Source: a virus | DNA length: 64,000 nucleotides | Virus record (IMG/VR): IMGVR_UViG_2802429064_000003 | Strand: one strand, 5' to 3' | Part shown: positions 1 through 64,000 of the stretch, piece after piece | How positions within the stretch are numbered: the first letter of the stretch is position 1 | How the letters are laid out: each line of letters opens with the position of its first letter | Program-made: the position numbers and the translations under genes | Notes under the pieces: generated by a model | Databases searched by the model: none | The model's input: the letters and a program-made list of their open reading frames with translations, nothing else | What the model was told of the DNA's origin: nothing

Positions 1-111
1 AGACGCCGTGTGGATCGCGCTCTGCGAGATAGCCCGTCAATGGATAGCAGAGGACGAACGATGAACACGCAGGCCAGGACTGCCGACAACACCAACACAC
101 AGGGGGAACCA

Positions 112-1635
112 ATGAACGACAAGCAGAACCGTGCGCTGGACACGCTGCTGGCCACCGATGCCTACAAGCTAGATCATCGGCGCCAGTACCCGGACGGAAC
201 CGAGTTCGTGTACTCCAACCTCACCGCGCGGGGTACCCGGGTGCCGGGCGTCGATGCCACGGTGTTCTTCGGTCTGCAGGCGTATCTGCAGCGGCTGATC
301 GAAGACTGGCAGGGGTTCTTCGACCTGACCGCCGACGAACTCGAACCGGTGCTGGTCGGATATGAGCGGTTTGTGACCGCGCTGTTGGGGCCGAACACGG
401 TTGGCGTTCAGCACTTCCGCGACCTACACACGTTGGGCTACCTGCCACTGCGTGTCCGGGCGGTGCGGGAAGGATCGCTAGTACCTTTGCGGGTTCCGTA
501 TCTAACCGTGGAGAACACCGATCCCCGGTTCTTCTGGCTGACCAACTACTTCGAGACGCAGTTGTCGGCTGAGCTGTGGCAGCCGATCACCAGTGCCACC
601 ATCGCCTGGAACAACCGCAAGCTGCTCGATGAGCGCGCTGCTGAGTCTGGCGATGAAGACGCGGTGCAGTTCCAGGGCCATGACTTCTCCTACCGGGGCA
701 TGGCTGGAGACGCAGCGGCGGCCGCATCAGGTGCGGGCCACCTGATCAGCTTCACAGGCACCGACGGATTGCCCGCGATCCGGTTCATCGAACGGTTCTA
801 TCCCGGCAACGGCGACGCCTTGATCGGCGCATCAGTTCCGGCGACCGAGCACTCGGTGATGTGCGCCGGCGGACAAGACGGCGAGCTGGCGACCTTCGAT
901 CGGCTGCTGAGCCTGTATCCCGAAGGAATCCTGTCGGTCGTCTCCGACACCTGGGATCTGTGGCGCGTACTCACCGAGTACCTGCCCGCGCGCAAGGAAC
1001 AGAACATGGCCCGCGACGGCAAGCTCGTGGTCCGGCCCGACAGCGGTGACCCTGAGCTGATCCTGTGCGGAGATCCAGCTGCGCCCGAAGGTAGTCCGGC
1101 TCGCAAGGGCGTGGTGAACCTGCTGGCCGAGACGTTCGGCACCGTGACCAACGCAAAGGGGTACCGCGAGCTGGAGCCTCACATCGGCGCGATCTATGGG
1201 GATTCGATCACCCATGAGCGCGCTGACGCGATCACCCGGAACCTGATGGCGCAGGGATATGCCTCCACGGCTGTCGTTTTCGGATTCGGTTCCTACACCT
1301 ACCAGTACCAGACGCGCGACACCTTCAAGATGGCCGTCAAGGCGACATGGGTTCAGATCGACGGTGTCGGCCGGGACATCCTCAAAGACCCGGTCACCGA
1401 TGACGGATCGAAGAAGTCGGCTACCGGGCGGTTGGCGGTGCGACGCGCGATGAGCGGCGAGCCGTACTTGATCGAGCATGCCGATGCCGATCAGGAAGCC
1501 GACAACGAACTGAAGCTGGTGTTCGAGGACGGAAAGCTGTTGCGGCAATACAGCTTCACCGAAGTGCGCGAAACGTTGACCCGTGAGACCGGTGTCTATC
1601 GGCGTTACAGCCGCGCGAGGAGGCAGCAGCCATGA
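112..1635 (+). CDS. nadV: Nicotinamide phosphoribosyltransferase (NAMPT/NadV family). Start moved to the internal ATG at 112, which has an AGGGGGAA RBS; the N-terminus MNDKQNRALDTLLATDAYKLDH matches the NAMPT N-terminal pattern.
   Basis: Long ORF with good codon periodicity. NAMPT-like motifs run throughout, for example GFGSYTYQYQTRDTFKMAVKATW and IYGDSIT. The 4-nt ATGA overlap with the next gene indicates translational coupling. Confidence 0.8.
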   Translation: MNDKQNRALDTLLATDAYKLDHRRQYPDGTEFVYSNLTARGTRVPGVDATVFFGLQAYLQRLIEDWQGFFDLTADELEPVLVGYERFVTALLGPNTVGVQHFRDLHTLGYLPLRVRAVREGSLVPLRVPYLTVENTDPRFFWLTNYFETQLSAELWQPITSATIAWNNRKLLDERAAESGDEDAVQFQGHDFSYRGMAGDAAAAASGAGHLISFTGTDGLPAIRFIERFYPGNGDALIGASVPATEHSVMCAGGQDGELATFDRLLSLYPEGILSVVSDTWDLWRVLTEYLPARKEQNMARDGKLVVRPDSGDPELILCGDPAAPEGSPARKGVVNLLAETFGTVTNAKGYRELEPHIGAIYGDSITHERADAITRNLMAQGYASTAVVFGFGSYTYQYQTRDTFKMAVKATWVQIDGVGRDILKDPVTDDGSKKSATGRLAVRRAMSGEPYLIEHADADQEADNELKLVFEDGKLLRQYSFTEVRETLTRETGVYRRYSRARRQQP

Positions 1636-2285
1636 GATCGATGACCGAATCGAACCTGGCCGTACGCGCAGGAGATCATCCGGTGCACGGCACCTGGCTC
1701 AGCGTGGACGTCGTTGCACTCACCGATGACCCTGAGCCGAAGATCGTGTTGATCGAACGTGCCGGTGCACCGCACAAAGGTGAAATCACCTTGCCTGGTG
1801 GGCTGCTGGCCGCCTGGGAGGGGGAGACCGTCGAGCAGTGCGCGCAGCGCATCGTGCGAGACAAAGCCGGCACTGAGGTGACCGGTGGCGTCGCGGTCGT
1901 CGACGTCGTCAGCGACCCGGACCGCGACGAACGCGGACACACCGTATCTATCGTCGTGGTGGCCCGTGTCCCCGCCGAGGTCAGGGGCGCTGTGCCAGTG
2001 ACCCAGATGCCGGAGGCAATGCCATTCGGCCACACGGCGATCGCCAGGTCGGCGATCCGGCGATTAGAGGAGCGCCTGTTGGTTGACCCGGACACCACAC
2101 GCGCCATGCTCGGCGACGAGACCACCCTCGCCCAAGTTCGCGCGCTGCTCGGTGTCTGCGGCCCGACAACCGCGGGCGCAGCCCGCAAGCGGCTGGACCG
2201 CTCACCGCTATACCGCCGAACCGAGGAGCTGCGTAAGCCAGCGCCAACCGGCCGGCCAGGGCACGTATACCGATTCCTGGTGTAG
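1632..2285 (+). CDS. Nudix hydrolase, likely an ADP-ribose pyrophosphatase type
   Basis: GAGGAGG RBS upstream and an ATGA overlap with nadV. The Nudix box-like segment is GEITLPGGLLAAWEGETVEQCAQRIVRDKAG. NAMPT followed by Nudix is the phage NadV/NatV-like arrangement. Confidence 0.7.
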   Translation: MRSMTESNLAVRAGDHPVHGTWLSVDVVALTDDPEPKIVLIERAGAPHKGEITLPGGLLAAWEGETVEQCAQRIVRDKAGTEVTGGVAVVDVVSDPDRDERGHTVSIVVVARVPAEVRGAVPVTQMPEAMPFGHTAIARSAIRRLEERLLVDPDTTRAMLGDETTLAQVRALLGVCGPTTAGAARKRLDRSPLYRRTEELRKPAPTGRPGHVYRFLV

Positions 2286-2688
2286 GTGCCGCGCCGAGCA
2301 AGGCTACGGTCGCCGATGCGCATAGACGGCGCACGTGTCACCTGCGACCAAACCGCAACGGCTGCAGAGGCTTCACCAGTTGTACGAGCTGACTTTGTCT
2401 GATCCTGAAACGGCGCACAGCCAGGCCGATGACCACCGCGTGCGTTACGTCAACGACCCCTACATCACAGCGGTCTTCGCGCGGTGTGAGGGGCATTACT
2501 GAGGCCGCGACACGCCGAGAAAACCGGCATTTGCCGTCTCAGTTGCTTGTCGGTCATGGGGTGTAAATAGTTAGGCAGTCGGCACGGATGCATGCATCTT
2601 CGACAGGTAGGGAAGCCCGTCGACGATGCATCCACACCGGCATAGATCAGCAACAGCAACTCAACAGCACCAGAAAAGAGGCACTACC

Positions 2689-3339
2689 ATGACCGCTCCT
2701 ATCGCTCCTGCCGCTGTTCCTGTGGCAGCCGCTCCAGCAGCCCCCGCTCCAGTGGCAGCCGCCCCGGTGGCCGCAGCTCCAGCACCGGCCGCTGTTCCTG
2801 GCGCTGCCCCCGTCGCTGCGGCGCCTGTGGCAGCTGCAGCCGTGCCGACCGCCGCTCCTGTCGGTCTGCCGGCGGGTTACGCGGGCGTCAGTTCTGTCGC
2901 ACCCAACATCGGCGTTATCCCGAATAGTGGCGGAGGCGGAATTCCGGAAGAGCACTTCAACAAGCCGATCCTTTTCCGGCTTCTGGGCATCGCTCAGCGC
3001 ACCAGCAAGTACGAGAAGGAGCAGGTCATGGCTCCGACCGTCGACTACATCGTGCTTGATCCGGCCACCGGTCAGTTCACGGAGGCCAAGAACATCACGA
3101 TCATGCAGAAGAACATCCGCAATGAACTGGTGACCTGCTTCCAGCGCGGCGAACAGGCGGTTACCGGTGTCGCGATCAAGGTCCCTACCAACAATGACAA
3201 CGACGCGAAGGTTCTGCGAGCGCTGGACGATCAGAACTCGGGATACGCCGCCGTTGGATACAGCGTCGAGCAGGTGATCGGCTTCCTTCGTGAAGCCGCC
3301 ATCAGCCAATTCCAGTGGTGGACGACGTCCGCCGCCTAA
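2689..3339 (+). CDS. Hypothetical protein with an N-terminal Pro/Ala-rich low-complexity linker
   Basis: ATG at 2689 preceded by an AAAGAGG RBS. PAAPVAAAP repeats are followed by a globular C-terminal domain. A terminator lies downstream. Confidence 0.55.
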   Translation: MTAPIAPAAVPVAAAPAAPAPVAAAPVAAAPAPAAVPGAAPVAAAPVAAAAVPTAAPVGLPAGYAGVSSVAPNIGVIPNSGGGGIPEEHFNKPILFRLLGIAQRTSKYEKEQVMAPTVDYIVLDPATGQFTEAKNITIMQKNIRNELVTCFQRGEQAVTGVAIKVPTNNDNDAKVLRALDDQNSGYAAVGYSVEQVIGFLREAAISQFQWWTTSAA

Positions 3340-3366
3340 TCGGCGAACCGCTGTGTGACGGCATAT

Positions 3367-3404
3367 GAAGACCCGCACTCGCAACTGGGTGCGGGTCTTC
3401 TGTC
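3367..3404 (+). terminator. Rho-independent terminator-like hairpin (12-bp perfect stem GAAGACCCGCAC/GTGCGGGTCTTC, 10-nt loop, T-rich tail)
   Basis: Perfect inverted repeat directly after the stop codon at 3339, followed by TTCTGTCGTC. Confidence 0.5.
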
Positions 3405-3490
3405 GTCATAGGTGTTGCGCTCCGCATGCACCACGCATTAGACCTAGCATCTCGCATGAATATCACTGCCAATGAAAGGCACTTTGAATC

Positions 3491-4057
3491 ATGACTGCCC
3501 TCGATAGCACTACCTACCTCCGGCCGATCAATGCCGATACGGGAGCCCCGACGTTGGCGGTGTACTTCACAGCTGCGCTGTTCGACATCCTGCGCGCTCA
3601 CGAGTACGACCTCGCCAAACAAACTGATGAGCTCGCAGCTGACGTACGCGATGAGCTGGACCGTCTTGGAATCGGTATTCGCCCAACGATCACGCATGGC
3701 CGCATCCGCATCATGCAGGAGATTGAGCCCGACGAGAGCGGCGTGAATCAGACACCGATGGTGTTCTCCACGGTGATCGCCTATCTCACCGACGCTGAAC
3801 CGGACGACCCACGACTGTCCGCGTTGGCCGAGGGATTTTTCGGAGAACGAGTCGATGCCCATGTCGAGTTCGAAATCCCCACGACCGCCAGCGAAGCCGC
3901 GCTGCAGGAGGAAGAGCGCACCAACGCAGAAGCGGCGCGCCGGTACACCGCGAAGGCAGACTCTGAAAGGGCTGCAGCTGCTGAGAAATATGCCAAGGCG
4001 GGTGCCAATCCCTTCGACTCCGAAGTGATCGGGGACATGAGAAACCTGTTCGACTGA
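3491..4057 (+). CDS. Hypothetical acidic protein
   Basis: ORF with a balanced composition. An upstream AT-rich leader contains GAATATCAC, partially similar to the palindromic operator flank. Confidence 0.5.
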   Translation: MTALDSTTYLRPINADTGAPTLAVYFTAALFDILRAHEYDLAKQTDELAADVRDELDRLGIGIRPTITHGRIRIMQEIEPDESGVNQTPMVFSTVIAYLTDAEPDDPRLSALAEGFFGERVDAHVEFEIPTTASEAALQEEERTNAEAARRYTAKADSERAAAAEKYAKAGANPFDSEVIGDMRNLFD

Positions 4058-4429
4058 GCTACCGGAAGGCCGGAGGCGGGTGCAGGAAGCGCCCCCGTCT
4101 CCGGCCTTGTTCATGTCATAGGTCTGTGTCCCCATTGCCCGGCCTCAAATCGCGCGGGCAGAAAGGTGTTGCCGCTGTGAAGCGCTCTGTCGACCCTGCT
4201 GCGAGAACCCCCGATCGAATCGCTGCGGATGTCTTCTTGACCCGTGCCAAGAAGTTGGAGGGGATGGGTAAACATGCTGAGGCCCATGAGCTTCGAACGC
4301 GAGCCAGGCAACTTGTCGGGGACGTGACCGGCGGCTCTCGGGAGTCGACGAGAGGGGAGGGGGCAACGTGTCCTGCCATGTTTGCGCGTGTCGCGCGCCG
4401 AGTGTTGTCTACGCAACGCAACTGATCTA

Positions 4430-4446
4430 TTCTCCATTTTAGAGAA
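4430..4446. promoter_or_regulatory. Operator/promoter palindrome, variant TTCTCCATTTTAGAGAA
   Basis: A 17-bp inverted repeat of the TTCTCTA-N3-TAGAGAA family, 19 nt upstream of the ATG at 4466. Confidence 0.55.
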
Positions 4447-4465
4447 CTTGGAATAGGTGGTAGTC

Positions 4466-4774
4466 ATGTTCAGAACGGCAGCTTTTCGCCGCATGGCGTT
4501 GGCGGGAGCGTTGACGACGGGTGTCGGCGGTACCGCTACAACCCTTGTGCCTGGCATGAATCACTGGCCGACCGCGTCGGTGGCCGTTGTTGTCGCCGTG
4601 GTCACTGCTGTCGGCGGCATCGTGAGAAAGCTCCTGCACGTCGCCCTGATCGCCATCATCGTGACCGGGACCTTGCTCGTCGTCGACACCGTGACGGGCG
4701 GGAACATTCAGCGCGATCTCAACCTCACCTCGCTGCTGAGTCTGGGGTCCGAACCACGCAGCGAGAAGGGCTGA
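4466..4774 (+). CDS. Small integral membrane protein
   Basis: AGGTGG RBS 5 nt upstream. Highly hydrophobic sequence with multiple predicted TM segments (LAGALTTGVGGTATTLVPG, VAVVVAVVTAVGGIV, IAIIVTGTLLVV). Confidence 0.55.
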   Translation: MFRTAAFRRMALAGALTTGVGGTATTLVPGMNHWPTASVAVVVAVVTAVGGIVRKLLHVALIAIIVTGTLLVVDTVTGGNIQRDLNLTSLLSLGSEPRSEKG

Positions 4775-4779
4775 GGAAC

Positions 4780-4890
4780 ATGGACTTCAACACACCGTTG
4801 CAGAGCTTGCATGGCTGGCCTGCGGCAGCGGTGCTCATCGCCATCGTCGTGGCGATCGCTGCTGTTTTGATTGCCGGGATATGCCAGTGA
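4780..4890 (+). CDS. Putative 36-aa membrane peptide (MDFNTPLQSLHGWPAAAVLIAIVVAIAAVLIAGICQ)
   Basis: GAGGAA RBS. One hydrophobic helix. Overlaps the start of the next gene. Too short to appear in the ORF track. Confidence 0.35.
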   Translation: MDFNTPLQSLHGWPAAAVLIAIVVAIAAVLIAGICQ

Positions 4891-5225
4891 CCCGCCGCCT
4901 GGTCCCCCGCATCGTGGCGGCATCGCTGATTTTCGGTGGCGTGGCTGGGTCAGTGGTGGGGTGCAGTACGGACACCCTGCTTCCCGGGTTCGAGAGCCCT
5001 GCTACACCAACGACGAGGCCGATTCCGGTCCCGGCGCCAGAGACGAAAACCCCCAATGTCGATGGCGGGTTCAGCACCTACTGGATGCTTCTTCCTGGTG
5101 GCAAGGAGAAGGTGCTGTGTTACGAGCACGCCTATGACGGCGACCCCCGCTACAACCATGTGAACGGCGTTGCTGCCGACTGTGATTGGAACGATAAGCA
5201 GCCGGTCGCTGGTGGTGACAGGTGA
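4881..5225 (+). CDS. Putative secreted lipoprotein
   Basis: Signal peptide with the lipobox-like SVVGC|S, followed by a Pro/Thr-rich linker. Confidence 0.55.
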   Translation: MPVTRRLVPRIVAASLIFGGVAGSVVGCSTDTLLPGFESPATPTTRPIPVPAPETKTPNVDGGFSTYWMLLPGGKEKVLCYEHAYDGDPRYNHVNGVAADCDWNDKQPVAGGDR

Positions 5226-5281
5226 GCGTCCGCGTCCGGTCACGCCTCGTGCCTTTCATGGACGGCGCGGTGGCGGTTTCT

Positions 5282-5509
5282 CTATTCCGACTCACTCCAC
5301 GAGAGCGCGCGACGCTCGCGCTTTCGCAGATAGCTAATGACGCCGGAGCTCAGGACTATCGACGGTGGCGCCGCATCGGTGCGGCCAATCAGGCGGGCAT
5401 CTTTGTACTCGAAATAGGCCTTCTGGCCTTTACCTGTACGGCACTTCCGCCAATAGCGGCAAGTTTCATCGGCATCCTCTTTCTCACGTTCGAAGTTGTG
5501 ATACAACAC
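5282..5509 (-). CDS. Small hypothetical protein (75 aa)
   Basis: Composition is unusually AT-containing and protein-like (YHNFEREKEDADETCRYWRKC). Convergent with the flanking + strand genes. No recognisable motif. Confidence 0.3.
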   Translation of the reverse strand: MLYHNFEREKEDADETCRYWRKCRTGKGQKAYFEYKDARLIGRTDAAPPSIVLSSGVISYLRKRERRALSWSESE

Positions 5510-5568
5510 CGGACCCGCAGTGGCCTTCGTCGCGTGGCCATAGTGTGCGAATCCACAGCGGACACAGC

Positions 5569-5871
5569 ATGACCGGCGGCGTCGACAACGGGGCGGTCAA
5601 AACCCCACCACTCGTGGACGATATGGCGTTGTGGCCACGCGTCCGGCAGGCCATCTATGCGACCGCGCTAAGTCGCGCGGATGTGCAATGGCGGTTTCCT
5701 GAGTGTCACAAGAAGAAGTGCGGCGCCGATCATGGTGACGTTGATTTCGTGGTGCGAATGGTTCTCGATGGCGTCGCAGACTCGGTGCTCAAAGAGCTGC
5801 TGTGTCGCGCAGTGACCGAGCCGGACGACGGTGAGCCTATCCAGGCCAAAGCGATTGCAGGAAAGAGCTGA
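5569..5871 (+). CDS. Hypothetical protein (start moved to the internal ATG MTGGVDNG; the upstream extension is Arg/Ser/His-rich noise)
   Basis: Protein-like composition begins only at 5569. Its stop overlaps the start of the DUF2493 gene (TGATG). Confidence 0.45.
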   Translation: MTGGVDNGAVKTPPLVDDMALWPRVRQAIYATALSRADVQWRFPECHKKKCGADHGDVDFVVRMVLDGVADSVLKELLCRAVTEPDDGEPIQAKAIAGKS

Positions 5872-6278
5872 TGCGCATTCTGATTACCGGCAGTCGCCGC
5901 TGGAAAGATCAGGCCACAATCGAAACCGCCCTCCGCGAAACTGCAGCCGACCTCTACCCGAGAACGGTGACGGTGGTGCATGGTGCATGCCCCTACGGCG
6001 GGGCGGACATCATCGCAGCCGCGATTGGCGACAGGCTTGGGTTCGTGGTCGAACCTCATCCAGCGGCGTGGCAAGTACACGGTAAAGCCGCTGGCCCCTT
6101 GCGAAACCAAGAGATGGTCGACCTTGGTGCCGACGTCTGCCTTGCTTTTCCTGACGCGGATTCTCGCGGTACCTGGGACTGCGTCAGGCGGGCGGACGCC
6201 GCGGGAATACCTGTGATCGTCGATTCTGGCGCTGGCCCATACATCTACACCAAGCACGAAAGCAGGCAGACCCAATGA
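5871..6278 (+). CDS. DUF2493 / SLOG-superfamily Rossmann-like protein (YspA/DprA-like nucleotide-binding fold)
   Basis: MRILITGSRRW...VVHGACPYGGADIIAA...GPLRNQEMVD...VCLAFPDADSRGTWDCVRRA matches the DUF2493 pattern common in actinophages. GGAAAGAG RBS. Confidence 0.7.
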   Translation: MRILITGSRRWKDQATIETALRETAADLYPRTVTVVHGACPYGGADIIAAAIGDRLGFVVEPHPAAWQVHGKAAGPLRNQEMVDLGADVCLAFPDADSRGTWDCVRRADAAGIPVIVDSGAGPYIYTKHESRQTQ

Positions 6279-6841
6279 TTCCGATTCCCATTGTTGTTCC
6301 AAGCGGATCCAGCGGCGAAGGACGAGATCCCGCCGCGTCGGACCTGGCCATCGCATCGCTGGTGTGCAGTGCGGTGACCGGGCTGTTCATGGCTCTGCGC
6401 TGGTTAGTGCGCACACGAACAAGCGAGTTCTTATGCGCACTTGAGTACGACGATCCGCGGCGTGTGGGTTGTGATCGCTTCGGTATGTCGAGCTACGACA
6501 TGATTCATGATTTCTCAGCTGTGCTCGGCTGGGCCGCCTTCGTCTTCGCATTCGGTATCGGGCTGCTGGCCGGACCATTCCTCGCAAGTCGGCAATGGCT
6601 GCGCACCTCCCGCGGGTTGGCGTTTGCGCTATATGCCGCCATCGGCGCGCTAGCACTGATAATCCCGACGCCAGGCCCTGAGTACCTCGACCCAATCCGG
6701 TACGCGATGCTGGTCCTGTGGGGGTTGTCGGTGATCGCCTACTCCGTGATGGGTCTACGTGCAGCTGCCCGGATCGCCAAGGATCTACACCAGGAGGCTG
6801 AAGCCGGGGAAGGGCATCCCGGAGCGCAGGAGCTGACGTGA
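6275..6841 (+). CDS. Integral membrane protein
   Basis: ATGA overlap with the upstream gene. Several hydrophobic helices (LVCSAVTGLFMAL, GWAAFVFAFGIGLLAGPFL, LYAAIGALALIIP, LVLWGLSVIAYSVMGL). Confidence 0.55.
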   Translation: MIPIPIVVPSGSSGEGRDPAASDLAIASLVCSAVTGLFMALRWLVRTRTSEFLCALEYDDPRRVGCDRFGMSSYDMIHDFSAVLGWAAFVFAFGIGLLAGPFLASRQWLRTSRGLAFALYAAIGALALIIPTPGPEYLDPIRYAMLVLWGLSVIAYSVMGLRAAARIAKDLHQEAEAGEGHPGAQELT

Positions 6842-7131
6842 GTGCCAAGGACGCACATTGGCTGGAGGCGCAAATGCTCGCGTCAGCGCGGCGCCTTGCC
6901 GCGCGCGATCCACGCCTGCTGTCGCCGGTTGGCCGCAGCCTCCGCGACGACGCGATCGCGCTGCTTGCGTGTTGTGAGGAGCGTGACGGCCGGCACCTCC
7001 GACTGGTCACCGACTAGAGGAAGACCGGGCGCTGAGTGGCCCTGTTCTGCGTCGTGCAGGCGAGGATAGGATCAGCGCGAGCGGTTTGGGCGGATATTAG
7101 GGGCCATTCCCAATGCGTAGAGGGGGAGTGC

Positions 7132-8049
7132 ATGATCAGGACGGTGTTTGGAGGTGCGGCAGCTGCGCTGCTGGCCGCCGCTCTGGTGGGGAGCGTGCCG
7201 CTGTGGCGAACGCCTGGACAGCTACCCGATACGCCGTTGGACTGGCGGGCGAATCTGGCCGATTTCCAATTCCGGTGGACAGCCGAGCCGGGGATAGACC
7301 TTGTGTCCGGGCCCGCGGTGCCGTTACGTGCGTATGTGGAGTCCTGGCGCGTTGTGCTGATGGAGTCGAACATGGGCGCGGCATACCCGGGATTTGAGGC
7401 GGCAGTTCCGGAGAACCAAGAGCTCACCTACGAAAATTTCATACAGCCCCGCGAGGTCCCGCCGTACATGCTGACCAGCACACGGCCGACATTGGACGAA
7501 TCCTACGGCGATATCTATCGAAGTGATCAACAGCGATACATCTCAAAACGCTTCTACGGCAATGAGTTACTTCACATCCAGTCGTTGAAGAAAGTTCCCG
7601 GAGGATGGCAGGCCTACGTGTGCGATGGGTTGTACAAGATGTTTCGTGATGACGGCGATAGATACAGCCCGGTGACGACCCTGCCCGGCTGGGAAGGACA
7701 ACCCAGTGAGCCTCTCAAAGACATTCGGCTCTGGCACGTCGAGATCAGCGACGCCGAAGGGGCAGTGACGGCCCGCGATCAGGAAGGTGATGCTTCGCAG
7801 CCGGCACAAAACGTGTTCACGCCATGGCGGATCCGCGGTGCCGATCCCGACAGCGGCTGGGAATCTCACCCGGATCTGGCCGGCAGCGATCACTCGGAGA
7901 GTTTTTCGGAGTTTGGCCGCCGCCGCCAGCAGTGCAGCGACTCGATGCCCGATGGTCCCGATGCTCGAAAAGCTAAAGCGCAGTGGACAGTTACCAAGCC
8001 GAAGGCTGAGAAAGCGATTCCTGGCTGGCCCGGGCTACCCAGCATGTAG
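7132..8049 (+). CDS. Hypothetical secreted protein
   Basis: ATG at 7132. N-terminal signal-like MIRTVFGGAAAALLAAALVGSVP. Acidic C-terminus. Confidence 0.5.
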   Translation: MIRTVFGGAAAALLAAALVGSVPLWRTPGQLPDTPLDWRANLADFQFRWTAEPGIDLVSGPAVPLRAYVESWRVVLMESNMGAAYPGFEAAVPENQELTYENFIQPREVPPYMLTSTRPTLDESYGDIYRSDQQRYISKRFYGNELLHIQSLKKVPGGWQAYVCDGLYKMFRDDGDRYSPVTTLPGWEGQPSEPLKDIRLWHVEISDAEGAVTARDQEGDASQPAQNVFTPWRIRGADPDSGWESHPDLAGSDHSESFSEFGRRRQQCSDSMPDGPDARKAKAQWTVTKPKAEKAIPGWPGLPSM

Positions 8050-8054
8050 GTCCG

Positions 8055-8342
8055 CTACTTACGGTGTGGCTCGACGACCTCGAAGTCATCGGCAGTCAGC
8101 CAAGGCATCGCGATGGCTGCGCCTTCATCGTCAGAGAACTCGACTAGGTATCCGGTAGGTTTACCGGGCAACTCGGTAATCACGAGCACCGTTCCGATGC
8201 TCCCGGCGGGCAGAGTCACATCGCGACAATCGGCGTATGCCAGGGCTTCATCACGTTCATCTTTGGCGCGGAGCTCGCGTCGTAGTTTGACGACATCGAG
8301 TTCACTGGGAGGACCTGCGTCAGCACGATCAACAGCTTCCAT
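8055..8342 (-). CDS. Hypothetical protein
   Basis: First gene of a long leftward operon that continues to about 22.1 kb. Overlaps the next gene. Confidence 0.45.
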   Translation of the reverse strand: MEAVDRADAGPPSELDVVKLRRELRAKDERDEALAYADCRDVTLPAGSIGTVLVITELPGKPTGYLVEFSDDEGAAIAMPWLTADDFEVVEPHRK

Positions 8343-9288
8343 TTGCCCCTTCTCCCTGATCGTTCCAGCGCACCCATTTAGCGATCGTCTTCATGTCGTG
8401 ATCGGTCATGAACGTTATCCGGCCGCGGATGGATTTCGGAGTGATCACCGTGGTTGATCCTTCGCGCCGGCGCACTACGCTTTTCGTGGTGCGGTCCACG
8501 CGGTCACTGCCGCACACAAATTCCGAATCGCAGGCGCATTGAAAGCTTGAAGTCCAGAGCAGGGGAGAGGCTTGCGGAACCAACGCCATCACAGCGTCAG
8601 ATTCCCAGCCCGGCTCGATGCCCGTACCGGTGAACCCGTGACGGGGAAGTCGATACTCGCGTGGCATATCGAGCTCAGTGAGGATCGGTATGTCTGGCAG
8701 ATCACCTGCCAAGGCATCGGTAAAGGCTCGAAGGACCGCGACATCGGGGTGCGACAGAACCAGCCAGCGCACATCGATCCCAACGCTCACCGCTTCGGAG
8801 ATCAAGCTGCAGAGCTCCGGTGACCAACGCCGACTCCAAGGCTCCAGATACCGAGTTACACCTTGCGTCGCCAAGTCGATCTCACAAGACGCCCCCGGAG
8901 CGCCTGAGCGATGCCGGCTCAACACGTCCTCAAAGCCGAGAATCCAGACAGGACGGGCGGCCGTGAATGGGACCATGCGCAGCGCTGGGAGCGTTACAGC
9001 TGGGCAGGGCCGCCCGTCAACTCCGCGGTGATCTGCCATGACCCACGCCTCGTGGTCCAGGCCGCCGTACCACGCAGTCCTCACAAGCCGGCACCATGGG
9101 CAGATCGCAGGGCCTTGCGGAGAGAGGGCCAAGTGCCAGTGGTTACCGTCTGGGCAGGGAAAGGGATACCACGGCTGCCGAATGCGACCCTGAAACTCCG
9201 CTTCCAGCTCGCGCTTGCGGGCCTCTGCACCGGCGTCTGCGGCCTTCCGTGTTGGGAATTCGGGCTCGGCGCTGTAACGGCATTTCAC
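8329..9288 (-). CDS. Hypothetical protein with a Cys/His motif (HWHL...CPWC...AWYGG)
   Basis: GTG start at 9288 forming a GTGA overlap with the upstream gene. The motif WYPFPCPDGNHWHLALSPQGPAICPWCRLVRTAWYGG is paralogous to the one at 14659-14973. Confidence 0.5.
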   Translation of the reverse strand: MKCRYSAEPEFPTRKAADAGAEARKRELEAEFQGRIRQPWYPFPCPDGNHWHLALSPQGPAICPWCRLVRTAWYGGLDHEAWVMADHRGVDGRPCPAVTLPALRMVPFTAARPVWILGFEDVLSRHRSGAPGASCEIDLATQGVTRYLEPWSRRWSPELCSLISEAVSVGIDVRWLVLSHPDVAVLRAFTDALAGDLPDIPILTELDMPREYRLPRHGFTGTGIEPGWESDAVMALVPQASPLLWTSSFQCACDSEFVCGSDRVDRTTKSVVRRREGSTTVITPKSIRGRITFMTDHDMKTIAKWVRWNDQGEGANGSC

Positions 9289-9596
9289 GCGGCTGCCTCC
9301 TTTGGTCTGCCCCAGTAGACCAGGGTGAATGCTGTGTCGGTGCTCGGACGAGCCGCGAACCAGTGACCGTGCCATTCGCCTTCGTTGTCACACGGATCGC
9401 CGTGGCGACCGCACCATTTGATGCGCGGTTGGTAGTACAGGTGGACTTGCTCGACGATGGTCTCTTCACCGTCGCGCCGCGCACTCCCACCGCACTCTGT
9501 CAGGTCCGTCAGTAGTTCATTCACTTCCAGACCGTGACCACGATGGATACGGCACCAGCCGAGATCGGCGCTCACGAAATCTGCGGGATACTTCAC
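9285..9596 (-). CDS. Hypothetical Cys/His-rich protein
   Basis: WCRIHRGHG...WCGRHGDPCDNEGEWHGHW. Translationally coupled to its neighbours. Confidence 0.45.
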   Translation of the reverse strand: MKYPADFVSADLGWCRIHRGHGLEVNELLTDLTECGGSARRDGEETIVEQVHLYYQPRIKWCGRHGDPCDNEGEWHGHWFAARPSTDTAFTLVYWGRPKEAAA

Positions 9597-10123
9597 GACG
9601 CCTCCGAATTCCGAGGGGTTGAGTGGACAATGTCGTTGTCGCGGAAGATGATCCGTGCCGCTAGCGCGGCTTCGGGTGCCATCACCAGTTCCAAGAGGGT
9701 GAAGTAGGTATCGACGAACACTGGCCCGTGAATGCAGTGACTTACATCTTTCCGGGACGGGTCGAGATGATGCGCCAGCTCATGAAGCAGCACGAGCTCA
9801 CGCAGCGCCCAATGATGTTCATCGGGTATCGCGATCGCGGCTCTTCGTGGCTCGTAGTGCGCGAAATGCAGACCTTTCCGGCGGCGCACCCGAACCGCTC
9901 TGGCGGCTCCGAACCGTTCTTGGACCTGCGGCAGGGCCAGGACTCGGTTGGCATGCGTCTCGGCGCTCTGTAGGTCACCGAACAACGCTTCGGGCGGCAA
10001 TGTGAGGGTGACGCCCCCGAGCGTGACAACGGGGTTCTGCCCTGTGCGGGCATTATCGAACAGTCGGCGCACGATGATTTCGGCGTCGTACACGGCCCGG
10101 CGTTGAAAGTCGCGTGTCGACAT
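9593..10123 (-). CDS. Putative Zn-metallopeptidase-like protein (HExxH motif)
   Basis: LVLLHELAHHLDP...H contains the HELAH zincin signature. Family not resolved. Confidence 0.5.
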   Translation of the reverse strand: MSTRDFQRRAVYDAEIIVRRLFDNARTGQNPVVTLGGVTLTLPPEALFGDLQSAETHANRVLALPQVQERFGAARAVRVRRRKGLHFAHYEPRRAAIAIPDEHHWALRELVLLHELAHHLDPSRKDVSHCIHGPVFVDTYFTLLELVMAPEAALAARIIFRDNDIVHSTPRNSEAS

Positions 10124-10124
10124 G

Positions 10125-10964
10125 TCAGGCGCTCAACGCGGCCTTGGCGTGGGCGATCTCGGTATCAGCACCCAGCTTCGCGCGCTGTCCAGCACGGTCG
10201 CCGGCGTCGCGACTGACGAAGCTCATGGTGTTGGGGCGGTATCCACGGTGTGTTCGCCGACCGGTGTTCGAGTACTTCATGTAGTAGTCCGCCACTGCCT
10301 TGCGCTTGTCTGCCAGAACCAGCTCTGTGGATGCACCTTGTCCAGGGTCGATGTGATCGGTCGCGCGAGACTCAGCCTCGGCGTCGCGTCGGGCTTCCCA
10401 GAGCCGCCGGCCGATGCGCCGTGCAAACCCCGCCTGGAACTCCAGTCGCGCGGTGATCGTGGCCATGGGCTTGTAGTGCGTTTCCCAGACCTGGGCGCCG
10501 GTGCTACGGTCGCGAACCAGGACCGAATACGGCACTTCCTCGCGCTGGTAGTCCCCGCGCGCCAGGAACGCGCGGCTAGCCGCGGCCATCTGTGGGAGCA
10601 GGCGAACGTACAGTGCCTGCACCACGTCGATGTCATCGCGGTACCCGTGGGCGTAGACCCGCGTGTTGTTGTGTGCCACGGCTACGCGCACATCGTTGGC
10701 CGCGGCGATCTCCAAGAACAGCTCGATGAGTGTGGTCAAGCCTCGCTGGCGGCGCTCTCCTATGACAATCTCCCGCTGCTCCGGCGTCGTCGATTCCTTG
10801 GACCGAGTGTGTGCCCGTGCTTTGGCCAGGTCGATCGATTCGAGGGTGGCGATGCGCTGTGCGGCCTTGAGGAACGCGTCGGCCTCGTGCTCGTTGTCGG
10901 TGTTGTCCGCTTTGTTCAGCAGTGCGGCGATGCGCGCAATGGTCTTGTCACTCACGGGGTTCAT
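10125..10964 (-). CDS. DUF2786-like domain protein (actinophage family)
   Basis: N-terminus KTIARIAALLNKADNTDNEHEADAFLKAAQRIA matches the DUF2786 consensus. Confidence 0.55.
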   Translation of the reverse strand: MNPVSDKTIARIAALLNKADNTDNEHEADAFLKAAQRIATLESIDLAKARAHTRSKESTTPEQREIVIGERRQRGLTTLIELFLEIAAANDVRVAVAHNNTRVYAHGYRDDIDVVQALYVRLLPQMAAASRAFLARGDYQREEVPYSVLVRDRSTGAQVWETHYKPMATITARLEFQAGFARRIGRRLWEARRDAEAESRATDHIDPGQGASTELVLADKRKAVADYYMKYSNTGRRTHRGYRPNTMSFVSRDAGDRAGQRAKLGADTEIAHAKAALSA

Positions 10965-10976
10965 AGTCCTTTCAGT

Positions 10977-11318
10977 TCACTGCGCCGGTGTCTGCGCTTC
11001 CGGATGACCTTCTGGCCAGCCGTAGAGGACCTCTCCACCGTGCTCAACGGCATACTGGTCCATTCGTTCGCGTGAGATTTCTCGGCCGCCGGCGATGACC
11101 TGGTCGTCTTTCCAGACATGCCAGCTGGTGGCGAAGTCGGTGCGTCGCACGACAATCGACGGTGCCCGTTTGACGATTTCTCCGTTCTCACAACGGATCC
11201 GATAAGACACGTTGCCTAGTAGGTTCTCGTCCGGACCACTCACGATCACGCCAAGCCAAAGTGGTTGTCCGTAGATGACGACTTCAGTACCAGCGGGTAG
11301 TGCCTCTTTGTCGCTCAA
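10977..11318 (-). CDS. Hypothetical protein
   Basis: ORF within the co-directional block with good periodicity. Confidence 0.45.
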   Translation of the reverse strand: MSDKEALPAGTEVVIYGQPLWLGVIVSGPDENLLGNVSYRIRCENGEIVKRAPSIVVRRTDFATSWHVWKDDQVIAGGREISRERMDQYAVEHGGEVLYGWPEGHPEAQTPAQ

Positions 11319-11429
11319 GGCTGCTCGAGTCCTTTCGATGTGATTGGCGATAACGAGGGGTCGACGGCGGGTAAGTATCAGCAGGTATCGGGCGGGTAGT
11401 GGGACACAGGTGCAGGCTGTCGCTGCTGT

Positions 11430-12062
11430 TTACGTCAGCCGTCCAGCGCGGCGAAGAACATCGCCTGCTGCTTCGACGAGGTCCCATCCCGCGCGGTCTC
11501 CGTTGTTGCGGTCGGGATGCGAGTTGCCCCGTGCTGCGCGATAGGCCTTGTCGAGCGCTGAATCCTGATCACCAGCTGCCAGGCGGATGATCTGCTCTGC
11601 GTCATCAGCGGTCGCAACCACGCCGGACTGTCCCGCTGACGGAAGCTGTTTCCACCCGGTGTACTGCTCGCTTCCCGGGGTGATCCCGTATCGGTCGAGA
11701 CGACGCAATCCGTTGAGTCCGAGCGTGATGGCACGCAAATTGTCCTGCCACGTATTGAATTTCGCCGCGGGGTACGACAGCGGGCCGACGCGGGATTCGA
11801 CATGCAAGATCACGCCAGGGTGCTGCACCCGCGCATCGGCTCGTGGCAGGCCGTCAAGCCGGAAATCGCGCTCTCGGAGGGCGACCTCGAGTACGGACGG
11901 GGCGTTCGAGCCGTCCGATCCGAGGAACGATAACTCACGGTCGAGCTCTTCGAGTGTCGTCCGCAGTGGCGCCGAGAAAGGGGAGCGGATGTGCAGGCTT
12001 GGAAACGTTCCAGGCCAATTCTCTAAGGGGCGCAGTTTCATTCGATCGGGATAGTAGCTCAT
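11430..12062 (-). CDS. DnaJ (J-domain) containing protein
   Basis: C-terminal J domain with HPD (KAYRAARGNSHPDRNNGDRAGWDLV). ATG at 12062 in an ATGA overlap with the upstream gene. Confidence 0.6.
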   Translation of the reverse strand: MSYYPDRMKLRPLENWPGTFPSLHIRSPFSAPLRTTLEELDRELSFLGSDGSNAPSVLEVALRERDFRLDGLPRADARVQHPGVILHVESRVGPLSYPAAKFNTWQDNLRAITLGLNGLRRLDRYGITPGSEQYTGWKQLPSAGQSGVVATADDAEQIIRLAAGDQDSALDKAYRAARGNSHPDRNNGDRAGWDLVEAAGDVLRRAGRLT

Positions 12063-12901
12063 GCTATGGCAGCCTCTCGCATGTTGGTGGCGCATTCATT
12101 GGCGGCCTCGGCTCGGCGCTTGATCTCAGCTTCGATGAGTGGCATGAGGTCGCGTGCGACCGAGACGCTGAGTGTTAAGGAGCTCGAATACTGACGGGTC
12201 GAGTACAGAGCGGCAAGTATCTCCGCATCAAGTGTGGTGATGGCGCTGTTGTTTTCGCGGATCTGAGCAGCTACGAACAGCAGCAACTGTTGGTCGATCT
12301 TGAGTTTCACCGCCTTCCGCGGGTCCCGTTGTGCGGGTGTGTCGACCGTGCCAACGAAGGCACCTGGGGTGGGTCGAAAATCGGCGAGCGCCCACAATCC
12401 TTCGTCGTCAGGTGTAGCCGCGTACTCAGCGTTTTCGCCAGTACCGGTGCAACGCCTGCGAGTGTCCCCGTAGCGCAGCGCCTTGTCGGTGCCGCAGATA
12501 TGCTTCGCGGTATTCGAATAGCGAGTGATCATCACCATGTGAATGACGGTCTCGGTATCCAACGCCCACAACGCCCCATGATCCGGCGCTTCGCTCCAGT
12601 AGCTCAGTCCAAGTGCGGCGCAGGCAGCGATGTTCTCGCGGATGCGGGTAGGCACGGCTTTCACCGTGGGTGTGGTCCTGGGGCGAATCCAGAGACCGAA
12701 TCCCTTACGGGACTTTCCACGACCTTTGCGCCAGGTCAGATCTGAGCTCTGTGCGATGACCGCCGAGTATGGTTCTTGGGGGTCACGCTCGATCGACGGG
12801 TAGAACCGGGTCGGGCTTCCCGCGAATCTTGCGGAGACGCTGTCAGCGACAGCCTGAGCTGCCGGTGTCAACGGCCCGAGGCGAGGGGTGAATGCTGGCA
12901 T
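12059..12901 (-). CDS. Hypothetical protein (start moved to the ATG at 12901, downstream of the operator palindrome)
   Basis: The annotated longer ORF would read through the 17-bp palindrome. AAGGG RBS 6 nt before the ATG at 12901. Confidence 0.5.
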   Translation of the reverse strand: MPAFTPRLGPLTPAAQAVADSVSARFAGSPTRFYPSIERDPQEPYSAVIAQSSDLTWRKGRGKSRKGFGLWIRPRTTPTVKAVPTRIRENIAACAALGLSYWSEAPDHGALWALDTETVIHMVMITRYSNTAKHICGTDKALRYGDTRRRCTGTGENAEYAATPDDEGLWALADFRPTPGAFVGTVDTPAQRDPRKAVKLKIDQQLLLFVAAQIRENNSAITTLDAEILAALYSTRQYSSSLTLSVSVARDLMPLIEAEIKRRAEAANECATNMREAAIA

Positions 12902-12917
12902 AACGAGCCCTTTCATA

Positions 12918-12934
12918 TTCTCTAAAACAGAGAA
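12918..12934. promoter_or_regulatory. Operator/promoter palindrome TTCTCTAAAACAGAGAA
   Basis: A 17-bp inverted repeat 17 nt upstream of the leftward gene start at 12901. The flank forms a TATGAA -10-like hexamer on the coding strand. Confidence 0.6.
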
Positions 12935-12956
12935 TATCACTAGTGATGCTTGCGGT

Positions 12957-13910
12957 CTATCGAGCGGCGGCATTGTCGGAAACTGCTGCCGAGTCCCTCG
13001 CGCGCTCTTCTGCGCGCTGCAGCAGGCGCCAGATTCGGCCGGCGTAGGCGTCCTTGGTGATCGGTGGATCGGCGTTGGCTGCAAGCTCGCTCATTCTGGC
13101 TTCCGGGTTCTCCAGGCGTAGTCGCGCCGCCTCTGCCAGCTGTGGTGGCACGTCATCGCCGAGGATTCGGAGCGCACGCCCCACTGATTCGGCTTGGTCG
13201 TGTGCCGCCTGGATGAACCTGGATCTGTTGGCAGCCTCGAGGTTCTCGACGCGCAGCGATTCGCGGTGCGTGCTCATGAGGGTGTGCGCAGCTTCGGGTG
13301 CTCCCACGGCTATGAGGAATCTACCTATCTCCGGGGTTTTGCGAATCTCGAATACATCGACAGATGCTCCGTCGCGGGTGTATTCGCGCATCTGAGTCTG
13401 TACTCCGTGGCGGCGGGCGAACCCACCGAGTGCCATCGCCGCTGGGGCAGTCGGGCACACAACCTCGAGGCGCGGTCGGCGCAGCTCGTGGGTGATGATC
13501 TGTCCGCGTGCCAAGAACGCACCGCGAAGTGCGGCTGCCGCGTCAGCGCGTGTGCCGGCGACCACCGTCGGCGCCATCCCTACCACCGGTCGACCCGACG
13601 GGCTGAGCAGGCCCACCTGCACCGCTAGGTTGTGGGCGCGATGTATCTGGCGCACCTTGAAGGTTCCCGCCGAGAGCTCGAACGCGCGCGGCGCCGCATC
13701 GAAGAGCTTGGTGATCTCGTTGCGCAAGAACACCGCGGCTTCGCGCGTATCGAGCTCGACGTCGATCCAGCAGCGGCGGCCCTCACTGAAAAACCCGCCG
13801 CCGAAGCGCAGCATCGCTGAGACCTGCGCACGTCTGGTCGAAGGCTTGTCGTGGACGGACGGAAGTACACGATTCAGTTCGTATTTGACCTGTTGCGTCA
13901 GTGGATTCAC
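12957..13910 (-). CDS. WhiA-like DNA-binding protein (degenerate LAGLIDADG scaffold plus C-terminal HTH), paralog 1
   Basis: N-terminus VKYELNRV...RAQVSAMLRFGGG and C-terminal DPPITKDAYAGRIWRLLQRAEE match WhiA signature regions. Confidence 0.6.
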   Translation of the reverse strand: MNPLTQQVKYELNRVLPSVHDKPSTRRAQVSAMLRFGGGFFSEGRRCWIDVELDTREAAVFLRNEITKLFDAAPRAFELSAGTFKVRQIHRAHNLAVQVGLLSPSGRPVVGMAPTVVAGTRADAAAALRGAFLARGQIITHELRRPRLEVVCPTAPAAMALGGFARRHGVQTQMREYTRDGASVDVFEIRKTPEIGRFLIAVGAPEAAHTLMSTHRESLRVENLEAANRSRFIQAAHDQAESVGRALRILGDDVPPQLAEAARLRLENPEARMSELAANADPPITKDAYAGRIWRLLQRAEERARDSAAVSDNAAAR

Positions 13911-13919
13911 CGGATACTC

Positions 13920-14216
13920 CTATCCCTGATCAGTGGTGTGGCTGGGAACGTCGACGAGAACCGGCAAGTATGGGAGGGACACGCCGGTGAGGTACCGCCG
14001 GAACTCCAAGACAGCAGCGCGGTCCTCCGGCGTCAACGAAGTGCCCGGCGCCGTCAATGTGCAGGACGCCGCATCGGCTGCGTAGCTCGGATCAGCCTGC
14101 GCGGGGTCGGACGTCCAGCCCCACTGATCGAAGTCAAATCCCTTGGGGCGCACTGGCCGGTACCAGGTGTTTCCGTTGGTGTCGGTGCGCGCTGGGTACT
14201 GCTGGGCGATGCTCAT
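13920..14216 (-). CDS. Hypothetical protein (start at the internal ATG MSIAQQ; the upstream reading frame is Arg-rich noise)
   Basis: ATGA overlap with the stop of 14213-14662. Confidence 0.4.
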   Translation of the reverse strand: MSIAQQYPARTDTNGNTWYRPVRPKGFDFDQWGWTSDPAQADPSYAADAASCTLTAPGTSLTPEDRAAVLEFRRYLTGVSLPYLPVLVDVPSHTTDQG

Positions 14217-14662
14217 GTCAGCTGACTCCGCCAACGCCACCCGTCGAACCACCCGCGGCAGTCGTTGCACTCCACCCCGCACCGCATATTGACCATCCAC
14301 AGATGCGTGCAGGTTGGGTCGGCGTCGCGCAGTTGTTGCTGATTCTCGCCAGGGCCGTAGCGCCTCGAAGCGAATACCGTACCGCCGTAGTTTCGAAGAC
14401 TTTCCTTCAGAGGAGGGAAGCCGGGCCCGAGTTTGGGCGGCAACGGAAGCCAGATCGGAGCCAAACCCATACTTTTGGCCCAATCGATGATGTTCTCTGT
14501 CGCCCAGCGTTCGCGCATCTGATGGAGATTCAAGCTGGCGTTCCACTCCGGGATATGTCCGGCGATCACGTCGAGTTCGAGTTGCCATTGGTAAGCCCGC
14601 AGGAACGCGGCCCTTGCGTAGGCCATGCGAGCTGAATCATGCGGTGCCATGGTGATGTTCAT
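14213..14662 (-). CDS. Hypothetical protein
   Basis: Protein-like composition. Coupled to its neighbours. Confidence 0.45.
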   Translation of the reverse strand: MNITMAPHDSARMAYARAAFLRAYQWQLELDVIAGHIPEWNASLNLHQMRERWATENIIDWAKSMGLAPIWLPLPPKLGPGFPPLKESLRNYGGTVFASRRYGPGENQQQLRDADPTCTHLWMVNMRCGVECNDCRGWFDGWRWRSQLT

Positions 14663-14973
14663 TGGAAGTCACCCCCGTCGCTGCCCATGCCGCCAACGCC
14701 CAGGCAAGGCTCGTCGCCGCTGGTGTGGGCTGCCATCACCCAGAACTTCCCGCCGTACCAGGCCTCCGCGCGACGTCGGCACCATGAGCAGGTGGCAAAG
14801 CCCTGCGGGTAGTGCGAAAGGTGCCAGTGCCCCGCGTCGTCGGGGAACTTGTATGGGTGGAGCGTCTGGAAAGTGCGGCCCGCGGATTCCACTGTCGCGC
14901 GGATATCCTGTGCGCCTGCCTGGGCGAGTTCGCTTGTCGGAAACAGGCGCTTCGTCGCGTATCGGCAGCTCAT
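14659..14973 (-). CDS. Hypothetical protein with the HWHL...CSWC...AWYGG motif (paralog of 8329-9288)
   Basis: FPDDAGHWHLSHYPQGFATCSWCRRRAEAWYGG. ATG at 14973 in an ATGA overlap. Confidence 0.45.
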   Translation of the reverse strand: MSCRYATKRLFPTSELAQAGAQDIRATVESAGRTFQTLHPYKFPDDAGHWHLSHYPQGFATCSWCRRRAEAWYGGKFWVMAAHTSGDEPCLGVGGMGSDGGDFQ

Positions 14974-15308
14974 CGAGTCTCGCCCTTCGCGCATTCGGGG
15001 TAGTGCTGATCGCGCGTGCACGCCTCGTATTCCCCCCGACTGACCTCGCGCCAGCCGATCTCTTTCCCGTTGTCCAATCTCAGGCGCCAAGATTCCGAGT
15101 GTGGGATCCACTGTGGCGGCGTGCCGGGATATGTGTTGCAGCGTGGCGGGCTCCCACTGCATGTCGTTGATCCCGGGGTGCCCGGCACGTACTGGGTCCA
15201 CGCGGGGCTGTACTCGGTGTCTACGACCTTTCCTTCAGCTGGTCCATTCCCGCAGGCGGTGAGCACGAGTGCCAGTGCGGCCGCAATGGGCCATCGTCGT
15301 GGACTCAT
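14970..15308 (-). CDS. Putative lipoprotein
   Basis: MSPRRWPIAAALALVLTAC|GNG signal peptide with lipobox. Cys-rich mature part. Confidence 0.5.
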   Translation of the reverse strand: MSPRRWPIAAALALVLTACGNGPAEGKVVDTEYSPAWTQYVPGTPGSTTCSGSPPRCNTYPGTPPQWIPHSESWRLRLDNGKEIGWREVSRGEYEACTRDQHYPECAKGETR

Positions 15309-15574
15309 CGATTCACCACCTCGGCGATAAGGTCGTCGATCCATGGCTCCCGAGGGTCGCGATCGCGATCCCATTCCCACTTGTCGAGCCAGCCGAAATG
15401 CGGTGTTCCGTTGAACAGTCGATTGCCGGAAATACTGACGATCACGACTTCTGCGTCCTGATCGCGCTGAACGTTCACCGTGTGCGGCCGAAACAAGGTC
15501 TCTGGCGCATGCCGCGGGCTCATATCAGGCAACTTGAAAGGTGGAATGTTGTGGGATTCCCAGTCACTCAACAT
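15305..15574 (-). CDS. Hypothetical protein (start at the internal ATG MLSDWE)
   Basis: The upstream part of the annotated ORF is low-complexity. Overlaps the stop of 15564-15806. Confidence 0.4.
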   Translation of the reverse strand: MLSDWESHNIPPFKLPDMSPRHAPETLFRPHTVNVQRDQDAEVVIVSISGNRLFNGTPHFGWLDKWEWDRDRDPREPWIDDLIAEVVNR

Positions 15575-15806
15575 GCTTAGTCTCCTGTGCTTTCTCGGTT
15601 GGGGGCTGGTCGAACGTCCACAGCTCGATCCGGCCGTGCTGCCAGAACAACTCACCGGCATTGCCCGCCCAGTTGAGGTCCATCTCCCAGGCGAGCTCAA
15701 TCCAGATGGGAGTGTCCAGGGCTTGGCGAATGTCGCTACACCGATGTTCTTGGCAGTCCACGTGATTGCGGCCATCAGGGCAGGTGCACACATCGGTGGT
15801 ATCCAT
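15564..15806 (-). CDS. Small Cys/His-rich putative metal-binding protein
   Basis: CTCPDGRNHVDCQEHRC. Confidence 0.4.
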   Translation of the reverse strand: MDTTDVCTCPDGRNHVDCQEHRCSDIRQALDTPIWIELAWEMDLNWAGNAGELFWQHGRIELWTFDQPPTEKAQETKHVE

Positions 15807-15809
15807 GGA

Positions 15810-16805
15810 TTACGCACCTGTCAGGAGTCGGACGGCCCCACCGTCGGGGCGCTCTGAATCGAACTCGTCCTGCTCTTCTCCGGCGGCGCGGCGGTCGGCC
15901 ATGATGAGCAACCGCCGCAACCGGCCTGCGACAGCGTCTTTGGTGATGGGCGGCTGGGCGAGCTGCCCAAGCTCTTCCAGAGATGCCTCGCGGTGATCCA
16001 GGCGAAGCTGTCCGGTGTGCGCCAGGTGCTCGGGTGCTTCTGCCCCCAAAATCGCTAGTGCCTGCTTCACCTTGGCCGCCGTGGCTGCCGCTGCTCGTGC
16101 TGATCTACGCGCGTTGGCGTCATCGAGGTTGACCAGCCGGATTGCGGTCGACTGCATTGCGCGCTGAGCGATTCGCCGCTCCCAGGAGATGCGCGACTCG
16201 TCTGCACCGATTCGGGTCAAGAGCGTTCCGATGCTGTCATGGTCGTGAATCACGACACGGTCGATGCCACGAGCGGTGCGCACCATCGACTGAACACCCA
16301 GCCGGCGCGCGCAGCTGGTCAGCGCGAATGCCACTTCGGGGTTGGGGCAGCTGATCTCCAGCGCGCTGGATCGGCTCGGTCCGATCAATGATCCAGCGAC
16401 CATGAAGGCGCCGCGCCAGGCTGCGGCGACCTCGCCCGGTGATCCGCCGACCACCATCGCGGGTAGCCCGGTGACGGGCCGGCCGCGCAGGTCGATGAGA
16501 CCAGTCTGTAGGGCGAGATCACGCCCACCTTCGCTCACGCGCACCGTGTAACGGGCACCACGGCGCAATCCGGTTTCGCTGTTCACGATCACTACTGCTT
16601 TGTGGCCATACAGTGCGGCGATTTCCCGGCGCAGGTACCGCGCGACGGCACCGGTGCCGACCTCGATGTGCACCGTCAGCCCGGTACGGGAGACACGAAG
16701 CTCACCAGCGAGTCGGACGATAGCTGCGACCTGAACACGCCTGCACCCCTGGTGTATTGATGTGGCGCGACTCAACTCGTCACGCACTTCCTGCGTCATC
16801 GACAT
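15810..16805 (-). CDS. WhiA-like DNA-binding protein, paralog 2
   Basis: MTQEVRDELSR...VAAIVRLAGE at the N-terminus. C-terminal LGQLAQPPITKDAVAGRLRRLLIMADRR closely matches the WhiA C-terminal HTH signature. Confidence 0.6.
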   Translation of the reverse strand: MSMTQEVRDELSRATSIHQGCRRVQVAAIVRLAGELRVSRTGLTVHIEVGTGAVARYLRREIAALYGHKAVVIVNSETGLRRGARYTVRVSEGGRDLALQTGLIDLRGRPVTGLPAMVVGGSPGEVAAAWRGAFMVAGSLIGPSRSSALEISCPNPEVAFALTSCARRLGVQSMVRTARGIDRVVIHDHDSIGTLLTRIGADESRISWERRIAQRAMQSTAIRLVNLDDANARRSARAAAATAAKVKQALAILGAEAPEHLAHTGQLRLDHREASLEELGQLAQPPITKDAVAGRLRRLLIMADRRAAGEEQDEFDSERPDGGAVRLLTGA

Positions 16806-16837
16806 CGGTCCTCCTCCTGCGTTTCGTGGTCGGTCTG

Positions 16838-18811
16838 TCAAGCTGCGGTTTCAACGGCGCCGGGGCGCTGGAAGGCCGGGAGCCACTTCTCGGCTTGGGC
16901 GAGTGCGATCAGGTCGCTGAGGTCACGGCGGTCGAGCTGGCCGGCGTCGGGGACTCCCAATTGCGACGCGAAGTCGATCTGCGCATCGGAGGACTTTGCG
17001 CGGGGGAGATCACGCATGTGATCGGGAAAGATATTCTGCGCCAGCGCGTCTGCCTCTGCCAGGCTCAGCCCTTGCAGGTAGCACCGGGGACCCGGTTCGG
17101 TCCACTGCCCATCGAGGCCGACCCAGAACATGCGGTGCACCGTGCTGTCGAAGAATCCGAAGGCCCAATCACGGCCCGCGACGGTCCCCGCGACACCACG
17201 CATATCGGCGAGCATCAGTACGCCTTTGTGGCCGTTGGCGCGGTACACCGAGCGCACGAGGCCCCGAGGGTGGTGTACCCAGCGGATGGTGGAGGTGCGC
17301 TGCGACCAGCTGGAGTCGCCTCGCCGCTGTTTTCCGGCGGCTAGGACGTCGCCGGTAACCGGATCGAAAGTCCGCAGCGGATCTACCCGGTGCAGGTCGC
17401 ATTCACAACCGCAACGGCACAGTCCGAAGGTCAGCGTGCATGTGCATGTGCAGGGGACACTGGACACGGGGTCGCTGGCTGGGCCTGACTCAGACGACTC
17501 GTTCGCACACGTGCAGTTGCATTCACAACCTATTCCGGTGCAGGAGAAGTCGCACTCGTCACTTGTGCAGGGCTGCTGGCAGAAGCAACCGAACCCGTCT
17601 TCGTCGCTCTCCGGTTTCTCGCGGTGTTCGGGGTCCAGGCGGGTCTTGACGATCAGCCCGAGGGATCCGGCGCCCACGAGGTCCACGACGAGAGCGGTGT
17701 CTTTGACGGTTCCGTCTTCGAAGGTGTGTGGCCGCAGTGCGCGCCCTACACATTGGACAAGCCTGGACTGGCTGCGCGTCGGTCTGGCCAGCACGACCGC
17801 TTCGCAGCGAGGGAAGTCTGCTCCCTCGGTGAGCACGTCGACCGTCACCAGCACCTGGGTGCTCCCGTGTCGGAATCGGTTGTAAATGCCGTTACGGACG
17901 CGGGTTTTGGTCTCTCCGACGACCACTTCGGCGGACACGCCTTGTTCGACAAGGGACTTGGCTAGTTGCTCGCAGTGCAACAACGAAGCGCCAAAGACGA
18001 TGGATGAGCGGCCCTCGGTGCGTGTCAACACCGCCTCGACAGTGGCGTTTAGCGTGGTCTCTCGCATCATCGCCTCTTCGGCGACCTCGTCGGAGATGTC
18101 TCCGCCACTACCGGAGGACAGCTTCGAGACATCAAGTTCCGGGAGTTCAACGGTCACGCCTTCTGGCGCGATCAAGAAGCCGTTTTCGATGGCCCAGTTG
18201 ATGTCCCGCTCGAAAACCACTTCTTCCCAGATGGTCCTCAAGGCGGGCTCGTCCCTGCTCGGGGCGTGGCGGATCATCGTCGCGGTGAATCCGGCGCGGC
18301 GCGCGCCCAGAGCAGTGAAGTGGTCGAGCACCTTGCGGTAGGTTCGGGCGGGCGCGTGGTGGGCCTCGTCGACGATGACGAGGTCGCGGTGTCCGATTCT
18401 GGTTAGGGCCGCCTCAGTCTGTAGTGATTGCACTGTGGCCGAGACAATCTGAGCAGTTGGGTCATCGCGATTGCCTCCTCCGATCAGCGAGGGGACGGGG
18501 CCGGCCGGGTTCACCGCTGAGACGGCAATGGCCATCTGCTTGATCAGTTCGTCGCGGTGGGCCATCAGCAGCACCCGGCCGCTGTTGGTCACCTCACGGC
18601 GCGCCAGCTCTGCGATGACGGTCGATTTTCCCGTCCCGGTCGGCAGCACGACCGCCGGTCCCACGACGCCACGGTTGTAGGCAGCGCATACCGCGTCGGC
18701 GGCTTCGATCTGATACTCGCGCAGTGGGCGTGGCTCGTTGGTTGCAGGGGCTGCGACAGGGAAAGCCATCTGCTCTTGATCTGCGGCGGGAGCCAAGTCG
18801 GTGACTGTCAT
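16838..18811 (-). CDS. Superfamily-2 DEAD/DEAH-type DNA helicase (ResIII-like) with a Cys-rich central segment
   Basis: Walker A VLPTGTGKST, motif II VIVDEAHHAP, a helicase C-terminal domain, then CFCQQPCTSDECDFSCTGIGCECNCTC. Confidence 0.75.
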   Translation of the reverse strand: MTVTDLAPAADQEQMAFPVAAPATNEPRPLREYQIEAADAVCAAYNRGVVGPAVVLPTGTGKSTVIAELARREVTNSGRVLLMAHRDELIKQMAIAVSAVNPAGPVPSLIGGGNRDDPTAQIVSATVQSLQTEAALTRIGHRDLVIVDEAHHAPARTYRKVLDHFTALGARRAGFTATMIRHAPSRDEPALRTIWEEVVFERDINWAIENGFLIAPEGVTVELPELDVSKLSSGSGGDISDEVAEEAMMRETTLNATVEAVLTRTEGRSSIVFGASLLHCEQLAKSLVEQGVSAEVVVGETKTRVRNGIYNRFRHGSTQVLVTVDVLTEGADFPRCEAVVLARPTRSQSRLVQCVGRALRPHTFEDGTVKDTALVVDLVGAGSLGLIVKTRLDPEHREKPESDEDGFGCFCQQPCTSDECDFSCTGIGCECNCTCANESSESGPASDPVSSVPCTCTCTLTFGLCRCGCECDLHRVDPLRTFDPVTGDVLAAGKQRRGDSSWSQRTSTIRWVHHPRGLVRSVYRANGHKGVLMLADMRGVAGTVAGRDWAFGFFDSTVHRMFWVGLDGQWTEPGPRCYLQGLSLAEADALAQNIFPDHMRDLPRAKSSDAQIDFASQLGVPDAGQLDRRDLSDLIALAQAEKWLPAFQRPGAVETAA

Positions 18812-19578
18812 GCAGCGCCTCGCTGTTCGGCGATCGCGGCGCCGAGCGTGAGAACGAAGTCACCGCCAGTGACGTACAGCCCGTCAGCTGCGGCCACCGT
18901 GATTGCGCGGCAAGGCTGATTGGGAACCTGCTCGAACGCAACGATCTCGCGGCGTAGTTCGTCGTCGCGCCCCCACAACGGCACGAGGCTGTATCCGGCT
19001 CCGTGCCGAACCCATGTAGGTAGTCCGCCTAGTGAACGGATCAGAGAGCCGGCGGCGGCCAGCGCCATGGAGGGAGCCGACGCTCCGATGCTGGACCGCG
19101 TGCCCAGTACACCGGCGAGCGTTTCGCGCCGCTGTGAGACGTCCGCGGTGAGGTACCGCCAAAGAAGGCCTGCGTCAGTAGCCTCGCCGCTGCGCAGTTC
19201 GGACCCGAAGGTTAGGGGGTCGACCGGGAGACCAGCGGCCTCCGGGAACGCAACGGCTGCCGCAGTCGGGATCGTCCAACGCGGTGCACCTCCCGGCAGC
19301 ACCAGATTGGCGCAGATATCAGCGGTGCGATAGATGCCGATCGCGCCGGTGGCGCCGTCACGAGCCTGCCACAGAGTTTCCGCGGCTACGTCGGTCTTGG
19401 CGCCGTCATCGAAATGCAGACGCGCCATCGAAACGGATCCGATGTCGTTGACGGCAAGAACCGGTATCGGGGTTCCATCGGACCCAAACACCGTGTCGCC
19501 GGGGACGAGATCGTCCAGCCGGCGGAATCCGTCAGGGGTCGGTATCGCCGTGTCGAGCGGCTGTGCGTGAGTGTTCAC
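18808..19578 (-). CDS. Hypothetical protein, weakly Hint/intein-like at its N-terminus
   Basis: AIPTPDGFRRLDDLVPGDTVFGSDGTPIPV resembles Hint block A, but block B is not seen. Low certainty. Confidence 0.4.
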   Translation of the reverse strand: MNTHAQPLDTAIPTPDGFRRLDDLVPGDTVFGSDGTPIPVLAVNDIGSVSMARLHFDDGAKTDVAAETLWQARDGATGAIGIYRTADICANLVLPGGAPRWTIPTAAAVAFPEAAGLPVDPLTFGSELRSGEATDAGLLWRYLTADVSQRRETLAGVLGTRSSIGASAPSMALAAAGSLIRSLGGLPTWVRHGAGYSLVPLWGRDDELRREIVAFEQVPNQPCRAITVAAADGLYVTGGDFVLTLGAAIAEQRGAA

Positions 19579-20372
19579 AGAACCGGGGCAGGCAGGTGAT
19601 CAAGCCAGACCGGTGGCTTGCCGACGGCGACCATTGCGGTTGCGGTGGCCAGACGCACGGCTACCGCGCTGCGAAGCATCGGATTGGCCGTACCGCGCAC
19701 AGTGCTCGTGAATGGGCAAGTCACCATGGCGAGGTGGTACGCCGCCAGTGCTTCGCGCGTGTGCACGGTCAGCACCTTGCTGTGTTGGTATTTCTGCGTG
19801 AGATGGTGCAGCAGTGCGAAATCAGCAGCCTCGATACGCAGGCATGTGAGCATCACTGGACCCCAGTGGGGGCCGTAGATGTCTTTCAGGGATGCAGCAC
19901 TGACTACCAATCGCTTCAGCCGCGAGATGATTTTGGTGTCCGTGCACTCCTGGCTGTGGTTCCACTCTTCGTCGGCATTGGTGCGCGCGAGAATTTCCAG
20001 CAGCGTGGTTCCCAGTGTCAGGTTGCGCGAGGAACCAAGAACCGAGCACCGCAGGCACGCGGCACCCTGCTGCGGGTGTTCGTGTGCTTGCGCGAGCTCA
20101 GTGATGTTGTCGGCCTGGATATTGGCGGCTGTTCGCTTGGCCAACGCGTTCGTGTAATCCACGATCAGCTGCATGTCCATGACAGTCTCGGTGACTTTCT
20201 CAGCAGCAGCGCCCGACTCTTCGGAATCATGCGAGACCAGGGGAGTAACACGTACAGGGATCAGGCCATCGCTGCGGCCAGATACCGGGCGAGGCAACAG
20301 GATCGGCTGCGCACCGGGCGCTTGCGCACCCAGTGCCCGGCTATCGAGGATGTCTGAAGGTACAGCGGTCAC
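19575..20372 (-). CDS. Hypothetical protein
   Basis: Coupled ORF in the leftward operon. Confidence 0.45.
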   Translation of the reverse strand: MTAVPSDILDSRALGAQAPGAQPILLPRPVSGRSDGLIPVRVTPLVSHDSEESGAAAEKVTETVMDMQLIVDYTNALAKRTAANIQADNITELAQAHEHPQQGAACLRCSVLGSSRNLTLGTTLLEILARTNADEEWNHSQECTDTKIISRLKRLVVSAASLKDIYGPHWGPVMLTCLRIEAADFALLHHLTQKYQHSKVLTVHTREALAAYHLAMVTCPFTSTVRGTANPMLRSAVAVRLATATAMVAVGKPPVWLDHLPAPVL

Positions 20373-21523
20373 AAGCTGACCGCCGTCGTCGCCGCCACGG
20401 TGACCACAAGTGCAGGACCTTCGACGGTGAGCTCGACGAACGCCGACAGCACGTTCAGAGCGGGCAGGACATCGCGAGCAAGCGCTACCAAGTCGGTTCC
20501 GGCATCGAACGCGAATTTGTTCCCGGCACTCAGGTCGATCGGCACGCGCAGATTGAGTCCGCCACTGACCACCTGGGACGGGGATGAGTCAACGGGTGCT
20601 GCCGGTGTAAGAGCCGAAGGTGCGGGCTCCTCTGTGGCGCTCGGGGCGGCGACGATCGGCGCCGAGAAAGCAGGTGCGGGAGCCGGTTCCACCGGTGTGG
20701 TGGTGGGCTCAACGATAACCGGCGCCACCGAGGCGGGGGAGGGCGCAGGAACCACCGGAGGCGCAACAGGCTCGGCTACCGGCGCTGCGGCGACTTCGGG
20801 CTCTGCGACAGGGGCCTCGGAGCTAAGTGCCGCAGCTGCTGCGACGATCGCTTCGAGATCCTTGCGGGTGATACGCCCGCGACTGCCGGTTCCTGTCACG
20901 GTCGATAGGTCGATGTTGTGCCGGGCTGCGAATGCCCGCACGCTGTCCGACACCGGCACCGAGACAGCTTGCGCAGCTACCGATTCGACACTCGGTGCTG
21001 CGACAACCGGTGCAACCACTGGTGCCACATCAACGGCGCCAACGACCGTGCCCTGGGCATAGACCGGTTCAGGCGCCGGGGCGGGTTCTGCGGTCTGTGC
21101 CGGTTGAGCAGCCGCAGCTGGTGCAGAGATCGGGGCCACCGGAGGGGTGACAGATGGCGCGACCGGAGGCGGTGTGACCGGAGCGATTCCGGCGATCGGG
21201 GAAGTCGAGGGTGCCGGCTCGACGGCAGCCACGGTCACTGGAGTGACGGCGGGAGCGGCTGGCGCAGGTACGGGGACCGGCTCAGACGAAGTAACCGGGG
21301 CATCTAGAACGGCTGTGGGAGCCGGAACAATCGGCGCCGCGGTGTTCAAGGGTACGACCGGCGCAACGGGTGCAACCGGGCTGACCGTTGGTGTGGCCGG
21401 AGCTGCCGGCGGTGCAACGGGCGCAACGGGAGCGGCCACCGGAGCGACAACAGGCGGTGCGACAGCGGCGGCGGGCGGGTGTGTGATGTCACTGAGTGCG
21501 GGAACGGCTGCTGGTGCAGACAT
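20369..21523 (-). CDS. Pro/Ala-linker protein containing an E2-type peripheral subunit-binding (E3-binding, PSBD) domain
   Basis: VRAFAARHNIDLSTVTGTGSRGRITRKDLEAIV is a near-canonical PSBD, flanked by long PA-rich linkers such as those in 2-oxoacid dehydrogenase E2 proteins. No lipoyl or catalytic domain. Confidence 0.55.
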   Translation of the reverse strand: MSAPAAVPALSDITHPPAAAVAPPVVAPVAAPVAPVAPPAAPATPTVSPVAPVAPVVPLNTAAPIVPAPTAVLDAPVTSSEPVPVPAPAAPAVTPVTVAAVEPAPSTSPIAGIAPVTPPPVAPSVTPPVAPISAPAAAAQPAQTAEPAPAPEPVYAQGTVVGAVDVAPVVAPVVAAPSVESVAAQAVSVPVSDSVRAFAARHNIDLSTVTGTGSRGRITRKDLEAIVAAAAALSSEAPVAEPEVAAAPVAEPVAPPVVPAPSPASVAPVIVEPTTTPVEPAPAPAFSAPIVAAPSATEEPAPSALTPAAPVDSSPSQVVSGGLNLRVPIDLSAGNKFAFDAGTDLVALARDVLPALNVLSAFVELTVEGPALVVTVAATTAVSL

Positions 21524-21560
21524 GGTGGATATCTCCTTGGGTGGTGGGTGAATCAGTTGA

Positions 21561-21604
21561 GTGGAAACGGGCCTCAGGTGTAGTGGAAACGGGCCTCAGG
21601 TGTA
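21561..21604. repeat. Perfect 22-bp tandem direct repeat x2 (GTGGAAACGGGCCTCAGGTGTA)
   Basis: Seen directly in the sequence. Overlaps the 3-prime end of gene 21596-22096. Confidence 0.6.
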
Positions 21605-22096
21605 GCTGAGGTTCAGCGTTGGCGCGGCGACGGAAACCAGCTCGGCGTACACATCGGGGTAGCGCTCCTCGAACAGGTCGTACTTGACCGAGCGCGCCCC
21701 TGCCTTCTGAGTGACCGTGAATCCGTCGTAGACGCCAGGGGTGTTGGCCACGGCGGTGAGCAGCGCGACGCGGACCGCCTTCAAGGCCTTCGCGCACCGG
21801 CTGTTGACGGAGCTCAGGATCTGGCCCTGTCGCGTCGCCGTGGCTGCCCGCATGGACACCTGCAGGACCAGGTGTGCGAGTTCGGCAGCGGGGTCAGCCG
21901 ACGCCTCGATGAACGCCACGATTTCGTCTGTCGACAGAGCCGATGTGGCACCAGTCGGGGCAGGCGCTTGTGGTGCGAGTAGGCCCGCGGGGGCAACCCC
22001 GTGTAAAGGCGGAGCCGTGGGTACTAACGGCGGTGAAGCGGTCATGAGTGCGGTCTCCTCGAAGTGGTCGGTCCGAGTGACGAGGATGTCCGGCAT
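21596..22096 (-). CDS. Hypothetical protein, first gene of the leftward operon
   Basis: The ORF ends at the divergent intergenic region. Confidence 0.45.
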   Translation of the reverse strand: MPDILVTRTDHFEETALMTASPPLVPTAPPLHGVAPAGLLAPQAPAPTGATSALSTDEIVAFIEASADPAAELAHLVLQVSMRAATATRQGQILSSVNSRCAKALKAVRVALLTAVANTPGVYDGFTVTQKAGARSVKYDLFEERYPDVYAELVSVAAPTLNLSYT

Positions 22097-22099
22097 CCG

Positions 22100-23067
22100 G
22101 AGGAGGTGAATCGAATTTGCGAATCATCCACGTTTCCATCACCGGCAATTGCCGTCGTCTCGGTGAGCGTAATGCCGGTTGTGATGCCTACGCAACACCT
22201 GTTCTATTTCTGCGTGTCGTTGTACGCCTGGGGTCTGACAAGTGGGCGCCATCCAGCTCTCAACCTGGGGAAATGTGTGGGGAAGTCGGTGGGGAGTGAA
22301 TGGGCGGCGCGTGGCTAGTTGCCGGTTGTTGCCTGTCACGTCCCCAGGGCATTGCGCGAAAGTAAGTTTCGGCAGATTGGTCGACGGGTTCCCGTCAAAC
22401 TCGCACCAGGCCTCCAACTATGTCTGGCTGCCCGGCATCGACTCACGGCCCGCCCGCCAGCCCCGGCTCTCCGCGGTTGGCGTGAATCTGTTCGTCGTGG
22501 TGTGTAACTTTCCCTGTTGACCTGCGGTTTCTGTCAACAGGGCGTGTACTTGTTGGCCTACCTGCGTGTTTGTGTTGATGCCTTGTAAGTGGGGGGTGCC
22601 TCGGAGACCCCCTCGGCGTGCACATATACACACGCGTTCTGACCGGCTTTGCCTCACGTAACGGGTAAAACAAATAATTAGCTAAACTAATTACATATAT
22701 CTACCTGGGGTTTCTTTATAGACCTACCGTGTGGGCAATTTTATGAAGCCAGAGCCGCGCCGAGGCACCCCCCACCTACAAGGCATCTCCGTAAAACCGC
22801 TGGTAGGCCGAGAAGTGCACGCCTTGTTGACCATTTACGCAGGTCAACGCGGCGAGAAACCGTGCACACCGAACGATTCGCACCACGAAAAAGTGTGCAC
22901 ATCGCAGAGGCGGAAATGTGCAGCAGTGGCGAGCGGCGGCCGGTGTCGGCGAGATCAGCAGTGGCGATATTTCGATGTAGAGATCAGGCGAATGGGCAAT
23001 ATGCCTATTTCGATGCCACCTATCGGCGTGTCGGCAACTAGATGGCAATGATGTCGGCATCGGATGC
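22100..23067. promoter_or_regulatory. Large divergent non-coding control region with several inverted repeats flanking a 100-bp AT-rich core: candidate early promoters, replication origin or site-specific recombination site
   Basis: No convincing ORFs. IR CCCTGTTGAC/GTCAACAGGG (22512-22542) contains TTGACC. A 24-bp IR (22581-22604 versus 22760-22783, one mismatch) brackets the AT-rich core at 22650-22740. Further IRs at TTGACC...GGTCAA and GTGCACAC...GTGTGCAC. Confidence 0.5.
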
Positions 23068-25863
23068 TTGACTGGCCGCGTGTCCGATGAGCCCAACGTG
23101 CCAGTGGTCGATCTGCCGCGTGTCAACGCGGTCGAGTTCCAGTTCTATGACCACACGGTCGGGGCGCATCTAGTTACCGCTGACAAACAGATGGCGAGGT
23201 GGATCGACGAGCTTCGGTCGGCGCCGCCAGCCGCGGTGGCCGTCGATATCGAGACCCATGGTCTTGACGTCAACAAGTTCACCATCACGTGTGTCACCGT
23301 GGCCTTCGAACTCGGTCAAGACATGGTGGCGCTGTTGTTCGATCCTCTGCGCCGTGCTGAACACCGCGGGATGCTGGCGCGGGTCTTCGACCACGCGGAC
23401 CGCCTGGTCTTCCACGGCGCCAGCTTCGACATCGCTCCGCTGTACGCCCACAGGCTCATGACGAAGGCGCATATTCGCAAGCTCGGCGACACGCTGGTCG
23501 CCGCGCGGATGGTGGGGACCAATGCCAAGGCCGGCCGCACACTCGAAGACCTCGCGAACGTGTTCCGCGTGATGGACGACGATCGCACGTCGATGACCGA
23601 AGTGTTCTCCGCTCGAGGACTTAAGAAGGACGACGGTTGGCGGGGAACTGATATCGACACTCCGACCTATGTAGTGGGTGCGTTGTCCGACACCGTCGCG
23701 ACAAAGCGCCTTTGGGGTGTCCCCGGCGTTAACGGACACGGCATCATGGCCAAGGCCGCTCGCTACCTGACGGCCCCGTCAGCGGGTTTCGGCGGCCATG
23801 GTGTTCTCACAGCCACTGACGCTGAAGCACTCGTCGAGGACATCCAGCGCGTCAACGCGATAGTGCTGGAGCGGACGGCACGCGGATACGCGGTCGACAA
23901 AGAGTTCCCCCAGCGTTTCCTTGAAGAGACTGCTGAGCAGACGCGGGCTGCCGCAACGACTCTCGCTGAGGCGGGAATCCGCCCGGGCAATGCCGCTGAC
24001 CTGGTCAACACCCTCGATGCCCGCGGTCTGCTGCACCAGCAATGGCCGCGTACCGACACAGGCCGCCTGAAAGCCGATAAGAAGGCCTTGGAGGTCTTCA
24101 CCGGTGAGCACATCAGTGACGCGCTGAAGAACCCGCTGGTGATGGCGCACCGTGCTGTTTTCGACAACGAGAAGGACCGCGGCTATGTCGAGAAGGTGGT
24201 CGAAAATGCAGGCCCCACAGGGCGCCTACATCCAGAAATCAAGATTTTGGGCGCCAGCGCCACCGGCCGCATGTGCCTGCCCGAGAATCAGCGGCTGCTG
24301 ACCCGCCGGGGCATCGTGTCTGTGAACGAGATCCGGACCGGCGATCGAACCCTGGATGCAGACGGGCGCTGGACGACGGTGCGGGCGGTGCACCGATACA
24401 GCGATGCGCCGCTTCGCCGTTACACACTCGATGATGGAATCGAACTGATTTGTACACCCGAGCACCGCTGGGTTACCGAGAACACGGCCGGTAAGCGCAA
24501 GGTTCAGCCTCTTGACCGTGCGCGGCAATCCGACCACCTACGGCTCACGCCGCCTATTACTCCCGGGGTCTGCGGAGGCGGGAACTCCATGACCGCTCCG
24601 CAGCACGCCGCGTACACCATCGGGCGTGTCACTGTTCAGCTTGCGCGACAACGCACCGGCGAGTTGTCCGATGCTCTGTGCGGTCCAGCCGAGACGCGGC
24701 GCGCGACGGTGACTAGCCTGCGTGAGCGCTGGCAGACCGAAGGTGAAACCTGCTGGGTACCCGAGCATGCGCCACGAGACACCGCGCTGCACTCGGTGTG
24801 CGACAAGTCTCTCGATGAGCTTTGGAACATGCTGGAGGGTGCGAGCCACTACGCCACAAACGTCAGTCACGCTGGTGTCACCGTGCTGCCCACACCCAAT
24901 AGACGCTACGCCGAGGCTTTCGCGCTGGCGGGATATCGTCTCGGTCTGCGATCCCTGATCTTTGACGCGCCTGCAGGGGCCGCCGTCGTGCTACATCGAG
25001 GGCGCTCCAGCCTGGCCAACATGGTTGTGAGTGATGCCGGAGAAGGCGATGTGTGGTGTGTGACAACTGATTCGGGCACATTCACCGCATGGGGCGAACA
25101 TGGCCCGTACCTGACGGGCAACAGTGCGAGCAAGCCGGAAATTCAACAGTTTCCCAAACTGGCACGTGGAGTCATCGTCGCTGATTCGGGTGCCGAGGGC
25201 TGGATTTCGGCGGACTGGAAATCGATCGAACCCGTGGTGCTGGCGACTGCGGCCGGAGACAGGCAGTTCATCTCCGACATGCGCGCCGGCATGGATCCGT
25301 ACGAGCCGGTGGGGCAAGCAGCCGGTATTGACCGCAAGCTTGCCAAGCGAAAGATGCTTGCGGACATGTACGGGCAGGGGCTCAAAGCCGCTTCGCTGCA
25401 ATATGGTTGGTCACTGGATCAAGCTCGGTTCGTTCAGAACACGATCCGCGGATCGCTGCCGATTCTGTACAAGCTGATCGACGCACTCAAGGCGCAGTCG
25501 CAACGATTCGGGCACGTGACCACGCTTACTGGCAGGGTGGTCGATCAGAAGTTCAGCTTCTACGAGGGCGGACGTCTGGTGAGCGATGTGGCACAACGCA
25601 TTGCGCCCAATCACTTCTGCCAAGGCTCGGCGCTGGACATCATGCACTACGCGATTCTCGAATTGGATCGCCGCGGGCTATCTGATCACGTCCACCTATG
25701 GATGCACGACGAGATCGTGGCGGACAAGGAGATCGCCGAGGAGTTGGCGGAAGTCATGGCCACGCCGCCCCCGTTCCTTGAAGCGGTGGCGCAGTACCAC
25801 GGTATCGAGGCGTTCTTGGCCGTTGACGTCAATGAGATGGGCAGCCGATGGGAGTACGTGTGA
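23068..25863 (+). CDS. polA: Family A DNA polymerase (Pol I-like, 3-prime to 5-prime exonuclease plus polymerase domains) interrupted by an intein
   Basis: Exo motifs VDIETHGL and [11 protein letters not shown]. Polymerase motif A region TGRM|C...N|[11 protein letters not shown] is split by a 283-aa insertion. Motif C region LWMHDEIV. Confidence 0.8.
24274..25122 (+). other. Intein (283 aa) inserted in polymerase motif A (TGR|intein|S..PxxQxxP)
   Basis: Starts with Cys in a block A-like [20 protein letters not shown]. Block B is ICTPEHRW. Ends ...[24 protein letters not shown] followed by +1 Ser. The penultimate residue is Gly rather than His, so splicing competence is uncertain. Confidence 0.65.
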
Positions 25864-26138
25864 GTAAAGAGAATTCGTACGCGCGGCTGCACGGGGCACT
25901 CGAACGCGGAGGACACCATGGGGCATCCGCGACCATGCCGACGCTGGCGGAGTTGGCCACCAACCACGTCGCGCATGGCGTCTTGGTCGGCACGAACTTC
26001 TTTGGGATCAACACCGCCCCCATTGCGCTCAACGAGTCCGACCACGTGCGTATGTGGGTACGGGCCGCGGCCAGGAACCGAGAGCGCACTGTCAGCGACA
26101 CGACGCATCACGAGCAGTGGATAGAGGAGACGTCATGA
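25857..26138 (+). CDS. Small hypothetical protein
   Basis: ORF overlapping the polymerase stop. Weak evidence. Confidence 0.3.
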
Positions 26139-26234
26139 GTGGCAGCTACGCACTCGTCATCAGCTGGTGTGACAAAGATACGCCTGGACTTCCGCGCTAT
26201 ATCGAACCCGTCCCCTCCAATCAGCAGGGAGGCA

Positions 26235-27029
26235 ATGATGCTCGGATCTGACCCGATCGCAGCGCTACTCGGCGCCGGGCTCGACGCGCGTTCACCGCAG
26301 GTGGTGTGGAAGGGATACCTGCGCAAGCTCGCAGCCGCGGGTTGTGCAGTGACCATGCTCGGCCCGGACGTCGTAGTTCCCGACGGTCTTGATGACGAAA
26401 CTCTCACTGTGCTGGCGGAACTGACTCAGCGTTTCCCTTCGCAGGCTGCGATGCCGGAGGAGTCCACTGGCAAGCTCTCGGGCCAAGGCCAGGTGGATAG
26501 AACCGGCGAGCAGATCAACGCACGTGTGACCACCTACTACCGGCACATCACCAAAATCGTTGGAGCTCAGCGCGCGCCAGCCTTGCTTGATGCTGGAGTG
26601 ATTACGCCAAGCGCCGGGATCTACATACCGTTTTCGCATATGGTCGCCGTCGCCGTTCCCGACGGGACCGCGCTGGCGCATTGGCGTAGGTGGGCGGCCG
26701 AAACAAGCGGTGACCGCTTCGAGCTTCACACCGCACCAACGCTACTGGTGCCCGGGCTGCCCGGTGGTGGTGTGTACCTGTTCACCACACCGGACACCGG
26801 TGCTGATCACCAGCGCCCCGCCGCCATCGGATACGCACCGGTTACCGGACTGAACTTCGCGATCGGGGACAGCATCGTCAGCGCCGGCCAGGTGACGGTC
26901 CCAATTCCGCCCACGCGGATGGGCGGAGCGCCGGTGATGCGCCTGGGCCCATGCCGGAAGCTGCCAGCCTGGCTGGACGCAGCACTTCGGGAACACGGCT
27001 CCCAGAGCGTGCCGCTGTCGGCCGCGTGA
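26235..27029 (+). CDS. Hypothetical protein (start moved to ATGATG, which is preceded by an AGGGAGG RBS)
   Basis: Strong RBS at 26226-26232. The second ATG at 26238 has the better spacing. Confidence 0.5.
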   Translation: MMLGSDPIAALLGAGLDARSPQVVWKGYLRKLAAAGCAVTMLGPDVVVPDGLDDETLTVLAELTQRFPSQAAMPEESTGKLSGQGQVDRTGEQINARVTTYYRHITKIVGAQRAPALLDAGVITPSAGIYIPFSHMVAVAVPDGTALAHWRRWAAETSGDRFELHTAPTLLVPGLPGGGVYLFTTPDTGADHQRPAAIGYAPVTGLNFAIGDSIVSAGQVTVPIPPTRMGGAPVMRLGPCRKLPAWLDAALREHGSQSVPLSAA

Positions 27030-27052
27030 AGTCATTTTGTTTCGTCAAAGCA

Positions 27053-27094
27053 GAAGGCCCCGCCACCATTTCGGTGAGCGGGGCCTTCTTGTTG
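27053..27094. terminator. Bidirectional terminator hairpin between convergent genes (11-bp perfect stem GAAGGCCCCGC/GCGGGGCCTTC)
   Basis: Perfect inverted repeat followed by TTGTTG, located between the convergent stops at 27029 and 27110. Confidence 0.5.
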
Positions 27095-27109
27095 CGCCGG
27101 AAATCCGGC

Positions 27110-27409
27110 TTACTGCCCGGTCATCTTGCCGCCGGCGACGCTGTGGTCGTAACCGATCGTCTCGTTGATGGCGCCCTGTGTCGAGGTCCGGCAATGCTCG
27201 ACGACACTGTGAACGCTGGTGATCGCCGAGTTCTGCTCACGCGAGAAGTCGGTGGCGGTGTCCATGCCAACGCCCTTAACGGAGCCCGCAAGCTGCTGGT
27301 ATGCCTGAAGCTGCCGGCCCGCGGCTTCGTCGAGGATCTTCAGATCCGTGTCGAGCTTGTGGACGTCGCCCTGGGCTCCGGGGATGTCGAGGTGAAGTTG
27401 CTTGGTCAT
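27110..27409 (-). CDS. WXG100/ESAT-6-like small helical protein (degenerate WXG)
   Basis: 99 aa. MTKQL...QGDV...LAGSVKGVG... has a layout resembling EsxA. AAAGGA RBS. Confidence 0.55.
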   Translation of the reverse strand: MTKQLHLDIPGAQGDVHKLDTDLKILDEAAGRQLQAYQQLAGSVKGVGMDTATDFSREQNSAITSVHSVVEHCRTSTQGAINETIGYDHSVAGGKMTGQ

Positions 27410-27447
27410 GGTTTAGGTCCTTTCCTGAGTCGGTTGTCCGAGGCCGA

Positions 27448-27756
27448 TTACGCTCGCTGCACCGCTTGGGCGCCGCTGGCCTGGCGCTCCAGCTGGACCC
27501 GGATCACTTCACGCGTGCCGGCTACAGCGGCGTCCGCCCGGTTAAGGACCTTCAGCAGCTGGGGGCTGGACTCACTCTCAAACTTGCCCTGGAACGCGTC
27601 CATGGTGTCCGAGATGTAGCTGTGGGCCTGCAGATCGCCAATGGTGTTGCCGATCCGTCCCAGTGCCTGGCGCATAGTGTCGGTCTCGTTCTGCAGGTTG
27701 TCGCAGATCTTGAGTGCGTCTTCGGGAGCGATCGCAACGCTGCCGCTTGTACCCAT
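27448..27756 (-). CDS. WXG100/CFP-10-like small helical protein
   Basis: About 100 aa with a pattern resembling EsxB (DAFQGKFES...VIRVQLERQA). Pairs with the previous gene. Confidence 0.5.
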   Translation of the reverse strand: MGTSGSVAIAPEDALKICDNLQNETDTMRQALGRIGNTIGDLQAHSYISDTMDAFQGKFESESSPQLLKVLNRADAAVAGTREVIRVQLERQASGAQAVQRA

Positions 27757-27819
27757 GTTTTCTCCGATGGTCGTAGCCGATGGGTGATTCCAAGGCAGAT
27801 GGTAGCGCAAAAATCCGCG

Positions 27820-29190
27820 CTAAGCCCCTCTGAAGGCATTGCTGAGCGCATCGATGCCGTTTTTGATGCCATCGATGTTGCCGGATTTGAACGTGATGCG
27901 TTTGAACATGCCCGAGCCGCTTGGGTATGAGGCGATAATTCCCCGGCCTCGCATGAAGGCCAAGGCCAGAGCGCCGGGCTCGCCTCGTGACACATCGACA
28001 TCACTTGTGCTGACCGTCACTGTCGCGAGCGCGTGGGTTGTGCACCCCGCGATTTCCGCAATTGCTGCCTGAGCTCCTGCGGGCGTCTTGGCTGCTTTCA
28101 GCACGTTGCGGGCTGCCTTGCGGGCACGCTCACGTACCGCATCGGCTTCGGCACGAATCTGGTCGTCAGCGTCCGGCTCGGGTTCGCTGTCGAAGAGTTT
28201 CGAGGCATCCGAGTCCGAGTGGAGTTGATCGACCACAGCCCCCGGCAGGACGATCGGGGTTTTGAGCGGGTAGGCCGGCCATTGGCCTTCAGGGTCCAAG
28301 AGGTCAAGAACAGCAGCAGCGGCGTCGGCGCTGGCTCCATCGCGGCGCAGTCGGCGGCTGAACACCACGGTGGTGTTGTTGATCAGCGCTGAGACCACTT
28401 CGCGCTTGCCCACGCCGATCACGAAAGTCACACGGGGAACATCACGTACCGCGGCCTGAACGCCGTACGGCTTCAATTCGGCAGGAACCTCTACAGGCGC
28501 CCGTCGCTGTGCGTAGAGAAGCACCGTGCAGTACACAGTCAGTTCGGCGTGACCTGTCACTGCGTCGAACATCTGCTTGGCCTCGTCGGTCAAGTGGCCG
28601 TGTTCGTCGAGGGCCTGCCACGCCGTGAGGTCGTGACTAATCTGCGCCTCTGAGGTGGATAGATGCGGAAAAGTCGGCCCCAACTCGATCGGGATCTGGC
28701 GCACCATCGACTTGGCAGCCAGCCAATGCCAGTGGGAGACCGTGAAGTACGGTGACGTCTCGGTCACCGGTGTGACGGTGTTGTCAGCAGTGAGCCAGCT
28801 GTTGATGCTGCGATAGGGCGCGTCAGCTGGGGCCTTGTCACGTCCCGGAACCAGCGCACGCATCGCAGCGCGCATGGCGTCGGAGACTTTGATGGTGCCG
28901 TCAGGGTTCATGCGAATATCGGCCCCGGCAGACTCGGCGATCGGCGCCATCTCTGGATAGGCGGTCAAGGCCGCCTGGATGCGCGCTTGAACCGTGTCTT
29001 TGGGCCTATCCGCCTCGGTGGGCCGAGCATGGCCGTCTTCGTTTGTGTCCTGGGCAGATTCACCACGACTGTCTCCGAACTCCGACAGCGGTGGATCTTG
29101 CTGTGCTAGCGCATCTGACGTGGGTGGCTGTTCGTCGGTTGTGGTGCTCAGTCCAGATTCGAGGATCGCCTGAAGTTGCTCATTGATCAC
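27820..29190 (-). CDS. Hypothetical protein (456 aa) with an acidic N-terminus; weak resemblance to secretion-associated chaperones, unverified
   Basis: Long ORF with good periodicity. No firm motif. Confidence 0.5.
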   Translation of the reverse strand: MINEQLQAILESGLSTTTDEQPPTSDALAQQDPPLSEFGDSRGESAQDTNEDGHARPTEADRPKDTVQARIQAALTAYPEMAPIAESAGADIRMNPDGTIKVSDAMRAAMRALVPGRDKAPADAPYRSINSWLTADNTVTPVTETSPYFTVSHWHWLAAKSMVRQIPIELGPTFPHLSTSEAQISHDLTAWQALDEHGHLTDEAKQMFDAVTGHAELTVYCTVLLYAQRRAPVEVPAELKPYGVQAAVRDVPRVTFVIGVGKREVVSALINNTTVVFSRRLRRDGASADAAAAVLDLLDPEGQWPAYPLKTPIVLPGAVVDQLHSDSDASKLFDSEPEPDADDQIRAEADAVRERARKAARNVLKAAKTPAGAQAAIAEIAGCTTHALATVTVSTSDVDVSRGEPGALALAFMRGRGIIASYPSGSGMFKRITFKSGNIDGIKNGIDALSNAFRGA

Positions 29191-29237
29191 GGGGCGCAGG
29201 GTGCCCGGACACGGGCCGAATTATGGCCAGAGGCGCG

Positions 29238-31475
29238 TCATCCCAATGCGTGCCCTTGGTAGTTCACCTGTTGGGGCATCGGGCCCGTGGGTGCTACCTC
29301 TGGTGCGGCTGCCGGCGGTGCGGGTGGTGCAGAGGGTTGCACCGGCGGAGGCGGGGGAGGAGTGGGCGCGACTTGTGGTGGTGCTGCCGCCGCGGGCTCG
29401 GCCGGTGTTGCGGCGGGCGCCGGCGCCGCGTTCGGTACGGCCGGCGCGGGATTCGGCGGAAGCGGTGTCATGTCCCTAGCCGCAGAGTCAGACGGAGCAG
29501 GTGCCGGATTGGCCACCGGTGCTTCGCCCTTGGCGTCTGGCAGCGGTGCATCATCGGGGAGATCCGGAAGCGGGATCTCGGAGATGAAACCGTTGTCGCC
29601 GAGCACCTCTGCGAGGTCCTCGATCAATCCAGTCGAAGTCATCACCAGCCCCTCACCGAGGTACATTCCGGACTGATAGGCACCGATCACCGCGTCACCC
29701 ACGTGAACGTCTTCGGGGTCGATGGGATCGCCCAGGGAGGTCAGATCCATCCCGGAGGCCTTCGCAGCATCGAGCACCGAACAAGGCTTGTCTGCGGTGG
29801 CGTCGGCCATGTTCAGCATCATCTCGCCCAGGCGGGGGTCCGGGATGTTCTTCACCTGCACGTTGTGTCCGTTGGCCGGAACGGCGAGATCGAACGGCTT
29901 GATCGACTTCTTGGACAGGGGGACAGCGTCTTTGTCGACTTTCCCCGTGTGTTCCTTGTCCACTGGCTTCCCGGTGGCATCGAGCTGGTGCGGACGCGCG
30001 TCACTGCCCGGCATGCCCACAGACTTCGGCGTGGCCGGCCCGGGCGGGCTGAATGTCGCTGTGGTCGCCGCTGAGCGATCCTTGCCCGCGGCCTTCGCCG
30101 CCGCGGTGTCCAGACCGGTGTGGCGCTGATTGTCCGGAGCTGCGCTTTTCAATGACTTGAGCAGCTCTTCGGGAACCTTCCCTGCCTGTTGTGCGGCTTG
30201 TTGGGCAGCCTGATTGAGGGGTTGAGCGGCTTGTTGTGCGGCTTGTTGAGCGGGCGCGATAGCGCCCGGAAGCTGTTGACCGAGTCCTCCGGTGCCCAGT
30301 GCAGAGAGCAGTTTGGACAGATCGGAAGTGGCGCCCTTGCCCGCTCCGGCTGGAGTCGAAGCCCCGGGCCGACCGCCAGGTGCGGCGGCAGAGGATCCGG
30401 GGCGACCAGCCGGCGTAGTCCCATGCGCGGTGCCATTGTCTGCGCCGGCCACTCCAGCACTAATCAGCTCCGGTGCCACGGCTGCCGGGACGGTGATCTG
30501 TTTGGCGATGGCAGCGATTGCGGCGCCGTGTCGTGTCACTTCGTCGGTCTTGCTCAGCGTGGTCGCTACGGGGGTAATCTTTACGAACTCGCCGCGCGAG
30601 CTGTAGGCGGTGACGTCTGCCTTGTCCACTGCTTCGTCGGTGACATGGATGCCTTGAGGGAGGCTCGCGTTCATCTTCGCGCGTGCCACTTCTCTGGCGG
30701 TGTTGACGATGTCTTTTCGTTTCGCCAGCTCCTCGCCGCGCAGCTGCTGGAAACTGTCGTTTGCCGCGATCCCGTAGCGCGCAATCTGATTGTGCAGATC
30801 GCTCGACGACTCGGCGTCGGTGGCCAGCGTGGTGAGCGAAGCTCGGATCTTCACCAGCTGCTGTTCGATCAGTTGCTCACCCGAACCCTCGAATGCCTTC
30901 AGCAGAGTGTCGATTGCGATGCGCCATTGCGGGATCAGGTTCTTGGCCAGATCGTACGTTGCGCCCAGAGAGGAGATGTTCGTGCCAGAGCCGGGGAAAC
31001 GCGCGCCGTCCGGAAACCAGGCTTGAGCTGGGTCGACGACAAACCAGGACTGATTGAGTGCCTCGATACCTGCGTCGAGCGCGTTGAGCGCGGTGTTGTC
31101 GCTCGGATCCAATGCGGGGAGAACTGCGTTGCCCTGGAGCCATTTACGTTCACCGTCCGGTGGTCCCGACAGCAGCGTCGAGATTGCCGGTGTGGTCCCA
31201 GCTGGCGCCGGCGAACTCGAGTCTGGTGCTCTGCGGTCAGTGTGGGATCCCGCGTCCTTGAGCCTCGCGACCAGTATGGCTGGATCCAGGCGCTTGCCAG
31301 CGACGAGTTCGGAACTGAGTTCGGGTGCGAGGTCCCGCTTCCAGGTGCCCGCACCGTACTTCGCATCGACAGCGTCTTCGATTTGCCTGAGGCACACCGG
31401 CGCCCACAGTCTGCCGGTTGGTTGGGTCAGGACTGCGTTGTAGCGGTCGATCGCTTGCTCGATGGGGTCGGTCAT
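29238..31475 (-). CDS. Large hypothetical protein (745 aa) with an extended Pro/Ala-rich C-terminal tail; possible secreted substrate or effector
   Basis: Helical N-terminal region, long APAPA tracts, C-terminal PPPPPPVQPSAPPAPPAAAPEV. A segment resembling NlpC/P60 (PCSVLD...HVGDAVIG...SGMYLGEGLVM) is only suggestive. Confidence 0.55.
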   Translation of the reverse strand: MTDPIEQAIDRYNAVLTQPTGRLWAPVCLRQIEDAVDAKYGAGTWKRDLAPELSSELVAGKRLDPAILVARLKDAGSHTDRRAPDSSSPAPAGTTPAISTLLSGPPDGERKWLQGNAVLPALDPSDNTALNALDAGIEALNQSWFVVDPAQAWFPDGARFPGSGTNISSLGATYDLAKNLIPQWRIAIDTLLKAFEGSGEQLIEQQLVKIRASLTTLATDAESSSDLHNQIARYGIAANDSFQQLRGEELAKRKDIVNTAREVARAKMNASLPQGIHVTDEAVDKADVTAYSSRGEFVKITPVATTLSKTDEVTRHGAAIAAIAKQITVPAAVAPELISAGVAGADNGTAHGTTPAGRPGSSAAAPGGRPGASTPAGAGKGATSDLSKLLSALGTGGLGQQLPGAIAPAQQAAQQAAQPLNQAAQQAAQQAGKVPEELLKSLKSAAPDNQRHTGLDTAAAKAAGKDRSAATTATFSPPGPATPKSVGMPGSDARPHQLDATGKPVDKEHTGKVDKDAVPLSKKSIKPFDLAVPANGHNVQVKNIPDPRLGEMMLNMADATADKPCSVLDAAKASGMDLTSLGDPIDPEDVHVGDAVIGAYQSGMYLGEGLVMTSTGLIEDLAEVLGDNGFISEIPLPDLPDDAPLPDAKGEAPVANPAPAPSDSAARDMTPLPPNPAPAVPNAAPAPAATPAEPAAAAPPQVAPTPPPPPPVQPSAPPAPPAAAPEVAPTGPMPQQVNYQGHALG

Positions 31476-31511
31476 ATGCGCTCCACTCGTGGCAGGGACT
31501 GGGCCAGAAAC

Positions 31512-32339
31512 TCAGTAGCCGACACCGTGGCCGACGCCGCGCGCCATGAAGGTGACCAAACCGGTGCCGGTGTGCAGATCAACGTGGTAGCGCACGGCGA
31601 TGTAGCGCCATGCCGCGGCGATATTGGCCACCGGGTCGTAGATGAACGTGGAGGTGCCTGGGGCATGATTGGCTGCGAAAGTCCCTGGGACAGTCTGCAT
31701 GAGGCCGCGCGAGCTTCCAGCTGGTGCGCCGTCAGGCTGCCGGGCGCCCCAGGCGTTGGAATCTCCGCGGTTCACGGCGTTGGTTGCGCCGCCGGATTCC
31801 CCGCCCATGATCGTGCGTGTGGCGGTGTCGAATTGCCCAAATAGCCGTGGGTTTACGCCGGCGGCCTGCAACCCGGCCGAGATGTCCGCATCGGTGACAT
31901 GGGGGACAGGGTGTGCGGTGTAGATGATCTTGGACTTATCGATCGCGGCTGCCTCGGTGACAGGTCTGGTCGAAGCAACCGGCACGAGCACCAGGGGACG
32001 TGACGGAGCAGCGCCGGGTATCGGTTCCTCTACCGTGATCGGTTCTTCGTCGCGTGCTGCATCGTCGACTGGCGGTGCTTCGTCGACAGGTTCGGCGGCG
32101 GTCTCTTCGTCTGCCGCCTCGATGACCGGCTCAGGCGCAGACTCTTCGTCGACGAGATGGTGCTCGACAATCGGTTCGGTTGCCGGTTCGGTTCCGCAAT
32201 CCGGCATATCGCAGGTGATTGTCGCCACATCTGAAGTCGGATCCGATGCGGGGTCAGCATGCGCGACGCCGCCTCCGATCGCAGCGATTGCCGCCGCGGC
32301 GACCATCGCCGACAGAACTGGACGCTTACCTGTGGACAT
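31512..32339 (-). CDS. Secreted lytic transglycosylase (SLT domain) protein
   Basis: Signal peptide, acidic linker, then GGESGGATNAVNRGDSNAWGARQPDGAPAGSSRGLMQTVPGTF, the SLT catalytic motif region. Confidence 0.6.
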   Translation of the reverse strand: MSTGKRPVLSAMVAAAAIAAIGGGVAHADPASDPTSDVATITCDMPDCGTEPATEPIVEHHLVDEESAPEPVIEAADEETAAEPVDEAPPVDDAARDEEPITVEEPIPGAAPSRPLVLVPVASTRPVTEAAAIDKSKIIYTAHPVPHVTDADISAGLQAAGVNPRLFGQFDTATRTIMGGESGGATNAVNRGDSNAWGARQPDGAPAGSSRGLMQTVPGTFAANHAPGTSTFIYDPVANIAAAWRYIAVRYHVDLHTGTGLVTFMARGVGHGVGY

Positions 32340-32536
32340 AAGTCGGTCTCCTGAAAGATCTCGGTCGAGATGACGCGATATTGCGGCGGAGAGTAGGGCC
32401 CGCAGACCTGGCGCCCGGGCTGCGGCGCGTGCGGCCCGGGGAGTTCTGTTACCGCGTGTGATACCCGCGAATCAAAAGCGGCATCTGTGTATTCTGCGCG
32501 CGTTGGAACGCAGAGATTCGCGAGCGAGGAGAGGCC

Positions 32537-33370
32537 ATGAGATCTGCCAGCTCCCGGCGCGGGAGAAGGTGTGCCGTGCGCGCCGCAGGTTGGGCGGTCG
32601 CGCTCGTACTTGCAACGGCAACCAGCTGGGTCGCAGAGCCGACGGCCAATGCCGAACCGGCGCCCGGCAGTGATGCGTGGATATCGATCGCCGGTGTCCG
32701 CGGCTCACGGCCGCCGGTGGCATTCACTGCCGCCGCGTACCCACGACCCGGGGTGAGTTTGGTCCAGCAGTTCGATCCCACCGAGGTGTCTGAATGCACC
32801 ATTTCATGGCCGATTGTCAGCACTCGCAGCGACATCGGGTACCTGACAGCCGGGCACTGCGATCGCAAAGAAGGTGCGCCCCTGTGGATGTACACCGACG
32901 CTGAAGGCGCTGGTCGCCTGAACCTCTCACCGCTGCAGAACGCCGAACGCGGAGTCGATGACGCCGGCCGCAGGTATGACGCGGCCCTGTTCTTCTTGTC
33001 TCCAGCACAACAAGAAGCGGCCTACGGAACCGTGATAAACGACGGGATACGGCTGCGTGGCGTGATGTCGGTCCCGTCGGCCAAGGCTCTTCCTGCGGGA
33101 ACTCCGGTGTGCATGAATGGTTCTCGTTCAGGTCTGACATGCGGGCCGCTGATCGCTGCTGGAGACGATCAGCTCGAGTGGGGTGGTGCCGCAGTACAGG
33201 GGGACTCGGGTGCGCCGGTGTTCGTCGTCAACAGCAGCGGCGACGCACAGGCGATCGGCATGCTGCACGGCGGGCCGAGCGATACCGACAATTTCGCGAC
33301 CTACCTGGCGCCGGTCTTGGAGCGGCTCAAGGTGCGGCTGATTGTCGACGACAGGAAGGGCATCTCGTGA
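32537..33370 (+). CDS. Secreted trypsin-like serine protease (S1 family)
   Basis: Signal peptide. TAGHC (catalytic His) and GDSGAPVF (catalytic Ser) motifs. Confidence 0.65.
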   Translation: MRSASSRRGRRCAVRAAGWAVALVLATATSWVAEPTANAEPAPGSDAWISIAGVRGSRPPVAFTAAAYPRPGVSLVQQFDPTEVSECTISWPIVSTRSDIGYLTAGHCDRKEGAPLWMYTDAEGAGRLNLSPLQNAERGVDDAGRRYDAALFFLSPAQQEAAYGTVINDGIRLRGVMSVPSAKALPAGTPVCMNGSRSGLTCGPLIAAGDDQLEWGGAAVQGDSGAPVFVVNSSGDAQAIGMLHGGPSDTDNFATYLAPVLERLKVRLIVDDRKGIS

Positions 33371-33999
33371 CGACAACGATCGAATCAGATGGTGTGACGA
33401 GTCACCAGCGACGGATCAGCGGGCAAGGCCGAACGCAGCTGTTTGACACCGTCGAACGAGCGGCGACTACCGCGCTGGTCGTGGCTGCGCTCACATCAGC
33501 AGATCCGGTGCGGTCCCAAACCTCGCGCAGGGTGTACCCCTTGATCCATTCCGCAGGTGACGGCGCTGGCTCGCGGCGGCGTGCTGGGGCGTTGTCATCC
33601 CTGGTGGCTGACGTTCTGGCGGCGCAATCCGACGACACCGGCGCGGCGCCGGCACTGGCCCTCTCGATGGAAAGGTGGTTGTTGCACCCACATCCGAGCA
33701 CGGCAACTGAACTGACGCGCACAGTGCGCCAATTCGTCGAAGGCTTCGACTCCCCGGATGCCGCCACGCTGGAACTTGCGTGGGTGGCCGGCGCTGGCCT
33801 CGACGATGCCCTCGTCAAACTCCGCGAAAGAGGGTTGAACGGTGATGATGCACAACCACTGTTGAGCCTCATCGCTGCTGCCGTTGAGTTGACCGTGCCC
33901 ATGGTCTGGGTAGCCCGAACCCTCGGCGTGCCCCGGGACCAGATTTATCGCCGCACCCGCGGAATCGATCGCGAGGCCTGGCGTGCACTTTTGCCGTAG
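33367..33999 (+). CDS. Hypothetical protein (GTG start in a GTGA overlap with the protease stop)
   Basis: Coupled to the protease gene. The C-terminus is possibly HTH-like. Weak evidence. Confidence 0.4.
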   Translation: MTTTIESDGVTSHQRRISGQGRTQLFDTVERAATTALVVAALTSADPVRSQTSRRVYPLIHSAGDGAGSRRRAGALSSLVADVLAAQSDDTGAAPALALSMERWLLHPHPSTATELTRTVRQFVEGFDSPDAATLELAWVAGAGLDDALVKLRERGLNGDDAQPLLSLIAAAVELTVPMVWVARTLGVPRDQIYRRTRGIDREAWRALLP

Positions 34000-34061
34000 C
34001 AGCTCGGCGTGTCGCCCCATCACAGTTGGTCCTGGCGCGAAACCGTTGGACAGTGACGCCG

Positions 34062-34078
34062 TTCTCTAAAACAGAAAA
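34062..34078. promoter_or_regulatory. Operator/promoter palindrome, variant TTCTCTAAAACAGAAAA
   Basis: Located 22 nt upstream of the ATG at 34100. Confidence 0.55.
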
Positions 34079-34099
34079 TAACAGCAAGTGGGAGTGCGG

Positions 34100-35104
34100 A
34101 TGACATCGACCTTGTGCCTGGAATCGAGGCCAACTGGGCTGGTTCCGAGCGAAGATGTGAGGGCAGAGCCCTCGTCAGATGCGCGCGAAGACGCGCGCTC
34201 GGCGAAGTTCAGCCGAGATGCCGTCCGGTACCTCCTGGAGTACATCGCTGCGAATGGTCACGCGCATATCCCGCGTGACTATGTGTGCGCAGATGGCTTC
34301 CAACTCGGTGCACGGTCCAACAACTGGCGGCGGCGAAAGATCAGTCCGGAGTTCATAGCGAGGCTTGACCGCGTGAAGCTCTGGCGGTGGACTGCCGAAG
34401 AAGCGCGATGGGACGCCCGCTTTGCGCTACTAACGGAATACATACAGGAACACGGTGACGCACGTCCGCCCGCCAGATGGCGCTCGGTTGATGGATTCCG
34501 TCTCGGCGGCTGGGTTGCCCGTCAGCGCGCCTTGTATCGTGAAGGTCATCTCGATCCGGATCGCACGGCTCGGTTAGAGGAGTGCCCCGGTTGGGTCTGG
34601 GAGCACCCGACGAACTTGCGATGGGCCGAGGCTTACAAACTGCTCTGCCGATACGTGGACGAGCATGGGACTGCAGCTGTTCCCTTGTCATACACCCACT
34701 CCGAGGGATACAGGCTCGGGGATTGGGCCGCCGCCCAGCGGTACTACTTCAAGACCGGAAGTATGAGCAAGGAACGAGCCCAGCTGCTCGAATCGCAGCC
34801 AGGGTGGTCTTGGACACGAGAATCAGCACGCTCAGATGAGCAGTGGGAGTGTGGATTCAATCATCTGCTCTGGCTTGTCGGACAGACAGGCTTCGCTGAT
34901 GTCCCCGCTGGGTATCGCACTCCAGATGGATTCCGGCTGGGACCATGGGCGTACTCGCAAAGGTCCCAGCAGCGCGACGGAACGCTAGATCCAGAAAGAG
35001 CTGCACGCCTCAACGCGATACCCGGATGGACCTGGCACATCGAGCCGAGCCGCAAAATTGCTCCACCGTATTCCACGCTGGTGTCCGCAGGAGCTTCGTC
35101 GTGA
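34100..35104 (+). CDS. Helicase-associated (HA) domain repeat protein (4-5 HA repeats, no helicase core)
   Basis: Repeated W..W...F..L..Y...HGH..VP......GF.LG.W...QR......L...R...L...PGW.W units. GGGAGTG RBS. Confidence 0.6.
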   Translation: MTSTLCLESRPTGLVPSEDVRAEPSSDAREDARSAKFSRDAVRYLLEYIAANGHAHIPRDYVCADGFQLGARSNNWRRRKISPEFIARLDRVKLWRWTAEEARWDARFALLTEYIQEHGDARPPARWRSVDGFRLGGWVARQRALYREGHLDPDRTARLEECPGWVWEHPTNLRWAEAYKLLCRYVDEHGTAAVPLSYTHSEGYRLGDWAAAQRYYFKTGSMSKERAQLLESQPGWSWTRESARSDEQWECGFNHLLWLVGQTGFADVPAGYRTPDGFRLGPWAYSQRSQQRDGTLDPERAARLNAIPGWTWHIEPSRKIAPPYSTLVSAGASS

Positions 35105-38100
35105 AAGGGCATGTCAAGGCCACCACCGTGCCCGCTCCAAAACTGCGTGTGAGGCCACCAAATCCACTTCGCCAACACCAGATCGACGCCCTCACGGCTG
35201 TGCAGACCGACGTGGCGCGTCAACAGCTCATCATGGCGTGCGGAACAGGGAAGACACTGACCGGCCAGCATGCCGTGGCCAAGCTACTGGGCGAGCAACC
35301 CGGAACAGTCCTGGTTCTGGTTCCGACACTTAGCCTGTTGGAGCAGACGTTCCAGGCATGGGCCGCGTATGCTCCGTTCGGATTCGACTCGATCGCCGTA
35401 TGCTCTAAGTTGACCCCTGCTGAAAAGCGAAGCGTCGGTACAGAGGATGACACTGATACCGGTCAGCTTGCGTTGGCAGCCACAACCGAACCAGCGGAGC
35501 TCGCGGACTTCCTGGCTGGCCAAGAACGGACGACGCGGGTCGTGTTCGGCACCTACCAGTCACTCGACACAGTGATCGCTGCCCATGCCGATCACGGCGC
35601 AGAGCCGTGGAGCGTGGTCGTCTGCGATGAAGCGCATCGCACCGCAGGAGCCAAGGCCAAGCCGTTCGCGCGAGCGCTTCACGATGAGTTCGTGCCGGCG
35701 CGCCGGCGACTGTTCCTGACAGCAACGCCGCGTGTGCATACCGTGTCGGAGAAGGAATCAGGGTCGGAGAAATCCACGTTGCTGGCGTCGATGGATGACG
35801 AAACGCTCTACGGCAAGCAGGTTTATACCCTGTCGGTGGCCGAAGCGATTGAGAAGAACATTCTGTCGCAGTACCGCGTCGCGGTAATCGGTGTAGAGGA
35901 TGCGGAATTACAAGCCGCGGTGCGGACGCTCGAAACGGTGAAGGTAGCAGGAAGCGACCTGTCGCTTGATCACGTCGCATCGATCGTGGCGCTGTCGAAG
36001 GCGGCGCAGCAATACGGACTGCAGGCGATCATCGCCTTTTTCAACAGCATCAAGTCCAGCAAGAGTTTCCGTGACGCCTTCAACACGGTTCACGAAAGTC
36101 GCGTTGGTGAGCACCTTGCCGAAGGGGTTGCCGAACACATCGACGGCGCCATGAAATTAGAGAAACGCCGTGCTGCTCTGACACGGCTAGCGCAGAATCG
36201 CGACAATGGTTTCTACCTCGTATCTAACGCACGGTGCTTGTCTGAGGGTATTGACGTACCGGTTTTGGACGCAGTCTTCTTCGGGGAGCCTCGCAGCAGC
36301 CAGATCGAGGTCGTGCAGTGCGTCGGCCGCGCGATCCGCAAGAACCCCCGTCACGACAATCCGGCGCTGATTGTGATTGGGGTGCGCATCGGGGCCGGTG
36401 AGGACATCGAAGCGGCAGTCGACGAGTCGCAGTTCAAGAAGATTCGACAGGTTATCGCGGCGTTGTCCGACCACGACCCACGCATCGCCGAGGCCGCCCG
36501 CGTTCTGGCCCGAAGCGGAGGATCCAACCCGGACGATTCGGTCCACGAGAAAACCGACTGGGCCAAAGATCTTCTTGCATTGGAGGTCCCGGAGGCACTG
36601 CTGCATAACGGGTTCGGGCTGCGGATGCTGGACGTTAGAAATCGAGACTGGGAGAAGCGGTTCGCGCAAGTTTCTCAACACGCTCAACGTACCGGAAACG
36701 TGATTTTTGCAAATACGGACCCATGCGGCAGCTGGATAAACAAGCAGCGCATGAAATTCCGTGAAGGAAGACTACCAGTGGAACGTAGTAGGCGGCTTGA
36801 GTCCCTGCCTGGATGGAGCTGGGATGTACTTACTGATCAATGGGAGATGCGCTTTGTAGAAGTTTCTCGACGGGCTCAACGTGTTGGAACCGTGGCGTTT
36901 CCACACGGAAGCCCGCAGAGTGCGTGGGTGACCAATCAGCGCAAAGCGTTCAGTGACGGAAGGCTACCAGTGGAACGTAGTAGGCGGCTTGAGTCCCTGC
37001 CTGGATGGAGCTGGGATGTACTTACTGATCAATGGGAGATGCGATTCGCGGAGGCCTCTCAACGCGCTCAACATGTTGGCAACCTGGCAGTTTCGAGAAA
37101 CCAGCCACTAGGTAAATGGATAGCTAATCAGCGTCGGCGTTTCCACACTGGTTCACTTTGTGCTGAACGAATCAAGCGGCTTGAGTCGCTGCCAGGGTGG
37201 AGCTGGGATGTACTTACTGATCGGTGGGAGAAGATGTTTGTGGAGGTTTCTAGACATGCTCACCTCAGGGGCAACGTGACATTTCCAAGCAAAGATCCGC
37301 GAGGTACTTGGGTAACTAAACAGCGCAAATCCTTCCGCGCCGGCACGCTGTCTGCCGAACGCATCAAGCGTCTAGAGGCTCTGGCCGGCTGGAGTTGGGA
37401 TGTGATCTCGGCTCAGTGGGAGAAGATGTTTGTGGAGGTTTCTAGACATGCTCACCTCAGGGGCAACGTGACATTTCCAAGCAAAGATCCTCGGCAGGTG
37501 TGGGTATCCCAGCAGCGGACAACGCACCTCCGTGCGGGCACGTTGTCTCTTGAACGCATCAAGCGGCTTGAGTCGCTGCCCGGGTGGAGTTGGGATGTGA
37601 TCTCGGCTCAGTGGGAGCAGCGGTTTGCGGAGGTTTCTAGACATGCTCACCTCACGGGCAACGTGACATTTCCAAGCAACGATCCTCGGATGCTATGGGT
37701 ATACACGCAGCGGAAGTCTTTTCAGGTCAACAAGCTTTCTGCTGAACGAATTAAGCGGCTTGAGTCGCTGCCCGGGTGGAGTTGGGATGTACTCACCGAT
37801 CAATGGGAGCAGATGTTCGAGGTGATTCACCACCATTCCCGTCTAACCGGGCGGATTGCGTTTGATAGAAGGGACACACGCACGTACTGGATTCAGGTTC
37901 AGCGCCAACGTTTCCGTGCGGGCACCTTGTCTCCTGAACGCATCAAGCGTCTAGAGGCTCTGTCCGGTTGGACCTGGGATGTTCTCGCCGACCAGTGGGA
38001 GCAAAGTTACGCCGAAGTATGTCGTTACGCTGAGCGCACCGGCAACGTGACTTTTCCGGACAGGAACCCCCTGCGAAGCTGGGTAAGTCGGCAGCGCAGA

Positions 38101-46672: not shown

Positions 46673-47523
46673 TGAGCGGTATCGACTTCACAACCCGGGA
46701 CGGCAGCGCGTCCGTCCGAGGCGCCGAACGACCATATGGCGCTGCGCTGGCTGCGCGACTCACGGCGGCGATTCTGGAGCTCGACGGGCAGCGCACGCAG
46801 GAGCGCAATCGCCGCATCTTGCCGGACATCTTTTTCCGGCAGGCCGCCTTCAACGACCAAAGCGCTGGTTGCACTACATCATTGACCGACGCCTTCACCT
46901 ACTGGGCGCCGATGGCTGGGAAGATGTATGAGGAGGGGTCGGCGGACATTCGTATCGGAGATAAGACCGAGCGCCCCGATGGGTTCGTCATCAACACCGC
47001 GGTGGTTGCGGGCAGCGACCCGATCGCACTTCTGACCCGCATTCACGCCTACTCAGAGGAGGGGCTGCTGGTCGGGGGAATGGACCGATCCTGGCTCGCG
47101 GGAATCATTGACGACGGACTGCAGGCATACATCCTGCGCGACAAATCCGGGTGGGAGGGCGCCGCTGAACTGCTCCGGTCGGACAGTCGTAGCCCCGCGA
47201 TCATCACCACCAGTCAAGGCGTTTCCCTTTCGTGGTTGCAAGGCGCTGCGGCCGGCTTCTACGCCGACGGCCAAAGCGACCAAGAGCGTTGGGCCGCCGA
47301 AAAAGCCTTCGACGCCCTTTCAGGGGCAGAGCAGTGGGACTGCTCCATCAGCGCACTTCTGGAGGAGCGCCGGCCAGACGCGAGCTGGTGGCTCATGCTC
47401 GATCCGGAGACTTTTCATAAGCCGTCACATCTCGGGCTACTTACGGCCTTCGACGCGATCGAAGCCGACACTGCAGCCCAGAAGGCCGAGAAGGACCGGC
47501 GGGCTGAAGGAGTAGTGCAGTGA
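46669..47523 (+). CDS. Hypothetical protein
   Basis: ATGA-coupled ORF. Confidence 0.5.
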   Translation: MMSGIDFTTRDGSASVRGAERPYGAALAARLTAAILELDGQRTQERNRRILPDIFFRQAAFNDQSAGCTTSLTDAFTYWAPMAGKMYEEGSADIRIGDKTERPDGFVINTAVVAGSDPIALLTRIHAYSEEGLLVGGMDRSWLAGIIDDGLQAYILRDKSGWEGAAELLRSDSRSPAIITTSQGVSLSWLQGAAAGFYADGQSDQERWAAEKAFDALSGAEQWDCSISALLEERRPDASWWLMLDPETFHKPSHLGLLTAFDAIEADTAAQKAEKDRRAEGVVQ

Positions 47524-47762
47524 CCGATCGGCTGCCCGCGCGGTGGGATTCGCAGCCGTTGGCGACGGCGCTGGAGGTGATGGCCGCTTCTGGACCGGCA
47601 GAAGGCCGCTTGCGATTCGATTTCGGACAAGCCGGTTCGGTGGGACTGAGTCTGCACCTCAATCCGACCAAGCTCAGCCGAGGAGCCTCTGACGCACTTC
47701 TTGCTCAGATCGCGCAGCTGTCGCTTTTGGCGGCCAAGTCGACGCAGCAGGTCATCGGATAG
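47520..47762 (+). CDS. Small hypothetical protein
   Basis: Coupled ORF. Confidence 0.4.
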   Translation: MTDRLPARWDSQPLATALEVMAASGPAEGRLRFDFGQAGSVGLSLHLNPTKLSRGASDALLAQIAQLSLLAAKSTQQVIG

Positions 47763-47846
47763 CTCCGATGTGTACGCCCAACTGGTGCGCGCGGTGCTCA
47801 TCTCTCGATAGGTGATGACACGGGGTCGCGCCCTTCACCGTTGATA

Positions 47847-47863
47847 TTCTCTAAAATAGAGAA
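47847..47863. promoter_or_regulatory. Operator/promoter palindrome TTCTCTAAAATAGAGAA (perfect arms)
   Basis: Immediately followed by the -10-like TATAGT. 14 nt to the ATG at 47877. Confidence 0.65.
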
Positions 47864-47876
47864 TATAGTGGGACGT

Positions 47877-48590
47877 ATGGGTACTGCTGTCGTCACTCAC
47901 CAGGGGCGCCGATTCACGGTGGAAACCTATGTCGACCCCTACCCGGGCAAGGCGGCGACAGATCGCATCTGCTGGACCGAGACATGTGGCCGGTGCGGCG
48001 GTAGCGGAATCTTCACCTGGTGGACCAGCACCGGCCAGGCGGGTGGAACCTGCTTCGGCTGCGACGGAGCCGGACGCGTGTCGCGCAGTCGTGCTGTGTC
48101 GATGTTCCGTCGCGATGCACGCCTGGAGGCGCTGTTCCGTGAGCACGGACAGCAGCTGGCCGACGAAGCAGCGGCGGCTGCACAGGCGGCTGAAACCGCG
48201 AGACGTGCCGCCGAATTCGACTGGGCGTGGGAAGCAGCGCATGCCGAGCAGGAGCGTCGCGCCGTCCTGAACAACACTCCGGCTGGAACAGAAGGGGAGC
48301 GTCTGCGCGATCTGGAGGCCTCGGTGACCGTCTCGGCTGGCTTCGAACGCACCGGTTACACCGGCCATACCGAGTACGTGAAGATCGTTGTGTTAACGCT
48401 GGAGACCGGTCAGGTACTCATGTGCAAGGGAACTGCCAGCTGCCTGTACGACGTAGGTCGCGGCGATCGTGTGAAGATCACCGGAACAGTGTGCGGAACC
48501 GGCATGTACCGAGGCCAGCTACAGACCGTATTGCAGCGGCCGAAGATCACGGTGATTGAGCGCGCCGACGCGGGAGATGCGAGCCGTTGA
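47877..48590 (+). CDS. Hypothetical protein with a DnaJ-type CxxCxGxG zinc-finger-like segment
   Basis: Start moved to the ATG downstream of the operator. CWTETCGRCGGSGIF...CFGCDGAGRV. Confidence 0.5.
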   Translation: MGTAVVTHQGRRFTVETYVDPYPGKAATDRICWTETCGRCGGSGIFTWWTSTGQAGGTCFGCDGAGRVSRSRAVSMFRRDARLEALFREHGQQLADEAAAAAQAAETARRAAEFDWAWEAAHAEQERRAVLNNTPAGTEGERLRDLEASVTVSAGFERTGYTGHTEYVKIVVLTLETGQVLMCKGTASCLYDVGRGDRVKITGTVCGTGMYRGQLQTVLQRPKITVIERADAGDASR

Positions 48591-49159
48591 AAGGAAATCC
48601 TGAAGACGCTGTGATCGCCGAGATCAACGCGTTGGAAGCCGACGATTTGATCGACAGTCAGCTAGCCGCGGGCGAGACTAGGCCGGGGCGTGTACCGGCA
48701 TGCCGATGTGGTGCGCCCTGGCATGGCCTGCCCCGCGGCGGCTGCCCTGGAAGCCACGTGGCAGGGGAACTCGAACTATCGGAGGAACGCGCCGGAGAGA
48801 TCTACATTGACGAGCACTACGAGTTGCGCGCGAGTCACGGCCCGATGCAGGTCATTCCGAGCACCTTTGCGTCGGGCCCACCCGTGGACGATCCTGAGTC
48901 AGCTATGCGCCGATTCATTGATGACGTGCACCGAATGGCCGAGGAGATGGCTAGCCGCGCCGGCGCGTCGGATCCGATGGTGATCATCAGTGGGTACGGC
49001 TCTCCGATGGATCAGCTCTTGGCTGTGGGTGGTGATCATGCGTCGCGCTTTCGCCTACCTCCGCGGCAGGGCCTGACGATGGATGGGGCGAGAACAGAAG
49101 AGCGCCGCCGGTCATGGCAGCAGCGATTGCGCCGGTTGTTTCGTTCTGGATCGGGCTAG
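48587..49159 (+). CDS. Hypothetical protein
   Basis: Coupled ORF. Confidence 0.45.
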   Translation: MKGNPEDAVIAEINALEADDLIDSQLAAGETRPGRVPACRCGAPWHGLPRGGCPGSHVAGELELSEERAGEIYIDEHYELRASHGPMQVIPSTFASGPPVDDPESAMRRFIDDVHRMAEEMASRAGASDPMVIISGYGSPMDQLLAVGGDHASRFRLPPRQGLTMDGARTEERRRSWQQRLRRLFRSGSG

Positions 49160-49236
49160 TCGGTCTGCCGCGGCGATCCGCCACGCCGAAGGTCGATGAC
49201 GCGCAATTCGCCACGGTTCCGTGTTGAGCTTGATTC

Positions 49237-50034
49237 ATGGACATCGCACCGGGTCGACGCGCCGACGTACACATGTGGGTGACTAGCCATCAATACGGCA
49301 GCGGCACTGCGCGTATTCAGACATTCCGCGATCGGGAAGGGCGCGACATCGCGTTGATCACGCTCCGCGATGGGGACGTCGATCCGGGCCCCCACTTGGC
49401 AGCCGTGGAGTACCAGAGATGCGCTTGGCACGACTTCTTCCCTGAGTCGCCTCGGCCACCGATCCTGATCTTCAACCTGTTGGGTTCGAAGGCCGCGTTC
49501 GATGCGGAACGGGAAGTAATCATCACTGAGTTCGACACTGACGGAAGGTATCTGGGCCTCACCGATATTTCCCAGCATGACCTCATCGTGCTGAATCAGC
49601 TCGGAGCCGAATGGGATGAAGGCACTGGCTTTGTTCCGTTGCAATATCCGCCAGTCGCGCACTTGGAGGTTCTTCGGCAGGTTGCTGTGTGTGAACTCCC
49701 GGAGGGCGATCTGTTCCGCGATATGAACGAGTTTATGACCGTTGACTGGGCCGCTGCAGTGTCCGTGGCTGTGGAGTGCCTGTCGTCCGGATCGAAATTC
49801 CCGCCCGACCTTCCGACACATGTTCCGCGCGACCTCGCGAAAGCCGCACAGTCGTTTTGGCGCAAGCCCATCCGACTCATTGTCGAGCCGGGTGAGCCGC
49901 CACGCTTTGGCAACGGACAGCACAGGGCTGAAGCTCTGCGTCGACAGAACGCCACGGTCGCGATCATGCTGGACACACGGCTGGTCGACTCCGAACCACT
50001 TTCCGGCGAGATCAGGATCGCCAACGAGCTTTAA
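49237..50034 (+). CDS. Hypothetical protein, possibly ParB/Srx-like (GNGQHR)
   Basis: A single motif, FGNGQHRAEALRR, resembles the ParB N-terminal nuclease domain. Weak evidence. Confidence 0.45.
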   Translation: MDIAPGRRADVHMWVTSHQYGSGTARIQTFRDREGRDIALITLRDGDVDPGPHLAAVEYQRCAWHDFFPESPRPPILIFNLLGSKAAFDAEREVIITEFDTDGRYLGLTDISQHDLIVLNQLGAEWDEGTGFVPLQYPPVAHLEVLRQVAVCELPEGDLFRDMNEFMTVDWAAAVSVAVECLSSGSKFPPDLPTHVPRDLAKAAQSFWRKPIRLIVEPGEPPRFGNGQHRAEALRRQNATVAIMLDTRLVDSEPLSGEIRIANEL

Positions 50035-50061
50035 CTCGAGGACATGACGTCGCTCCCAGGG

Positions 50062-51894
50062 TCAGTACCCCGCGTACTTTTCGGTTTGCGCGTACGCGCG
50101 TAGCGGTCGCGATACACCGGTCGAGCGGCGAACCAGCAGCATCTTTCCAGAACCGTCCCAGCCCGATGGCGGAAGCTGAACCGCATCATCGCCCATGAGC
50201 ATTACCGCGTCGTCGTGGGTTGGCTTGGAGGTCAGCAGCACCGTCGAGCACAAGTCGAGCCACCGAGGCGGGAATCTCTCCTCGTTATCCAGTGTCAGGG
50301 TGATCAGCACCAGGTGGAGACCCAGTTTGCGGCCAGTGGACAGCAGTTCTGTAACTAGGGTGTGTAGCTCTTCGCGTTGTGCCGCATCGAAGTAAGCCCA
50401 CAGTGCGTCGTCAAGCGCCAAGAGCTCGGGCTTGTGGAGTTTCGGACTGGCACGGCGCATCTCTATCTCTGCGTGAATTCCCCTGATTTGGTCGAGAACC
50501 GCGTCCGGATCTTTCCGCGAATTTAGGTGTCTGGCACCCCACCGGTTAGTGGCTAGCGCGTCCCGCACCAACCCTCGCACCAACATCGATTTACCGCGGC
50601 CTGCGCCGCCGAATACCAGCAAGTGGCCATCCATAGCGGGGGTGTAGGGGACTGGCTCACCGGTGGCGTCCAGACCGAGTGGAAACGCCGCCCACGAGGT
50701 CAGTGTCGTCGACACCGTCGGCAGCGGATGTGGTGATGGTGCGGGGAGCCGTTCCATCTCGCGCGCCAGCTGGGCTGCGGCGATGAACTGGGCGTTGTTG
50801 GTGGTGGTTTCAAACGATTTCAGCTGTCGGTTGGGCAATGTCACGGTGCGATCGGGGTTCAATGACACGTCGCCGCGACTGAGCGCACCAAGGACTATCG
50901 TGCTGGCCGCTGACAGCGCCGTGTGGAGTTGGTCGAACAAGGCACTGAGGGACATGACACCGCCGGCGTCTGCGACGATCGCGGCGACATCGGCACTTTC
51001 ATCGGGCCAGTAGTCATTGAGTGGGTCCGCATCGTTCGCCTGCACCTGTGGCTTCGTCGATTGCGGCGGCCACAGTTTCAGTATCGGCTCGCCCCAATGG
51101 CTCCCTGCCAGTGTCTCGATCATGCTTCTTGTCTTCGAAGTGTCGGTCGATGCATGCGGTTTCGGTTCCCGAATATCGATTTTCGTCTGTGCGAAGGGGC
51201 TCGGGTCAGTGATCCAGAACCGCAACATTTCGCGCAACCGGCGTGCTTCAGGCTCGCCAGCAGTGTCCAGCCATCGGATCAACGCAGGTAGCGAGTTCAT
51301 TCCTCGCGGGATGCGGAAGTCCTCTGCGAGGATCTTGTCTAGGAACATGGCCTCGGCTGAGGTCGGCTCCCAACCGAACATGGGAAGCAGCTGGGCCAGC
51401 ATGCAAGCCCGGGCGTCGCCTGGTTTCAGTTCAGCCAGCGGGTCGACGTGGCGTACATCTACGCGGTTCACAGAACCGCCCGTGTGCAGTACCTCAGGAA
51501 GCGGTTTCCACGTCCCTTGAACGGAGACTTGTCCGTCTGCCACGACCACGCCAAGAACGTCGCCGCCCTGGTCGAGAATCAGGTCGCCCGGGCGGACGTC
51601 ATTGAGTGCCACCGGTGGCCAGGATGAGTCAGAATTCGAAGGACGCCCGTCGTCGGGGTTGAGAGCGGGGGCCGATCGCTCGGCTGCTTGCGTGAACTCG
51701 TCCAGTACGAGCCGGACGGGGCCATCACCGTCGGTGTCGTTTGGCAGGAACCGCAACGGCTTGGCACCGAGCACGCTTTCCGGAGCATCGATAACGGCAC
51801 GAGCGAAAACACGGGCGTTGTGCAGCGTGAAATCCAGCCGAGCACGCATGAGCGCCTTGGCCAACATTTCGGTGCGATTGGTGGCAGATGCCAT
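50062..51894 (-). CDS. FtsK/SpoIIIE/TraB-like P-loop ATPase (C-terminal), with a large N-terminal domain of unknown function
   Basis: AAGGGAGG RBS before the ATG at 51894. Walker A FGGAGRGKSMLV and Walker B LHLVLITLTLDNEE. Confidence 0.6.
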   Translation of the reverse strand: MASATNRTEMLAKALMRARLDFTLHNARVFARAVIDAPESVLGAKPLRFLPNDTDGDGPVRLVLDEFTQAAERSAPALNPDDGRPSNSDSSWPPVALNDVRPGDLILDQGGDVLGVVVADGQVSVQGTWKPLPEVLHTGGSVNRVDVRHVDPLAELKPGDARACMLAQLLPMFGWEPTSAEAMFLDKILAEDFRIPRGMNSLPALIRWLDTAGEPEARRLREMLRFWITDPSPFAQTKIDIREPKPHASTDTSKTRSMIETLAGSHWGEPILKLWPPQSTKPQVQANDADPLNDYWPDESADVAAIVADAGGVMSLSALFDQLHTALSAASTIVLGALSRGDVSLNPDRTVTLPNRQLKSFETTTNNAQFIAAAQLAREMERLPAPSPHPLPTVSTTLTSWAAFPLGLDATGEPVPYTPAMDGHLLVFGGAGRGKSMLVRGLVRDALATNRWGARHLNSRKDPDAVLDQIRGIHAEIEMRRASPKLHKPELLALDDALWAYFDAAQREELHTLVTELLSTGRKLGLHLVLITLTLDNEERFPPRWLDLCSTVLLTSKPTHDDAVMLMGDDAVQLPPSGWDGSGKMLLVRRSTGVSRPLRAYAQTEKYAGY

Positions 51895-52173
51895 GAGAGG
51901 AGACCTCCCTTTCCGTCGAGCGGTGCGTCCCCGGCCCGCGCCCGCCACGAAAAGGGGAGAGCTGCGTAGAACGCGACCTTCACGAGGTTCTTCGGCCCTT
52001 GCGGAGTCTCGTCAGCCGCCGCCGGGGAGCGGAGCTGGTCGAGAGTCCAGGCGCGGGAGCAGTTCTGGCCCCGTTGCGAAGGTACTTCCAAATTGCGATC
52101 GGACCTAATCGGATGAACTGACGACTCTCGGCGTGTCGCGAGCCGCTGGACGGCTTGTCACCCCAACCATCTA

Positions 52174-52190
52174 TTCTCTAAAATAGAGAA
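52174..52190. promoter_or_regulatory. Operator/promoter palindrome TTCTCTAAAATAGAGAA (perfect arms)
   Basis: Located 16 nt upstream of the ATG at 52207, with an AAAGGCGGGG RBS between. Confidence 0.65.
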
Positions 52191-52206
52191 ATCGAAAGGC
52201 GGGGTA

Positions 52207-52389
52207 ATGGACCTTTGTGAGAACGCTGTCGAACTTGGCTTCACCGCGACCTCGACACCGCGAGAGGTTGTTTCCATCGCGGGCAAGTTGGTGGACGAGC
52301 GCGGCTACTCAGAGTCTGTTTATGACACGACCAGGTCGCTGATGCGCCTTCAGCGTCAGCTCCGCACTGAACAGGCCGGTGCAGCATGA
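52207..52389 (+). CDS. Small hypothetical protein (60 aa)
   Basis: First ORF after the operator. Confidence 0.45.
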   Translation: MDLCENAVELGFTATSTPREVVSIAGKLVDERGYSESVYDTTRSLMRLQRQLRTEQAGAA

Positions 52390-52622
52390 GTCACCTCATC
52401 ACCCAGGCGGACAACGAGTATCGCCTCTATGTTGCGGGTTCCGGCACCGACTGCCTCGCGTATGCCAAGAGTGAAACCGTCGTAGGCGGATCGGAAGGGT
52501 GGCGTGTTCGGCCGCGCGGTATCGCTGAACACCTTGAGGACTTCGTAGTGAAAGACGAAGGTCAAGCGCTCACTGCGCTTAAGGCTCTCGGCCTCGCTTA
52601 TGAGGCCGGAGGTGGGGGATAA
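52386..52622 (+). CDS. Small hypothetical protein (78 aa)
   Basis: ATGA-coupled to the previous ORF. Confidence 0.45.
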   Translation: MSHLITQADNEYRLYVAGSGTDCLAYAKSETVVGGSEGWRVRPRGIAEHLEDFVVKDEGQALTALKALGLAYEAGGGG

Positions 52623-53128
52623 CCCGAACTCGCCCCAAACGCCGAGACGCTGCGGCTCAACGACCGCAATTCGACCGAACAACAGGAGAACAAGGTGGAC
52701 GACCCGTATGCCGCTGAGCGCGAAGAGGCGCGAGCAGCTCGAGCTTCGATGTCCGAGATGGACCGTGCCGCTATGCACCTCGATGCGGATTTGGGGATGT
52801 GCGGGGATCGGGAGGACGCACGAGGGGAGTACTGGTGAACCGCGCGCTAGTGGTCTGCGGTGCCTAGTTGCGATGTCGGCAATTCACTCTGACTTGTCGC
52901 AAACCCCTGTTCCCATCCGGTGTGGAATCCGATCACGAGCAAGGTGATCTCGGCTGGTTTGTATCCGAGTGCGCGGCAGTGGCGCTCGTACTGACTGGTG
53001 GAGTGAATTCGGACTTCTCGCCGGTGCATTGAGACGGCTCCTCCCTGGTGATATGTGCCGAACAAGCTCGCCACGCTCTGTAGTCGAGACAGCTCGATGC
53101 TCAGTTAGGCCGCGCGACCACAAGGCGT

Positions 53129-53752
53129 GTGCGCGCCGCGGTCGGCCCGTGTGTGCTGGGTCTTCCTACGGTCTCGGTCATGAAAGAGTTTCTGCTGCAC
53201 CCGGTGGTGCCGATGGCCCTGCTGGCGGTGTGGACGATGATGTGGTGGCACCAGCGCAAAACGCCGCCGGTTCTACCGAAGATGGACCGCGTCAACGCGC
53301 GCCCGGGTGACCTTTCGCTTGGCGGCTCCACGGCGACATCGAAGACTGAGATGCGTGTGCGCAAGGTGCTCGAAAATGCCGGGTATCGCACCTATCCGCA
53401 GGGGACGCTGATGTGTATGGGACGTGACAGCGCCGGCAAGAACCGCTTTTTCACGCCGGACATCTTGCTGCGCAAGCCGTTCGCGGTGGTGGAAGTCGAT
53501 CCGGCGCACTGGCATGGAGCGCCGGAGAAGGTCGCAGAGGACATCATGCGCAACCGGTTCTATGCGCGACGTGGCCTGCGCGTGATCCGGGTACGCATCG
53601 CGGGTACTCAGGCGCTGGGGCCTAACGACGTCGTGATCGGCGAGTCCGACTTCGATCCCGCCAAACACCGCACTGTTCTGTTGAGGGCAGTGGCCTCAGC
53701 CAAGATGGTTCCGGCGAGCTACTGGACGTCGATGCAGCGGAGAGGGACGTGA
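53129..53752 (+). CDS. DUF559-type endonuclease-like domain protein (Vsr/restriction endonuclease-like fold)
   Basis: FFTPDILLRKPFAVVEVDPAHWHG...DIMRNRFYARRGLRVIRVR fits the DUF559 pattern. Confidence 0.5.
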   Translation: MRAAVGPCVLGLPTVSVMKEFLLHPVVPMALLAVWTMMWWHQRKTPPVLPKMDRVNARPGDLSLGGSTATSKTEMRVRKVLENAGYRTYPQGTLMCMGRDSAGKNRFFTPDILLRKPFAVVEVDPAHWHGAPEKVAEDIMRNRFYARRGLRVIRVRIAGTQALGPNDVVIGESDFDPAKHRTVLLRAVASAKMVPASYWTSMQRRGT

Positions 53753-53847
53753 CATTCAGGCGCTTATCGAGGTCGCGGTAACCCATATTCGCCAGGAGGT
53801 TCCGCTGTTTGTCGGGAATCAGGTCAGAGCCAGCAGTAGGGATAGAA

Positions 53848-54456
53848 CTATCCCGCGTTGAAGTCGCGCAGGGACCGGCACCAATCCAGTTGGTATAGCG
53901 ACGTTGTTCCGTCGAGTGCAGGATCTCGTTGTACTCGGCCGGATCCGTCGGTGAAGTAGGCCAGCTTCGCACCGTCACGGGTGTAGAGCCCTACCGGGCG
54001 ATAGGTCATGAGAGGGAACTGGTCTGCTGACGTGCCGTATTCGTGCAGAGCCGCGTTGTAGCGTTCGACGTCGTACAGCGCGCTCTCTGCCGTGGTGGTG
54101 GTCCCGGTGACTGGCTCTTGTAGCGCGCGTGGATCGCGGCAGGCAGCGGAGAGCGATTTCGATGTCTGTGTGCGAGCCGCGCGCAGATTGGTCACTGCCC
54201 GATCGCGCTTCTCACCAAGATCACGGCTCCGCAACCCATTCACCAGAAATGCGTATTTCAATTCCCCATCTGACACCGTGCTCGTGGCCGATGACGAATG
54301 CGCGACACGGTCATCACGGAGCTGCATGTAGGCCGCACCGCTAATCGCGCCGAGGGAGAACACGGCTACCGCCGTGGCTGCTGGCACCAGCTTTCGGATC
54401 GGAGCATCGCCGAGCTGTCGGAGTCGATTGGAGATCTCGTGGGTCTTGATGCTCAT
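53848..54456 (-). CDS. Hypothetical membrane-anchored protein
   Basis: N-terminal TM helix VPAATAVAVFSLGAISGAAYM. Confidence 0.45.
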   Translation of the reverse strand: MSIKTHEISNRLRQLGDAPIRKLVPAATAVAVFSLGAISGAAYMQLRDDRVAHSSSATSTVSDGELKYAFLVNGLRSRDLGEKRDRAVTNLRAARTQTSKSLSAACRDPRALQEPVTGTTTTAESALYDVERYNAALHEYGTSADQFPLMTYRPVGLYTRDGAKLAYFTDGSGRVQRDPALDGTTSLYQLDWCRSLRDFNAG

Positions 54457-54467
54457 GCGTGGTCCTT

Positions 54468-55460
54468 TCAGGCTGCGGCGGTCGTGGCACAGAATGCGCC
54501 GGCGAAGGCTTCGGCCAACGCCGCGGCGCGCTGGCGGTATTCCTGTCGAGACAGTCCGCTGTCTCCACGCATATACCGGGAAGCAAGGCGCGCCAACGCA
54601 TCAGCACCTTCGTTCAGTGGTTCCCCGCTGTGAGAGCGCACCCAACGGATCTCGACGCGTTCCCGGAGTCGGTGGATACGTCGAAACGCTGAGACTAGTT
54701 CCGCCTCTTCGCCTTCTCCAAGCTCGGTGATGTAGCCGCCAGGCATTACCTGCTCTCCTCTCTGCCAGGCCTTGGCCATCGTGATCGCTGCTTGGCAGTC
54801 GGTGAACAGCGTGATGTGCTCATGTCGTCCCAGACGCCGCAACGCCTCATCGATTCCACGAAGCTCCGATATCAAGACTTTCGATCCTCCATGCATACGA
54901 TTCGAATGCTGGAATCCGCGCAACCCGAAAGCGCCGCTGTCTGCCAACCATCCACAACCGAGGGACGTTTTGCGGACCGACCCATCGGTGGCCACTGTGA
55001 CCGGCGGTAGCAAGGTCTCAGGTGGGCGTGGTTTGGGGGATTTCTTCTTTTCAGGCGCAACGGGGGCGATTTCGTCGAGCACCTGGGCGGCCTCGCCCAT
55101 CAGCAGTCTCACGTACCCCTCGGCGCCGCTGATTACGGTGACGTTCAAGGCCGATTGGATAGCGGTCAGTTGTGCCCGTGCTGCCCAAACGACCCGGGGT
55201 GGGACCATCACCTGTAGGTGACAATGGGTCGGCTGCGTAACCCGCAGAGTCGCAATGACATCGAACAGTGCAGTCTGCAGATTCGGGGACTTCGCGATGC
55301 CCGACCAAGCGCCGGTGGCTGATTTCGCGCAATAGGCGTATCCGCGCCCCGAACCGACGCCACGGAACGCGACCGCGACGGAGGTGGCTCCGGTTGTAGC
55401 GGGCAAGAATTCAGATTCTTCTCGTGTTGACTGGCTTTGGCCGCCATCGTGGATCGTCAT
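54468..55460 (-). CDS. RNase H-like domain protein (C-terminal half)
   Basis: VATDGSVRKTSLGCGWL...ISELRGIDEAL...TLFTDCQAAI match RNase HI catalytic motif positions (DxS...E...D). Confidence 0.55.
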   Translation of the reverse strand: MTIHDGGQSQSTREESEFLPATTGATSVAVAFRGVGSGRGYAYCAKSATGAWSGIAKSPNLQTALFDVIATLRVTQPTHCHLQVMVPPRVVWAARAQLTAIQSALNVTVISGAEGYVRLLMGEAAQVLDEIAPVAPEKKKSPKPRPPETLLPPVTVATDGSVRKTSLGCGWLADSGAFGLRGFQHSNRMHGGSKVLISELRGIDEALRRLGRHEHITLFTDCQAAITMAKAWQRGEQVMPGGYITELGEGEEAELVSAFRRIHRLRERVEIRWVRSHSGEPLNEGADALARLASRYMRGDSGLSRQEYRQRAAALAEAFAGAFCATTAAA

Positions 55461-55600
55461 GGCAGCAGTATTGGAGTGATTGGCCTCACGCTCTCCGCGC
55501 CCGAGACGACACGCCGATGCAGCGGTGGCACGCAGATCTGAGCGCCGGCGTGCGGCTCTTGAGTGGAAAGGCAGCGCGGATTAGCGCTGACAATTGCCCG

Positions 55601-55897
55601 TCATGCCGCGTTGCCTTTAAGGAGCCGTTCAATTTCAGCCGTGGGGATTCGTCGAGATCGTCCGAGTTTCACCGCGTTGACTTCCCCTGAACGAATCAGT
55701 GCGTAGAGATGGGCTCGGCTGATGCAGAGCTGTTTGGCTGCCTCTTCCACGCGATATAGCTTCGGACGATCGGTGGCTGACACAGCGTGTGCCGCGTTGA
55801 CTGCGGGGAATATTGCCGCCAGCTGCTCAACCTGTTCAGGCGAGGCCGAGCGTATCAAGGTGTCCAGCGCCTCGGAAATGGGGTCGTTGTCGCTCAT
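55601..55897 (-). CDS. Excisionase-family/MerR-like HTH DNA-binding protein
   Basis: KLYRVEEAAKQLCISRAHLYALIRSGEVNAVKLGRSRRIP is an HTH_17-type signature (Xis/AlpA-like). Confidence 0.6.
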   Translation of the reverse strand: MSDNDPISEALDTLIRSASPEQVEQLAAIFPAVNAAHAVSATDRPKLYRVEEAAKQLCISRAHLYALIRSGEVNAVKLGRSRRIPTAEIERLLKGNAA

Positions 55898-56186
55898 GAC
55901 TCTGATCGTCTAGGGCGAGTGTGGTGGTCTCCAGTGAGTGGTTCCGACACGCCGAGAAACGGTAGATTCAGAACCGCGGTGCTCCTGGCGGACTCAGGTG
56001 CGATTCGGTGGACACAGGGCGCCGCGTTCTTGTGTCAAACCCCGGTGACCCTACGCAACCTTCGATGACCCACCGATGACCCGTAAGGGTTAGACAAACC
56101 TGTTCTACCTGGACTAATAGTGATATGCTCTGTACTAGCACGCTCGGAATAGACGAGCGTAGACGAACCACGAGGTCACACGCGAG

Positions 56187-56218
56187 GGGTCGCTGGTTCG
56201 AACCCAGCCGGGACCACC
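56187..56218 (+). other. tRNA 3-prime-end-like fragment (T-arm GCTGG-TTCGAAC-CCAGC plus acceptor strand CGGGACC-A): candidate att core or remnant of a tRNA target site. No complete tRNA is present.
   Basis: A perfect T-stem/loop and a 7-nt acceptor strand, but no complementary 5-prime acceptor strand or D-arm within 100 nt upstream. Confidence 0.45.
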
Positions 56219-56834
56219 GTATAAGTACAGGCAGAGGGGTTTTTCTACTCAGCCGAATTCCATGTTAATTAAGAGTGGATTAAGAGCTGACCCACTTATG
56301 ACCCAGTCTGGGTTATCCATCTGAGCTGTTCGCGGCGCTTTAGCGATCGAATGAGGCGTTGCGGCGGAGGGGTCGCTTCCTAAACTCGCGAGAACTGGGC
56401 ACCTCCACCCCGCGGCGTGGGGCGTTGAAATCACAGTACTGACCCCGTCCGCGCTAGCTACACCCAGTCCTGGATGGTGAAGGTTCTCGGTAGTGGGCGT
56501 CCTCTTTTGAGGTCTGAACGTTGCAGCTGGTTGCGTGGCGCCAAGCGGGTGGAGCGGCTGGTCGGTGTTACGCGGTTCCAACGCGATTTCGCTAACCGCT
56601 GCGTAGCGGTGCACATTGACCGAATGATTCGGCGATGGATTCCGTCGAGCATGCTGCGGCGAAAGCAGCTGTGAATTGTCCGGATGCGGGCCTGCCGGGC
56701 GTTGGTCTGGTTCTCGGTGTGGTCCCGCGCCCCTCGCTGACCGTGCGACCTGTGGGTTGTCGTGGCCAAGGAATGGCCATCAACGCCGATCGAAGCGCAG
56801 GGTTCAGCGTTCCGGATCGCTGCGTTGCAGCTCG

Positions 56835-64000: not shown

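Follow-up and report, generated by a model that had tools for sequence, protein, structure and literature searches.

A stretch of 64,000 nucleotides catalogued as viral DNA (hereafter, the window) carries near its start two adjoining ORFs, whose products resemble a nicotinamide phosphoribosyltransferase (NAMPT) and a Nudix hydrolase. An earlier note on this DNA regarded the pair as a phage system for NAD+ salvage, in which ORF1 would be a NAMPT, possibly relying on a host NMNAT, and ORF2 an ADP-ribose (ADPR) pyrophosphatase, possibly as a counter-defence against NAD-depleting immunity. The locus raises the question of what these two products do, with which partners they act, and on what kind of element they reside.

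Gene string and carrier element

The window is identical (100%) to locus L005 across 12,285 bases, its position 1 being position 8370 of L005, and we found that the pair ORF1-ORF2 closes, at the 3' side, a longer gene string truncated by the window edge. The features are as follows; coordinates are those of the window unless L005 is named.

L005:7139-8026, upstream of the window: putative Adps (Prs-like) gene
L005:8023-8433: full gene of the RyDEP homologue, 136 aa, with only its last 21 codons within the window
2..64, + strand: 3'-terminal part of the RyR-domain (RyDEP-homologue) gene, the rest of which lies beyond the window edge
61..1635, + strand: ORF1, putative Namat gene, 524 aa from ATG61 (507 aa from the alternative start ATG112)
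1288..1320, + strand: selectivity-clamp helix motif GSYTYQYQTRD, at residue 410 of the 524-aa form of ORF1
1632..1635, + strand: ATGA start/stop overlap of ORF1 and ORF2, read directly from the sequence
1632..2285, + strand: ORF2, probable NrtR-family regulator gene, 217 aa, with a Nudix-like sensor domain and a C-terminal winged helix
1797..1874, + strand: degenerate Nudix box of ORF2, residues 56-81, GG-LLAAWE-GETVEQCAQ-R-I-V-R-D-K-A-G-T
2022..2276, + strand: predicted winged helix-turn-helix (wHTH) DNA-binding domain of ORF2, residues about 131-215

Both ORFs lie on the + strand and, as the earlier note had stated, are coupled by an ATGA overlap, at 1632-1635. A second ATGA, at 61-64, marks the RyDEP/Namat junction, where reading frame 2, open from the window start, ends in the TGA at 62-64. 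ORF1 has a single end at 1635 and candidate starts at 10, 61 and 112. The earlier note had begun it at 112; the gene is real, but its start is more likely at 61 on sequence grounds. ATG61 overlaps the upstream stop codon as ATGA and is preceded, about 7 nt 5', by the Shine-Dalgarno sequence GAGGA, the three remaining junctions of the gene string have an identical form (ATGA plus GAGGA), and the public gene call starts at 61 and gives 524 aa. ATG112 may still serve as the start, since it too is preceded by a good Shine-Dalgarno sequence (GGGGGAA). Judged from the sequence, positions 61-2285 make up the distal half of an operon of four translationally coupled genes, adps-rydep-namat-nrtR, preceded by a Macro-domain gene.

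The attribution of this DNA to a phage found no support, and the carrier is best read as an element integrated in the chromosome of Mycobacteroides abscessus, and not as a recognisable phage. The element carries an integrase, FtsK-like ATPases and PolA, and the tyrosine integrase adjoins chromosomal genes. No virion or packaging genes (terminase, portal, capsid, tail) were found among the large ORFs, in about 50 kb of precomputed Pfam annotation or in a PHROG scan, searches made on the contig from L005 onwards. A megablast search against 50,697 phage records returned nothing save stretches of 800 bp and 50 bp, and IMG/VR held no relatives of the ORF2 family.

ORF1 and the genes upstream

The placement of ORF1 in the NAMPT superfamily was borne out by matches to Pfam NAPRTase (PF04095) and NAMPT_N (PF18127), which indicate a type II phosphoribosyltransferase fold, to NCBIfam PRK09198 (516 bits) and to phrog_448 (E 9e-180). 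Namat has this feature too, and ORF1 is, from its sequence, best read as Namat, the nicotinamide ADP-ribose transferase that is the second enzyme of NAD+ reconstitution pathway 1 (NARP1). The clamp motif of ORF1 corresponds to the consensus GS-X-Φ1-X-Φ2-X-Φ3-TRD (X, aromatic) that separates Namat from Nampt (Lan et al., NAR 2026), and it is kept in 20/20 mycobacterial homologues tested. In phmmer comparisons, ORF1 reached 489 bits with the solved SpβL1 Namat (9W5W/9W5X) and 424 bits with 9KE8, as compared with at most 248 bits with true Nampts (Xanthomonas, mammalian). With the actinophage Namats of DyoEdafos (56%) and LeBron it shares 56-59% identity.

The Prs-like gene, two genes 5' of ORF1, points in the same direction. 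Its product is 35-37% identical to actinophage Adps proteins (108-128 bits), with the stretch YLVVDDICDGGGTF in common, whereas it reaches only 19-35 bits against canonical PRPP synthetases; we assign it to Adps on the basis of 35% sequence identity, with the qualification that this level implies. Among known Adps genes, 97% have a Namat neighbour. By analogy with the characterised enzymes, ORF1 would prefer ADPR-PP and give NAD+ directly; with a Namat signature and an Adps homologue together, NAD+ could arise from ADPR-PP and nicotinamide with no need of an NMNAT.

The gene between them encodes a protein that matches Pfam RyR over its full form and is 75% identical to RyDEP (gp78) of the mycobacteriophage DyoEdafos, with the catalytic dyad H75/D117 conserved. 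RyDEP is an RyR-domain cADPR glycosidase, the only known substrates of which are Thoeris immune signals, and DyoEdafos Namat and Adps together produced NAD+ from RyDEP-treated 2'cADPR in vitro (bioRxiv 10.64898/2026.05.28.727677). The DyoEdafos NARP1 genes (gp77-79) have an identical order, adps-RyR-domain gene-namat, with overlapping stop and start codons, and share with L005 the Namat clamp motif, the insertion point of RyDEP between adps and namat, and the Adps PP-loop stretch DDICDGGGTF. The two operons differ in that the Adps and Namat proteins are only 35% and 56% identical, respectively, and in that L005 belongs to an integrated element without visible virion genes.

The Macro-domain gene lies in the preceding transcription unit, 5' of the candidate operator described below. 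Macro genes are a known counter-defence add-on to NARP1, and one adjoins the NARP1 genes likewise in NARP1-AP of Vibrio phage Gary (Adps, Macro-domain Adpp and Namat). In contrast to Gary, the L005 Macro gene stands upstream of the candidate operator, and its product is MacroD/AF1521-like (best sequence matches, 55 bits), with a marginal match (E 1e-3) to the Poa1p-type ADPR-1''-phosphatase.

These data bear on the salvage route of the earlier note, in which ORF1 would be a true NAMPT (nicotinamide + PRPP -> NMN), ORF2 an active pyrophosphatase giving ribose-5-phosphate, and a host NMNAT the finishing enzyme, as a variant of NARP2. Generic models do name ORF1 a nicotinamide/nicotinate phosphoribosyltransferase and ORF2 a NUDIX protein, and a Prs-like gene 5' would be expected were PRPP needed. 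Moreover, Namat keeps some nicotinamide-PRPP activity in vitro, according to Lan et al. (NAR 2026), so that some NMN synthesis is possible. However, ORF1 bears the Namat-specific clamp and is twice as similar to the solved Namat as to Nampts, and the Prs-like protein groups with phage Adps proteins and not with PRPP synthetases. Phage NARP2 Nampts, a separate clade preferring PRPP, travel with an NMNAT in 94% of cases; here, no NMNAT-family match was found among the Pfam-scanned ORFs (which include only part of those at 28.8-51 kb of the window) or in the precomputed annotations. The KVP40 pair of NadV and NatV (NMNAT-Nudix; NARP2) likewise joins a NAMPT-superfamily enzyme to a Nudix protein in a context of NAD+ salvage, and ORF2 shows, in its Nudix domain, weak similarity to the Nudix half of NadM/NatV-type enzymes. 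The locus differs from the KVP40 pair in the clamp and the Adps partner of ORF1, and in the make-up of ORF2, where a DNA-binding domain follows a degenerate box and no NMNAT domain is present. We therefore regard the NAMPT route as very improbable, a judgement to which the properties of ORF2 contribute.

ORF2 and the palindrome at the adps promoter

ORF2 is very probably an NrtR-family regulator, that is, a sensor/repressor rather than an ADPR pyrophosphatase, as judged from its sequence and a structural model. It matches Pfam NUDIX over residues 23-117 (38 bits) and, as the earlier note held, has no NMNAT domain, being only 217 aa long. The claim that it is a pyrophosphatase fared less well. 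In comparison with GX5EX7REUXEEXGU, the G-to-E spacing of the ORF2 box is 7 and not 5 (G57-X7-E65-X7-R73), and REUxEE is replaced by R-I-V-R-D-K. Two of the three catalytic box glutamates are lost, I74 being nearly invariant and K78 invariant among 24 homologues, and the same E-to-K change is found in the catalytically dead NrtR of Shewanella (RKLAEK) and in that of Mycobacterium smegmatis (RQUxEK). Because its Nudix box is degenerate, ORF2 is very probably no enzyme of the pathway; an active ADPRase would, moreover, compete with Adps for ADPR and destroy its substrate. These losses and the altered spacing, as in inactive NrtRs, together with the predicted DNA-binding domain, speak against the NAMPT/pyrophosphatase reading, although source records annotate ORF2, whose cluster occurs on at least 284 contigs, as 'ADP-ribose pyrophosphatase'.

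The AF2 model of ORF2 (pLDDT 86), the matches of which include Nudix structures, gives helices at 131-148, 153-160, 166-176 and 181-190 and strands at 194-201 and 210-215, with 181-190 as the putative recognition helix and a wing carrying GRPGHVY. In a Foldseek search of the PDB, the top 11 matches were all full-length NrtR-family factors, among them AraR (5bs6/5deq; the top match), Shewanella NrtR (3gz5/3gz6) and 2fml, with E values of 1e-11 to 1e-13 over about 210 columns. The C-terminal part can be aligned with the wHTH of 3gz5 and 2fml, FxH and GRPxxxY motifs included, and phmmer aligned ORF2 to 3gz5 over its full length, at 24-26% identity to Shewanella NrtR. NCBIfam gave weak matches to the NadM-Nudix ADPRase and to an 'ADPR responsive transcriptional repressor'. 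At E <= 0.1, NUDIX was the only Pfam match; PF21906 (WHD_NrtR), which canonical NrtRs match, was not among the hits, and ORF2 reached 27.5 bits against a cutoff of 400 for NF050029. Since these curated sequence models are unmatched, ORF2 would represent a divergent branch of the NrtR family.

As the last gene of the operon, ORF2 clusters with genes of NAD metabolism. NrtRs with comparably altered boxes lack ADPRase activity and dissociate from DNA in response to ADPR, and ADPR is the effector of 3/3 NAD-related NrtRs tested; by this analogy we infer that ADPR would be the ligand of ORF2. NdnR of Corynebacterium glutamicum, an NrtR homologue, binds DNA better with NAD+, so neither the sign nor the ligand of regulation is guaranteed. 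ORF2 could be an NrtR-type regulator of the operon responding to 2'cADPR or 3'cADPR, ADPR-1''-phosphate, ADPR-PP, or NAD+ as a co-repressor. This would agree with the divergence of ligands in the family (arabinose in AraR, NAD+ in NdnR), with the several ADPR derivatives that the operon handles through RyDEP and Macro, and with the distant position of ORF2. We nevertheless consider it unlikely: the Nudix domain is closest to the ADPR-specific NadM-Nudix/NrtR group, the stretch SDPxRDERG, invariant in the family, is kept, the tested NAD-related NrtRs respond to ADPR, and all branches of the operon converge on ADPR.

A candidate site for ORF2 lies in the 60-bp gap 5' of adps, in the form of a 43-bp palindrome (20-nt arms, 95% complementary) that overlaps the predicted -10 element of a leaderless adps promoter. 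It is twice as long as the usual NrtR operator and does not contain the GT-N7-AC core that most NrtR operators are reported to have. The order Adps-Namat-NrtR-like is kept in 21 other mycobacterial loci, in which the closer homologues (L007-L016) of Adps and Namat are 48-84% and 70-92% identical, respectively; most of L007-L016 lack a RyDEP gene. The region 5' of adps is retained in 19 of the 21 and contains a conserved element particular to each clade: a palindrome ending 7-24 bp before the adps start in 15 of the 19, and a half-degenerate block at the equivalent place in four clade-C loci. These elements lie beside or overlap a TANNNT element 6-7 nt before the adps ATG, which is present in all loci compared. 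Between L005 and L007, a T:A to C:G change occurs symmetrically in both palindrome arms, and the sequence of the ORF2 recognition helix varies by clade in step with the palindrome. The phage adps-namat operons of DyoEdafos, Aegeus, LeBron, Thibault and OneUp, which serve as a negative control, lack both the NrtR-type end gene and the palindrome, whereas the L005 operon has both. From this pattern we propose that ORF2 would bind the palindrome.

Alternatively, the palindrome may act at the RNA level, as a hairpin terminating or stabilising the upstream FtsK-Macro transcript, or be a repeat element, with ORF2 regulating something else or nothing. The predicted hairpin is strong (-34.4 kcal/mol, z = -7.3), the palindrome begins only 10 nt past the Macro stop codon, and an E. 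coli-type promoter scan found nothing there, in addition to the missing core. However, it has no T-tract and the terminator scan was negative; equivalent sequences occur at an equal distance from the adps ATG in loci with no co-directional upstream gene, and in the four loci where the gene 5' of the palindrome is divergent, it cannot be a terminator for that reason. Being single-copy within 72 kb, it is no dispersed repeat. With the clade-wise covariation, the overlap with TANNNT and the absence from phage operons, we find this explanation quite improbable. Operator and hairpin roles can coexist, and given the strength of the hairpin, the palindrome may also act on the upstream Macro transcript.

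Proposed mechanism and biological role

Building on the family and fold assignments, motifs, gene order, conserved upstream sequences and chromosomal integration observed above, we propose, as a probable explanation of the whole locus, that Adps, RyDEP and Namat rebuild NAD+ under an ADPR-sensing NrtR-type repressor, ORF2. The pathway is modelled on characterised homologues. Adps would pyrophosphorylate ADPR (ADPR + ATP -> ADPR-PP), and Namat would convert ADPR-PP and nicotinamide directly to NAD+, with extra ADPR possibly supplied by the Macro protein out of ADPR-1''-phosphate or ADP-ribosylated substrates. A dimer of ORF2 on the palindrome over the -10 element would repress the adps promoter, and ADPR in the Nudix-like pocket would release it. 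The operon would be silent in the resting cell and switched on by NAD+ cleavage, the inducer being the pathway's own substrate, and would autoregulate, because nrtR is its last gene.

The nearest counterpart of the locus is not the KVP40 pair but a combination of two systems, the Adps-RyDEP-Namat operon of DyoEdafos and the NrtR-regulated 'prs-nadV' operon of bacteria, the latter known from Shewanella oneidensis (SO1979) and, as '#prs-nadV-nrtR', from Acinetobacter; for '#prs-nadV-nrtR' and 'nrtR-#prs-nadV' operons, NrtR binding and its antagonism by ADPR were shown by experiment (Rodionov et al. 2008). There, as here, a Nudix-wHTH regulator with a degenerate box adjoins or ends an operon of a Prs-like and a NAMPT-like gene with palindromic promoter sites, and the Shewanella NAMPT-like protein ('NadV') bears the Namat motif as GSFTYQHVTRD and shares 53% identity with ORF1. 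The Shewanella operator is about 21 bp (TAGTGTC-N5-GACACTA), as compared with 43 bp in L005; Shewanella NrtR matches the fold of ORF2 over its full length, yet at the low identity given above and with ORF2 unmatched by WHD_NrtR; and L005 adds the RyDEP and Macro genes and the mobile element. The M. smegmatis NrtR (MSMEG_3198), from the same genus group, lacks ADPRase activity and comes off DNA in the presence of ADPR; it resembles ORF2 in architecture and in the decay of its box (RQUxEK vs. RIVRDK). It is a different paralogue, governing de novo synthesis (nadA/B/C) from a divergent promoter with the site GTTTTCGA-N7-TCGAAAAC, and was not among the listed matches of the ORF2 structure searches (phmmer, Foldseek).

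The enzymatic activities and the counter-defence role of the operon are proposed by analogy. The general theme of the earlier note, NAD+ salvage as counter-defence, stands and is strengthened, whereas the mechanism it gave does not: the operon is likely a counter-defence because it would rebuild NAD+ from the products of NADase immunity. With unchanged parts and mechanism, its role could instead be bacterial housekeeping or stress recycling of NAD+, after the activity of sirtuins, ADP-ribosyltransferases or NADase toxins. Many mycobacteria carry the adps-namat-nrtR core on the chromosome, and the corresponding locus of nrtR, Prs-like and Namat-motif genes in a Shewanella genome is chromosomal too; bacterial NARP1 outside mobile elements has an unexplained role (Osterman et al.; Lan et al., NAR 2026); and a repressor implies long residence in the cell over a lytic programme. 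Against this, the core has acquired, both in the L005 element and in one relative (L007), a RyDEP gene that shares 75-78% identity with its counterparts in cluster-L-type mycobacteriophages; the Macro gene was also gained; and the operon lies on an integrated element, with a related cassette on a 344-kb M. avium plasmid. We consider the housekeeping role somewhat unlikely.

A more tentative extension of the counter-defence reading, which we put forward with less than even confidence, is that NrtR serves the mobile element as an 'immune-activity sensor'. ADPR from firing host TIR, SIR2 or RES NADases, or from Thoeris signals opened by RyDEP, would lift the repression of a self-contained counter-defence operon, whose products (RyDEP, Adps and Namat) both destroy the immune signal and turn its debris into NAD+. 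The locus would then be the first transcriptionally gated NARP1, carried in a clinical pathogen by a non-phage integrative element, and the 'prs-nadV' operons of the NrtR regulons described in 2008 would really be Adps-Namat operons. The dedicated Prs of those operons was an acknowledged puzzle, and such a reassignment, if true, would explain ADPR as their inducer.

The public labels of the two genes, 'nicotinate phosphoribosyltransferase' and 'ADP-ribose pyrophosphatase / MutT', are both probably misleading, and the correction extends to the ORF2 cluster and to similar cassettes in many mycobacteria. Descriptions of NARP1 have so far presented it as an unregulated phage pathway, and its presence in bacteria as unexplained; in L005 it seems to be coupled to a sensor of its own substrate, which suggests a testable model in which resident elements or cells use NAD+ reconstitution only during NAD+ cleavage. 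The anti-Thoeris RyDEP has been reported so far from phages only, and its presence on an integrated, apparently non-viral carrier suggests that other mobile DNA counters TIR signalling as well. Phage therapy is directed against M. abscessus, and a resident operon neutralising NADase-based abortive infection could alter the susceptibility of a strain to therapeutic phages.

The gene pair and its operon

The earlier note had described a phage NAMPT gene followed by a Nudix gene for an ADP-ribose pyrophosphatase. Both ORFs are present on the + strand and overlap by ATGA, and the pair exists and makes functional sense, although its detailed assignment was wrong. Gene calling was by codon-usage score, and the following features were obtained from an ORF scan and from L005, a locus on a 116.8-kb contig of Mycobacteroides abscessus GCA_003582645.1.

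Genes of the operon
Window, end 1635, possible starts 61 or 112, + strand: ORF1, NAMPT-superfamily gene
Window 1632-2285, + strand: ORF2, Nudix-domain gene
L005:7139-8026: Prs-like gene (Adps), two genes 5' of ORF1

Window position 1 corresponds to L005 position 8370, with 100% identity across the shared 12.3 kb. The window starts within the operon: frame 2 of positions 2-64 is the tail of the upstream gene, whose TGA overlaps the ATG at 61. All four junctions of the gene string (FtsK-like/Macro, Adps/RyR, RyR/Namat and Namat/NrtR) are ATGA overlaps preceded by GAGGA. Because they share this form, the start of ORF1 is most likely 61, giving 524 aa and matching the public gene call; the end at 1635 stood, and the proposed start at 112 was judged less likely given the junction pattern. 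A 340-bp non-coding gap lies between the operon and the downstream gene (2626-3339, + strand), whose product has a long N-terminal Ala/Pro-rich repeat (AAPVAAAP...) and for which no family match was found.

ORF1 matched Pfam NAMPT_N and NAPRTase, NCBIfam PRK09198 (516 bits) and phrog_448 (E 9e-180), and showed 56-59% identity to the 'nicotinamide phosphoribosyltransferases' of actinophages such as LeBron, Thibault, OneUp and DyoEdafos. In these phages, the gene is always 3' of a 'ribose-phosphate pyrophosphokinase' gene. According to Osterman et al., such pairs constitute NARP1, in which the Prs-like Adps makes ADPR-PP from ADPR and the NAMPT-like Namat couples nicotinamide to ADPR-PP, yielding NAD+. 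A clamp motif, GS-X-Φ-X-Φ-X-Φ-TRD with aromatic X, is specific to Namat and does not occur in Nampt (Lan et al., NAR 2026). We found this motif in ORF1 as GSYTYQYQTRD (window 1288-1320), and in 20/20 Namat genes tested from the comparison loci. In a search against all PDB sequences, ORF1 scored 489 bits to the SpβL1 Namat structures 9W5W/9W5X, versus no more than 248 bits to Xanthomonas or mammalian Nampt. These sequence features identify ORF1 as a putative Namat, not the classical NAMPT that had been proposed. The Prs-like protein scored 108-128 bits against actinophage Adps, with which it has the stretch YLVVDDICDGGGTF in common, versus at most 35 bits against every solved PRPP synthetase.

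The product of the next gene, which lies between those for Adps and Namat and has its final 21 codons inside the window, is an RyR-domain protein with 75% identity to DyoEdafos gp78 (RyDEP, a cADPR glycosidase), in which the catalytic dyad (H75 and D117) is intact. The gene order in DyoEdafos is also adps-rydep-namat, and the work on that phage shows that the ADPR resulting from RyDEP action is convertible to NAD+ by its Adps and Namat. A Macro-domain gene lies directly 5' of the operon. Among the known accessories of NARP1 are Macro-domain ADPR-1''-phosphatases (Adpp), which act against RES-type NADases; the Macro protein here, which may have such a role, is however closer to MacroD/AF1521-type proteins than to Poa1p. 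Its assignment as a clear Adpp orthologue was downgraded, the similarity to Poa1p being marginal.

ORF2 and the NrtR family

Pfam recognises a single domain in ORF2, NUDIX (residues 23-117, 38 bits), with about 100 residues C-terminal to it; this agrees with the earlier statement that the protein has no NMNAT domain. In a phmmer search against the PDB, the alignment of ORF2 with Shewanella oneidensis NrtR (3gz5) spans the whole protein, that with 2fml is split into two segments, and the aligned parts take in the C-terminal FxH and GRPxxxY motifs. The AlphaFold2 model (24 homologues, pLDDT 86) has a Nudix domain followed by a winged helix composed of three helices and a β-hairpin. In a Foldseek search of the PDB, the best 11 hits were all full-length NrtR-family factors (AraR, NrtR with or without DNA, and 2fml), followed by NadQ and then by plain Nudix hydrolases.

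The Nudix box of ORF2 reads G57-X7-E65-X7-R73-I-V-R-D-K-A-G-T, in which RIVRDK replaces REUxEE and the G-to-E spacing is 7 versus the usual 5; in the family alignment, K78 is invariant and I74 nearly invariant. The E-to-K change is also found in the NrtR proteins of Shewanella (RKLAEK) and M. smegmatis (RQUxEK); neither of these two proteins has ADPRase activity, and ADPR makes both dissociate from DNA. The degenerate box and the full-length alignment to NrtR in fold and sequence argue against an ADP-ribose pyrophosphatase, and ORF2 is, by homology and modelling, an NrtR-family regulator and a predicted DNA-binding sensor. This reading fits the pathway, since an active ADPR pyrophosphatase would use up the substrate of Adps and a sensor would not. 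In profile searches, ORF2 stayed below the Pfam WHD_NrtR and NCBIfam NrtR models, and we therefore regard it as a divergent member of the family. It is distinct from MSMEG_3198, the mycobacterial nadABC regulator.

No relatives of ORF2 were found in IMG/VR, and tblastn against phages returned only three matches, all weak. A homologue with 52% identity is located on a 344-kb Mycobacterium avium plasmid (NZ_CP076860.1, 2095-2745), where it adjoins a Namat-type 'nicotinate phosphoribosyltransferase' gene; the regulated cassette is therefore also plasmid-borne.

A precedent for this arrangement was described by Rodionov et al. (2008), whose NrtR regulons include '#prs-nadV-nrtR' in Acinetobacter and 'nrtR-#prs-nadV' in Shewanella and others. 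They showed that NrtR binds the Shewanella prs-nadV promoter and that ADPR antagonises this binding, and noted the dedicated Prs as unexplained. On the chromosome of Shewanella sp. W3-18-1 (L061:5001-8443), we found a regulator 96% identical to the crystallised NrtR, two sites of the TAGTGTC-N5-GACACTA type 5' of the operon, and a 'NadV' with the clamp motif GSFTYQHVTRD. Since this 'NadV' carries the Namat motif and shows 53% identity to ORF1 and 51% to DyoEdafos Namat, the comparison suggests that the classical NrtR-regulated prs-nadV operon is itself NARP1. In the literature searched, NrtR occurs together with Namat or NARP1 in a single paper, which names them as separate matters; Osterman et al. 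go no further than suggesting that bacterial NARP1 may be connected to ADPR-dependent transcription.

Conservation of the cassette and a candidate operator

Scanning one genome per species yielded 49 loci, and tblastn placed Namat immediately 5' of an NrtR-like gene in 22 of them. These 22 loci are from mycobacterial assemblies, except for a metagenome bin labelled Leucobacter (L025) and an assembly labelled only Actinomycetota (L011). A Prs-like gene precedes Namat in 21/22, the exception (L010) being cut at a contig end. Among the cassette loci compared, the Macro and RyR genes occur only in L005 and L007, and the Adps, Namat and NrtR proteins are 84%, 92% and 82% identical to those of L007. 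Identities to the RyDEP-less mycobacterial cassettes L008-L016 are 48-56%, 70-79% and 53-68%, respectively, and the phage versions are more distant (Adps 35-37%, Namat 56-59%); the RyDEP homologue is 75-78% identical to cluster-L-type phage proteins. Judged by these identities, the cassette is a mosaic relative to its homologues.

The 60-bp gap from the Macro stop to the adps ATG holds a 43-bp near-perfect palindrome (L005:7088-7130), about 1.24 kb 5' of window position 1 and outside the window. It has the form CCCTACACTACTTACGTACA-AAA-TGTACGAAAGTAGTGTAGGG, with 20-nt arms that are 95% complementary, and its right arm overlaps a -10-like TAGGGT element 7 nt before the adps ATG. The 21-bp centre and the left arm had no further match in the window with three mismatches allowed, and the centre had no second match in L005. 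As RNA, the palindrome has a predicted fold of -34.4 kcal/mol (z = -7.3).

We compared the upstream region in 19 cassette loci and L005, and found clade-specific conserved sequence in each clade. In 15/19 loci there is a palindrome whose end lies 7-24 bp ahead of the adps start, and the four clade-C loci instead have a conserved, half-degenerate block at the same position. All 19 loci have a TANNNT element 6-7 nt ahead of the adps ATG, an arrangement expected of mycobacterial leaderless promoters, which are here predicted. Scans for E. coli-type promoters and terminators, not built for -10-only mycobacterial promoters, returned nothing on the + strand at the palindrome or 3' of ORF2. In the L017-L020 group, the gene 5' of the palindrome is transcribed divergently, which rules out a terminator role of the palindrome in these loci. 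Between L005 and L007 the arms show a symmetric T:A to C:G substitution, and the putative recognition helix of the regulator varies from clade to clade together with the upstream sequence. A GT-N7-AC core was sought and not found in the mycobacterial palindromes, whose centres are AC-N5/6-GT around an A/T-rich core. The phage adps-namat operons have neither a regulator nor an intergenic palindrome. We consider the 43-bp palindrome a candidate NrtR operator.

The carrier element and the proposed role of the operon

Large ORFs of the window encode DEAD/ResIII helicases (two with multiple HA repeats), a family-A DNA polymerase, DEDDh exonucleases, RNase H, FtsK/SpoIIIE- and AAA-type ATPases, two WhiA-like proteins and a tyrosine integrase.

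Window 60949-62157, - strand: tyrosine integrase, adjoining ordinary chromosomal genes

Since the integrase lies beside chromosomal genes, the element is integrated; a tRNA scan for an attachment site found no tRNA gene at the junction. A sub-domain of tape-measure proteins gave the only 'structural' PHROG match in the window. When pieces of the window were compared by megablast with phages and plasmids, the only matches were to a Tsukamurella plasmid (8% coverage), prophiGD05-1 (800 bp) and the adps gene of phage Tourach (50 bp). Virion-type genes were not seen among the ORFs scanned, on a contig that continues for 20-29 kb beyond the upstream end of L005; contrary to the earlier assumption, the window is not recognisably phage, and a prophage is improbable.

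The integrase and adjacent DEDDh/RNase_T genes (window 56835-62157; compared with L059 and L060) recur in another M. abscessus strain (L059), where they directly adjoin chromosomal genes without the remaining element; this could mean that the island is composite, or that it is the result of tandem integration at a single site. Two paralogues, each about 1,100 aa long (34945-38205 and 42562-45885, both + strand), combine a ResIII/DEAD helicase core with 4-8 HA (PF03457) repeats, and PADLOC showed that the helicase part resembles that of type IIG and type I restriction enzymes. The WhiA-like genes (LAGLIDADG_WhiA plus HTH_WhiA; 12957-13910 and 15810-16841, both - strand) are adjoined by a DEAD-box helicase gene (16838-18811), and a small PPE-family ORF of 92 aa (25860-26138, + strand) lies directly 3' of the family-A DNA polymerase gene (23068-25863). 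The tape-measure match falls in the last 100 residues of a 275-aa protein (31512-32339, - strand); the corresponding part of the mycobacteriophage tape-measure proteins is an internal sub-domain, and the match probably reflects a cell-wall hydrolase motif. No exact record match was found for the protein of 39382-41442, the public call probably having another start. PADLOC was also used to look for an NADase defence system among ten window proteins that are large or of unknown type, and gave only generic helicase, ATPase and DEDDh matches.

Three already described components, NARP1, RyDEP and NrtR regulation, are combined here, a combination that we did not find on a non-phage element in the literature searched. 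We infer the following regulatory model, with NrtR as an ADPR-released repressor of an NAD+-rebuilding operon. In the resting state, an NrtR dimer on the palindrome would block the leaderless promoter. ADPR would build up through NAD+ cleavage by TIR, SIR2 or other NADases, or through linearisation of cyclic ADPR signals by RyDEP, and its occupation of the degenerate Nudix pocket would let the repressor go. Adps, RyDEP, Namat and further NrtR would then be made, NAD+ would be formed again from ADPR, nicotinamide and ATP, and repression would resume as ADPR drops. In a naive cell that has just been entered, expression of the operon would come ahead of repressor build-up. Such a system might serve the element, as counter-defence during transfer or establishment, or the host cell, in recovering from NADase toxins or stress; the acquired RyDEP favours counter-defence.

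Follow-up and report, generated by a model that had tools for sequence, protein, structure and literature searches.

A recurrent intergenic palindrome in an integrated element of Mycobacteroides abscessus as a putative operator of Xre-family repressors

Six palindromes between the genes of a mobile element

The window, the whole 64,000-nucleotide stretch of DNA analysed here, lies in a large mobile element integrated in Mycobacteroides abscessus. The earlier note took it for an actinophage genome of 65% GC; instead, it belongs to an integrated island whose genes encode EccB/EccC, FtsK-like ATPases, PolA and helicases, no phage or plasmid matched the window by megablast, and its measured GC content is ~62%. 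In the assembly collection, 90 indexed blocks contain an identical copy of one protein of the element, and the element is common in M. abscessus, an emerging pathogen.

A 17 bp AT-rich palindrome, TTCTCTA-N3-TAGAGAA (core TCTC-N7-GAGA; consensus TTCTCTAAAAYAGAGAA), occurs six times in the 64 kb compared with ~0.02 occurrences expected by chance. Scanning with TTCTCTANNNTAGAGAA and at most two mismatches recovered exactly the six positions listed previously (4430, 12918, 34062, 41646, 47847 and 52174); shuffled controls had a mean of 0.02 and none was as high as six. Relaxing the scan to three mismatches added no site in the window. Start codons were taken from our own gene calls and from those publicly available for identical DNA; the sites are as follows.

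Site 1, 4430-4446: TTCTCCATTTTAGAGAA, 19 nt before ATG 4466 of a small membrane-protein gene (4466-4774)
Site 2, 12918-12934: TTCTCTAAAACAGAGAA, 16 nt before ATG 12901 (minus strand), in a 55 nt gap between a WhiA-like gene (12957-13910, minus) and a DUF7457 gene (12059-12901, minus)
Site 3, 34062-34078: TTCTCTAAAACAGAAAA, 21 nt before ATG 34100 of an operon for an HA-domain protein, a helicase and an exonuclease
Site 4, 41646-41662: TTCTCTAAAACAGAGAA, 57 nt before GTG 41720 of an SPFH gene (41720-42655), in a divergent region with an FtsK/AAA gene (39382-41382, minus) on the other side
Site 5, 47847-47863: TTCTCTAAAATAGAGAA, 13 nt before start codon ATG 47877
Site 6, 52174-52190: TTCTCTAAAATAGAGAA, 16 nt before ATG 52207 of a conserved gene pair (60 and 78 amino acids), divergent from an FtsK-like gene (50062-51894, minus)

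All six copies are intergenic (probability by chance ~5e-6; 13.3% of the window is intergenic by our own gene calls). The upstream placement described in the earlier note holds, although the shortest gap is 13 nt, so that the range is 13-57 nt rather than 14-57 nt. Both orientations of the palindrome relative to the gene are found, and the gene served by site 12918 lies on the minus strand (12059-12901) and is not a plus-strand gene. Two copies depart from the consensus: at 4430, the plus strand reads TTCTCCATTTTAGAGAA and the consensus fits only on the minus strand with one mismatch, and the copy at 34062 has two mismatches. The 7-N3-7 dyad symmetry is of a size suited to a helix-turn-helix (HTH) dimer, and the TCTC/GAGA arms are invariant in 59/59 unique sites.

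In diverged islands with 50-90% protein identity, including that of Mycobacterium sp. D16Q14, the palindrome stays in place at sites 1, 2, 4, 5 and 6 although the sequence around it has drifted; a diverged ortholog was obtained for these five of the six sites, but not for 34062. Orthologs of site 1 are kept in L213 (17959) and L211 (14104) with different flanks, and site 2 is kept before the DUF7457 ortholog in L211 (9961), L212 (9482) and L213 (8856) at 54-90% protein identity.

CGGCGTGTCG, a second motif that contains GACAC, was also observed between genes. Its exact 10-mers are intergenic in 6/6 cases, with positions conserved in L211 and L218-L220.

2506-2517, minus: second motif
4384-4395, plus: variant of the second motif, ending 34 nt from palindrome 1
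23024-23035, plus: second motif before PolA
34005-34016, plus: second motif, ending 45 nt from palindrome 3
52129-52140, plus: second motif CGGCGTGTCGCG, ending 33 nt from palindrome 6
55505-55516, minus: second motif before an RNase H gene
55943-55954, minus: second motif before an HTH_17 gene

Overlap with predicted promoters

Only six sigma-70-like consensus matches occur in the 64 kb, and the best three each cover a palindrome. The consensus scan gave no strict promoter match at 4430, 12918 or 34062.

Site 4, 41641-41668: TTGACT-16-TACGAT, the palindrome filling the spacer
Site 5, 47841-47869: TTGATA-17-TATAGT, the palindrome being the spacer
Site 6, 52155-52184: TTGTCA-18-TAAAAT, the -10 TAAAAT (52179-52184) being the palindrome centre

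These elements persist in the three related islands L218, L219 and L220, where site 4 retains the palindrome, the -35 TTG and the -10 TACGNT, and site 6 retains the palindrome and (T)TGTCA. At site 5, TAnnGT followed by 7 nt and ATG/GTG is conserved in four orthologs (the window, L218, L219 and L220); as start codon 47877 lies only 7 nt past the -10, the mRNA of this gene is probably leaderless. The -10 hexamers that the earlier note had seen beside the right arm are borne out for TACGAT (41663) and TATAGT (47864), which are conserved in orthologs, but not for TATGAA (12918), which is not. The spacers of 16, 17 and 18 bp differ from the over-long spacer (19-20 bp) of MerR-type promoters, which is absent here. 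The palindrome has no one fixed position relative to the -10, coinciding with it at 52174, and its different registers on the three promoter matches fit an operator and not a promoter element. Since the sites are dyad-symmetric, apparently lie on promoters and link operons that are otherwise unrelated, the set is best read as the operators of a dimeric HTH repressor, as had been proposed.

An Xre pair and other candidate binders

Two paralogous Xre/HTH_31 genes of the island, xreA and xreB, are found outside the window, about 12.1 and 15.6 kb to the left of its position 1 and beyond a NAMPT-Macro-FtsK-LppX-EccC-EccB block; the link to the window runs through locus L228, by 100% identical overlaps between assemblies from different samples. 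A profile of palindrome-linked Xre proteins found homologs on island contigs in M. abscessus and D16Q14. In the loci of both, xreA, xreB and the next operon are each preceded by a palindrome at a distance of 22-30 nt. The variant upstream of xreA is TTCTCCGTTTTAGAGAA (gap ~30 nt) and that upstream of xreB is TTCTCCACATTAGAGAA (gap 22 nt); D16Q14 and Mycolicibacterium canariasense also have a palindrome before the gene, in the latter a degenerate copy 18 nt upstream of the first gene of a tandem Xre pair. An invariant recognition segment, VLSRIERGERPCRV, is common to XreA, XreB and the M. canariasense homologs, and Xre genes adjoin palindromes in the Tsukamurella loci L043 and L109 as well.

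The association was also found in metagenome contigs picked by the protein alone. A palindrome with at most three mismatches, placed 70-90 nt upstream of where the protein match begins, was found in 7/8 contigs with at least 100 nt of upstream sequence, against a background rate for this pattern of ~0.35 per 50 kb, and contig L237 carries four palindromes, one of them perfect. The nearest solved relatives of the Xre family by profile search of the PDB are P22 C2, C.BclI/C.AhdI, ClgR and DdrO, dimeric binders of palindromes. In Prescottella equi, the neighbourhood of a more distant Xre homolog contains no palindrome, which limits the link to a close subfamily.

We therefore consider it likely, with a probability of roughly 0.7, that the palindrome is the operator for a repressor of the Xre/HTH_31 family whose gene lies on the same integrated element. 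A dimer of the Xre protein would sit on each palindrome. Since the palindromes lie over the -35/-10 spacer (41646 and 47847) or the -10 (52174) of predicted SigA-type promoters, binding would exclude RNA polymerase, and at least six operons would stay silent while the element is integrated. The weaker variants before xreA and xreB would provide autoregulation. Physical binding, repression and an inducing signal are what we infer from sequence. The earlier note had proposed a single-repressor regulon; the shared operator set stands, and with two Xre paralogs outside the window as the better candidate binders, the single repressor may really be a pair. Their common recognition helix makes a cI/Cro-like pair acting on the same sites possible. 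Some Xre-family proteins are transcription activators; either paralog may be the binder, and one of them may be an anti-repressor or activator.

It is unlikely that the binder is instead one of the in-window proteins put forward in the earlier note, none of which gained support.

12957-13910 and 15810-16841: WhiA paralogs
33367-33999: ORF with a C-terminal HTH-like tail
55601-55897, minus: HTH_17/excisionase-family gene

HTH_17 genes are conserved in all related islands, with homologs also in L097 and L186, which are unrelated palindrome loci. Nevertheless, the HTH_17 recognition helix diverges sharply (RAHLYALIRS in the window, HWTVRRWITS in D16Q14) while the palindromes are the same, and the gene has the second motif nearby but no palindrome; its product probably acts either as an excisionase or as a regulator at the second motif rather than binding the palindrome. 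The WhiA pair is conserved beside site 2, but no palindrome is present within 20 kb in the WhiA-bearing plasmids of M. avium and M. intracellulare. WhiA sites in Streptomyces have a GACAC core, which is not present in the palindrome. ORF 33367-33999 matches no family and has no homolog in other palindrome loci.

That the palindrome itself serves the host SigA polymerase as a promoter element without a dedicated protein, with either TAWWWT (readable on both strands) or, at the left edge, TATTCT as its AT-rich -10, is quite improbable. Mycobacterial promoters require little beyond TANNNT; the centre TAAAAT fits this and serves as the -10 of the match at 52155-52184, and TA precedes many sites, giving TATTCT. 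However, a -10 hexamer leaves the invariance of the arms unexplained, half of the sites have TAAAAC, in which the key final T is missing, and at 41646 and 47847 the conserved -35 and -10 hexamers flank the palindrome instead of lying inside it. The motif also travels with one Xre subfamily.

Elements with few genes in common, from Mycobacteroides, Mycolicibacterium, Mycobacterium and Tsukamurella, contain an identical 17-mer, as would be expected if different mobile elements had recruited a conserved host-encoded regulator of Mycobacteriales. We regard this as very unlikely: at every locus with sufficient flanking DNA at hand, an element-encoded Xre protein of one subfamily stood beside a palindrome. 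We know of no mycobacterial regulator motif that matches its sequence. Some palindrome matches lack an Xre gene in the few kilobases of flank that could be examined, in a Nocardia locus between metabolic genes and beside a CRISPR array in viral contig L186.

Least probable of all is an action in RNA, in which a 6-7 bp 5'-leader hairpin would control processing, stability or translation of the downstream gene: the palindromes do lie 13-57 nt before start codons and perfect copies fold better than shuffles (z -2.5 to -3.9), but folding is expected of any palindrome, the copies at 34062 and 4430 fold no better than shuffles, mismatches are uncompensated (C at position 6 faces A at position 12 in site 1 and in the xreB operator), both orientations occur, the inferred transcription start at 47847 and 41646 is downstream of the motif, no Rfam model matches any part of the window at gathering score, and what is conserved is sequence and not pairing.

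Relation to known systems and significance

An operator set bound by Xre repressors would most resemble the cI/Cro-type (Xre) sets of temperate phages and ICEs (P22 C2, lambda/434 cI-Cro, ICEBs1 ImmR). Both have a small element-encoded HTH_3/HTH_31 protein, several ~17 bp dyad operators over promoters, as predicted here for three of the six sites, an operator before the repressor gene and possibly two proteins of the same specificity. The differences are that the operators here have another sequence and are scattered over >65 kb and ~ten promoters instead of one immunity region, that the carrier is an EccB/EccC-bearing integrated island and not a phage, and that no ImmA-like protease or RecA-cleavable domain was seen here.

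The earlier comparison with stoperators and start-associated sequences (SAS) fits less well. Cluster A stoperators are 13 bp, asymmetric, oriented with transcription and located inside transcribed regions, where they stop elongation; Cluster K SAS are asymmetric with a fixed place on the ribosome-binding region. The palindrome resembles both as a short, many-times repeated motif of a mycobacterial mobile element tied to expression control. Unlike stoperators, it is symmetric, 17 bp long, present in both orientations, entirely intergenic and, at three sites, placed over promoter-like hexamers; unlike SAS, it is symmetric and its distance to the start codon varies (13-57 nt). A further comparison is with the 17 bp repeat 5'-TGTTCGGNNNCCGAACA of Cluster O mycobacteriophages, with >30 copies, invariant arms and an unproven function (PMC4351075). 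The two have the 7-N3-7 geometry, a central triplet biased to TTT/AAA and many copies between genes in common. In Cluster O, many copies lie inside ORFs and off predicted SigA promoters, and no cognate protein was proposed (PMC4351075); here the arm sequence differs and all copies are intergenic and probably on promoters.

The system would be a new repressor-operator regulon of the cI/Cro type and introduces no new principle of regulation; the putative operator-repressor switch, of an ordinary kind, appears to be undescribed. Only tentatively, and against the odds as a whole, we suggest that the palindrome and an Xre pair of the same specificity form a cI/Cro-like bistable switch of an undescribed cross-genus family of EccB/EccC elements (Mycobacteroides, Mycolicibacterium, Mycobacterium and Tsukamurella), with a second tier acting through CGGCGTGTCG, possibly read by the WhiA paralogs or HTH_17. 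If true, one conserved regulatory code would control transfer, replication and NAD-salvage/anti-defence cargo in an emerging pathogen.

The Xre-operator reading offers a testable wiring diagram of ~ten operators, two candidate repressors and the operons that they would silence, with genes for helicases, nucleases, membrane proteins and an SPFH protein as well as small genes without an assigned function. Because this operator and Xre subfamily are also present in other Mycobacteriales and in metagenomes from the environment, a single EMSA or ChIP experiment would annotate the whole element family. Furthermore, the 17 bp site and its repressor could be a tight, orthogonal regulatory part for mycobacterial genetics.

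Palindrome sites and the predicted promoters they cover

A search of the window with TTCTCTANNNTAGAGAA, allowing up to two mismatches, returned six matches, referred to here as sites 1–6 (4430, 12918, 34062, 41646, 47847 and 52174), against a mean of 0.02 in the shuffled window. Relaxing the search to three mismatches gave no extra window site. The six copies described in the earlier note were thus confirmed at their positions, although the window GC content, which it had put at 65%, was computed to be ∼62%. The centre of the palindrome is asymmetric (AAAAY), being on the + strand in five copies and on the − strand at 4430. By a codon-usage gene call, which was checked against public gene calls on identical DNA, intergenic DNA makes up 13.3% of the window and holds all six palindromes, and the distance from palindrome end to start codon is 13–57 nt. 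Site 2 serves the − strand gene at 12059-12901 (DUF7457) and is located inside the 55-nt gap that follows the stop codon of a WhiA-like gene.

A sigma-70-like consensus scan gave only six matches in the whole window, whereas about 13 were expected from shuffles (four scans). Half of these, the three best, each cover a palindrome and are aimed at the downstream gene.

41641-41668: TTGACT-16-TACGAT; the palindrome (site 4) is the spacer
47841-47869: TTGATA-17-TATAGT; the palindrome (site 5) is the spacer
52155-52184: TTGTCA-18-TAAAAT; the −10 element is the palindrome centre (site 6)

Orthologs of site 4 keep TACGNT and a TTG, and those of site 6 keep (T)TGTCA. At site 5 (47864-47879; orthologs in the diverged related islands L218-L220), TAnnGT is followed after exactly 7 nt by ATG or GTG, with no conserved Shine–Dalgarno sequence; because this arrangement is kept, the zinc-ribbon-like gene at 47877-48590 probably has a leaderless mRNA. 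The scan found no strict promoter match at sites 1–3, where −10-like hexamers overlap the palindrome. We attempted to fit one promoter architecture to the six sites (−10 downstream, −10 central or TATTCT at the left edge), but none fits all of them. Measured from the inferred start sites, palindrome centres are at about −9 to −22. Since the register varies among the sites and the arms are invariant, the palindrome appears to behave not as a promoter element but as a putative protein-binding site laid on promoters. The promoter spacers of 16–18 bp distinguish these sites from those of MerR type.

Action in RNA, as a hairpin, is an unlikely alternative. Perfect copies do fold, although any palindrome would; the copies at 34062 and 4430 fold no better than shuffles, mismatches are uncompensated and Rfam gave no match.

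A second motif, (CT)CGGCGTGTCG (GACAC on the complement), accompanies some of the palindromes. Its window copies are as follows.

2506-2517 (−): second-motif copy
4384-4395 (+): second-motif copy (variant)
23024-23035 (+): second-motif copy
34005-34016 (+): second-motif copy
52129-52140 (+): second-motif copy
55505-55516 (−): second-motif copy
55943-55954 (−): second-motif copy

The exact 10-mers are all intergenic in the window (6/6). The starts of three copies precede those of palindromes 1, 3 and 6 by 43–55 nt. The remainder include those before PolA, the RNase H gene and the HTH_17 gene, and are often 39–47 nt before a start codon that lacks a Shine–Dalgarno sequence. Their positions are kept in related islands, and the motif also occurs in the fetched loci L211, L218-L220, L097, L103, L132 and L186. 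A RecA-NDp/PafBC-type or ECF-type promoter was rejected owing to inconsistent spacing; candidate binders are the HTH_17 protein and the WhiA paralogs.

Nature of the island

Exact protein look-up placed the window sequence in many assemblies, the proteins of which are named Mycobacteroides abscessus by their sources. Because two carrying contigs exceed 0.5 Mb, the replicon in which the element resides is large and most likely the chromosome. Genes in the window specify a pair of WhiA paralogs, three helicases, of which two have HA domains, a family-A DNA polymerase (PolA), several DEDD exonucleases and RNase H, two FtsK-like ATPases, an SLT transglycosylase, an SPFH protein, an HTH_17 excisionase-type protein and a tyrosine integrase. 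Leftward of the window, the island runs through RyR, PRTase, Macro, FtsK-like, GmrSD, LppX, a 1425-amino-acid EccC-like protein and EccB. Some small window proteins match phage families of unknown function. Phage structural genes are absent among the genes of the window, and megablast of 40000-60000 against phage and plasmid collections returned no match in either. Phage or plasmid identity was rejected on the latter ground, the earlier actinophage framing found no support, and we regard the element as integrated and probably conjugative. Several other features of the island are listed below.

10-2285 and DNA leftward: Macro–Nudix block (Macro, PRTase, RyR, NAMPT-type phosphoribosyltransferase, Nudix)
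12957-13910 (−) and 15810-16841 (−): WhiA paralogs, with small genes matching phage families of unknown function between them
22097-23079: 983-bp gap that lacks a convincing gene and separates the leftward helicase/WhiA block from the rightward PolA operon
25848-26138 (+): 96-amino-acid ORF directly after PolA
55898-56834: 937-bp non-coding stretch
56188-56216 (+): tRNA 3′-end fragment GGTCGCTGGTTCGAACCCAGCCGGGACCA within this stretch
60949-62157: integrase

The Macro–Nudix block belongs to the island (also L221/L222 8194-12225, L211 16347-20386 and L017 4040-7247) and recurs beside palindrome-bearing elements in Mycobacterium sp. D16Q14 and Mycolicibacterium canariasense. It looks like NAD+ salvage or ADP-ribose cargo, possibly with a counter-defence role. 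Both WhiA paralogs are kept in related islands, and the second shares 57% identity with chromosomal Tsukamurella WhiA. The gap at 22097-23079 contains two second-motif copies (22212 and 23026) and one weak promoter match, and may be a control or origin region. The ORF after PolA matches the C-terminal part of the PPE domain (E = 7e-16) and is a PPE fragment within a mobile element. ARAGORN predicted no full tRNA at the tRNA fragment. The window and the related island L220 are 100% identical rightward of it and diverge leftward. This pattern resembles an old attachment site and suggests that the right 6 kb (exonucleases and integrase) is a separate or accreted module.

Conservation and distribution of the palindrome

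Related islands, including those of another species (Mycobacterium sp. D16Q14), were reached through homologs of the DUF7457 protein and of the FtsK-like protein at 50062-51894, with 50–95% protein identity. Sites 1, 2, 4, 5 and 6 are found at orthologous places in every relative that covers them; at these five, the flanks have diverged around arms that show little or no change. No orthologous sequence was recovered for site 3. The central A/T run keeps its orientation at each orthologous site. On the gene strand, sites 1 and 2 have a T-rich centre and sites 4–6 an A-rich one; as the strand varies between sites, the motif follows no rule of orientation with respect to the gene.

A scan for exact matches, with each species represented by one genome, gave at least nine high-GC Mycobacteriales/Actinomycetota loci among the matches listed: M. 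canariasense (three), M. frederiksbergense, Mycobacterium sp. D16Q14, two Tsukamurella, one Nocardia and one actinobacterial MAG. A base-composition estimate predicts ∼3e-5 chance matches per 6-Mb genome at 67% GC, and these loci are thus not due to chance. The palindrome also occurs on two high-GC viral contigs. Most of these loci have few genes in common with the window, with the partial exception of the M. canariasense locus, in which the NAMPT–Nudix pair of the window adjoins a palindrome. In one of the viral contigs (L186 1300-1872; IMGVR_UViG_2687453577_000001), a palindrome copy abuts a CRISPR array (type I-E-like repeats CTGCTCCCCGCGCAAGCGGGGATGAACC) at the array's degenerate end, adjacent to an HTH_17 gene. 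A lead from DUF7457 to the prophage prophi79-1 was abandoned: a distant homolog is present there, but the palindrome is not.

The full palindrome was not found in the searchable literature, in which its 13-mers matched only CRISPR guide scaffolds. Among mycobacterial elements, the nearest formal counterpart is the Cluster O repeat TGTTCGGNNNCCGAACA, a 17-bp 7-N3-7 sequence with many intragenic copies and no assigned protein (PMC4351075); the geometry and central TTT/AAA bias are alike, but the arms differ. Stoperators and start-associated sequences are unlike the palindrome, which is intergenic and symmetric, varies in its distance from the start codon and occurs in both orientations.

Xre proteins as candidate binders and the proposed regulon

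The binders proposed earlier within the window did not hold up. The recognition helix of the HTH_17 protein (55601-55897, −) differs between the window and D16Q14, whereas the palindromes are identical, and a viral-contig scan with this protein gave no relatives. WhiA-bearing plasmids of M. avium and M. intracellulare lack the palindrome, and a Tsukamurella WhiA match proved to be the host whiA locus. The ORF at 33367-33999 has no family match. Three further candidates were discarded: the 60- and 78-amino-acid proteins after site 6, which are conserved but acidic and without a DNA-binding family match; the Nudix protein at 1632-2285, considered as NrtR, for which the Nudix domain is the only match; and the ORF at 32537-33370, which has a homolog near the L186 palindrome, yet is a secreted trypsin-like protease (GDSGAP) rather than a regulator.

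The loci unrelated to the window point instead to Xre proteins. An HTH_31/HTH_3 gene begins ∼95 nt from the palindrome in both Tsukamurella loci, and M. canariasense has a tandem pair of Xre genes flanked by two palindromes, with a degenerate palindrome GTCTCTGTATTGGAGAA 18 nt before the first gene. A profile built from four Xre proteins of these loci retrieved 191 relatives. Two were confirmed by look-up on island-carrying contigs, namely P0074 (M. abscessus; FSKG01000014.1, 128,906 nt) and P0087 (D16Q14; MAEX01000011.1, 169,256 nt); P0075 (M. abscessus; listed with 529,137 nt) was read from other contigs with the same EccC–EccB–Xre block. The gene order is EccC–EccB, then divergently xreA, NT5C, five small genes and xreB. 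A palindrome variant TTCTCCGTTTTAGAGAA is located ∼30 nt before xreA, a perfect palindrome ahead of the next operon and a variant TTCTCCACATTAGAGAA 22 nt before xreB; D16Q14 repeats this pattern. Genes of this type are absent from the window, but the xre locus L228 is joined to it by two 100% identical overlaps, which put xreA and xreB at about −12.1 and −15.6 kb, respectively, on the window scale. An invariant segment VLSRIERGERPCRV over the recognition helix is common to XreA, XreB and the M. canariasense proteins.

For an independent test, metagenome loci were chosen by the Xre protein profile alone. In seven of the eight with at least 100 nt upstream of the protein match, a palindrome (up to three mismatches) lies 70–90 nt before the match start, against a background for this pattern in high-GC DNA of ∼0.35 per 50 kb; one contig carries four palindromes, one of them perfect. 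Furthermore, the variant CTCTCTAWWWWAGAGAG occurs four times in a related island of Tsukamurella tyrosinosolvens, once between eccB and an HTH gene. No palindrome is near a more distant Xre homolog in Prescottella equi, and the link is thus specific to the close subfamily.

The Xre family is an ordinary HTH family of cI/Cro type; its profile finds P22 C2, the controllers C.BclI and C.AhdI, ClgR and DdrO, each of which binds palindromes as a dimer. The earlier proposal of a repressor regulon is supported in substance, apart from its phage framing and named binders. The proposed system would work in the manner of a phage or ICE immunity repressor, with dispersed operators; the term XRE is absent from a paper on ICEs of Mycobacteriaceae. 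In the simplest reading, in which binding, the sign of regulation and the inducer are all deduced, at least six operons would be sterically repressed from their palindromes, and three or four further sites left of the window would join the regulon. The weaker variants before xreA and xreB would allow autoregulation, and we speculate that XreA and XreB, two paralogs with one specificity, may form a cI/Cro-like pair.

Follow-up and report, generated by a model that had tools for sequence, protein, structure and literature searches.

Two genes of the WhiA family lie about 1.9 kb apart on IMG/VR virus record IMGVR_UViG_2802429064_000003, within the 64,000-nucleotide stretch analysed here (the window), which raises the question of why a mobile element should carry two copies of such a regulator, and whether they act on the element or on its host. 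An earlier note, based on the sequence alone, had placed them in a phage-like operon and proposed that they could reprogram host division or act as repressors of the element; it also named them as candidate binders of a 17-bp palindrome.

Two genuine WhiA paralogs on a plasmid-like element

The two diverged paralogs of the earlier note were confirmed as open reading frames (Table 1), each with the WhiA_N, LAGLIDADG_WhiA, and HTH_WhiA domains above the Pfam gathering score (68-70 bits per domain in WhiA-2 and 27-56 in WhiA-1). They share 37% identity over their full length (E 1e-43), and the C-terminal signature quoted in that note is present in both, as PPITKDAYAGRIWRLL in WhiA-1 and PPITKDAVAGRLRRLL in WhiA-2 (the WhiA-2 frame could start further out, at a TTG at 16841; public gene calls use the ATG). 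Their sequence matches in the PDB were 8DY7/8DY9, with WhiA-2 aligned to Streptomyces venezuelae WhiA (8DY9) over 306 ungapped residues (E 1e-98) and WhiA-1 matched over its full length (E 2e-47). Identity to chromosomal WhiAs of Mycobacteriales, which are 84-88% identical among themselves, was 56% for WhiA-2 and 39% for WhiA-1. Both proteins are genuine, though diverged, members of the WhiA family, and it is plausible that they regulate the mobile element that encodes them.

Table 1. Position of the genes, palindromes, and WhiA boxes discussed in the text
Feature	Position	Strand	Remarks
WhiA-1	12957..13910	-	317 aa; fast-evolving paralog, lineage specific to mobile elements
WhiA-2	15810..16805	-	331 aa from ATG; conservative paralog, GACAC-recognition residues kept
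Six small genes between the paralogs	13920..15806	-	98, 149, 104, 112 (lipoprotein-like), 89, and 80 aa; public gene calls on identical contigs
DEAD/ResIII helicase	16838..18811	-	Pfam; directly upstream of WhiA-2, conserved neighbour
DUF7457 gene	12059..12901	-	First gene past the WhiA-1-linked palindrome; ATG at 12901
polA	23080..25863	+	Family A DNA polymerase with 3'-5' exonuclease; divergent from the whiA operon
Tyrosine integrase	60949..62157	-	Near the right end of the element
Palindrome TTCTCTAAAACAGAGAA	12918..12934	.	In the 55-nt gap between the WhiA-1 stop codon and the DUF7457 ATG (12901)
Palindrome, 1 mismatch	4430..4446	.	Upstream of + gene 4457; 7/8 WhiA box at 4385-4392(-)
Palindrome	34062..34078	.	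Upstream of + gene 34100..35104 (HA-domain protein)
Palindrome	41646..41662	.	Upstream of + gene 41720..42655 (SPFH/Band7); 7/8 box at 41596-41603(+)
Palindrome	47847..47863	.	Upstream of + gene 47877..48590
Palindrome	52174..52190	.	Upstream of + gene 52207..52389
WhiA box CGACACGCCGA	23023..23033	-	46 nt upstream of polA start (23080)
WhiA box	34004..34014	-	47 nt upstream of palindrome 34062
WhiA box	52128..52138	-	35 nt upstream of palindrome 52174
WhiA box	55507..55517	+	46 nt upstream of RNase H start (55460, minus strand)
WhiA box	55945..55955	+	47 nt upstream of the start of gene 55601..55897(-)
WhiA box	2508..2518	+	Gap past the NUDIX gene; ~180 nt upstream of + gene 2689..3339

The N-terminal two-thirds of both proteins have the LAGLIDADG fold of monomeric homing endonucleases such as I-DmoI, which, with intein endonucleases, is detectable as a structural relative, and in the WhiA-2 clade a Glu (LAGE) stands one residue beyond the first LAGLIDADG-like helix, at a position that is Gly in chromosomal WhiAs. 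That both are active endonucleases or nickases serving element mobility, the outcome that the earlier note itself had set against a regulatory role, is nevertheless scarcely credible: the acidic residue ending the second helix is missing from both proteins (VAGS in WhiA-2, ARGQ in WhiA-1), as is the one at the first helix in WhiA-1 (FGGG), and the WhiA family has been described as lacking catalytic residues (PMC10243135). WhiA structures were by far the best structural matches, with only ~12% identity to I-DmoI; both proteins carry a long WhiA-specific helix and an HTH domain that the endonucleases lack, and neither gene sits in an intron or intein. The endonuclease reading is effectively refuted.

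The carrier is a large, accessory, integrated, plasmid-like mobile element of Mycobacteroides abscessus. The window and the 10 kb to its left encode an integrase, PolA, helicases, RNase H, exonucleases, FtsK/SpoIIIE and EccC-like ATPases, and an SLT transglycosylase. Because no virion genes were seen in this same region, the element is not demonstrable as a phage, and no isolated actinobacteriophage in 50,697 records was found to carry a WhiA, so the "phage-like" label could not be upheld. The two whiA genes lie on one strand in a close-packed minus-strand operon (about 22096 to about 8055), separated by the six small genes, which had no Pfam matches and whose region has DNA similarity to prophi79-1 genes 41-43. 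The number of such small genes varies between elements from 0 to 6, and in element L015 they are absent and the two whiA genes abut. Among ~50 window proteins scanned with Pfam, no sequence-specific transcription factor other than the WhiA pair was recognised, and a regex-based scan of this window found no Wbl gene.

Diverged copies of whiA are also annotated (automatically) on large mycobacterial plasmids, including Mycobacterium avium pP3-3a and p1-JPH1, the Mycobacterium intracellulare subsp. chimaera AH16 and 852 plasmids, and Mycobacterium sp. JS623 pMYCSM02, and on Tsukamurella tyrosinosolvens "plasmid 13"; no publication on plasmid-borne whiA genes was found in the literature searched. 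These extra-chromosomal paralogs are single copies and, except in Tsukamurella, have other neighbourhoods, whereas the M. abscessus family carries a conserved pair. The Tsukamurella plasmid shares the synteny of polA, helicase, and whiA, the palindrome past whiA, and a WhiA box 47 nt before polA.

Conservation of the pair across elements

Diverged elements of M. abscessus, of Mycobacterium sp. D16Q14, and from a metagenome keep the order helicase, WhiA-2, WhiA-1, palindrome, and the Tsukamurella element has the same arrangement with one WhiA; the helicase neighbour is syntenic in L013, L015, L100, L101, and Tsukamurella L001. WhiA-1 forms a clade with 100% bootstrap support whose sister is the Tsukamurella plasmid WhiA (94%); this lineage is older, evolves faster, and is restricted to mobile elements. 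Approximate dN/dS values, with dS near saturation, were ~0.05 for WhiA-2, ~0.19 (range ~0.19-0.4) for WhiA-1, and ~0.08 for the helicase, and both WhiAs are under purifying selection. In the M. abscessus variant L100, WhiA-1 has lost its HTH and is thus dispensable at least in that element. This truncation and the fast evolution of WhiA-1 might be taken as signs that both genes are decaying passengers without function, but we regard this as very unlikely, as the exact proteins are present with intact reading frames in ~137 collection blocks, the frames are also intact in elements with saturated synonymous sites, dN/dS is far under 1, gene order and neighbours are kept across genera, and the AlphaFold model of WhiA-1 is confidently folded (pLDDT 91.9; best fold match 8DY9_I, E 7e-23).

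DNA-recognition residues differ between the two copies

Cryo-EM and mutagenesis have defined the WhiA residues required for GACAC recognition and for the DNA clasp (PMC10243135), and we compared the functional residues of both proteins with those tested in that study. WhiA-2, like chromosomal WhiA, keeps nearly all of the DNA-contact residues (R174, R177, R181, R221, L222, N229, R266, L274, K287, R293, and R295), and its recognition helix differs very little from that of chromosomal WhiA and is almost invariant between elements, as is the WhiA box described below. The R185 position is H in the window copy, and the Q115 position that docks RNAP is replaced throughout the WhiA-2 clade. WhiA-1, in contrast to chromosomal WhiA, lacks R177, R181, L222, and R295 (R177A, R181V, L222V, and R295W), and its recognition helix carries a V-to-Y change in addition to R295W; base-contacting position 295 is W, R, K, and R in its orthologues.

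A conserved WhiA box upstream of element genes

The 11-mer CGACACGCCGA contains the consensus GACACGCC established for Mycobacterium tuberculosis WhiA by ChIP-seq/IDAP-seq (PMC13473873). Six exact copies occur in the window against 0.18 expected (equalled in 0 of 100 shuffles), all in or next to intergenic regions, and 13 copies occur with at most one mismatch against 3.9 expected. The total of GACACGCC is not enriched (9 vs 5.9 expected), and the signal is the extended 11-mer and its placement rather than the count of the core. The intergenic bias of the box has P ~1e-3, and the most intergenic-biased 8-mers in a composition-matched comparison were all sub-words of CGCGACACGCCGA.

The box was found post hoc, after inspection of the data, and its conservation across taxa provides an independent test. 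In five elements, which represent M. abscessus, Mycobacterium sp. D16Q14, and Tsukamurella, its distance to the polA start is 46, 46, 46, 46, and 47 nt, with identical orientation in L100, L101, L013 (D16Q14), and L001 (Tsukamurella), while the sequence between box and start has diverged. The position of the box at 2508..2518 is also kept in D16Q14, and four of the six palindromes have a box match of at least 7/8 located 30-60 nt upstream. The element boxes carry the GACAC/GACACGCC motif of chromosomal WhiA and, as at sepX, would lie upstream of the -35 of probably leaderless promoters, judging from the spacing and a -10-like TTGACT/TTGAAT hexamer.

Is the palindrome a WhiA operator?

The palindrome reported in the earlier note does exist: TTCTCT-N5-AGAGAA has six sites with at most two mismatches where 1.16 would be expected, and none of 100 shuffles reached six. 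The copy past WhiA-1 can be written in extended form as ATATTCTCT-N5-AGAGAATAT. At six operons the palindrome is predicted to overlap the core promoter, where it would serve as an operator or a promoter element. Adjacency is the only link that ties WhiA to it.

It is quite unlikely, in our view, that one or both WhiAs (WhiA-1 being the better candidate) bind this palindrome and act as repressors of the operons that follow it. Where actinobacterial WhiA has been characterised, it is an activator in partnership with WhiB, which speaks against the earlier suggestion of repressors. The adjacency itself is consistent: a palindrome copy lies directly past WhiA-1 in all relatives, including D16Q14, L015, and Tsukamurella (where WhiA-1 is 36% identical), and L100 lacks the C-terminus of WhiA-1 together with the palindrome and DUF7457. 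Furthermore, the window showed no recognisable HTH repressor of the classical dimeric type, and the altered recognition helix of WhiA-1 suggests a different specificity. The adjacency is, however, equally well explained if one operon simply ends with WhiA-1 and the palindrome serves as promoter for the operon that follows, the real binder could be among the many unannotated window proteins, and the palindrome core is invariant while position 295 of WhiA-1 changes. The symmetry of the palindrome, whose half-sites are spaced by 11 bp, points to a dimer, whereas WhiA is monomeric and uses its one HTH to recognise an asymmetric GACAC motif (PMC10243135), the bound motif spanning 5-8 bp (PMC10243135, PMC13473873). 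The box, and not the palindrome, is the likelier predicted WhiA target.

Regulation of the element or of the host

We consider, with moderate confidence, that the element's WhiAs most likely control promoters of their own element, with WhiA-2 activating through the boxes and WhiA-1 modulating. Because it keeps nearly all GACAC-recognition and DNA-clasp residues, WhiA-2 would bind the boxes in element promoters and, together with host WhiB2 on the sigma-A holoenzyme, may activate genes for replication and maintenance of the element. Given its degraded clasp (R177A, R181V) and changed recognition helix (R295W), WhiA-1 would most likely be a modulator that competes for WhiB and RNAP, partners with them, or has an altered DNA specificity. 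The boxes are also recognisable by host WhiA, hence they do not prove that the element-encoded copies act there.

Alternatively, host WhiA and WhiB2 may read the boxes and couple element replication to the host cell cycle, while the element WhiAs mainly affect host division by competing with chromosomal WhiA for WhiB2-RNAP or for host GACACGCC sites, which is compatible with control of the element's own promoters but on balance unlikely. With a recognition helix so close to the chromosomal one, WhiA-2 should see host sites too, and WhiA-1, with its weakened DNA clasp and intact fold, could possibly be dominant-negative. Wbl genes are common in actinophages. As reported by Rybniker et al. (2010), cited via PMC6282962, the WhiB of mycobacteriophage TM4 lowers whiB2 expression and causes filamentation, a precedent for a mobile-element copy of one half of the host WhiA/WhiB pair that can interfere with the host regulon, although it is an Fe-S protein of the Wbl family encoded by a single gene of a lytic tailed phage. 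Moreover, WhiA and WhiB2 govern division and replication genes in M. tuberculosis (PMC13473873), and whiA is reported to be essential in M. abscessus (PMC10470612). Against this, the element is integrated in many clinical isolates (the ~137 collection blocks), which argues against strongly toxic constitutive interference, and the dense boxes at conserved positions indicate a cis-regulon within the element.

Control of the element's own promoters therefore remains the preferred reading. The element copies share domain architecture and fold with chromosomal WhiA (S. venezuelae 8DY7/8DY9; M. tuberculosis Rv1423), but they are two, they lie in an accessory mobile element off the conserved chromosomal locus, and their targets appear to be element replication genes rather than host division genes. 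The presence of the mycobacterial WhiA sequence at the promoters of the replication genes of a mobile element is a new finding.

Two WhiA-type proteins encoded by one element

Both same-strand WhiA-like open reading frames described in the earlier note were recovered at those positions (see table), each with the three Pfam domains of the family and the characteristic C-terminal signature. WhiA-1 comprises 317 aa; WhiA-2 comprises 331 aa when counted from its ATG, with a reading frame that stays open back to a TTG at 16841. WhiA_N, LAGLIDADG_WhiA, and HTH_WhiA scored above the gathering threshold in both proteins, at 68–70 bits for each domain of WhiA-2 and at 27.5, 33.6, and 56.4 bits for WhiA-1 (cut-offs 23.4, 23.2, and 27). 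The two proteins share 37% identity over their full length (E 1e-43), and both align with Streptomyces venezuelae WhiA (PDB 8DY9), WhiA-2 over 306 ungapped residues (E 1e-98) and WhiA-1 over 304 residues (E 2e-47). When WhiA-1 was modelled with AlphaFold (mean pLDDT 91.9), the top fold matches were 8DY9_I (E 7e-23), 8DY7_I, and 3HYI (Thermotoga maritima WhiA), while active enzymes of the I-DmoI type were matched only at E ~1e-6 and 12% identity. Neither protein was matched in a PHROGs search. Both are WhiA-type proteins.

The competing identity named in the earlier note, that these are active LAGLIDADG homing endonucleases, fails on two grounds, as the second LAGLIDADG-like helix has no acidic residue in either protein (its end reads VAGS in WhiA-2 and ARGQ in WhiA-1) and the best structural matches are WhiA. 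Such an enzyme requires two catalytic acids together with an intron, intein, or free-standing homing context, a combination that was not found here. The first helix of WhiA-1 ends in FGGG. In the WhiA-2 clade the first motif reads LAGE, with a conserved Glu one position past the helix end (WhiA-2 residue 35), where chromosomal WhiAs have FAGG and thus a Gly; this place adjoins the catalytic-acid position of LAGLIDADG enzymes, and we would not regard the Glu as evidence of catalysis.

Features of the window and their positions
Feature	Position	Context
WhiA-1	12957..13910(-)	317 aa
WhiA-2	15810..16805(-)	331 aa
Tyrosine integrase	60949..62157	near right end
Palindrome	4430	ahead of + gene at 4457
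Palindrome	12918	ahead of minus-strand DUF7457 gene
Palindrome	34062	ahead of + gene at 34100
Palindrome	41646	ahead of + gene at 41720
Palindrome	47847	ahead of + gene at 47877
Palindrome	52174	ahead of + gene at 52207
Exact box	2508	gap after NUDIX gene
Exact box	23023	46 nt upstream of polA start
Exact box	34004	47 nt upstream of palindrome 34062
Exact box	52128	35 nt upstream of palindrome 52174
Exact box	55507	46 nt upstream of RNase H start
Exact box	55945	47 nt upstream of start of gene 55897

Nature of the element

The exact WhiA-1 and WhiA-2 sequences co-occur in ~137 assembly-collection blocks, always in the same operon and on contigs of up to >1 Mb, and close relatives carry the label Mycobacteroides abscessus. 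When one genome per species was scanned by pattern, chromosomal WhiAs of Micromonosporaceae dominated the matches, the element was not detected in the representative of M. abscessus, and the single relative (73%) came from Mycobacterium sp. D16Q14; on these grounds we consider the element accessory. In a gene map that is partly heuristic, with orientations assigned on the basis of GC3, lists of ORFs, and public gene calls, the window encodes a DNA polymerase of family A, three helicases, of which two have HA repeats, RNase H, two DEDD exonucleases, two FtsK/SpoIIIE-type ATPases, an SLT transglycosylase, NAMPT, and NUDIX proteins, and Macro, GmrSD_C, and a 1425-aa EccC-like ATPase lie further left.

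The description of the operon as phage-like holds in part. Its mosaic of small genes is partly common to prophi79-1, but no virion or packaging genes (terminase, portal, capsid, tail, lysis) were found among the ~50 window proteins or in the 10 kb to the left, beyond which the element extends further, and tblastn against 50,697 phage records detected no WhiA in isolated actinobacteriophages, the only hits in phage records being to gut contigs labelled 'Bacteriophage sp.', which are unannotated, and to host sequence flanking Firmicute prophages. PHROGs matches in the element were confined to integrase, DNA metabolism, and NAD salvage, and the sole match of a 745-aa protein was to Tsukamurella 'plasmid 13', with none to phages. 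No close relative emerged when 25 kb of the window was compared with plasmids by megablast; other diverged whiA genes are carried by bona fide megaplasmids of mycobacteria (M. avium pP3-3a and p1-JPH1, M. chimaera AH16 and 852, and JS623 pMYCSM02). With its tyrosine integrase, FtsK/SpoIIIE translocases, own replication genes, and accessory distribution, which are traits of integrative or plasmid-like elements, the element looks, from its gene content, like an integrated plasmid-like or conjugative island.

Several further features of the gene map were recorded. NAMPT, NUDIX, Macro, phosphoribosyltransferase, RyR-domain, and GmrSD_C genes form an NAD/ADP-ribose-related cluster at the left end (window 1-2285 and sequence L010, 1-10000) that adjoins the 1425-aa EccC-like ATPase and an LppX lipoprotein, and this cluster may be a defence or counter-defence module. 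Eight tandem 192-nt repeats (36758-38169) encode HA domains (PF03457) within the helicase at 34945..38205, upstream of which, behind palindrome 34062, lies a 334-aa protein made of HA repeats alone (34100-35104). An SPFH/Band7 protein (41720-42655) is the first gene after palindrome 41646, ahead of an HA-domain helicase, and a PPE fragment (25848..26138) follows polA.

Evolution and conservation of the pair

In the absence of the M. abscessus chromosomal WhiA from the matches, orthologues from Mycolicibacterium, Rhodococcus, and Tsukamurella served as chromosomal proxies. Chromosomal WhiAs of four Mycobacteriales genera are 84–88% identical to one another, and 61–75% across the phylum; against them, WhiA-2 reaches 56% and WhiA-1 39–41%. 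In a bootstrapped neighbour-joining (distance) tree, the relatives of WhiA-2 and those of WhiA-1 formed separate clades, each with 100% support, and the WhiA-1 clade had as its sister (94%) the lone WhiA on Tsukamurella 'plasmid 13'. WhiA-1 and WhiA-2 were not sisters in this tree, in which deeper nodes lacked support. Neither is an orthologue of the essential chromosomal whiA, as neither groups within the chromosomal clade of Mycobacteriales (100% support) and their genes lie in an accessory element.

The order helicase, WhiA-2, zero to six small genes, WhiA-1 is kept in M. abscessus element variants (L100 and L101), in D16Q14, and in a metagenomic contig (L015). Orthologues in D16Q14 are 73% (WhiA-2) and 49% (WhiA-1) identical to the window proteins, and those of L015, where the two whiA genes abut, are 67% and 42% identical. 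Between element variants, dN/dS was ~0.05 for WhiA-2, ~0.08–0.09 for the helicase, and ~0.19 for WhiA-1, values that are approximate with dS of ~1 and thus near saturation. Selection maintains both genes; the evolutionary rate of WhiA-1 is several-fold higher.

The helicase next to WhiA-2 (window 16838-19578) contains an unusual Cys-rich stretch, CFCQQPCTSDECDFSCTGIGCECNCTC...CTCTCTLTFGLCRCGCECDLH, and an ORF upstream of it (18808..19578) has a weak Hint_2 match (E 0.008). The counterpart helicase in D16Q14 and Tsukamurella is one ORF of 897–984 aa, and the M. abscessus gene may be split or rearranged. Elsewhere in the whiA operon, an exact 22-nt tandem duplication (AGTGGAAACGGGCCTCAGGTGT, two copies, window 21560-21603) lies between genes for 166-aa and 384-aa proteins.

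Functional residues differ between the two proteins

Functional positions were compared by aligning both clades with S. venezuelae WhiA, in which K21, Q98, and Q115 dock onto RNA polymerase, R174, R177, R181, and R185 of the N-terminal domain clasp the DNA backbone, R221, L222, F225, and N229 lie in the long helix, and R266, L274, K287, R293, and R295 of the HTH are needed for GACAC recognition (PMC10243135). Every member of the WhiA-2 clade has all five HTH residues, and the clade retains all other listed residues except Q115 and F225 (replaced by L); its clasp arginines are intact save for R185H in the window copy alone. The recognition helix of this clade, PPITKDAVAGRLRRLL, is near-invariant and differs very little from its chromosomal counterpart, PPMTKDAVAGRIRRLL.

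The WhiA-1 clade retains R174, R185 (mostly), N229, R266, K287, and R293, and has lost R177 (A/E/Q), R181 (V/T/L/A), and L222, with R177A and R181V in M. abscessus; the Tsukamurella plasmid WhiA has likewise lost R177 and R181. Position 274 varies (M/L/I/F), and at position 295 the M. abscessus protein has W, that of D16Q14 has R, and that of L015 has K. The DNA specificity of WhiA-1 may have shifted.

A promoter-overlapping palindrome

The 17-bp palindrome of the earlier note is real: TTCTCT-N5-AGAGAA occurs at six sites with at most two mismatches, compared to 1.16 expected, and none of 100 shuffles gave six. Every copy lies 13–58 nt upstream of a start codon with a Shine-Dalgarno sequence. 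On the sense strand the arm is TATTCT or TATTTT, consistent with TANNNT, the -10 form of mycobacteria, and two palindromes instead occupy the 16–17 nt spacer between -35-like and -10-like hexamers; although the -35/-10 assignment is ambiguous, the predicted core promoter is overlapped under either one. The core TCTCTA-N3-TAGAGA is kept across genera. The Tsukamurella copy after whiA, AGTCTCTATTTTAGAGACT, precedes a Shine-Dalgarno sequence and a GTG; in this record (L001), two adjacent palindromes, CTCTCTAACCAGAGAC and AGTCTCTATTTTAGAGACT, were seen at 10940-11000 after the single whiA of 'plasmid 13', and a further copy at 13424, 2.4 kb downstream. The sole perfect 17-nt palindrome of the window, AACACCACGGTGGTGTT (28361-28377, inside ORF 27820..29190), is single-copy and is not this motif.

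The pairing proposed in the earlier note, in which a WhiA would bind the palindrome, draws only on adjacency and co-deletion. In every relative, Tsukamurella included, a copy lies immediately behind the WhiA-1 gene, and in L100 (12568-13870) WhiA-1 is shortened to 291 aa and ends before the HTH, with the palindrome and the downstream DUF7457 gene also absent, as if removed in the same deletion. However, recognition by WhiA is monomeric and asymmetric whereas the palindrome is symmetric, and WhiA-1 position 295 varies while the palindrome stays invariant.

WhiA-type boxes at a fixed position

ChIP-seq and IDAP-seq of M. tuberculosis WhiA gave the consensus GACACGCC (PMC13473873). This 8-mer is not enriched in the window by total count (9 vs 5.9 expected), but five of the nine copies are intergenic, where intergenic sequence makes up 10.7% of the window (P ~1e-3). 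Among 211 composition-matched permuted 8-mers, those with the strongest intergenic bias were all sub-words of CGCGACACGCCGA, and the 5-mer GACAC alone had no intergenic bias in the window (P 0.12). The 11-mer CGACACGCCGA, which embeds the consensus, occurs in six exact copies (0.18 expected; none of 100 shuffles gave six) and 13 times at up to one mismatch (3.9 expected), and five of the six exact boxes point the same way with respect to the gene behind them.

Across taxa, which provides an independent test of the box, its distance to the polA start is 46, 46, 46, 46, and 47 nt in the window, L100, L101, D16Q14, and Tsukamurella, respectively, and the spacer sequence has diverged. The compared elements have a TTGACT/TTCACT/TTGAAT hexamer at -12 to -7 of the polA start, which suggests that polA transcripts are leaderless. 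The sepX promoter of the cryo-EM structure is leaderless too, with WhiA bound upstream of the -35 (PMC10243135). Two more boxes with seven of eight matches (GACACGCG) were observed just inside polA, within its first 45 coding nt (window 23077-23124); they share the orientation of the promoter box, giving three boxes ~40–54 nt apart.

Boxes also accompany the palindromes. GACAC or GTGTC occurs 30–62 nt to the left of all six, for which a random-position chance of ~0.1 gives P ~1e-6 for a pattern that was spotted post hoc; the 11-mer count and the cross-taxon spacing are independent of this association. The aligned candidate boxes on this side read GCGACACGCC, and palindromes 4430 and 41646 have boxes with seven of eight matches upstream. 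Two candidates were set aside: the GACAC close to palindrome 12918 falls within DUF7457 coding sequence at a position that is not conserved, and a copy of GACACGCC at 13978, ~70 nt upstream of WhiA-1 and a possible site of autoregulation, is kept in no relative and was treated as chance. Overall, the box appears to be a better cis-candidate for WhiA than the palindrome.

Possible regulatory role and significance

Having observed that both proteins belong to the family, are under selection, and lie in conserved synteny, and that the motifs occur, stand out statistically, and are conserved, we infer that WhiA-2 would bind the extended boxes and, with a WhiB partner on the sigma-A holoenzyme, activate the replication and maintenance promoters of the element. 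A six-frame regex scan for Cys motifs found no credible Wbl gene in the window, and the partner would therefore be host WhiB2. WhiA-1 most likely modulates this system, because its clasp is degraded and its recognition helix changed, and the palindrome would serve as a promoter-overlapping operator. In a more far-reaching reading, the private WhiA pair might redirect host WhiB2-sigma-A to a private promoter class (extended box with or without palindromic operator), with WhiA-2 as the activator and WhiA-1 neofunctionalised as a palindrome binder or a WhiB2-titrating anti-activator, a proposal that we advance tentatively and judge rather unlikely to be correct as it stands. If true, the element could tie its own replication to the cell-cycle regulon of its host, a pathogen of clinical importance, or could override this regulon. 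Host WhiA could also read the same element boxes, and interference of the element WhiAs with the host regulon is a live, non-exclusive alternative to the inferred control of element promoters, by analogy with the interference of TM4 WhiB with its host (PMC6282962).

WhiA and WhiB2 are essential mycobacterial cell-cycle regulators whose mechanism was worked out recently, and WhiB copies on phages and plasmids are well known, one of which sabotages the host. The WhiA name of both proteins had already been given by automatic annotation, and WhiAs of mobile elements are known only as such annotations; full-text literature searches found no papers on plasmid-, phage-, or genomic-island-encoded WhiA. 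What is new here is a conserved paralog pair on a family of mobile elements, defined residue losses in WhiA-1, and an element-wide promoter class with the mycobacterial WhiA consensus at a fixed position.

The pair thus offers a compact, testable system in M. abscessus, with one conservative paralog, one that lacks defined DNA-contact residues, six boxes, and a palindrome, and its R295W and clasp-arginine losses are natural variants for dissecting WhiA specificity. It could reveal in what way a mobile element connects its replication genes to the WhiA/WhiB circuit of the host, or disconnects them from it. As the element is accessory among M. abscessus isolates from the clinic, an influence on division or drug tolerance, if any, would be of practical interest.

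Follow-up and report, generated by a model that had tools for sequence, protein, structure and literature searches.

A quasi-palindromic module and a predicted leftward promoter between the replication operons of a Mycobacteroides abscessus genomic island: a candidate replication origin

Introduction

Several theta-type plasmids of actinomycetes, including pWTY27, pFP1/pFP11 and SCP2, use "iteron" origins (PMC3583192). The origin of the Streptomyces plasmid pWTY27 is a 300-bp non-coding sequence with AT-rich parts, short repeats in both orientations and a discontinuous inverted repeat of ~105 bp. The RepA protein binds this inverted repeat, the origin adjoins a primase/polymerase gene, and replication is bidirectional (PMC3583192).

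Here we describe a non-coding gap in a genomic island of Mycobacteroides abscessus which contains a long inverted repeat around an AT-rich centre. Its design also recalls palindromic origins of viruses. The oriL of herpes simplex virus is a 144-bp palindrome with an AT centre, located between the divergent genes for ICP8 and DNA polymerase, and the SV40 core origin is another palindromic viral origin. Inverted repeats are also a feature of invertible promoter switches such as fimS, hin and the invertons of gut Bacteroides.

Results

Setting of the non-coding gap

The window, by which we mean the whole 64-kb stretch of DNA that was analysed, comes from M. abscessus and is an integrated genomic island. 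The island encodes PolA, a primase-polymerase-like protein, helicases, WhiA paralogues, FtsK-like proteins and an integrase. It is carried by more than 200 public assemblies, and relatives are known from several mycobacteria and from Tsukamurella. One Tsukamurella record is labelled plasmid 13, but we consider it chromosomal because it holds cobalamin, uvrA, lnt and rbpA genes. We found neither phage structural genes in the element nor tRNA or tmRNA genes in the window. A nucleotide search of phage and plasmid collections with the gap region and the surrounding 24 kb returned zero matches, and a search of viral contigs with the polymerase (Pol) recovered no relatives. Pattern scans of viral and metagenome contigs with Block A, the G6 box and the mini-palindrome (features of the gap described below) gave only chance matches, as judged by nhmmer screening.

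The gap (22046-23079, ~1 kb) divides two divergent DNA-replication operons. Its limits were set in this way because the left gene most likely starts at ATG 22045; the start of the longest ORF (22096), unlike this ATG, has no Shine-Dalgarno sequence. All relatives have an orthologue of 144-167 aa at this position, and the 149-aa product has no match in Pfam or PHROG. The first-pass annotation had described the leftward operon as accessory, but it includes a DEAD/ResIII helicase gene and WhiA-like genes; the 64-kb window holds two WhiA-like genes. The same annotation had placed a polymerase operon to the right, in agreement with our Pfam searches, which identify the first gene of that operon as a family-A DNA polymerase; public assemblies call the same 927-aa product. 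Helicase genes are found to both sides of the gap, and a tyrosine integrase gene (60949-62157) is located 38 kb away. The features of the gap and its neighbouring genes are listed in Table 1.

Table 1. Features of the gap and adjoining genes (window coordinates; strand given where assigned).
Feature	Position	Strand	Description
First gene of leftward operon	21596-22045	-	149 aa; Pro/Ala-rich N-terminus; revised start ATG 22045 after GAGGAGA Shine-Dalgarno
Block A, leftward-operon promoter region	22100-22250	-	Upstream element, -35, -10 and leader start; family-wide
TCATCCACG, DnaA-box-like 9-mer	22124-22132	+	Single, in leader
Perfect palindrome CGGCAATTGCCG	22143-22154		Just downstream of predicted start; operator-like
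-10 hexamer of predicted P_left	22166-22171	-	TACGCT (TAnnnT); start expected near 22158-22160
-35 hexamer of predicted P_left	22190-22195	-	TTGCGT; family consensus TTGCAC; 17-18 nt from -10 across family
GACAC	22214-22218	-	18 nt upstream of -35; WhiA-type motif
Block B, GTTGCCTGTCACGTCCC	22328-22344		Family core TGTCAYGTCC
Palindrome GACGGGTTCCCGTC	~22383-22396		Read directly from sequence
Quasi-palindromic module	~22478-22888		~410 bp; axis near 22682-22684
Large inverted repeat, left arm	22490-22604		115 nt
Left outer mini-palindrome, CCCTGTTGAC-N11-GTCAACAGGG	22512-22542		Perfect 10 nt; contains TTGACCTGCG
Left inner box, GATGCCTTGTAAGTGGGGGGTGCCTCGG	22577-22604		GGGGGG-NN-CCTC invariant in three lineages
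Asymmetric spacer	22605-22759		Holds AT-rich core (~22656-22746)
Central palindrome, TAATTAG-CTAAA-CTAATTA	22675-22693		At most 2 nt from axis of large inverted repeat
Large inverted repeat, right arm	22760-22874		115 nt
Right inner box, CCGAGGCACCCCCCACCTACAAGGCATC	22760-22787		GGGGGG-NN-CCTC invariance and co-variation as in left box
Right outer mini-palindrome	22820-22854		TTGACC-N9-GGTCAA itself at 22827-22847
Weak direct repeats	22853-23015	+	CGAGAAACCGTGCACACCG / CGAAAAAGTGTGCACATCG, CAGCAGTGGCGA twice, TATTTCGATG twice; spacings 33-38 nt
Conserved Pol-proximal block	23021-23079	+	GCGTGTCG (23026-23033), TGTCGGCAT (23052-23060), TGCTTGACT (23065-23073)
Family-A DNA polymerase	23080-25863	+	927 aa from GTG 23080; Pfam DNA_pol_A and 3'-5' exonuclease domain
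Primase-polymerase-like protein	26139-27029	+	Polymerase operon; phrog_906 "DNA polymerase/primase", E = 5e-5, weak match

Conserved blocks at the two ends of the gap

A comparison set of 14 related loci (15 with the window) splits the gap into three parts. Block A, at the left, could be aligned in 13 loci with nhmmer E-values of 1e-16 to 1e-52. The mycobacterial -10 consensus is TAnnnT (PMC6448022), and in Block A the T-A-N-N-N-T columns do not vary among the 13/13 aligned loci. L252 and L253, neither of which was used in defining the motif, have it too, and it is the sole conserved TAnnnT among the eight in the gap. A TTGNNN hexamer is located 17-18 nt from it in 15/15 loci (18 nt in the window). 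This suggests that 22166-22195 is a conserved sigma-A-type promoter of the leftward operon, which we refer to as P_left. The -35 hexamer sits within a family palindrome, GTTGCAnnTGCAAC, which is degenerate here and has a perfect 14-nt version in L005 and L116. L005 retains the palindrome downstream of the predicted start as CGGCA-TC-TGCCG, and other loci retain part of it. In 13 Block A sequences RNAalifold predicted no consensus pairs; we therefore rejected a role as RNA and consider Block A a DNA-level element.

WhiA of Streptomyces binds a GACAC motif (PMC3781837, PMC10243135). The ACGACACGC block, which includes GACAC, is conserved in most relatives and missing from some. WhiA could be involved at P_left, a 5-mer such as GACAC being weak evidence alone. 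In the leader, the core ATCCAC of TCATCCACG is nearly invariant in the family (GTGGAT columns); as a possible DnaA box it is a weak lead, with 6-7 of nine consensus positions and no box cluster. Block B, further to the right, is present in L005, L006, L007, L243, L245, L246 and L252.

At the opposite end of the gap, the G.GTGTCG and TG.TT...T columns of the Pol-proximal block are invariant in 13 loci, and the block is also found in L252. Its motifs end 6 nt ahead of the GTG start, with no Shine-Dalgarno sequence there. The block contains no recognisable sigma-A promoter for the polymerase, and no conserved one was found in the gap. The divergent promoters proposed at first pass are thus represented by the leftward one. 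The TTGACC boxes that had been suggested as -35 elements have no TAnnnT 16-19 nt downstream on either strand and were rejected; they are half-sites of mini-palindromes, and the promoter lies elsewhere. A generic sigma-70 scan gave one match, no better than in shuffled sequences.

Anatomy of the quasi-palindromic module

The middle of the gap is occupied by a large inverted repeat, the arms of which are complementary at 85 of 115 positions (74%) and are separated by a 155-nt spacer. Its local alignment score is 44, compared with 11.9 +/- 1.8 for 200 dinucleotide shuffles, and it tops all 1-kb tiles of the 64-kb window, the runner-up scoring 17. A 24-bp inverted repeat pair noted at first pass proves to be 28 bp long, with a single mismatch (22577-22604 / 22760-22787), and forms the inner end of the 115-nt repeat. 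The bases flanking GGGGGG-NN-CCTC in these inner boxes co-vary between the arms, and within the window GGGGGGTGCCTC is found only at the two inner-box sites. Further perfect inverted repeats of 6-10 bp had been reported, and we located them at 22512-22542, 22827-22847, 22143-22154 and ~22383-22396. The outer mini-palindromes share TTGACCTGCG, of which the window has exactly two copies, one in each arm, and which is conserved in L005 and L253. We rejected these palindromes as members of a dispersed set of operators: neither TTGACCTGCG nor GTTGCAnnTGCAAC recurs elsewhere in the window.

The very AT-rich core recorded at first pass is confirmed (22650-22740, 37% GC versus 62% for the window), and the 91-nt segment from 22656, with 34% GC, is the lowest of all 64 kb. 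The central palindrome has an equivalent in L005 (ATTAGC-TTT-GCTAAA, at most 1 nt from the axis of its inverted repeat) and in L253 (TAATTA/TCATT-GCT-AATGA, 3-6 nt from its axis). GTGCAC is found four times in 22618-22900, where ~0.13 occurrences are expected from its density in the window, and YCTACC is also found four times and is locally enriched in the module. There are also three two-copy direct repeats; TRF reported no repeat array and missed these weak direct repeats, and the short repeats are unconserved in L005.

Distribution and evolution of the module

M. abscessus, L005 and L253 were the only sources of full-length homologues of the module, and L114 has a partial copy. Outside M. 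abscessus, the module is common only to Mycobacterium sp. D16Q14, one SRA contig and Tsukamurella. In D16Q14 and Tsukamurella it is located in the same place, ~360-400 bp upstream of Pol. The module is absent from 10 of the 14 related loci despite the same flanking genes and conserved blocks, and these relatives have unrelated sequence of similar length at that place. Because of these absences, which count against the origin reading proposed below, the module is not needed universally by this set of replication genes.

Both members of at least 15 arm pairs have changed with complementarity kept. The two arms within one genome are 70% and 60% alike, compared with 57% and 47% for orthologous arms between genomes. 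Among M. abscessus strains, three of the four polymorphic right-arm sites pair with polymorphic left-arm sites, with the alleles exchanged. This suggests that the arms may interact in vivo. Exchange between the arms could on its own maintain their likeness, and the symmetry may not need selection. The orientation of the spacer relative to the flanking genes is identical in all seven full-length copies (the window, L001, L002, L003, L119, L005 and L253), and the spacer and right arm of L120 are likewise collinear.

A candidate replication origin

We tentatively favour, at somewhat below even confidence, the reading of the gap as a composite control region that combines a leftward sigma-A-type promoter with a central replication origin of the island. 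Leftward transcription would start near 22158-22160 and cover the operon that begins with the 149-aa gene and extends to the helicase and WhiA-like genes. One palindrome overlaps the -35 hexamer of P_left and another follows just past the predicted start, and the upstream GACAC could recruit an island WhiA-like protein. In the module, the outer mini-palindrome and the inner GGGGGG-NN-CCTC box of each arm would load an island-encoded initiator symmetrically, so that it would sit on both sides of the easiest-melting DNA of the window. After excision, unwinding would spread bidirectionally from the AT-rich centre, and the adjacent polymerase, primase-polymerase-like protein and helicases would be used. 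Initiator binding and origin function are plausible for a module that has the strongest inverted repeat and contains the segment of lowest GC in the 64 kb, with a mini-palindrome at its axis in three lineages. The gene neighbourhood also counts for an origin, with PolA adjacent, a primase-polymerase-like gene in the same operon and helicases on both sides.

A chromosome-type, DnaA-dependent origin was rejected, as neither a DnaA-box cluster nor a GC-skew switch was found. The window contains 25 near-matches to the DnaA box versus 31.6 expected; two 1-mismatch sites fall within the gap and do not form a cluster. Cumulative GC skew, which had been suggested as a check on the origin, rises steadily through the gap with no inflection. 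A weak GC-skew signal is expected for a mostly integrated element. Among the adjacent, unannotated proteins no Rep initiator gene was recognised using Pfam and PHROGs, and a non-homologous initiator is possible. Searches were likewise uninformative for the 149-aa product and a 384-aa product, both considered as initiator or repressor candidates, and no protein co-occurring with the module was found.

A broader proposal, which we regard as possible but doubtful, is that the quasi-palindrome is the origin of an undescribed Mycobacteriales family of self-replicating integrative elements, and that its arms pair in vivo during initiation. Such a family, not represented in the phage and plasmid collections searched, would be defined by a gene set of PolA, primase-polymerase, helicase and WhiA genes. 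Pairing of the arms, as a hairpin, cruciform or synapsis, would leave exchanged alleles among clinical M. abscessus strains.

Alternative explanations for the module

The module may instead be a symmetric operator or architectural element that, by looping, silences or times the polymerase operon (and perhaps the leftward operon) and has no replication role; we consider this unlikely, if worth weighing closely. A dimeric or multimeric regulator of the island would bind the pair of outer mini-palindromes (310 bp apart), the pair of G6 boxes or both, looping out the AT-rich DNA. The mini-palindromes do resemble classical HTH operators, and conservation in the arms is confined to two short, protein-sized patches, the mid-arm positions of L005 being mostly mismatched. 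In addition, replication genes persist in relatives that lack the module, and the module is located upstream of Pol; because a promoter for Pol was not found, a purely regulatory role is possible. However, there is no conserved TAnnnT in or beside the module to control, the operator-like sequence is absent from the rest of the 64 kb, and no regulator gene co-varies with the presence of the module. Control by looping also leaves the extreme AT content and the AT-rich palindrome centred on the axis unexplained.

The module is patchily distributed (4 of the 14 related loci) and reads as an insertion relative to the loci that lack it; its size, long terminal inverted repeats, AT-rich centre and non-coding nature are all consistent with a MITE-like, non-autonomous element. 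Such a selfish or relic insertion between Block B and the Pol-proximal block, functionless for the island, would have landed in an ancestor of some lineages, and recombination between the arms would keep them alike; the inter-arm allele exchange provides a neutral homogenising process for this. We nevertheless consider this explanation improbable. No second copy of the module turned up in the window, the 374 fetched loci or the viral-contig scans, and no target-site duplication was seen. Three lineages that differ up to the family level (Mycobacteriaceae and Tsukamurellaceae) share its position and orientation, and asymmetric spacer motifs (ATTAnC..CTAA) are also conserved across these lineages.

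It is quite improbable that the module is a site for site-specific recombination, whether an invertible promoter, a multimer-resolution site for the circular form or an attP-like site. Crossover would then take place in the central 7-5-7 palindrome, and the arms would provide accessory sites. A core-like palindrome does lie at the centre of a 155-nt segment flanked by inverted repeats, a size typical of invertons, and alleles are exchanged between the arms. Several short-read assemblies also break at 22604, 22610, 22838 and 22878, but the first two breaks adjoin a G6...C5 hairpin that may sequence poorly. The first-pass annotation had spoken of a switch region, and the single orientation of all seven full-length copies, covering five M. 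abscessus strains and two other genera, speaks against an invertible one. Inversion was rejected, with no flipped spacer in any assembly (breaks next to the hairpin were not counted), and the segment has no conserved promoter inside. An attP-like site, which had also been proposed, is disfavoured because integration through an attP splits it, whereas the region is intact mid-copy in chromosomal contigs of 1.2-6 Mb. The only recombinase seen is the distant integrase. Furthermore, a rearrangement breakpoint in L003 falls at 22923 rather than at the core, and the exchanged patches are single sites amid mismatches, unlike the product of a fixed crossover.

The module is predicted to fold very stably as RNA (-214 kcal/mol, z = -15.9 on the plus strand), and its pairing is preserved by compensatory changes. 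It could therefore be imagined to work as a long hairpin in the 5' leader of the polymerase mRNA, with a role in processing or attenuation, or as a separate ncRNA, but we regard both as very improbable. The opposite strand is nearly as foldable (z = -11.3), and although G.U-compatible mismatches in the arms are slightly commoner on the Pol-sense strand (22 versus 14), this strand bias is not significant. Rfam 15 covariance models returned nothing at E <= 1 on either strand of 21500-23600. Neither a conserved upstream promoter nor a terminator was found, and conservation is limited to two patches per arm rather than a continuous helix. The lack of a G.U strand bias and of an Rfam match suggests that the constraint on the module is at the DNA level, not the RNA level.

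Finally, the gap had been described as free of convincing ORFs, and our analysis supports this: the GC3 frame signal is flat over most of the gap, the five longest ORFs have no Pfam match, indels of 4 nt and 1 nt among M. abscessus variants shift the frame inside ORFs, and the ORFs are not retained in the D16Q14 orthologue, L005 or L253. ORFs of 76-116 aa do occur, such as 22242-22520 (+), 22418-22657 (-) and 22731-23051 (+), and GC3 rises modestly in one phase at 22365-22485, but that they encode small proteins is extremely improbable given these observations and the fact that the "peptides" encoded in the arms mirror the inverted repeat, with amino acid identity below nucleotide identity.

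Discussion

M. abscessus is a hard-to-treat pathogen, and differences between its strains are shaped by mobile elements. The island described here has its own polymerase, primase-like protein and helicases, yet a nucleotide search of the phage and plasmid collections used here gave no match to it. Knowledge of its origin and promoters would tell whether such islands self-replicate after excision. If the module is an origin, it would offer a possible new replicon for mycobacterial genetics and, for high-GC bacteria, a concrete example of an origin built on a long palindrome. Should the module turn out to be no more than a relic or a regulatory insert, what is left is an ordinary promoter region. 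The polymorphism at paired sites provides a cheap population-genetic handle on the interaction of the arms in living cells.

The predicted P_left resembles mycobacterial sigma-A promoters in its TTGNNN and TAnnnT hexamers 17-18 nt apart (PMC6448022). The GACAC upstream of its -35 hexamer and the WhiA paralogues encoded in the same operon recall promoters activated by WhiA and WhiB (PMC3781837, PMC10243135); unlike in those systems, GACAC is missing from some relatives, and the WhiA-like proteins of the island are diverged paralogues.

Several classes of mobile or recombining DNA share features with the module. As in MITEs and ERIC-type units, it is non-coding, falls within 100-600 bp, has long imperfect terminal inverted repeats and is patchy among relatives, but it is single-copy in everything searched and shows no target duplication, and across genera it keeps its position, orientation and internal asymmetric motifs. 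Like invertons, it has inverted repeats flanking a 150-200 bp segment upstream of an operon; unlike them, it has no internal promoter, no adjacent invertase, and arms that are far longer and imperfect, and it is found in one orientation. The AT-rich core with a small palindrome and the repeated sites over a few hundred bp are reminiscent of phage and ICE attP sites, which differ in that the module is far from the integrase (38 kb) and intact in integrated copies.

The oriL and SV40-type origins share with this locus an AT-centred palindrome, inverted candidate initiator sites and, in the neighbourhood, divergent replication genes including a polymerase. The viral palindromes are shorter and near perfect, and the organisms and proteins are unrelated, making this an analogy of design only.

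The module can also be compared with origins of the pWTY27 type. It differs from pWTY27 in having no sequence similarity to it and no RepA or RepI homologue found nearby using Pfam and PHROGs. The island is also chromosomally integrated and carries a family-A polymerase, and the arms of the module are set apart by an asymmetric AT-rich spacer of 155-190 nt, with weak direct repeats. As in pWTY27-type origins, however, the module is non-coding, measures a few hundred bp and lies beside replication genes that include a primase/polymerase (on a weak phrog_906 match), and it combines an AT-rich stretch with a long discontinuous inverted repeat. By this analogy, the module is best read as a putative origin-like platform for initiator binding, as in pWTY27.

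Gene content of the island and its relatives

The window is matched at 100% identity by FVGB01000018.1 (assembly GCA_900132795.1). An identical copy of its first leftward protein is present in more than 200 blocks of public assemblies, mainly M. abscessus-type, and the contigs concerned often measure 0.2 to more than 1 Mb. Nucleotide searches of phage and plasmid collections gave no match, and a scan of 20 window proteins detected no phage structural genes. A DEAD/ResIII helicase, an E3-binding-domain protein, two helicases with HA domains, two FtsK/SpoIIIE-like ATPases, an RNase H and an RNase T-type exonuclease are encoded in the window, together with the genes tabulated here. We read the window as an integrated island, probably self-replicating and perhaps conjugative. 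Relatives with conserved synteny occur in the chromosome of M. aubagnense, several other mycobacteria, metagenomic contigs and Tsukamurella, whose copy also has a syntenic WhiA gene. A Tsukamurella tyrosinosolvens record (NZ_LR134455.1; locus L254, 1-50000) is labelled 'plasmid 13' (264 kb, circular); it bears housekeeping genes (cobalamin biosynthesis, lnt, rbpA, uvrA) and looks like a chromosomal piece.

The polymerase (Pol) has 927 aa versus ~640 aa in close relatives (M. aubagnense, Tsukamurella and others), to which it aligns in two pieces, indicating an insertion of ~290 residues that separates the exonuclease and polymerase domains. A LAGLIDADG domain in one distant homologue makes an intein or inserted domain possible. 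A 256-aa leftward-operon protein has weak Hint-domain matches and also matches the N-terminal regions of PHROGs for the large terminase subunit and DnaC-like loaders, perhaps owing to an intein-like or P-loop segment. A ~99-102-aa gene pair and a ~450-aa gene are kept downstream in all relatives (window 25848-26138 + and 27110-27810 -); given the FtsK/SpoIIIE ATPases of the island, the pair is reminiscent of Esx-type pairs. In the M. abscessus locus L003 (GCA_900138475.1), similarity to the window ends at 22923 (L003 5173), and L003 1-5172 carries unrelated genes in place of the polymerase operon, encoding a 325-aa protein with its own AAGGAGG/GTG start, a 410-aa PPE protein, and 512-aa and 154-aa proteins.

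Coordinates of features in the window
Feature	Position	Strand	Remarks
NAPRTase/NAMPT-like and NUDIX genes	1-2285		NAD salvage; left window end; possibly outside the island; pairing known from some phages
WhiA-like paralogue 1	12957-13910	-	all three WhiA domains
WhiA-like paralogue 2	15810-16841	-	all three WhiA domains
256-aa protein	18808-19578	-	leftward operon
Block A	22100-22250		shared by every relative, each time 60-110 nt upstream of leftward gene
Tandem array TGGGGAAATCGG	22266-22295		x2.5, 83% matches; between Blocks A and B; not conserved in Mycobacterium sp. D16Q14
Block B	22334-22343		TGTCAYGTCC; family-wide
Left arm	22490-22604		115 nt
Right arm	22760-22874		115 nt
Pol-proximal block			G.GTGTCG, TGTCGGCAT, TGnTTnAnT; family-wide; stops 6 nt before GTG
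Family-A DNA polymerase	23080-25863	+
Small protein directly after Pol	25848-26138	+	PPE-family hit in public gene calls
Primase-polymerase-like protein			two genes downstream of Pol
Palindrome TTGACCCCCAGTCAA	60618-60632		~320 bp past integrase 3' end
Tyrosine integrase	60949-62157

A conserved promoter is predicted on the leftward side of the gap

The first-pass annotation described a non-coding switch region of about 970 bp between the divergent operons, and everything it described there is present, in more extreme form than stated. The gap holds no convincing ORF: GC3 phase is not sustained, Pfam is silent for the five longest ORFs, and gap ORFs show frameshifting indels among M. abscessus strains and no conservation in orthologues. 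The leftward gene probably starts at the in-frame ATG at 22045, which follows GAGGAGA; the ATG further upstream, at 22096, has no Shine-Dalgarno.

Related loci, given as fourteen (L005-L010, L114-L117, L243-L247, L252, L253), split the gap into parts with differing histories. RNAalifold found no shared RNA structure in Block A, which places the constraint on DNA. Its minus strand carries TTGCGT (family TTGCAC), 17-18 nt and TAnnnT, in which T, A and T are invariant in 13/13 aligned loci. Two loci examined afterwards read TTGCGT-17-TACGCT (L252) and TTGCGC-17-TACAGT (L253, Tsukamurella), and among eight TAnnnT occurrences in the gap this is the sole conserved one. Block A is a predicted mycobacterial promoter of textbook layout, well supported by conservation. 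The -35 is embedded in the family palindrome GTTGCAnnTGCAAC, and downstream of the predicted start is the perfect palindrome CGGCAATTGCCG. GACAC, to which WhiA binds in Streptomyces (PMC3781837, PMC10243135), is found 18 nt before the -35 on its upstream side. Block A also has a near-invariant ATCCAC core resembling a lone DnaA box, with no enrichment of DnaA boxes.

Of the divergent promoters proposed earlier, only the leftward one was recovered. The Pol-proximal block has no recognisable sigma-A promoter or Shine-Dalgarno; its position would fit a leaderless Pol mRNA, though the '-10' is TTnnnT and not TAnnnT. The TTGACC boxes described earlier as -35-like are half-sites of mini-palindromes with no -10 partner.

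A palindromic module with apparent symmetry at the DNA level

Between Block B and the Pol-proximal block lies an inverted repeat whose arms are 74% complementary and 155 nt apart, traceable to about 22478-22888 with one indel allowed. Its alignment score is 44, versus 11.9 +/- 1.8 in shuffles and at most 17 in all other 1-kb window tiles. The 24-bp inverted repeat pair noticed earlier is its inner end, and the AT-rich core holds the window's lowest-GC 91-nt segment (34%).

Full homologous copies occur only in M. abscessus, Mycobacterium sp. D16Q14 (Pol identity 76%) and Tsukamurella; in ten other relatives its place is taken by unrelated sequence of comparable length. An SRA contig (L114; Pol identity 87%) starts within the right arm, where it matches the reverse-complemented left arm at 96% identity. 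The three full copies can be aligned over their whole length and share an outer mini-palindrome per arm (TTGACCTGCG...GTCAAC), an inner box per arm (GGGGGG-NN-CCTC), a 150-190-nt AT-rich spacer that is asymmetric and has the same orientation relative to the genes, and a small palindrome within 1-6 nt of the large-repeat axis. The 10-mer TTGACCTGCG occurs within the window only at the two arm mini-palindromes; a third TTGAC...GTCAA palindrome, TTGACCCCCAGTCAA, has a spacing unlike both.

At least 15 arm positions have changed on both sides between lineages with complementarity kept, and arms are more similar within a genome than between orthologues. Both strands fold well, Rfam gave no match for the module region, and the strand bias of G.U-compatible mismatches (22 versus 14) is not significant, so the symmetry appears to reside in the DNA itself; an RNA hairpin is a less likely reading of the module.

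Paired-site polymorphism between the arms

We compared five M. abscessus haplotypes across the arms (22505-22870; the window, L001, L002, L119 and L120). Ten positions vary in the left arm and four in the right, and three of these four pair exactly with left-arm sites that also vary, with alleles exchanged between arms: 22552/22812 (L/R') is G/C in one strain set and C/G in the other, and 22566/22798 and 22588/22776 are each A/G and G/A. The chance of this coincidence, by position alone, is about 0.004. Simple inversion with a fixed crossover was rejected, since no strain compared has a flipped spacer and the exchanged sites have mismatches on their flanks. Either of two processes would account for the exchange, symmetric heteroduplex formation by the arms or mutation in parallel at mirror positions; in both cases the arms appear to interact or share mutational context in vivo. 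Several independent short-read M. abscessus assemblies break at 22604, 22610, 22838 and 22878, two of these contig ends adjoining a local hairpin, GGGGGGTGCCTCGGAGACCCCC. We attribute these breaks, and the start of L114 in the right arm, to the repeat and the local G6...C5 hairpin and do not count them as evidence of inversion.

A tentative replication origin

We favour a replication origin as the reading of the module, while giving it somewhat less than an even chance. Symmetric protein-sized sites would flank the most easily melted DNA, and the module has the polymerase/primase-like operon on one side and the helicase operon on the other, in an element that must replicate if it is ever out of the chromosome. 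Against an origin stand a flat GC skew, the lack of DnaA boxes, clear iterons and a recognisable initiator in our searches and, most weightily, the fact that most relatives lack the module. The main rival is a purely regulatory looping operator for the polymerase operon. A domesticated or relic palindromic insertion is less likely, as is a recombination site. The attP-like site suggested earlier is effectively excluded, as integrated copies carry the module uninterrupted and it lies a long way from the integrase.

A defined actinomycete precedent for the module as an origin is that of pWTY27. This origin is a non-coding stretch of 300 bp that has AT-rich parts and a discontinuous inverted repeat of ~105 bp to which RepA binds; it adjoins a primase/polymerase gene and replicates bidirectionally (PMC3583192). 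Promoters and palindromic origins are already known kinds, and the module, though worth a bench test, is no categorical surprise. The island family is uncharacterised, and the module has no detectable homologues outside a small clade. It is kept across two families of Mycobacteriales and has an unusual paired-site polymorphism.

Follow-up and report, generated by a model that had tools for sequence, protein, structure and literature searches.

The intein-containing polymerase gene

The window, by which we mean the whole 64,000-nucleotide stretch of viral DNA analysed here (IMG/VR record IMGVR_UViG_2802429064_000003), carries a family A DNA polymerase gene interrupted in frame by an intein of 849 nt (283 codons). 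The 931-aa ORF codes for a 3'-5' exonuclease domain, a polymerase domain (Pfam DNA_pol_A_exo1, E = 1e-10; DNA_pol_A, E = 1e-20) and the intein, and outside the insert the polymerase is 68% identical to the Tsukamurella plasmid 'DNA polymerase' WP_068741752. The exteins and their motifs were delimited by alignment with intein-less homologues and with Taq polymerase, the intein by a clean single gap against intein-less homologues, by its HMMER family, by AF2 and by Foldseek, and the central domain by hhalign to the family profile. The features are as follows.

23068-25863, plus strand: intein-containing family A DNA polymerase gene, 931 codons plus stop (ORF list)
23068-24273, plus strand: N-extein, 402 aa
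23239-23268, plus strand: exonuclease motif DIE in the N-extein
24259-24273, plus strand: first half of polymerase motif 2, ATGRM, at the end of the N-extein
24274-25122, plus strand: intein, 283 aa, from Cys1 to Thr281-Gly282-Asn283
24274-24312, plus strand: block A, with Cys1 (24274-24276) as the predicted N-terminal nucleophile; C1, P3, T10 and G13 invariant in alignments
24436-24477, plus strand: block B, with Thr61 (B:7, 24454), His64 (B:10, 24463) and Trp66 (B:12, 24469), all three invariant
24499-24987, plus strand: central domain, about residues 76-238 (about 160 aa), decayed LAGLIDADG homing endonuclease
24607-24639, plus strand: position of LAGLIDADG motif 1, acidic Asp-Gly lost
24811-24855, plus strand: position of LAGLIDADG motif 2, acidic Asp-Gly lost
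24901-24954, plus strand: retained helix in the central domain
25048-25095, plus strand: block F, with Cys262 (F:4, 25057) and with Gly268 (25075) at the usual place of the assisting His F:13 (family alignments)
25102-25125, plus strand: block G, GPYLTGN then Ser+1, with Thr281 (G:5), Gly282 (G:6, 25117-25119), Asn283 (G:7, 25120-25122) and Ser+1 (25123-25125)
25123-25860, plus strand: C-extein, 246 aa
25123-25155, plus strand: second half of motif 2, at the start of the C-extein
25204-25245, plus strand: motif A in the C-extein, intact, corresponding to Taq VALDYSQIEL
25333-25374 and 25693-25719, plus strand: further polymerase motifs in the C-extein

Alignment with three intein-less homologues (the Tsukamurella plasmid polymerase, Gordonia phage Mahdia gp44 and Mycobacterium phage Saguaro gp58) leaves one clean gap of 283 residues between ...ATGRM and SA(A/S)xPE(I/L)QQFP, and the intein boundary is unable to slide because the flanking residues differ (M/C and N/S). 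Protein matches come in two pieces for all 1441 phage hits and for the Tsukamurella hit, which is the sole plasmid match covering both exteins. Across the intein site the joined extein sequence reads GCCACCGGCCGCATG and then AGTGCGAGCAAGCCG. The intein-less homologues thereby fix the intein at exactly the boundaries, 24274-25122, that an earlier note on this DNA had proposed; they also bear out, together with Taq, its statement that the insert splits a TGR...S..PxxQxxP motif. Its reading of a penultimate His replaced by Gly holds as well, with TGC (Cys) at 24274-24276 at one end of the insert and GGC AAC (Gly-Asn) at 25117-25122, then AGT (Ser) at 25123-25125, at the other. We also looked for an alternative boundary with a canonical His-Asn end; the homologue alignment allows no freedom for one, and no 'HN' occurs near the C-terminus.

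The split motif was, however, misnamed as motif A. The site aligns to Taq ATATGRL/SSSDPNLQNIP, i.e. to the motif preceding motif A that is usually named motif 2, while motif A itself is unbroken. The insertion point lies one residue past the Arg aligned with Taq R573, which we take to be the Arg that touches the primer terminus in Pol I structures, and because the insert adjoins this primer-contacting Arg the unspliced polymerase should be dead. Polymerase motifs A (DxSxIE), B (RxxxKxxxxxxxYG) and C (HDE) and the exonuclease DxE are all intact, as judged from Pfam and the Taq alignment. The host protein is a family A DNA polymerase of plasmid or phage type, and the mobile element that encodes it is Mycobacterium-like. 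Phage and plasmid collections searched at the nucleotide level with the complete gene gave no match, and protein-level searches alone were informative.

Family, fold and catalytic residues of the intein

An exhaustive HMMER search with the intein against 1.84e9 representative proteins gave 371 matches at E<=1e-3, well outside chance expectation, with 1e-32 for the best of them. The idea of an orphan intein, which had arisen from a word-indexed protein search without a match at E<=1e-3, was dropped on this result. The intein belongs to a large family common in actinobacteria and their phages, whose signature combines Cys1, Thr-x-x-His-Arg/Lys-Trp (block B) and Val-Trp-Cys (block F) with a Thr-Gly-Asn end before Ser, Thr or Cys. 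The same polymerase site is occupied by an intein in 32 clusters (50%-identity), and Cys1, Thr-Gly-Asn (TGN) and Ser+1 are found in 32/32. Among 135 related intein copies, 120 combine Cys1 with TGN and 80 have the full combination of C1, Trp B:12, Trp-Cys and TGN. Because it is invariant in the same-site inteins and present in 120/135 related copies, Thr-Gly-Asn is a selected family trait; to end in Gly-Asn is normal and conserved in this large family, and not a lesion. We infer that Gly at this position, in combination with Thr G:5 and Cys F:4, is a tuned arrangement and no defect. When the intein was compared with cultured phage genomes by tblastn, marginal N-terminal matches were obtained in jumbo phages only, and none of these genomes carries this polymerase intein. 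A second intein of the same family was sought across the window and none was found; a free-standing Hint-like ORF lies elsewhere in the window.

Standard profile libraries match the intein weakly (Pfam Hint_2, E = 0.11; TIGR01445, E = 0.16). An alignment-based AF2 model, used in place of a single-sequence model that was discarded at pLDDT 46, has a mean pLDDT of 80.7, with 94-98 in the Hint parts (residues 1-90 and 250-283), and its top Foldseek matches in the PDB are inteins (TliVMA, PhoVMA, PI-SceI, Prp8, DnaB and gp41-1; E 2e-7 to 1e-3).

In family alignments the columns C1, T61, H64, W66, W261, C262, T281, G282 and N283 are invariant; block F contributes V260, W261, C262 and T265 as invariant residues and G268 as a nearly invariant one. 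Hint blocks A and B, recognised in the earlier note, are both found, block B carrying TPEH. Both assisting histidines are absent, G:6 and F:13 each being Gly, where the F:13 place was assigned by comparison with 'DHLF' of MP-Be and the typical 'HNF'. The complete Trp-Cys-Thr (WCT) triplet of class 3 inteins is present in Trp B:12 (Trp66), Cys F:4 (Cys262) and Thr G:5 (Thr281). This triplet and the double loss of assisting histidines had been overlooked, and the triplet is mechanistically the more interesting point.

The same-site polymerase inteins (P0001-P0034, and L005-L010 from Mycobacterium/Mycolicibacterium) share with the window intein the insertion point, ..[G/S/A/H]-R-x before C and T-G-N before S..P.LQ..P, the catalytic set (C1, T/H/W of block B, VWC, TGN/S) and a collinear central domain. 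They differ in size: most have 310-336 aa and both LAGLIDADG motifs (LVSDGR, WLADG), whereas the window intein, P0002 and L005-L010 have about 275-283 aa and have lost these motifs, and P0015 (227 aa) and P0032 (131 aa) are shorter still, P0032 being a true mini version. In P0001, P0004, P0008 and P0012 polymerase motif B is interrupted by a further intein, unlike in the window polymerase.

The central domain

A mini-intein comprises the splicing domain alone, at about 130-200 aa. The window intein, at 283 aa and with a middle of about 160 aa that shares homology with the LAGLIDADG endonuclease of related inteins, is not the mini-intein that it had been called, and the accompanying suggestion that its central 150 aa may be a degenerate endonuclease is well supported. 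A Pfam search with the middle of the window intein gave no match, but hhalign against the family endonuclease profile gave a probability of 93-96% (E 1e-7 to 2e-9). The relatives, which match Pfam LAGLIDADG_3 at E = 3e-4, carry the motifs AALIGxLVSDGRC and AFLxAVWLADGS, and the window positions aligned to LVSDGR and WLADGS read RVT-V and SHYAT, so that both acidic 'DG' positions are lost. We considered the Glu of 'LEGAS' as a surviving LAGLIDADG acid; this needs a one-residue shift within the helix that neither MAFFT nor hhalign supports. The central domain thus looks like what is left of a LAGLIDADG homing endonuclease that had two motifs and whose catalytic acids are both gone. Because these are lost, the element can no longer home, and the intein would persist because only a precise deletion would restore the polymerase.

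To call the domain a pure remnant may be too strong because it is still somewhat constrained (dN/dS 0.2-0.44) and its C-terminal half is confidently folded. The domain might be kept for another role, such as binding DNA or protein so as to coordinate splicing with replication or conjugation. Its dN/dS below 1 (0.20 for the window against L005, 0.33-0.44 in close pairs; rough values, like all dN/dS values here), the pLDDT of 86-94 over residues 170-250, an AGYRLG helix conserved across the family and a reading frame open through the domain in all alleles are consistent with such a role. However, the middle evolves faster than the exteins (pN 0.29 vs 0.11-0.14), being 23% identical to that of P0002 where the exteins are 72-77% identical, and between lineages in which the exteins share 70-77% identity its own identity falls to 21-25%. 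Moreover, the prediction for the N-terminal half is disorder (pLDDT below 60 for residues 101-165), and some constraint is expected merely from staying in frame and not hindering Hint folding. Finally, the domain is cut down in P0015 and gone in P0032, and because these two same-site relatives exist it is dispensable for splicing. We consequently regard a retained function as very unlikely and favour a decayed endonuclease.

Splicing competence and splicing route

Judged from sequence and predicted structure, the window polymerase probably holds a splicing-competent intein in motif 2 that most likely follows the standard class 1 route. In this model, Thr61 and His64 would activate Cys1 to give an N-terminal thioester, the N-extein would be taken over by Ser+1 as a branched ester, Asn283 would cyclise and release the intein, and an O-to-N shift would rebuild motif 2 to yield an active 648-aa polymerase; Asn cyclisation in this family would run without either assisting histidine. 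A literature search found no splicing assay for any intein at this polymerase site.

Splicing can do without His G:6, as is evident from the inteins of Chlamydomonas ClpP, Ssp DnaE and AceL NrdHF, which lack it and which belong to lineages unrelated to the window intein with other compensating residues. The ClpP intein has Gly at G:6 and splices poorly until His is restored, while Ssp DnaE has Ala at this position; in the TGN family, in contrast to ClpP, His restoration is deleterious. The AceL NrdHF intein is also without His F:13 and splices within minutes (PMC7891396). Support for competence of the TGN ending itself comes from the intein of mycobacteriophage Bethlehem gp51 (RDF; C1...EVWCLRV...IHLTGN/S), which splices completely and in which G316H causes precursor to accumulate (Kelley 2016, mBio, PMC5050341). 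This intein is the closest reference intein tested, with 32% identity over the Hint region, and it resembles the window intein in Cys1, TxxHR in block B, (E/D)VWC with Cys F:4, LTGN followed by Ser+1, an endonuclease domain of LAGLIDADG type and a host that is an actinobacterial mobile element. It differs in its host protein and site (a metallophosphoesterase/RDF, after ...EGNHD), in Val at B:12, which leaves the WCT triplet incomplete where the window intein has Trp, in a His at G:3 (IHLTGN) where the window intein reads PYLTGN, and in an active endonuclease, toxic when cloned, where that of the window has decayed. The BillKnuckles TOPRIM intein ends in VTGN/C.

The alleles point in the same direction. 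Six further Mycobacterium/Mycolicibacterium alleles make seven with the window, and in all of them the frame is open through the intein, with no stops or frameshifts. In close pairs, dN/dS is 0.05 for the C-extein and 0.04-0.07 for the N-extein, values that are rough because distant comparisons are synonymously saturated and close pairs have few substitutions, and between the window and L005 the pN of Hint-N is 0.13, level with the exteins (0.11-0.14). Purifying selection as strong on the C-extein as on the N-extein, together with the open frames, therefore argues against an inactive intein. An inactive intein, with a Gly-Asn end that cannot cleave and a polymerase that stays interrupted, whether non-functional or working with the insert in place, would fit the missing penultimate and block F histidines, the weak matches to standard intein models and the decayed endonuclease, which indicates an old element, and there is a documented precedent in the decayed, non-splicing intein pseudogene Arth_1007 (PMC3196547). 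We nevertheless consider it highly improbable: the catalytic positions are all invariant in 32 divergent same-site alleles and the seven mycobacterial ones, Hint-N is constrained as much as the exteins, the insert sits where an unspliced polymerase should not function, and a TGN intein is proven to splice. The choice posed by the earlier note between an unusual C-terminal cleavage and an inactive intein lacks support, given that TGN is invariant in the 32 same-site inteins and that an LTGN/S intein splices (PMC5050341).

Within a splicing-competent intein, the class 1 assignment is not secure because the full class 3 triplet is present and because Catera gp206, with Ser1 and the same triplet, is treated as class 3. 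Tori and Perler (J Bacteriol, 2011) reportedly tested WCT inteins with a residue-1 nucleophile, and are said to have assigned Catera gp206 to class 3 and two others, the Nocardioides TOPRIM and Thermobifida Tfu2914 inteins, to class 1. Class 3 was originally defined by the lack of a position-1 nucleophile, a definition under which the window intein, with Cys1, falls outside the class, and was later relaxed to admit cases such as Catera gp206 with Ser1 (PMC3196547). In a class 3 or hybrid route, Cys262 (F:4), placed by Trp66 and Thr281, would attack the N-terminal junction or receive the N-extein from Cys1, giving a block F branched thioester from which the N-extein passes to Ser+1, with Cys1 either dispensable or acting as a relay or redox partner. 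Such a route is suggested by the invariance of the full triplet in the same-site family, by Ser+1, which is shared with nearly all class 3 inteins (PMC2807308), and by a 2010 survey in which 3/37 WCT inteins had Ser1 or Cys1; one such intein, Catera gp206 (Ser1...EHLW...VRCITV...PTHN/T), is listed among efficiently splicing class 3 inteins (PMC3196547). Further features that the window intein has in common with class 3 inteins (MP-Be 'DnaB'/TerL, Msm and Mch DnaB-1, Catera gp206) are Ser or Thr at +1, a phage or actinobacterial distribution and the Hint fold. When Foldseek was given the Hint parts only, the Msm and Mch DnaB1 inteins were among its best matches, with 24% identity and an rmsd of ~3 A across ~90 residues.

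Class 3 inteins differ from the window intein in usually starting with a non-nucleophile (Pro, Ala) and ending in T-H-N, where the window intein has Cys1 and T-G-N, and in residing mostly in helicase and terminase P-loops, not in polymerases. In the class 3 references recovered, position 1 is non-nucleophilic, Pro in Bethlehem TerL and Ala in P0124 and P0134, and these two Ala1 inteins, from the same search as the TGN inteins, end in THN. Strict conservation of Cys1 (32/32 at the same site; 120/135 copies with Cys1 and TGN) suggests that it is required for splicing and would be unexpected if residue 1 were dispensable. In addition, Thr B:7 is kept, crude identities place the Hint region nearer to the RDF intein of Bethlehem, a class 1 intein (32%), than to the class 3 references (only 21-25%), and Cys at F:4 has been described in class 1 inteins of polyphyletic origin (PMC3196547). 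On balance we consider a class 3 or hybrid route rather unlikely and the class 1 route the most likely one. It is tempting to speculate, at a still lower probability, that the family combining Cys1, the Trp/Cys/Thr triplet and Gly-Asn is a mechanistic bridge between the two classes, working either as a two-thiol relay (Cys1 thioester to Cys F:4 to Ser+1) or through a Cys1-Cys262 disulfide switch that would make polymerase maturation redox-dependent; either way, it would be a pre-adapted phage ancestor of class 3, which would arise by loss of Cys1.

For annotation, the locus is one intein-containing polymerase gene with a mature product of 648 aa. Its intein is an ordinary new member of a known family, neither broken nor exotic, and current understanding is not overturned by it. 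With both Cys1 and the class 3 triplet, such an intein may use either one nucleophile or two. The family adds to the intein catalogue a well-populated insertion site, motif 2 of family A polymerases, with at least 32 clusters that show the whole decay series from complete endonuclease to mini-intein, and it shows that Thr-Gly-Asn, found together with Cys1 and Cys F:4, is a conserved signature and not an occasional lesion.

An intein in motif 2 of a family A DNA polymerase

Aligned with three intein-less homologues, the polymerases of Tsukamurella tyrosinosolvens plasmid 13 (68% identical to the window ORF), Gordonia phage Mahdia (gp44) and Mycobacterium phage Saguaro (gp58), the polymerase ORF of the window shows a single clean gap, with 283 aa lying between ...ATGRM and SA(A/S)xPE(I/L)QQFP....

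23068-25863, + strand: intein-containing polymerase ORF, 931 codons
24274-25122, + strand: intein, residues 403-685, 283 codons
25204-25245, + strand: polymerase motif A, intact, holding the catalytic Asp (D610 in Taq)

In protein-level searches, the same segment is skipped, as a two-piece alignment, by 1441 of 1441 phage matches and by the Tsukamurella plasmid match, the sole plasmid record spanning both exteins. The intein starts with TGC (Cys) and ends with GGC AAC (Gly-Asn), followed by AGT (Ser); because the flanking residues differ at both junctions (M/C and N/S), the boundary is fixed and cannot slide. The coordinates and end residues in the earlier note are exact, and an alternative boundary ending in His-Asn, which the note had named as grounds for refutation, is absent near the junction in the alignment with the three homologues. 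In Pfam, DNA_pol_A_exo1 (3'-5' exonuclease, E=1e-10) matches the ORF N-terminus while the polymerase domain DNA_pol_A (E=1e-20) matches from residue 686 onward only.

To map the site, the exteins were joined and aligned to solved structures. ASATGRM of the window and the 11 residues past the junction fall on Taq ATATGRL/SSSDPNLQNIP (slash, splice junction), and the 14-residue motif A falls on Taq VALDYSQIELRVLA. The earlier note was right that a conserved active-site motif is interrupted, but what it called motif A is the motif usually called motif 2. In standard Taq numbering, which agrees with D610 in the alignment, the intein lies between L574 and S575, one residue after R573, the Arg contacting the primer terminus.

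That the insert at 24274-25122 is an intein is beyond reasonable doubt. Standard libraries scarcely recognise it (Hint_2, E=0.11; TIGR01445, E=0.16), a word-indexed protein search with the intein found nothing, and the top PDB sequence match is the gp41-1 intein (E=4e-4); exhaustive HMMER searching of 1.84e9 representative proteins yielded 371 matches at E<=1e-3 and 40 at E<=1e-10. An AF2 model built on the alignment of its relatives has a mean pLDDT of 80.7, rising to 94-98 over residues 1-90 and 250-283. Its full-length PDB matches are endonuclease-containing inteins (TliVMA, E=2e-7; PhoVMA; PI-SceI; PI-PfuI), and its Hint-only matches include the Prp8, Msm/Mch DnaB-1, gp41-1, Ssp DnaB and Npu DnaE inteins.

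A conserved Thr-Gly-Asn end and a decayed endonuclease

Intein copies were pulled from the best 150 of the 371 matches by N- and C-terminal block searches. Among these, 32 family A polymerase clusters, each standing for sequences <50% identical to the others, carry an intein at the identical site in the pattern ..[G/S/A/H]-R-x / C ... T-G-N / S..P.LQ..P, and Cys1, Thr-Gly-Asn and Ser+1 are present in each of the 32. Relatives at other sites or in other proteins start with Cys in 95/102 cases and end in TGN in 90/102; Cys1 and TGN occur together in 120 of 135 copies, and the full set of Cys1, Trp B:12, block F Trp-Cys and TGN in 80. Invariant columns in the same-site alignments are C1, P3, T10, G13, W33, T61, H64 and W66 in the N-terminal part and V260, W261, C262, T265, T281, G282 and N283 in the C-terminal part. 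Since Gly282 is invariant across such divergence, it is selected rather than degenerate, and the Gly-Asn end is the norm of this family and not a lesion.

The central domain tells of decay. Typical same-site relatives are 310-336 aa long, with two LAGLIDADG-like motifs (AALIGxLVSDGRC and AFLxAVWLADGS) and a weak Pfam match to LAGLIDADG_3 (E=3e-4). The window intein is ~40 residues shorter, and its middle has no Pfam match; in profile comparison this middle is collinear with the endonuclease domain of the family (probability 93-96%, E 1e-7 to 2e-9), with both acidic Asp-Gly positions lost. The N-terminal half of the domain is predicted to be disordered (pLDDT <60, residues 101-165) while its C-terminal half, where the conserved AGYRLG helix lies, is modelled with confidence (pLDDT 86-94). 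Identity to the same-site orthologue P0002 is 72-77% in the exteins, 60% in Hint-N, 53% in Hint-C and 23% in the middle. The profile homology and the loss of both Asp-Gly positions support the suggestion of a degenerate endonuclease in the centre; because the domain is endonuclease-derived, 'mini-intein' is the wrong label. The same site also holds a 227-aa version (P0015) and a true mini-intein of 131 aa (P0032), and together the same-site inteins form the classic endonuclease decay series.

Splicing and intein class

The observation of a Gly-Asn end was real, but the choice offered with it, an unusual mechanism or inactivity, is a false dilemma, and a non-canonical, perhaps inactive intein is not supported: the variant is already known and functions. 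Mycobacteriophage inteins of class 1 commonly have Gly, Lys or Ser where the penultimate His would stand (Kelley et al. 2016, PMC5050341). The Bethlehem RDF intein, with penultimate Gly, splices completely, and its G316H mutant builds up precursor (PMC5050341); its translated sequence (C1...TANHRV...EVWCLRV...IHLTGN/S; boundaries confirmed by Tables S2 and S4 of that study) has the same C-terminal signature as the window intein, and that study also includes the BillKnuckles TOPRIM intein, with the ending ...VYCVSV...SVTGN/C. The window intein also lacks the assisting His F:13 (H of the common 'HNF'), having Gly268 there (GTF). In this it resembles the AceL NrdHF intein, which has neither assisting histidine and splices within minutes (PMC7891396).

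Six further alleles turned up when a single genome of each species was scanned, in Mycobacterium sp. D16Q14 (76% identical), Mycolicibacterium canariasense, M. austroafricanum, Mycobacterium sp. 48b, M. syngnathidarum and one metagenome-assembled actinomycete genome. In all six, the intein is present in an open frame with every catalytic residue retained. Constraint on the polymerase is equally strong on both sides of the intein, which is understandable only if translation crosses the intein and yields a working polymerase. GC and GC3 of the intein are like those of the exteins, marking it as a long-term resident.

Divergence by segment (Nei-Gojobori): pN, window versus same-site locus L005; dN/dS, close same-site pairs L006/L010 and L007/L008. 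Values are indicative only, distant pairs being saturated at synonymous sites and close pairs having few changes.
N-extein: pN 0.107; dN/dS 0.04-0.07
Hint-N: pN 0.134; dN/dS 0-0.16
Middle: pN 0.290; dN/dS 0.33-0.44
Hint-C: pN 0.230; dN/dS 0.32-0.36
C-extein: pN 0.141; dN/dS about 0.05

The window intein also carries the class 3 triplet, unremarked in the earlier note: Trp66 at B:12 (TPEHRW), Cys262 at F:4 (DVWCV) and Thr281 at G:5 (LTGN), accompanied by Ser+1. In class 3 inteins, Cys F:4 attacks the N-terminal junction and there is normally no nucleophile at position 1, yet 3 of 37 WCT inteins surveyed have Ser1 or Cys1 (PMC2807308), and a later text (PMC3196547) places one of these, Catera gp206 (S1...EHLW...VRCITV...PTHN/T), in class 3. 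A class 3-like or two-thiol route is nevertheless unlikely for the window intein. There are also class 1 inteins with Cys F:4, a polyphyletic set (PMC3196547), and three arguments, none of them decisive, favour class 1: Cys1 is invariant across the family, which would be unexpected if it were dispensable; the Ala-starting inteins from the same search (P0124 and P0134) end in T-H-N rather than T-G-N; and the Hint region is closer to the class 1 RDF intein (32% identity) than to class 3 references (21-25%). The insert is probably best explained as a class 1 intein that is active, a member of the Cys1/Cys F:4/Thr-Gly-Asn family whose homing endonuclease is dead.

Genomic setting and the motif 2 site

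Gene content and synteny with Tsukamurella plasmid 13 (L001, NZ_LR134455.1) upstream (E3-binding-domain protein, hypothetical proteins, DEAD/DEAH helicase) suggest that the window covers the replication and transfer functions of a large plasmid or integrative element from an actinobacterium, one that has its own replication genes.

10-1635: nicotinate/nicotinamide phosphoribosyltransferase
16838-18811, - strand: DEAD/DEAH (ResIII/Helicase_C) helicase, 657 aa
20369-21523, - strand: Ala/Pro/Val-rich low-complexity protein, 384 aa
34945-38205 and 42562-45885: SF2 helicases with repeated HA domains, two of three SF2 helicases
39382-41442: FtsK/SpoIIIE and AAA ATPase
56835-58505: RNase T-like exonuclease

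Directly upstream of the DEAD/DEAH helicase gene, with a 4-nt overlap, lies a free-standing intein-like ORF of 256 aa (18808-19578, - strand). Its block A (AQPLDTAIPTPDG) lacks Cys1, block B (AAETLWQ) has Thr in place of His B:10, block F reads QPCRAITV, and block G (DFVLTLG) lacks Asn. It looks like a class 3-type, nearly exteinless intein with damaged catalytic residues, resembling the decayed Arthrobacter Arth_1007 intein pseudogene (PMC3196547). A 257-aa homologue occupies the syntenic spot in Tsukamurella plasmid 13 (L001:3488-4261), and with this conservation in two elements the ORF may be functional. The helicase itself has an unusual Cys-rich stretch past its core (residues ~400-470: ...GCFCQQPCTSDECDFSCTGIGCECNCTCANE...CTCTCTLTFGLCRCGCECDLH...), and its syntenic Tsukamurella counterpart is far longer (984 versus 657 aa). 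In the 20369-21523 product, whose position beside the polymerase is conserved in the Tsukamurella plasmid ('E3 binding domain-containing protein'), nothing is recognisable apart from 30 residues that form an E3-binding (peripheral subunit-binding) domain (Pfam E=2e-10). Between the divergent gene at 21596-22096 (- strand) and the polymerase start, a ~950-nt stretch (22300-23060) without a convincing long ORF may hold promoter or origin-type sequences.

While the window polymerase has the motif 2 intein only, its relatives P0001, P0004, P0008 and P0012 have another intein nearer the C-terminus, which in P0001 (...NMLKTT/CVPLST...LITGN/CYAKLYSGG) and P0004 lies at or close to polymerase motif B. 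Some of these second inteins belong to the Cys1/VWC/TGN family while that of P0012 is of the canonical His-Asn type (...FLSHN/C).

Bacterial DNA polymerase I inteins are listed in surveys (PMC4760082, PMC5874633), and penultimate Gly, Cys F:4 together with Cys1, and decayed endonucleases are already documented. Neither the main text of PMC4760082 nor the mycobacteriophage survey in its supplementary tables describes this insertion site, and those tables list no polymerase intein. What the window adds is that one well-defined intein family recurs at motif 2 of family A polymerases of the plasmid and phage type.
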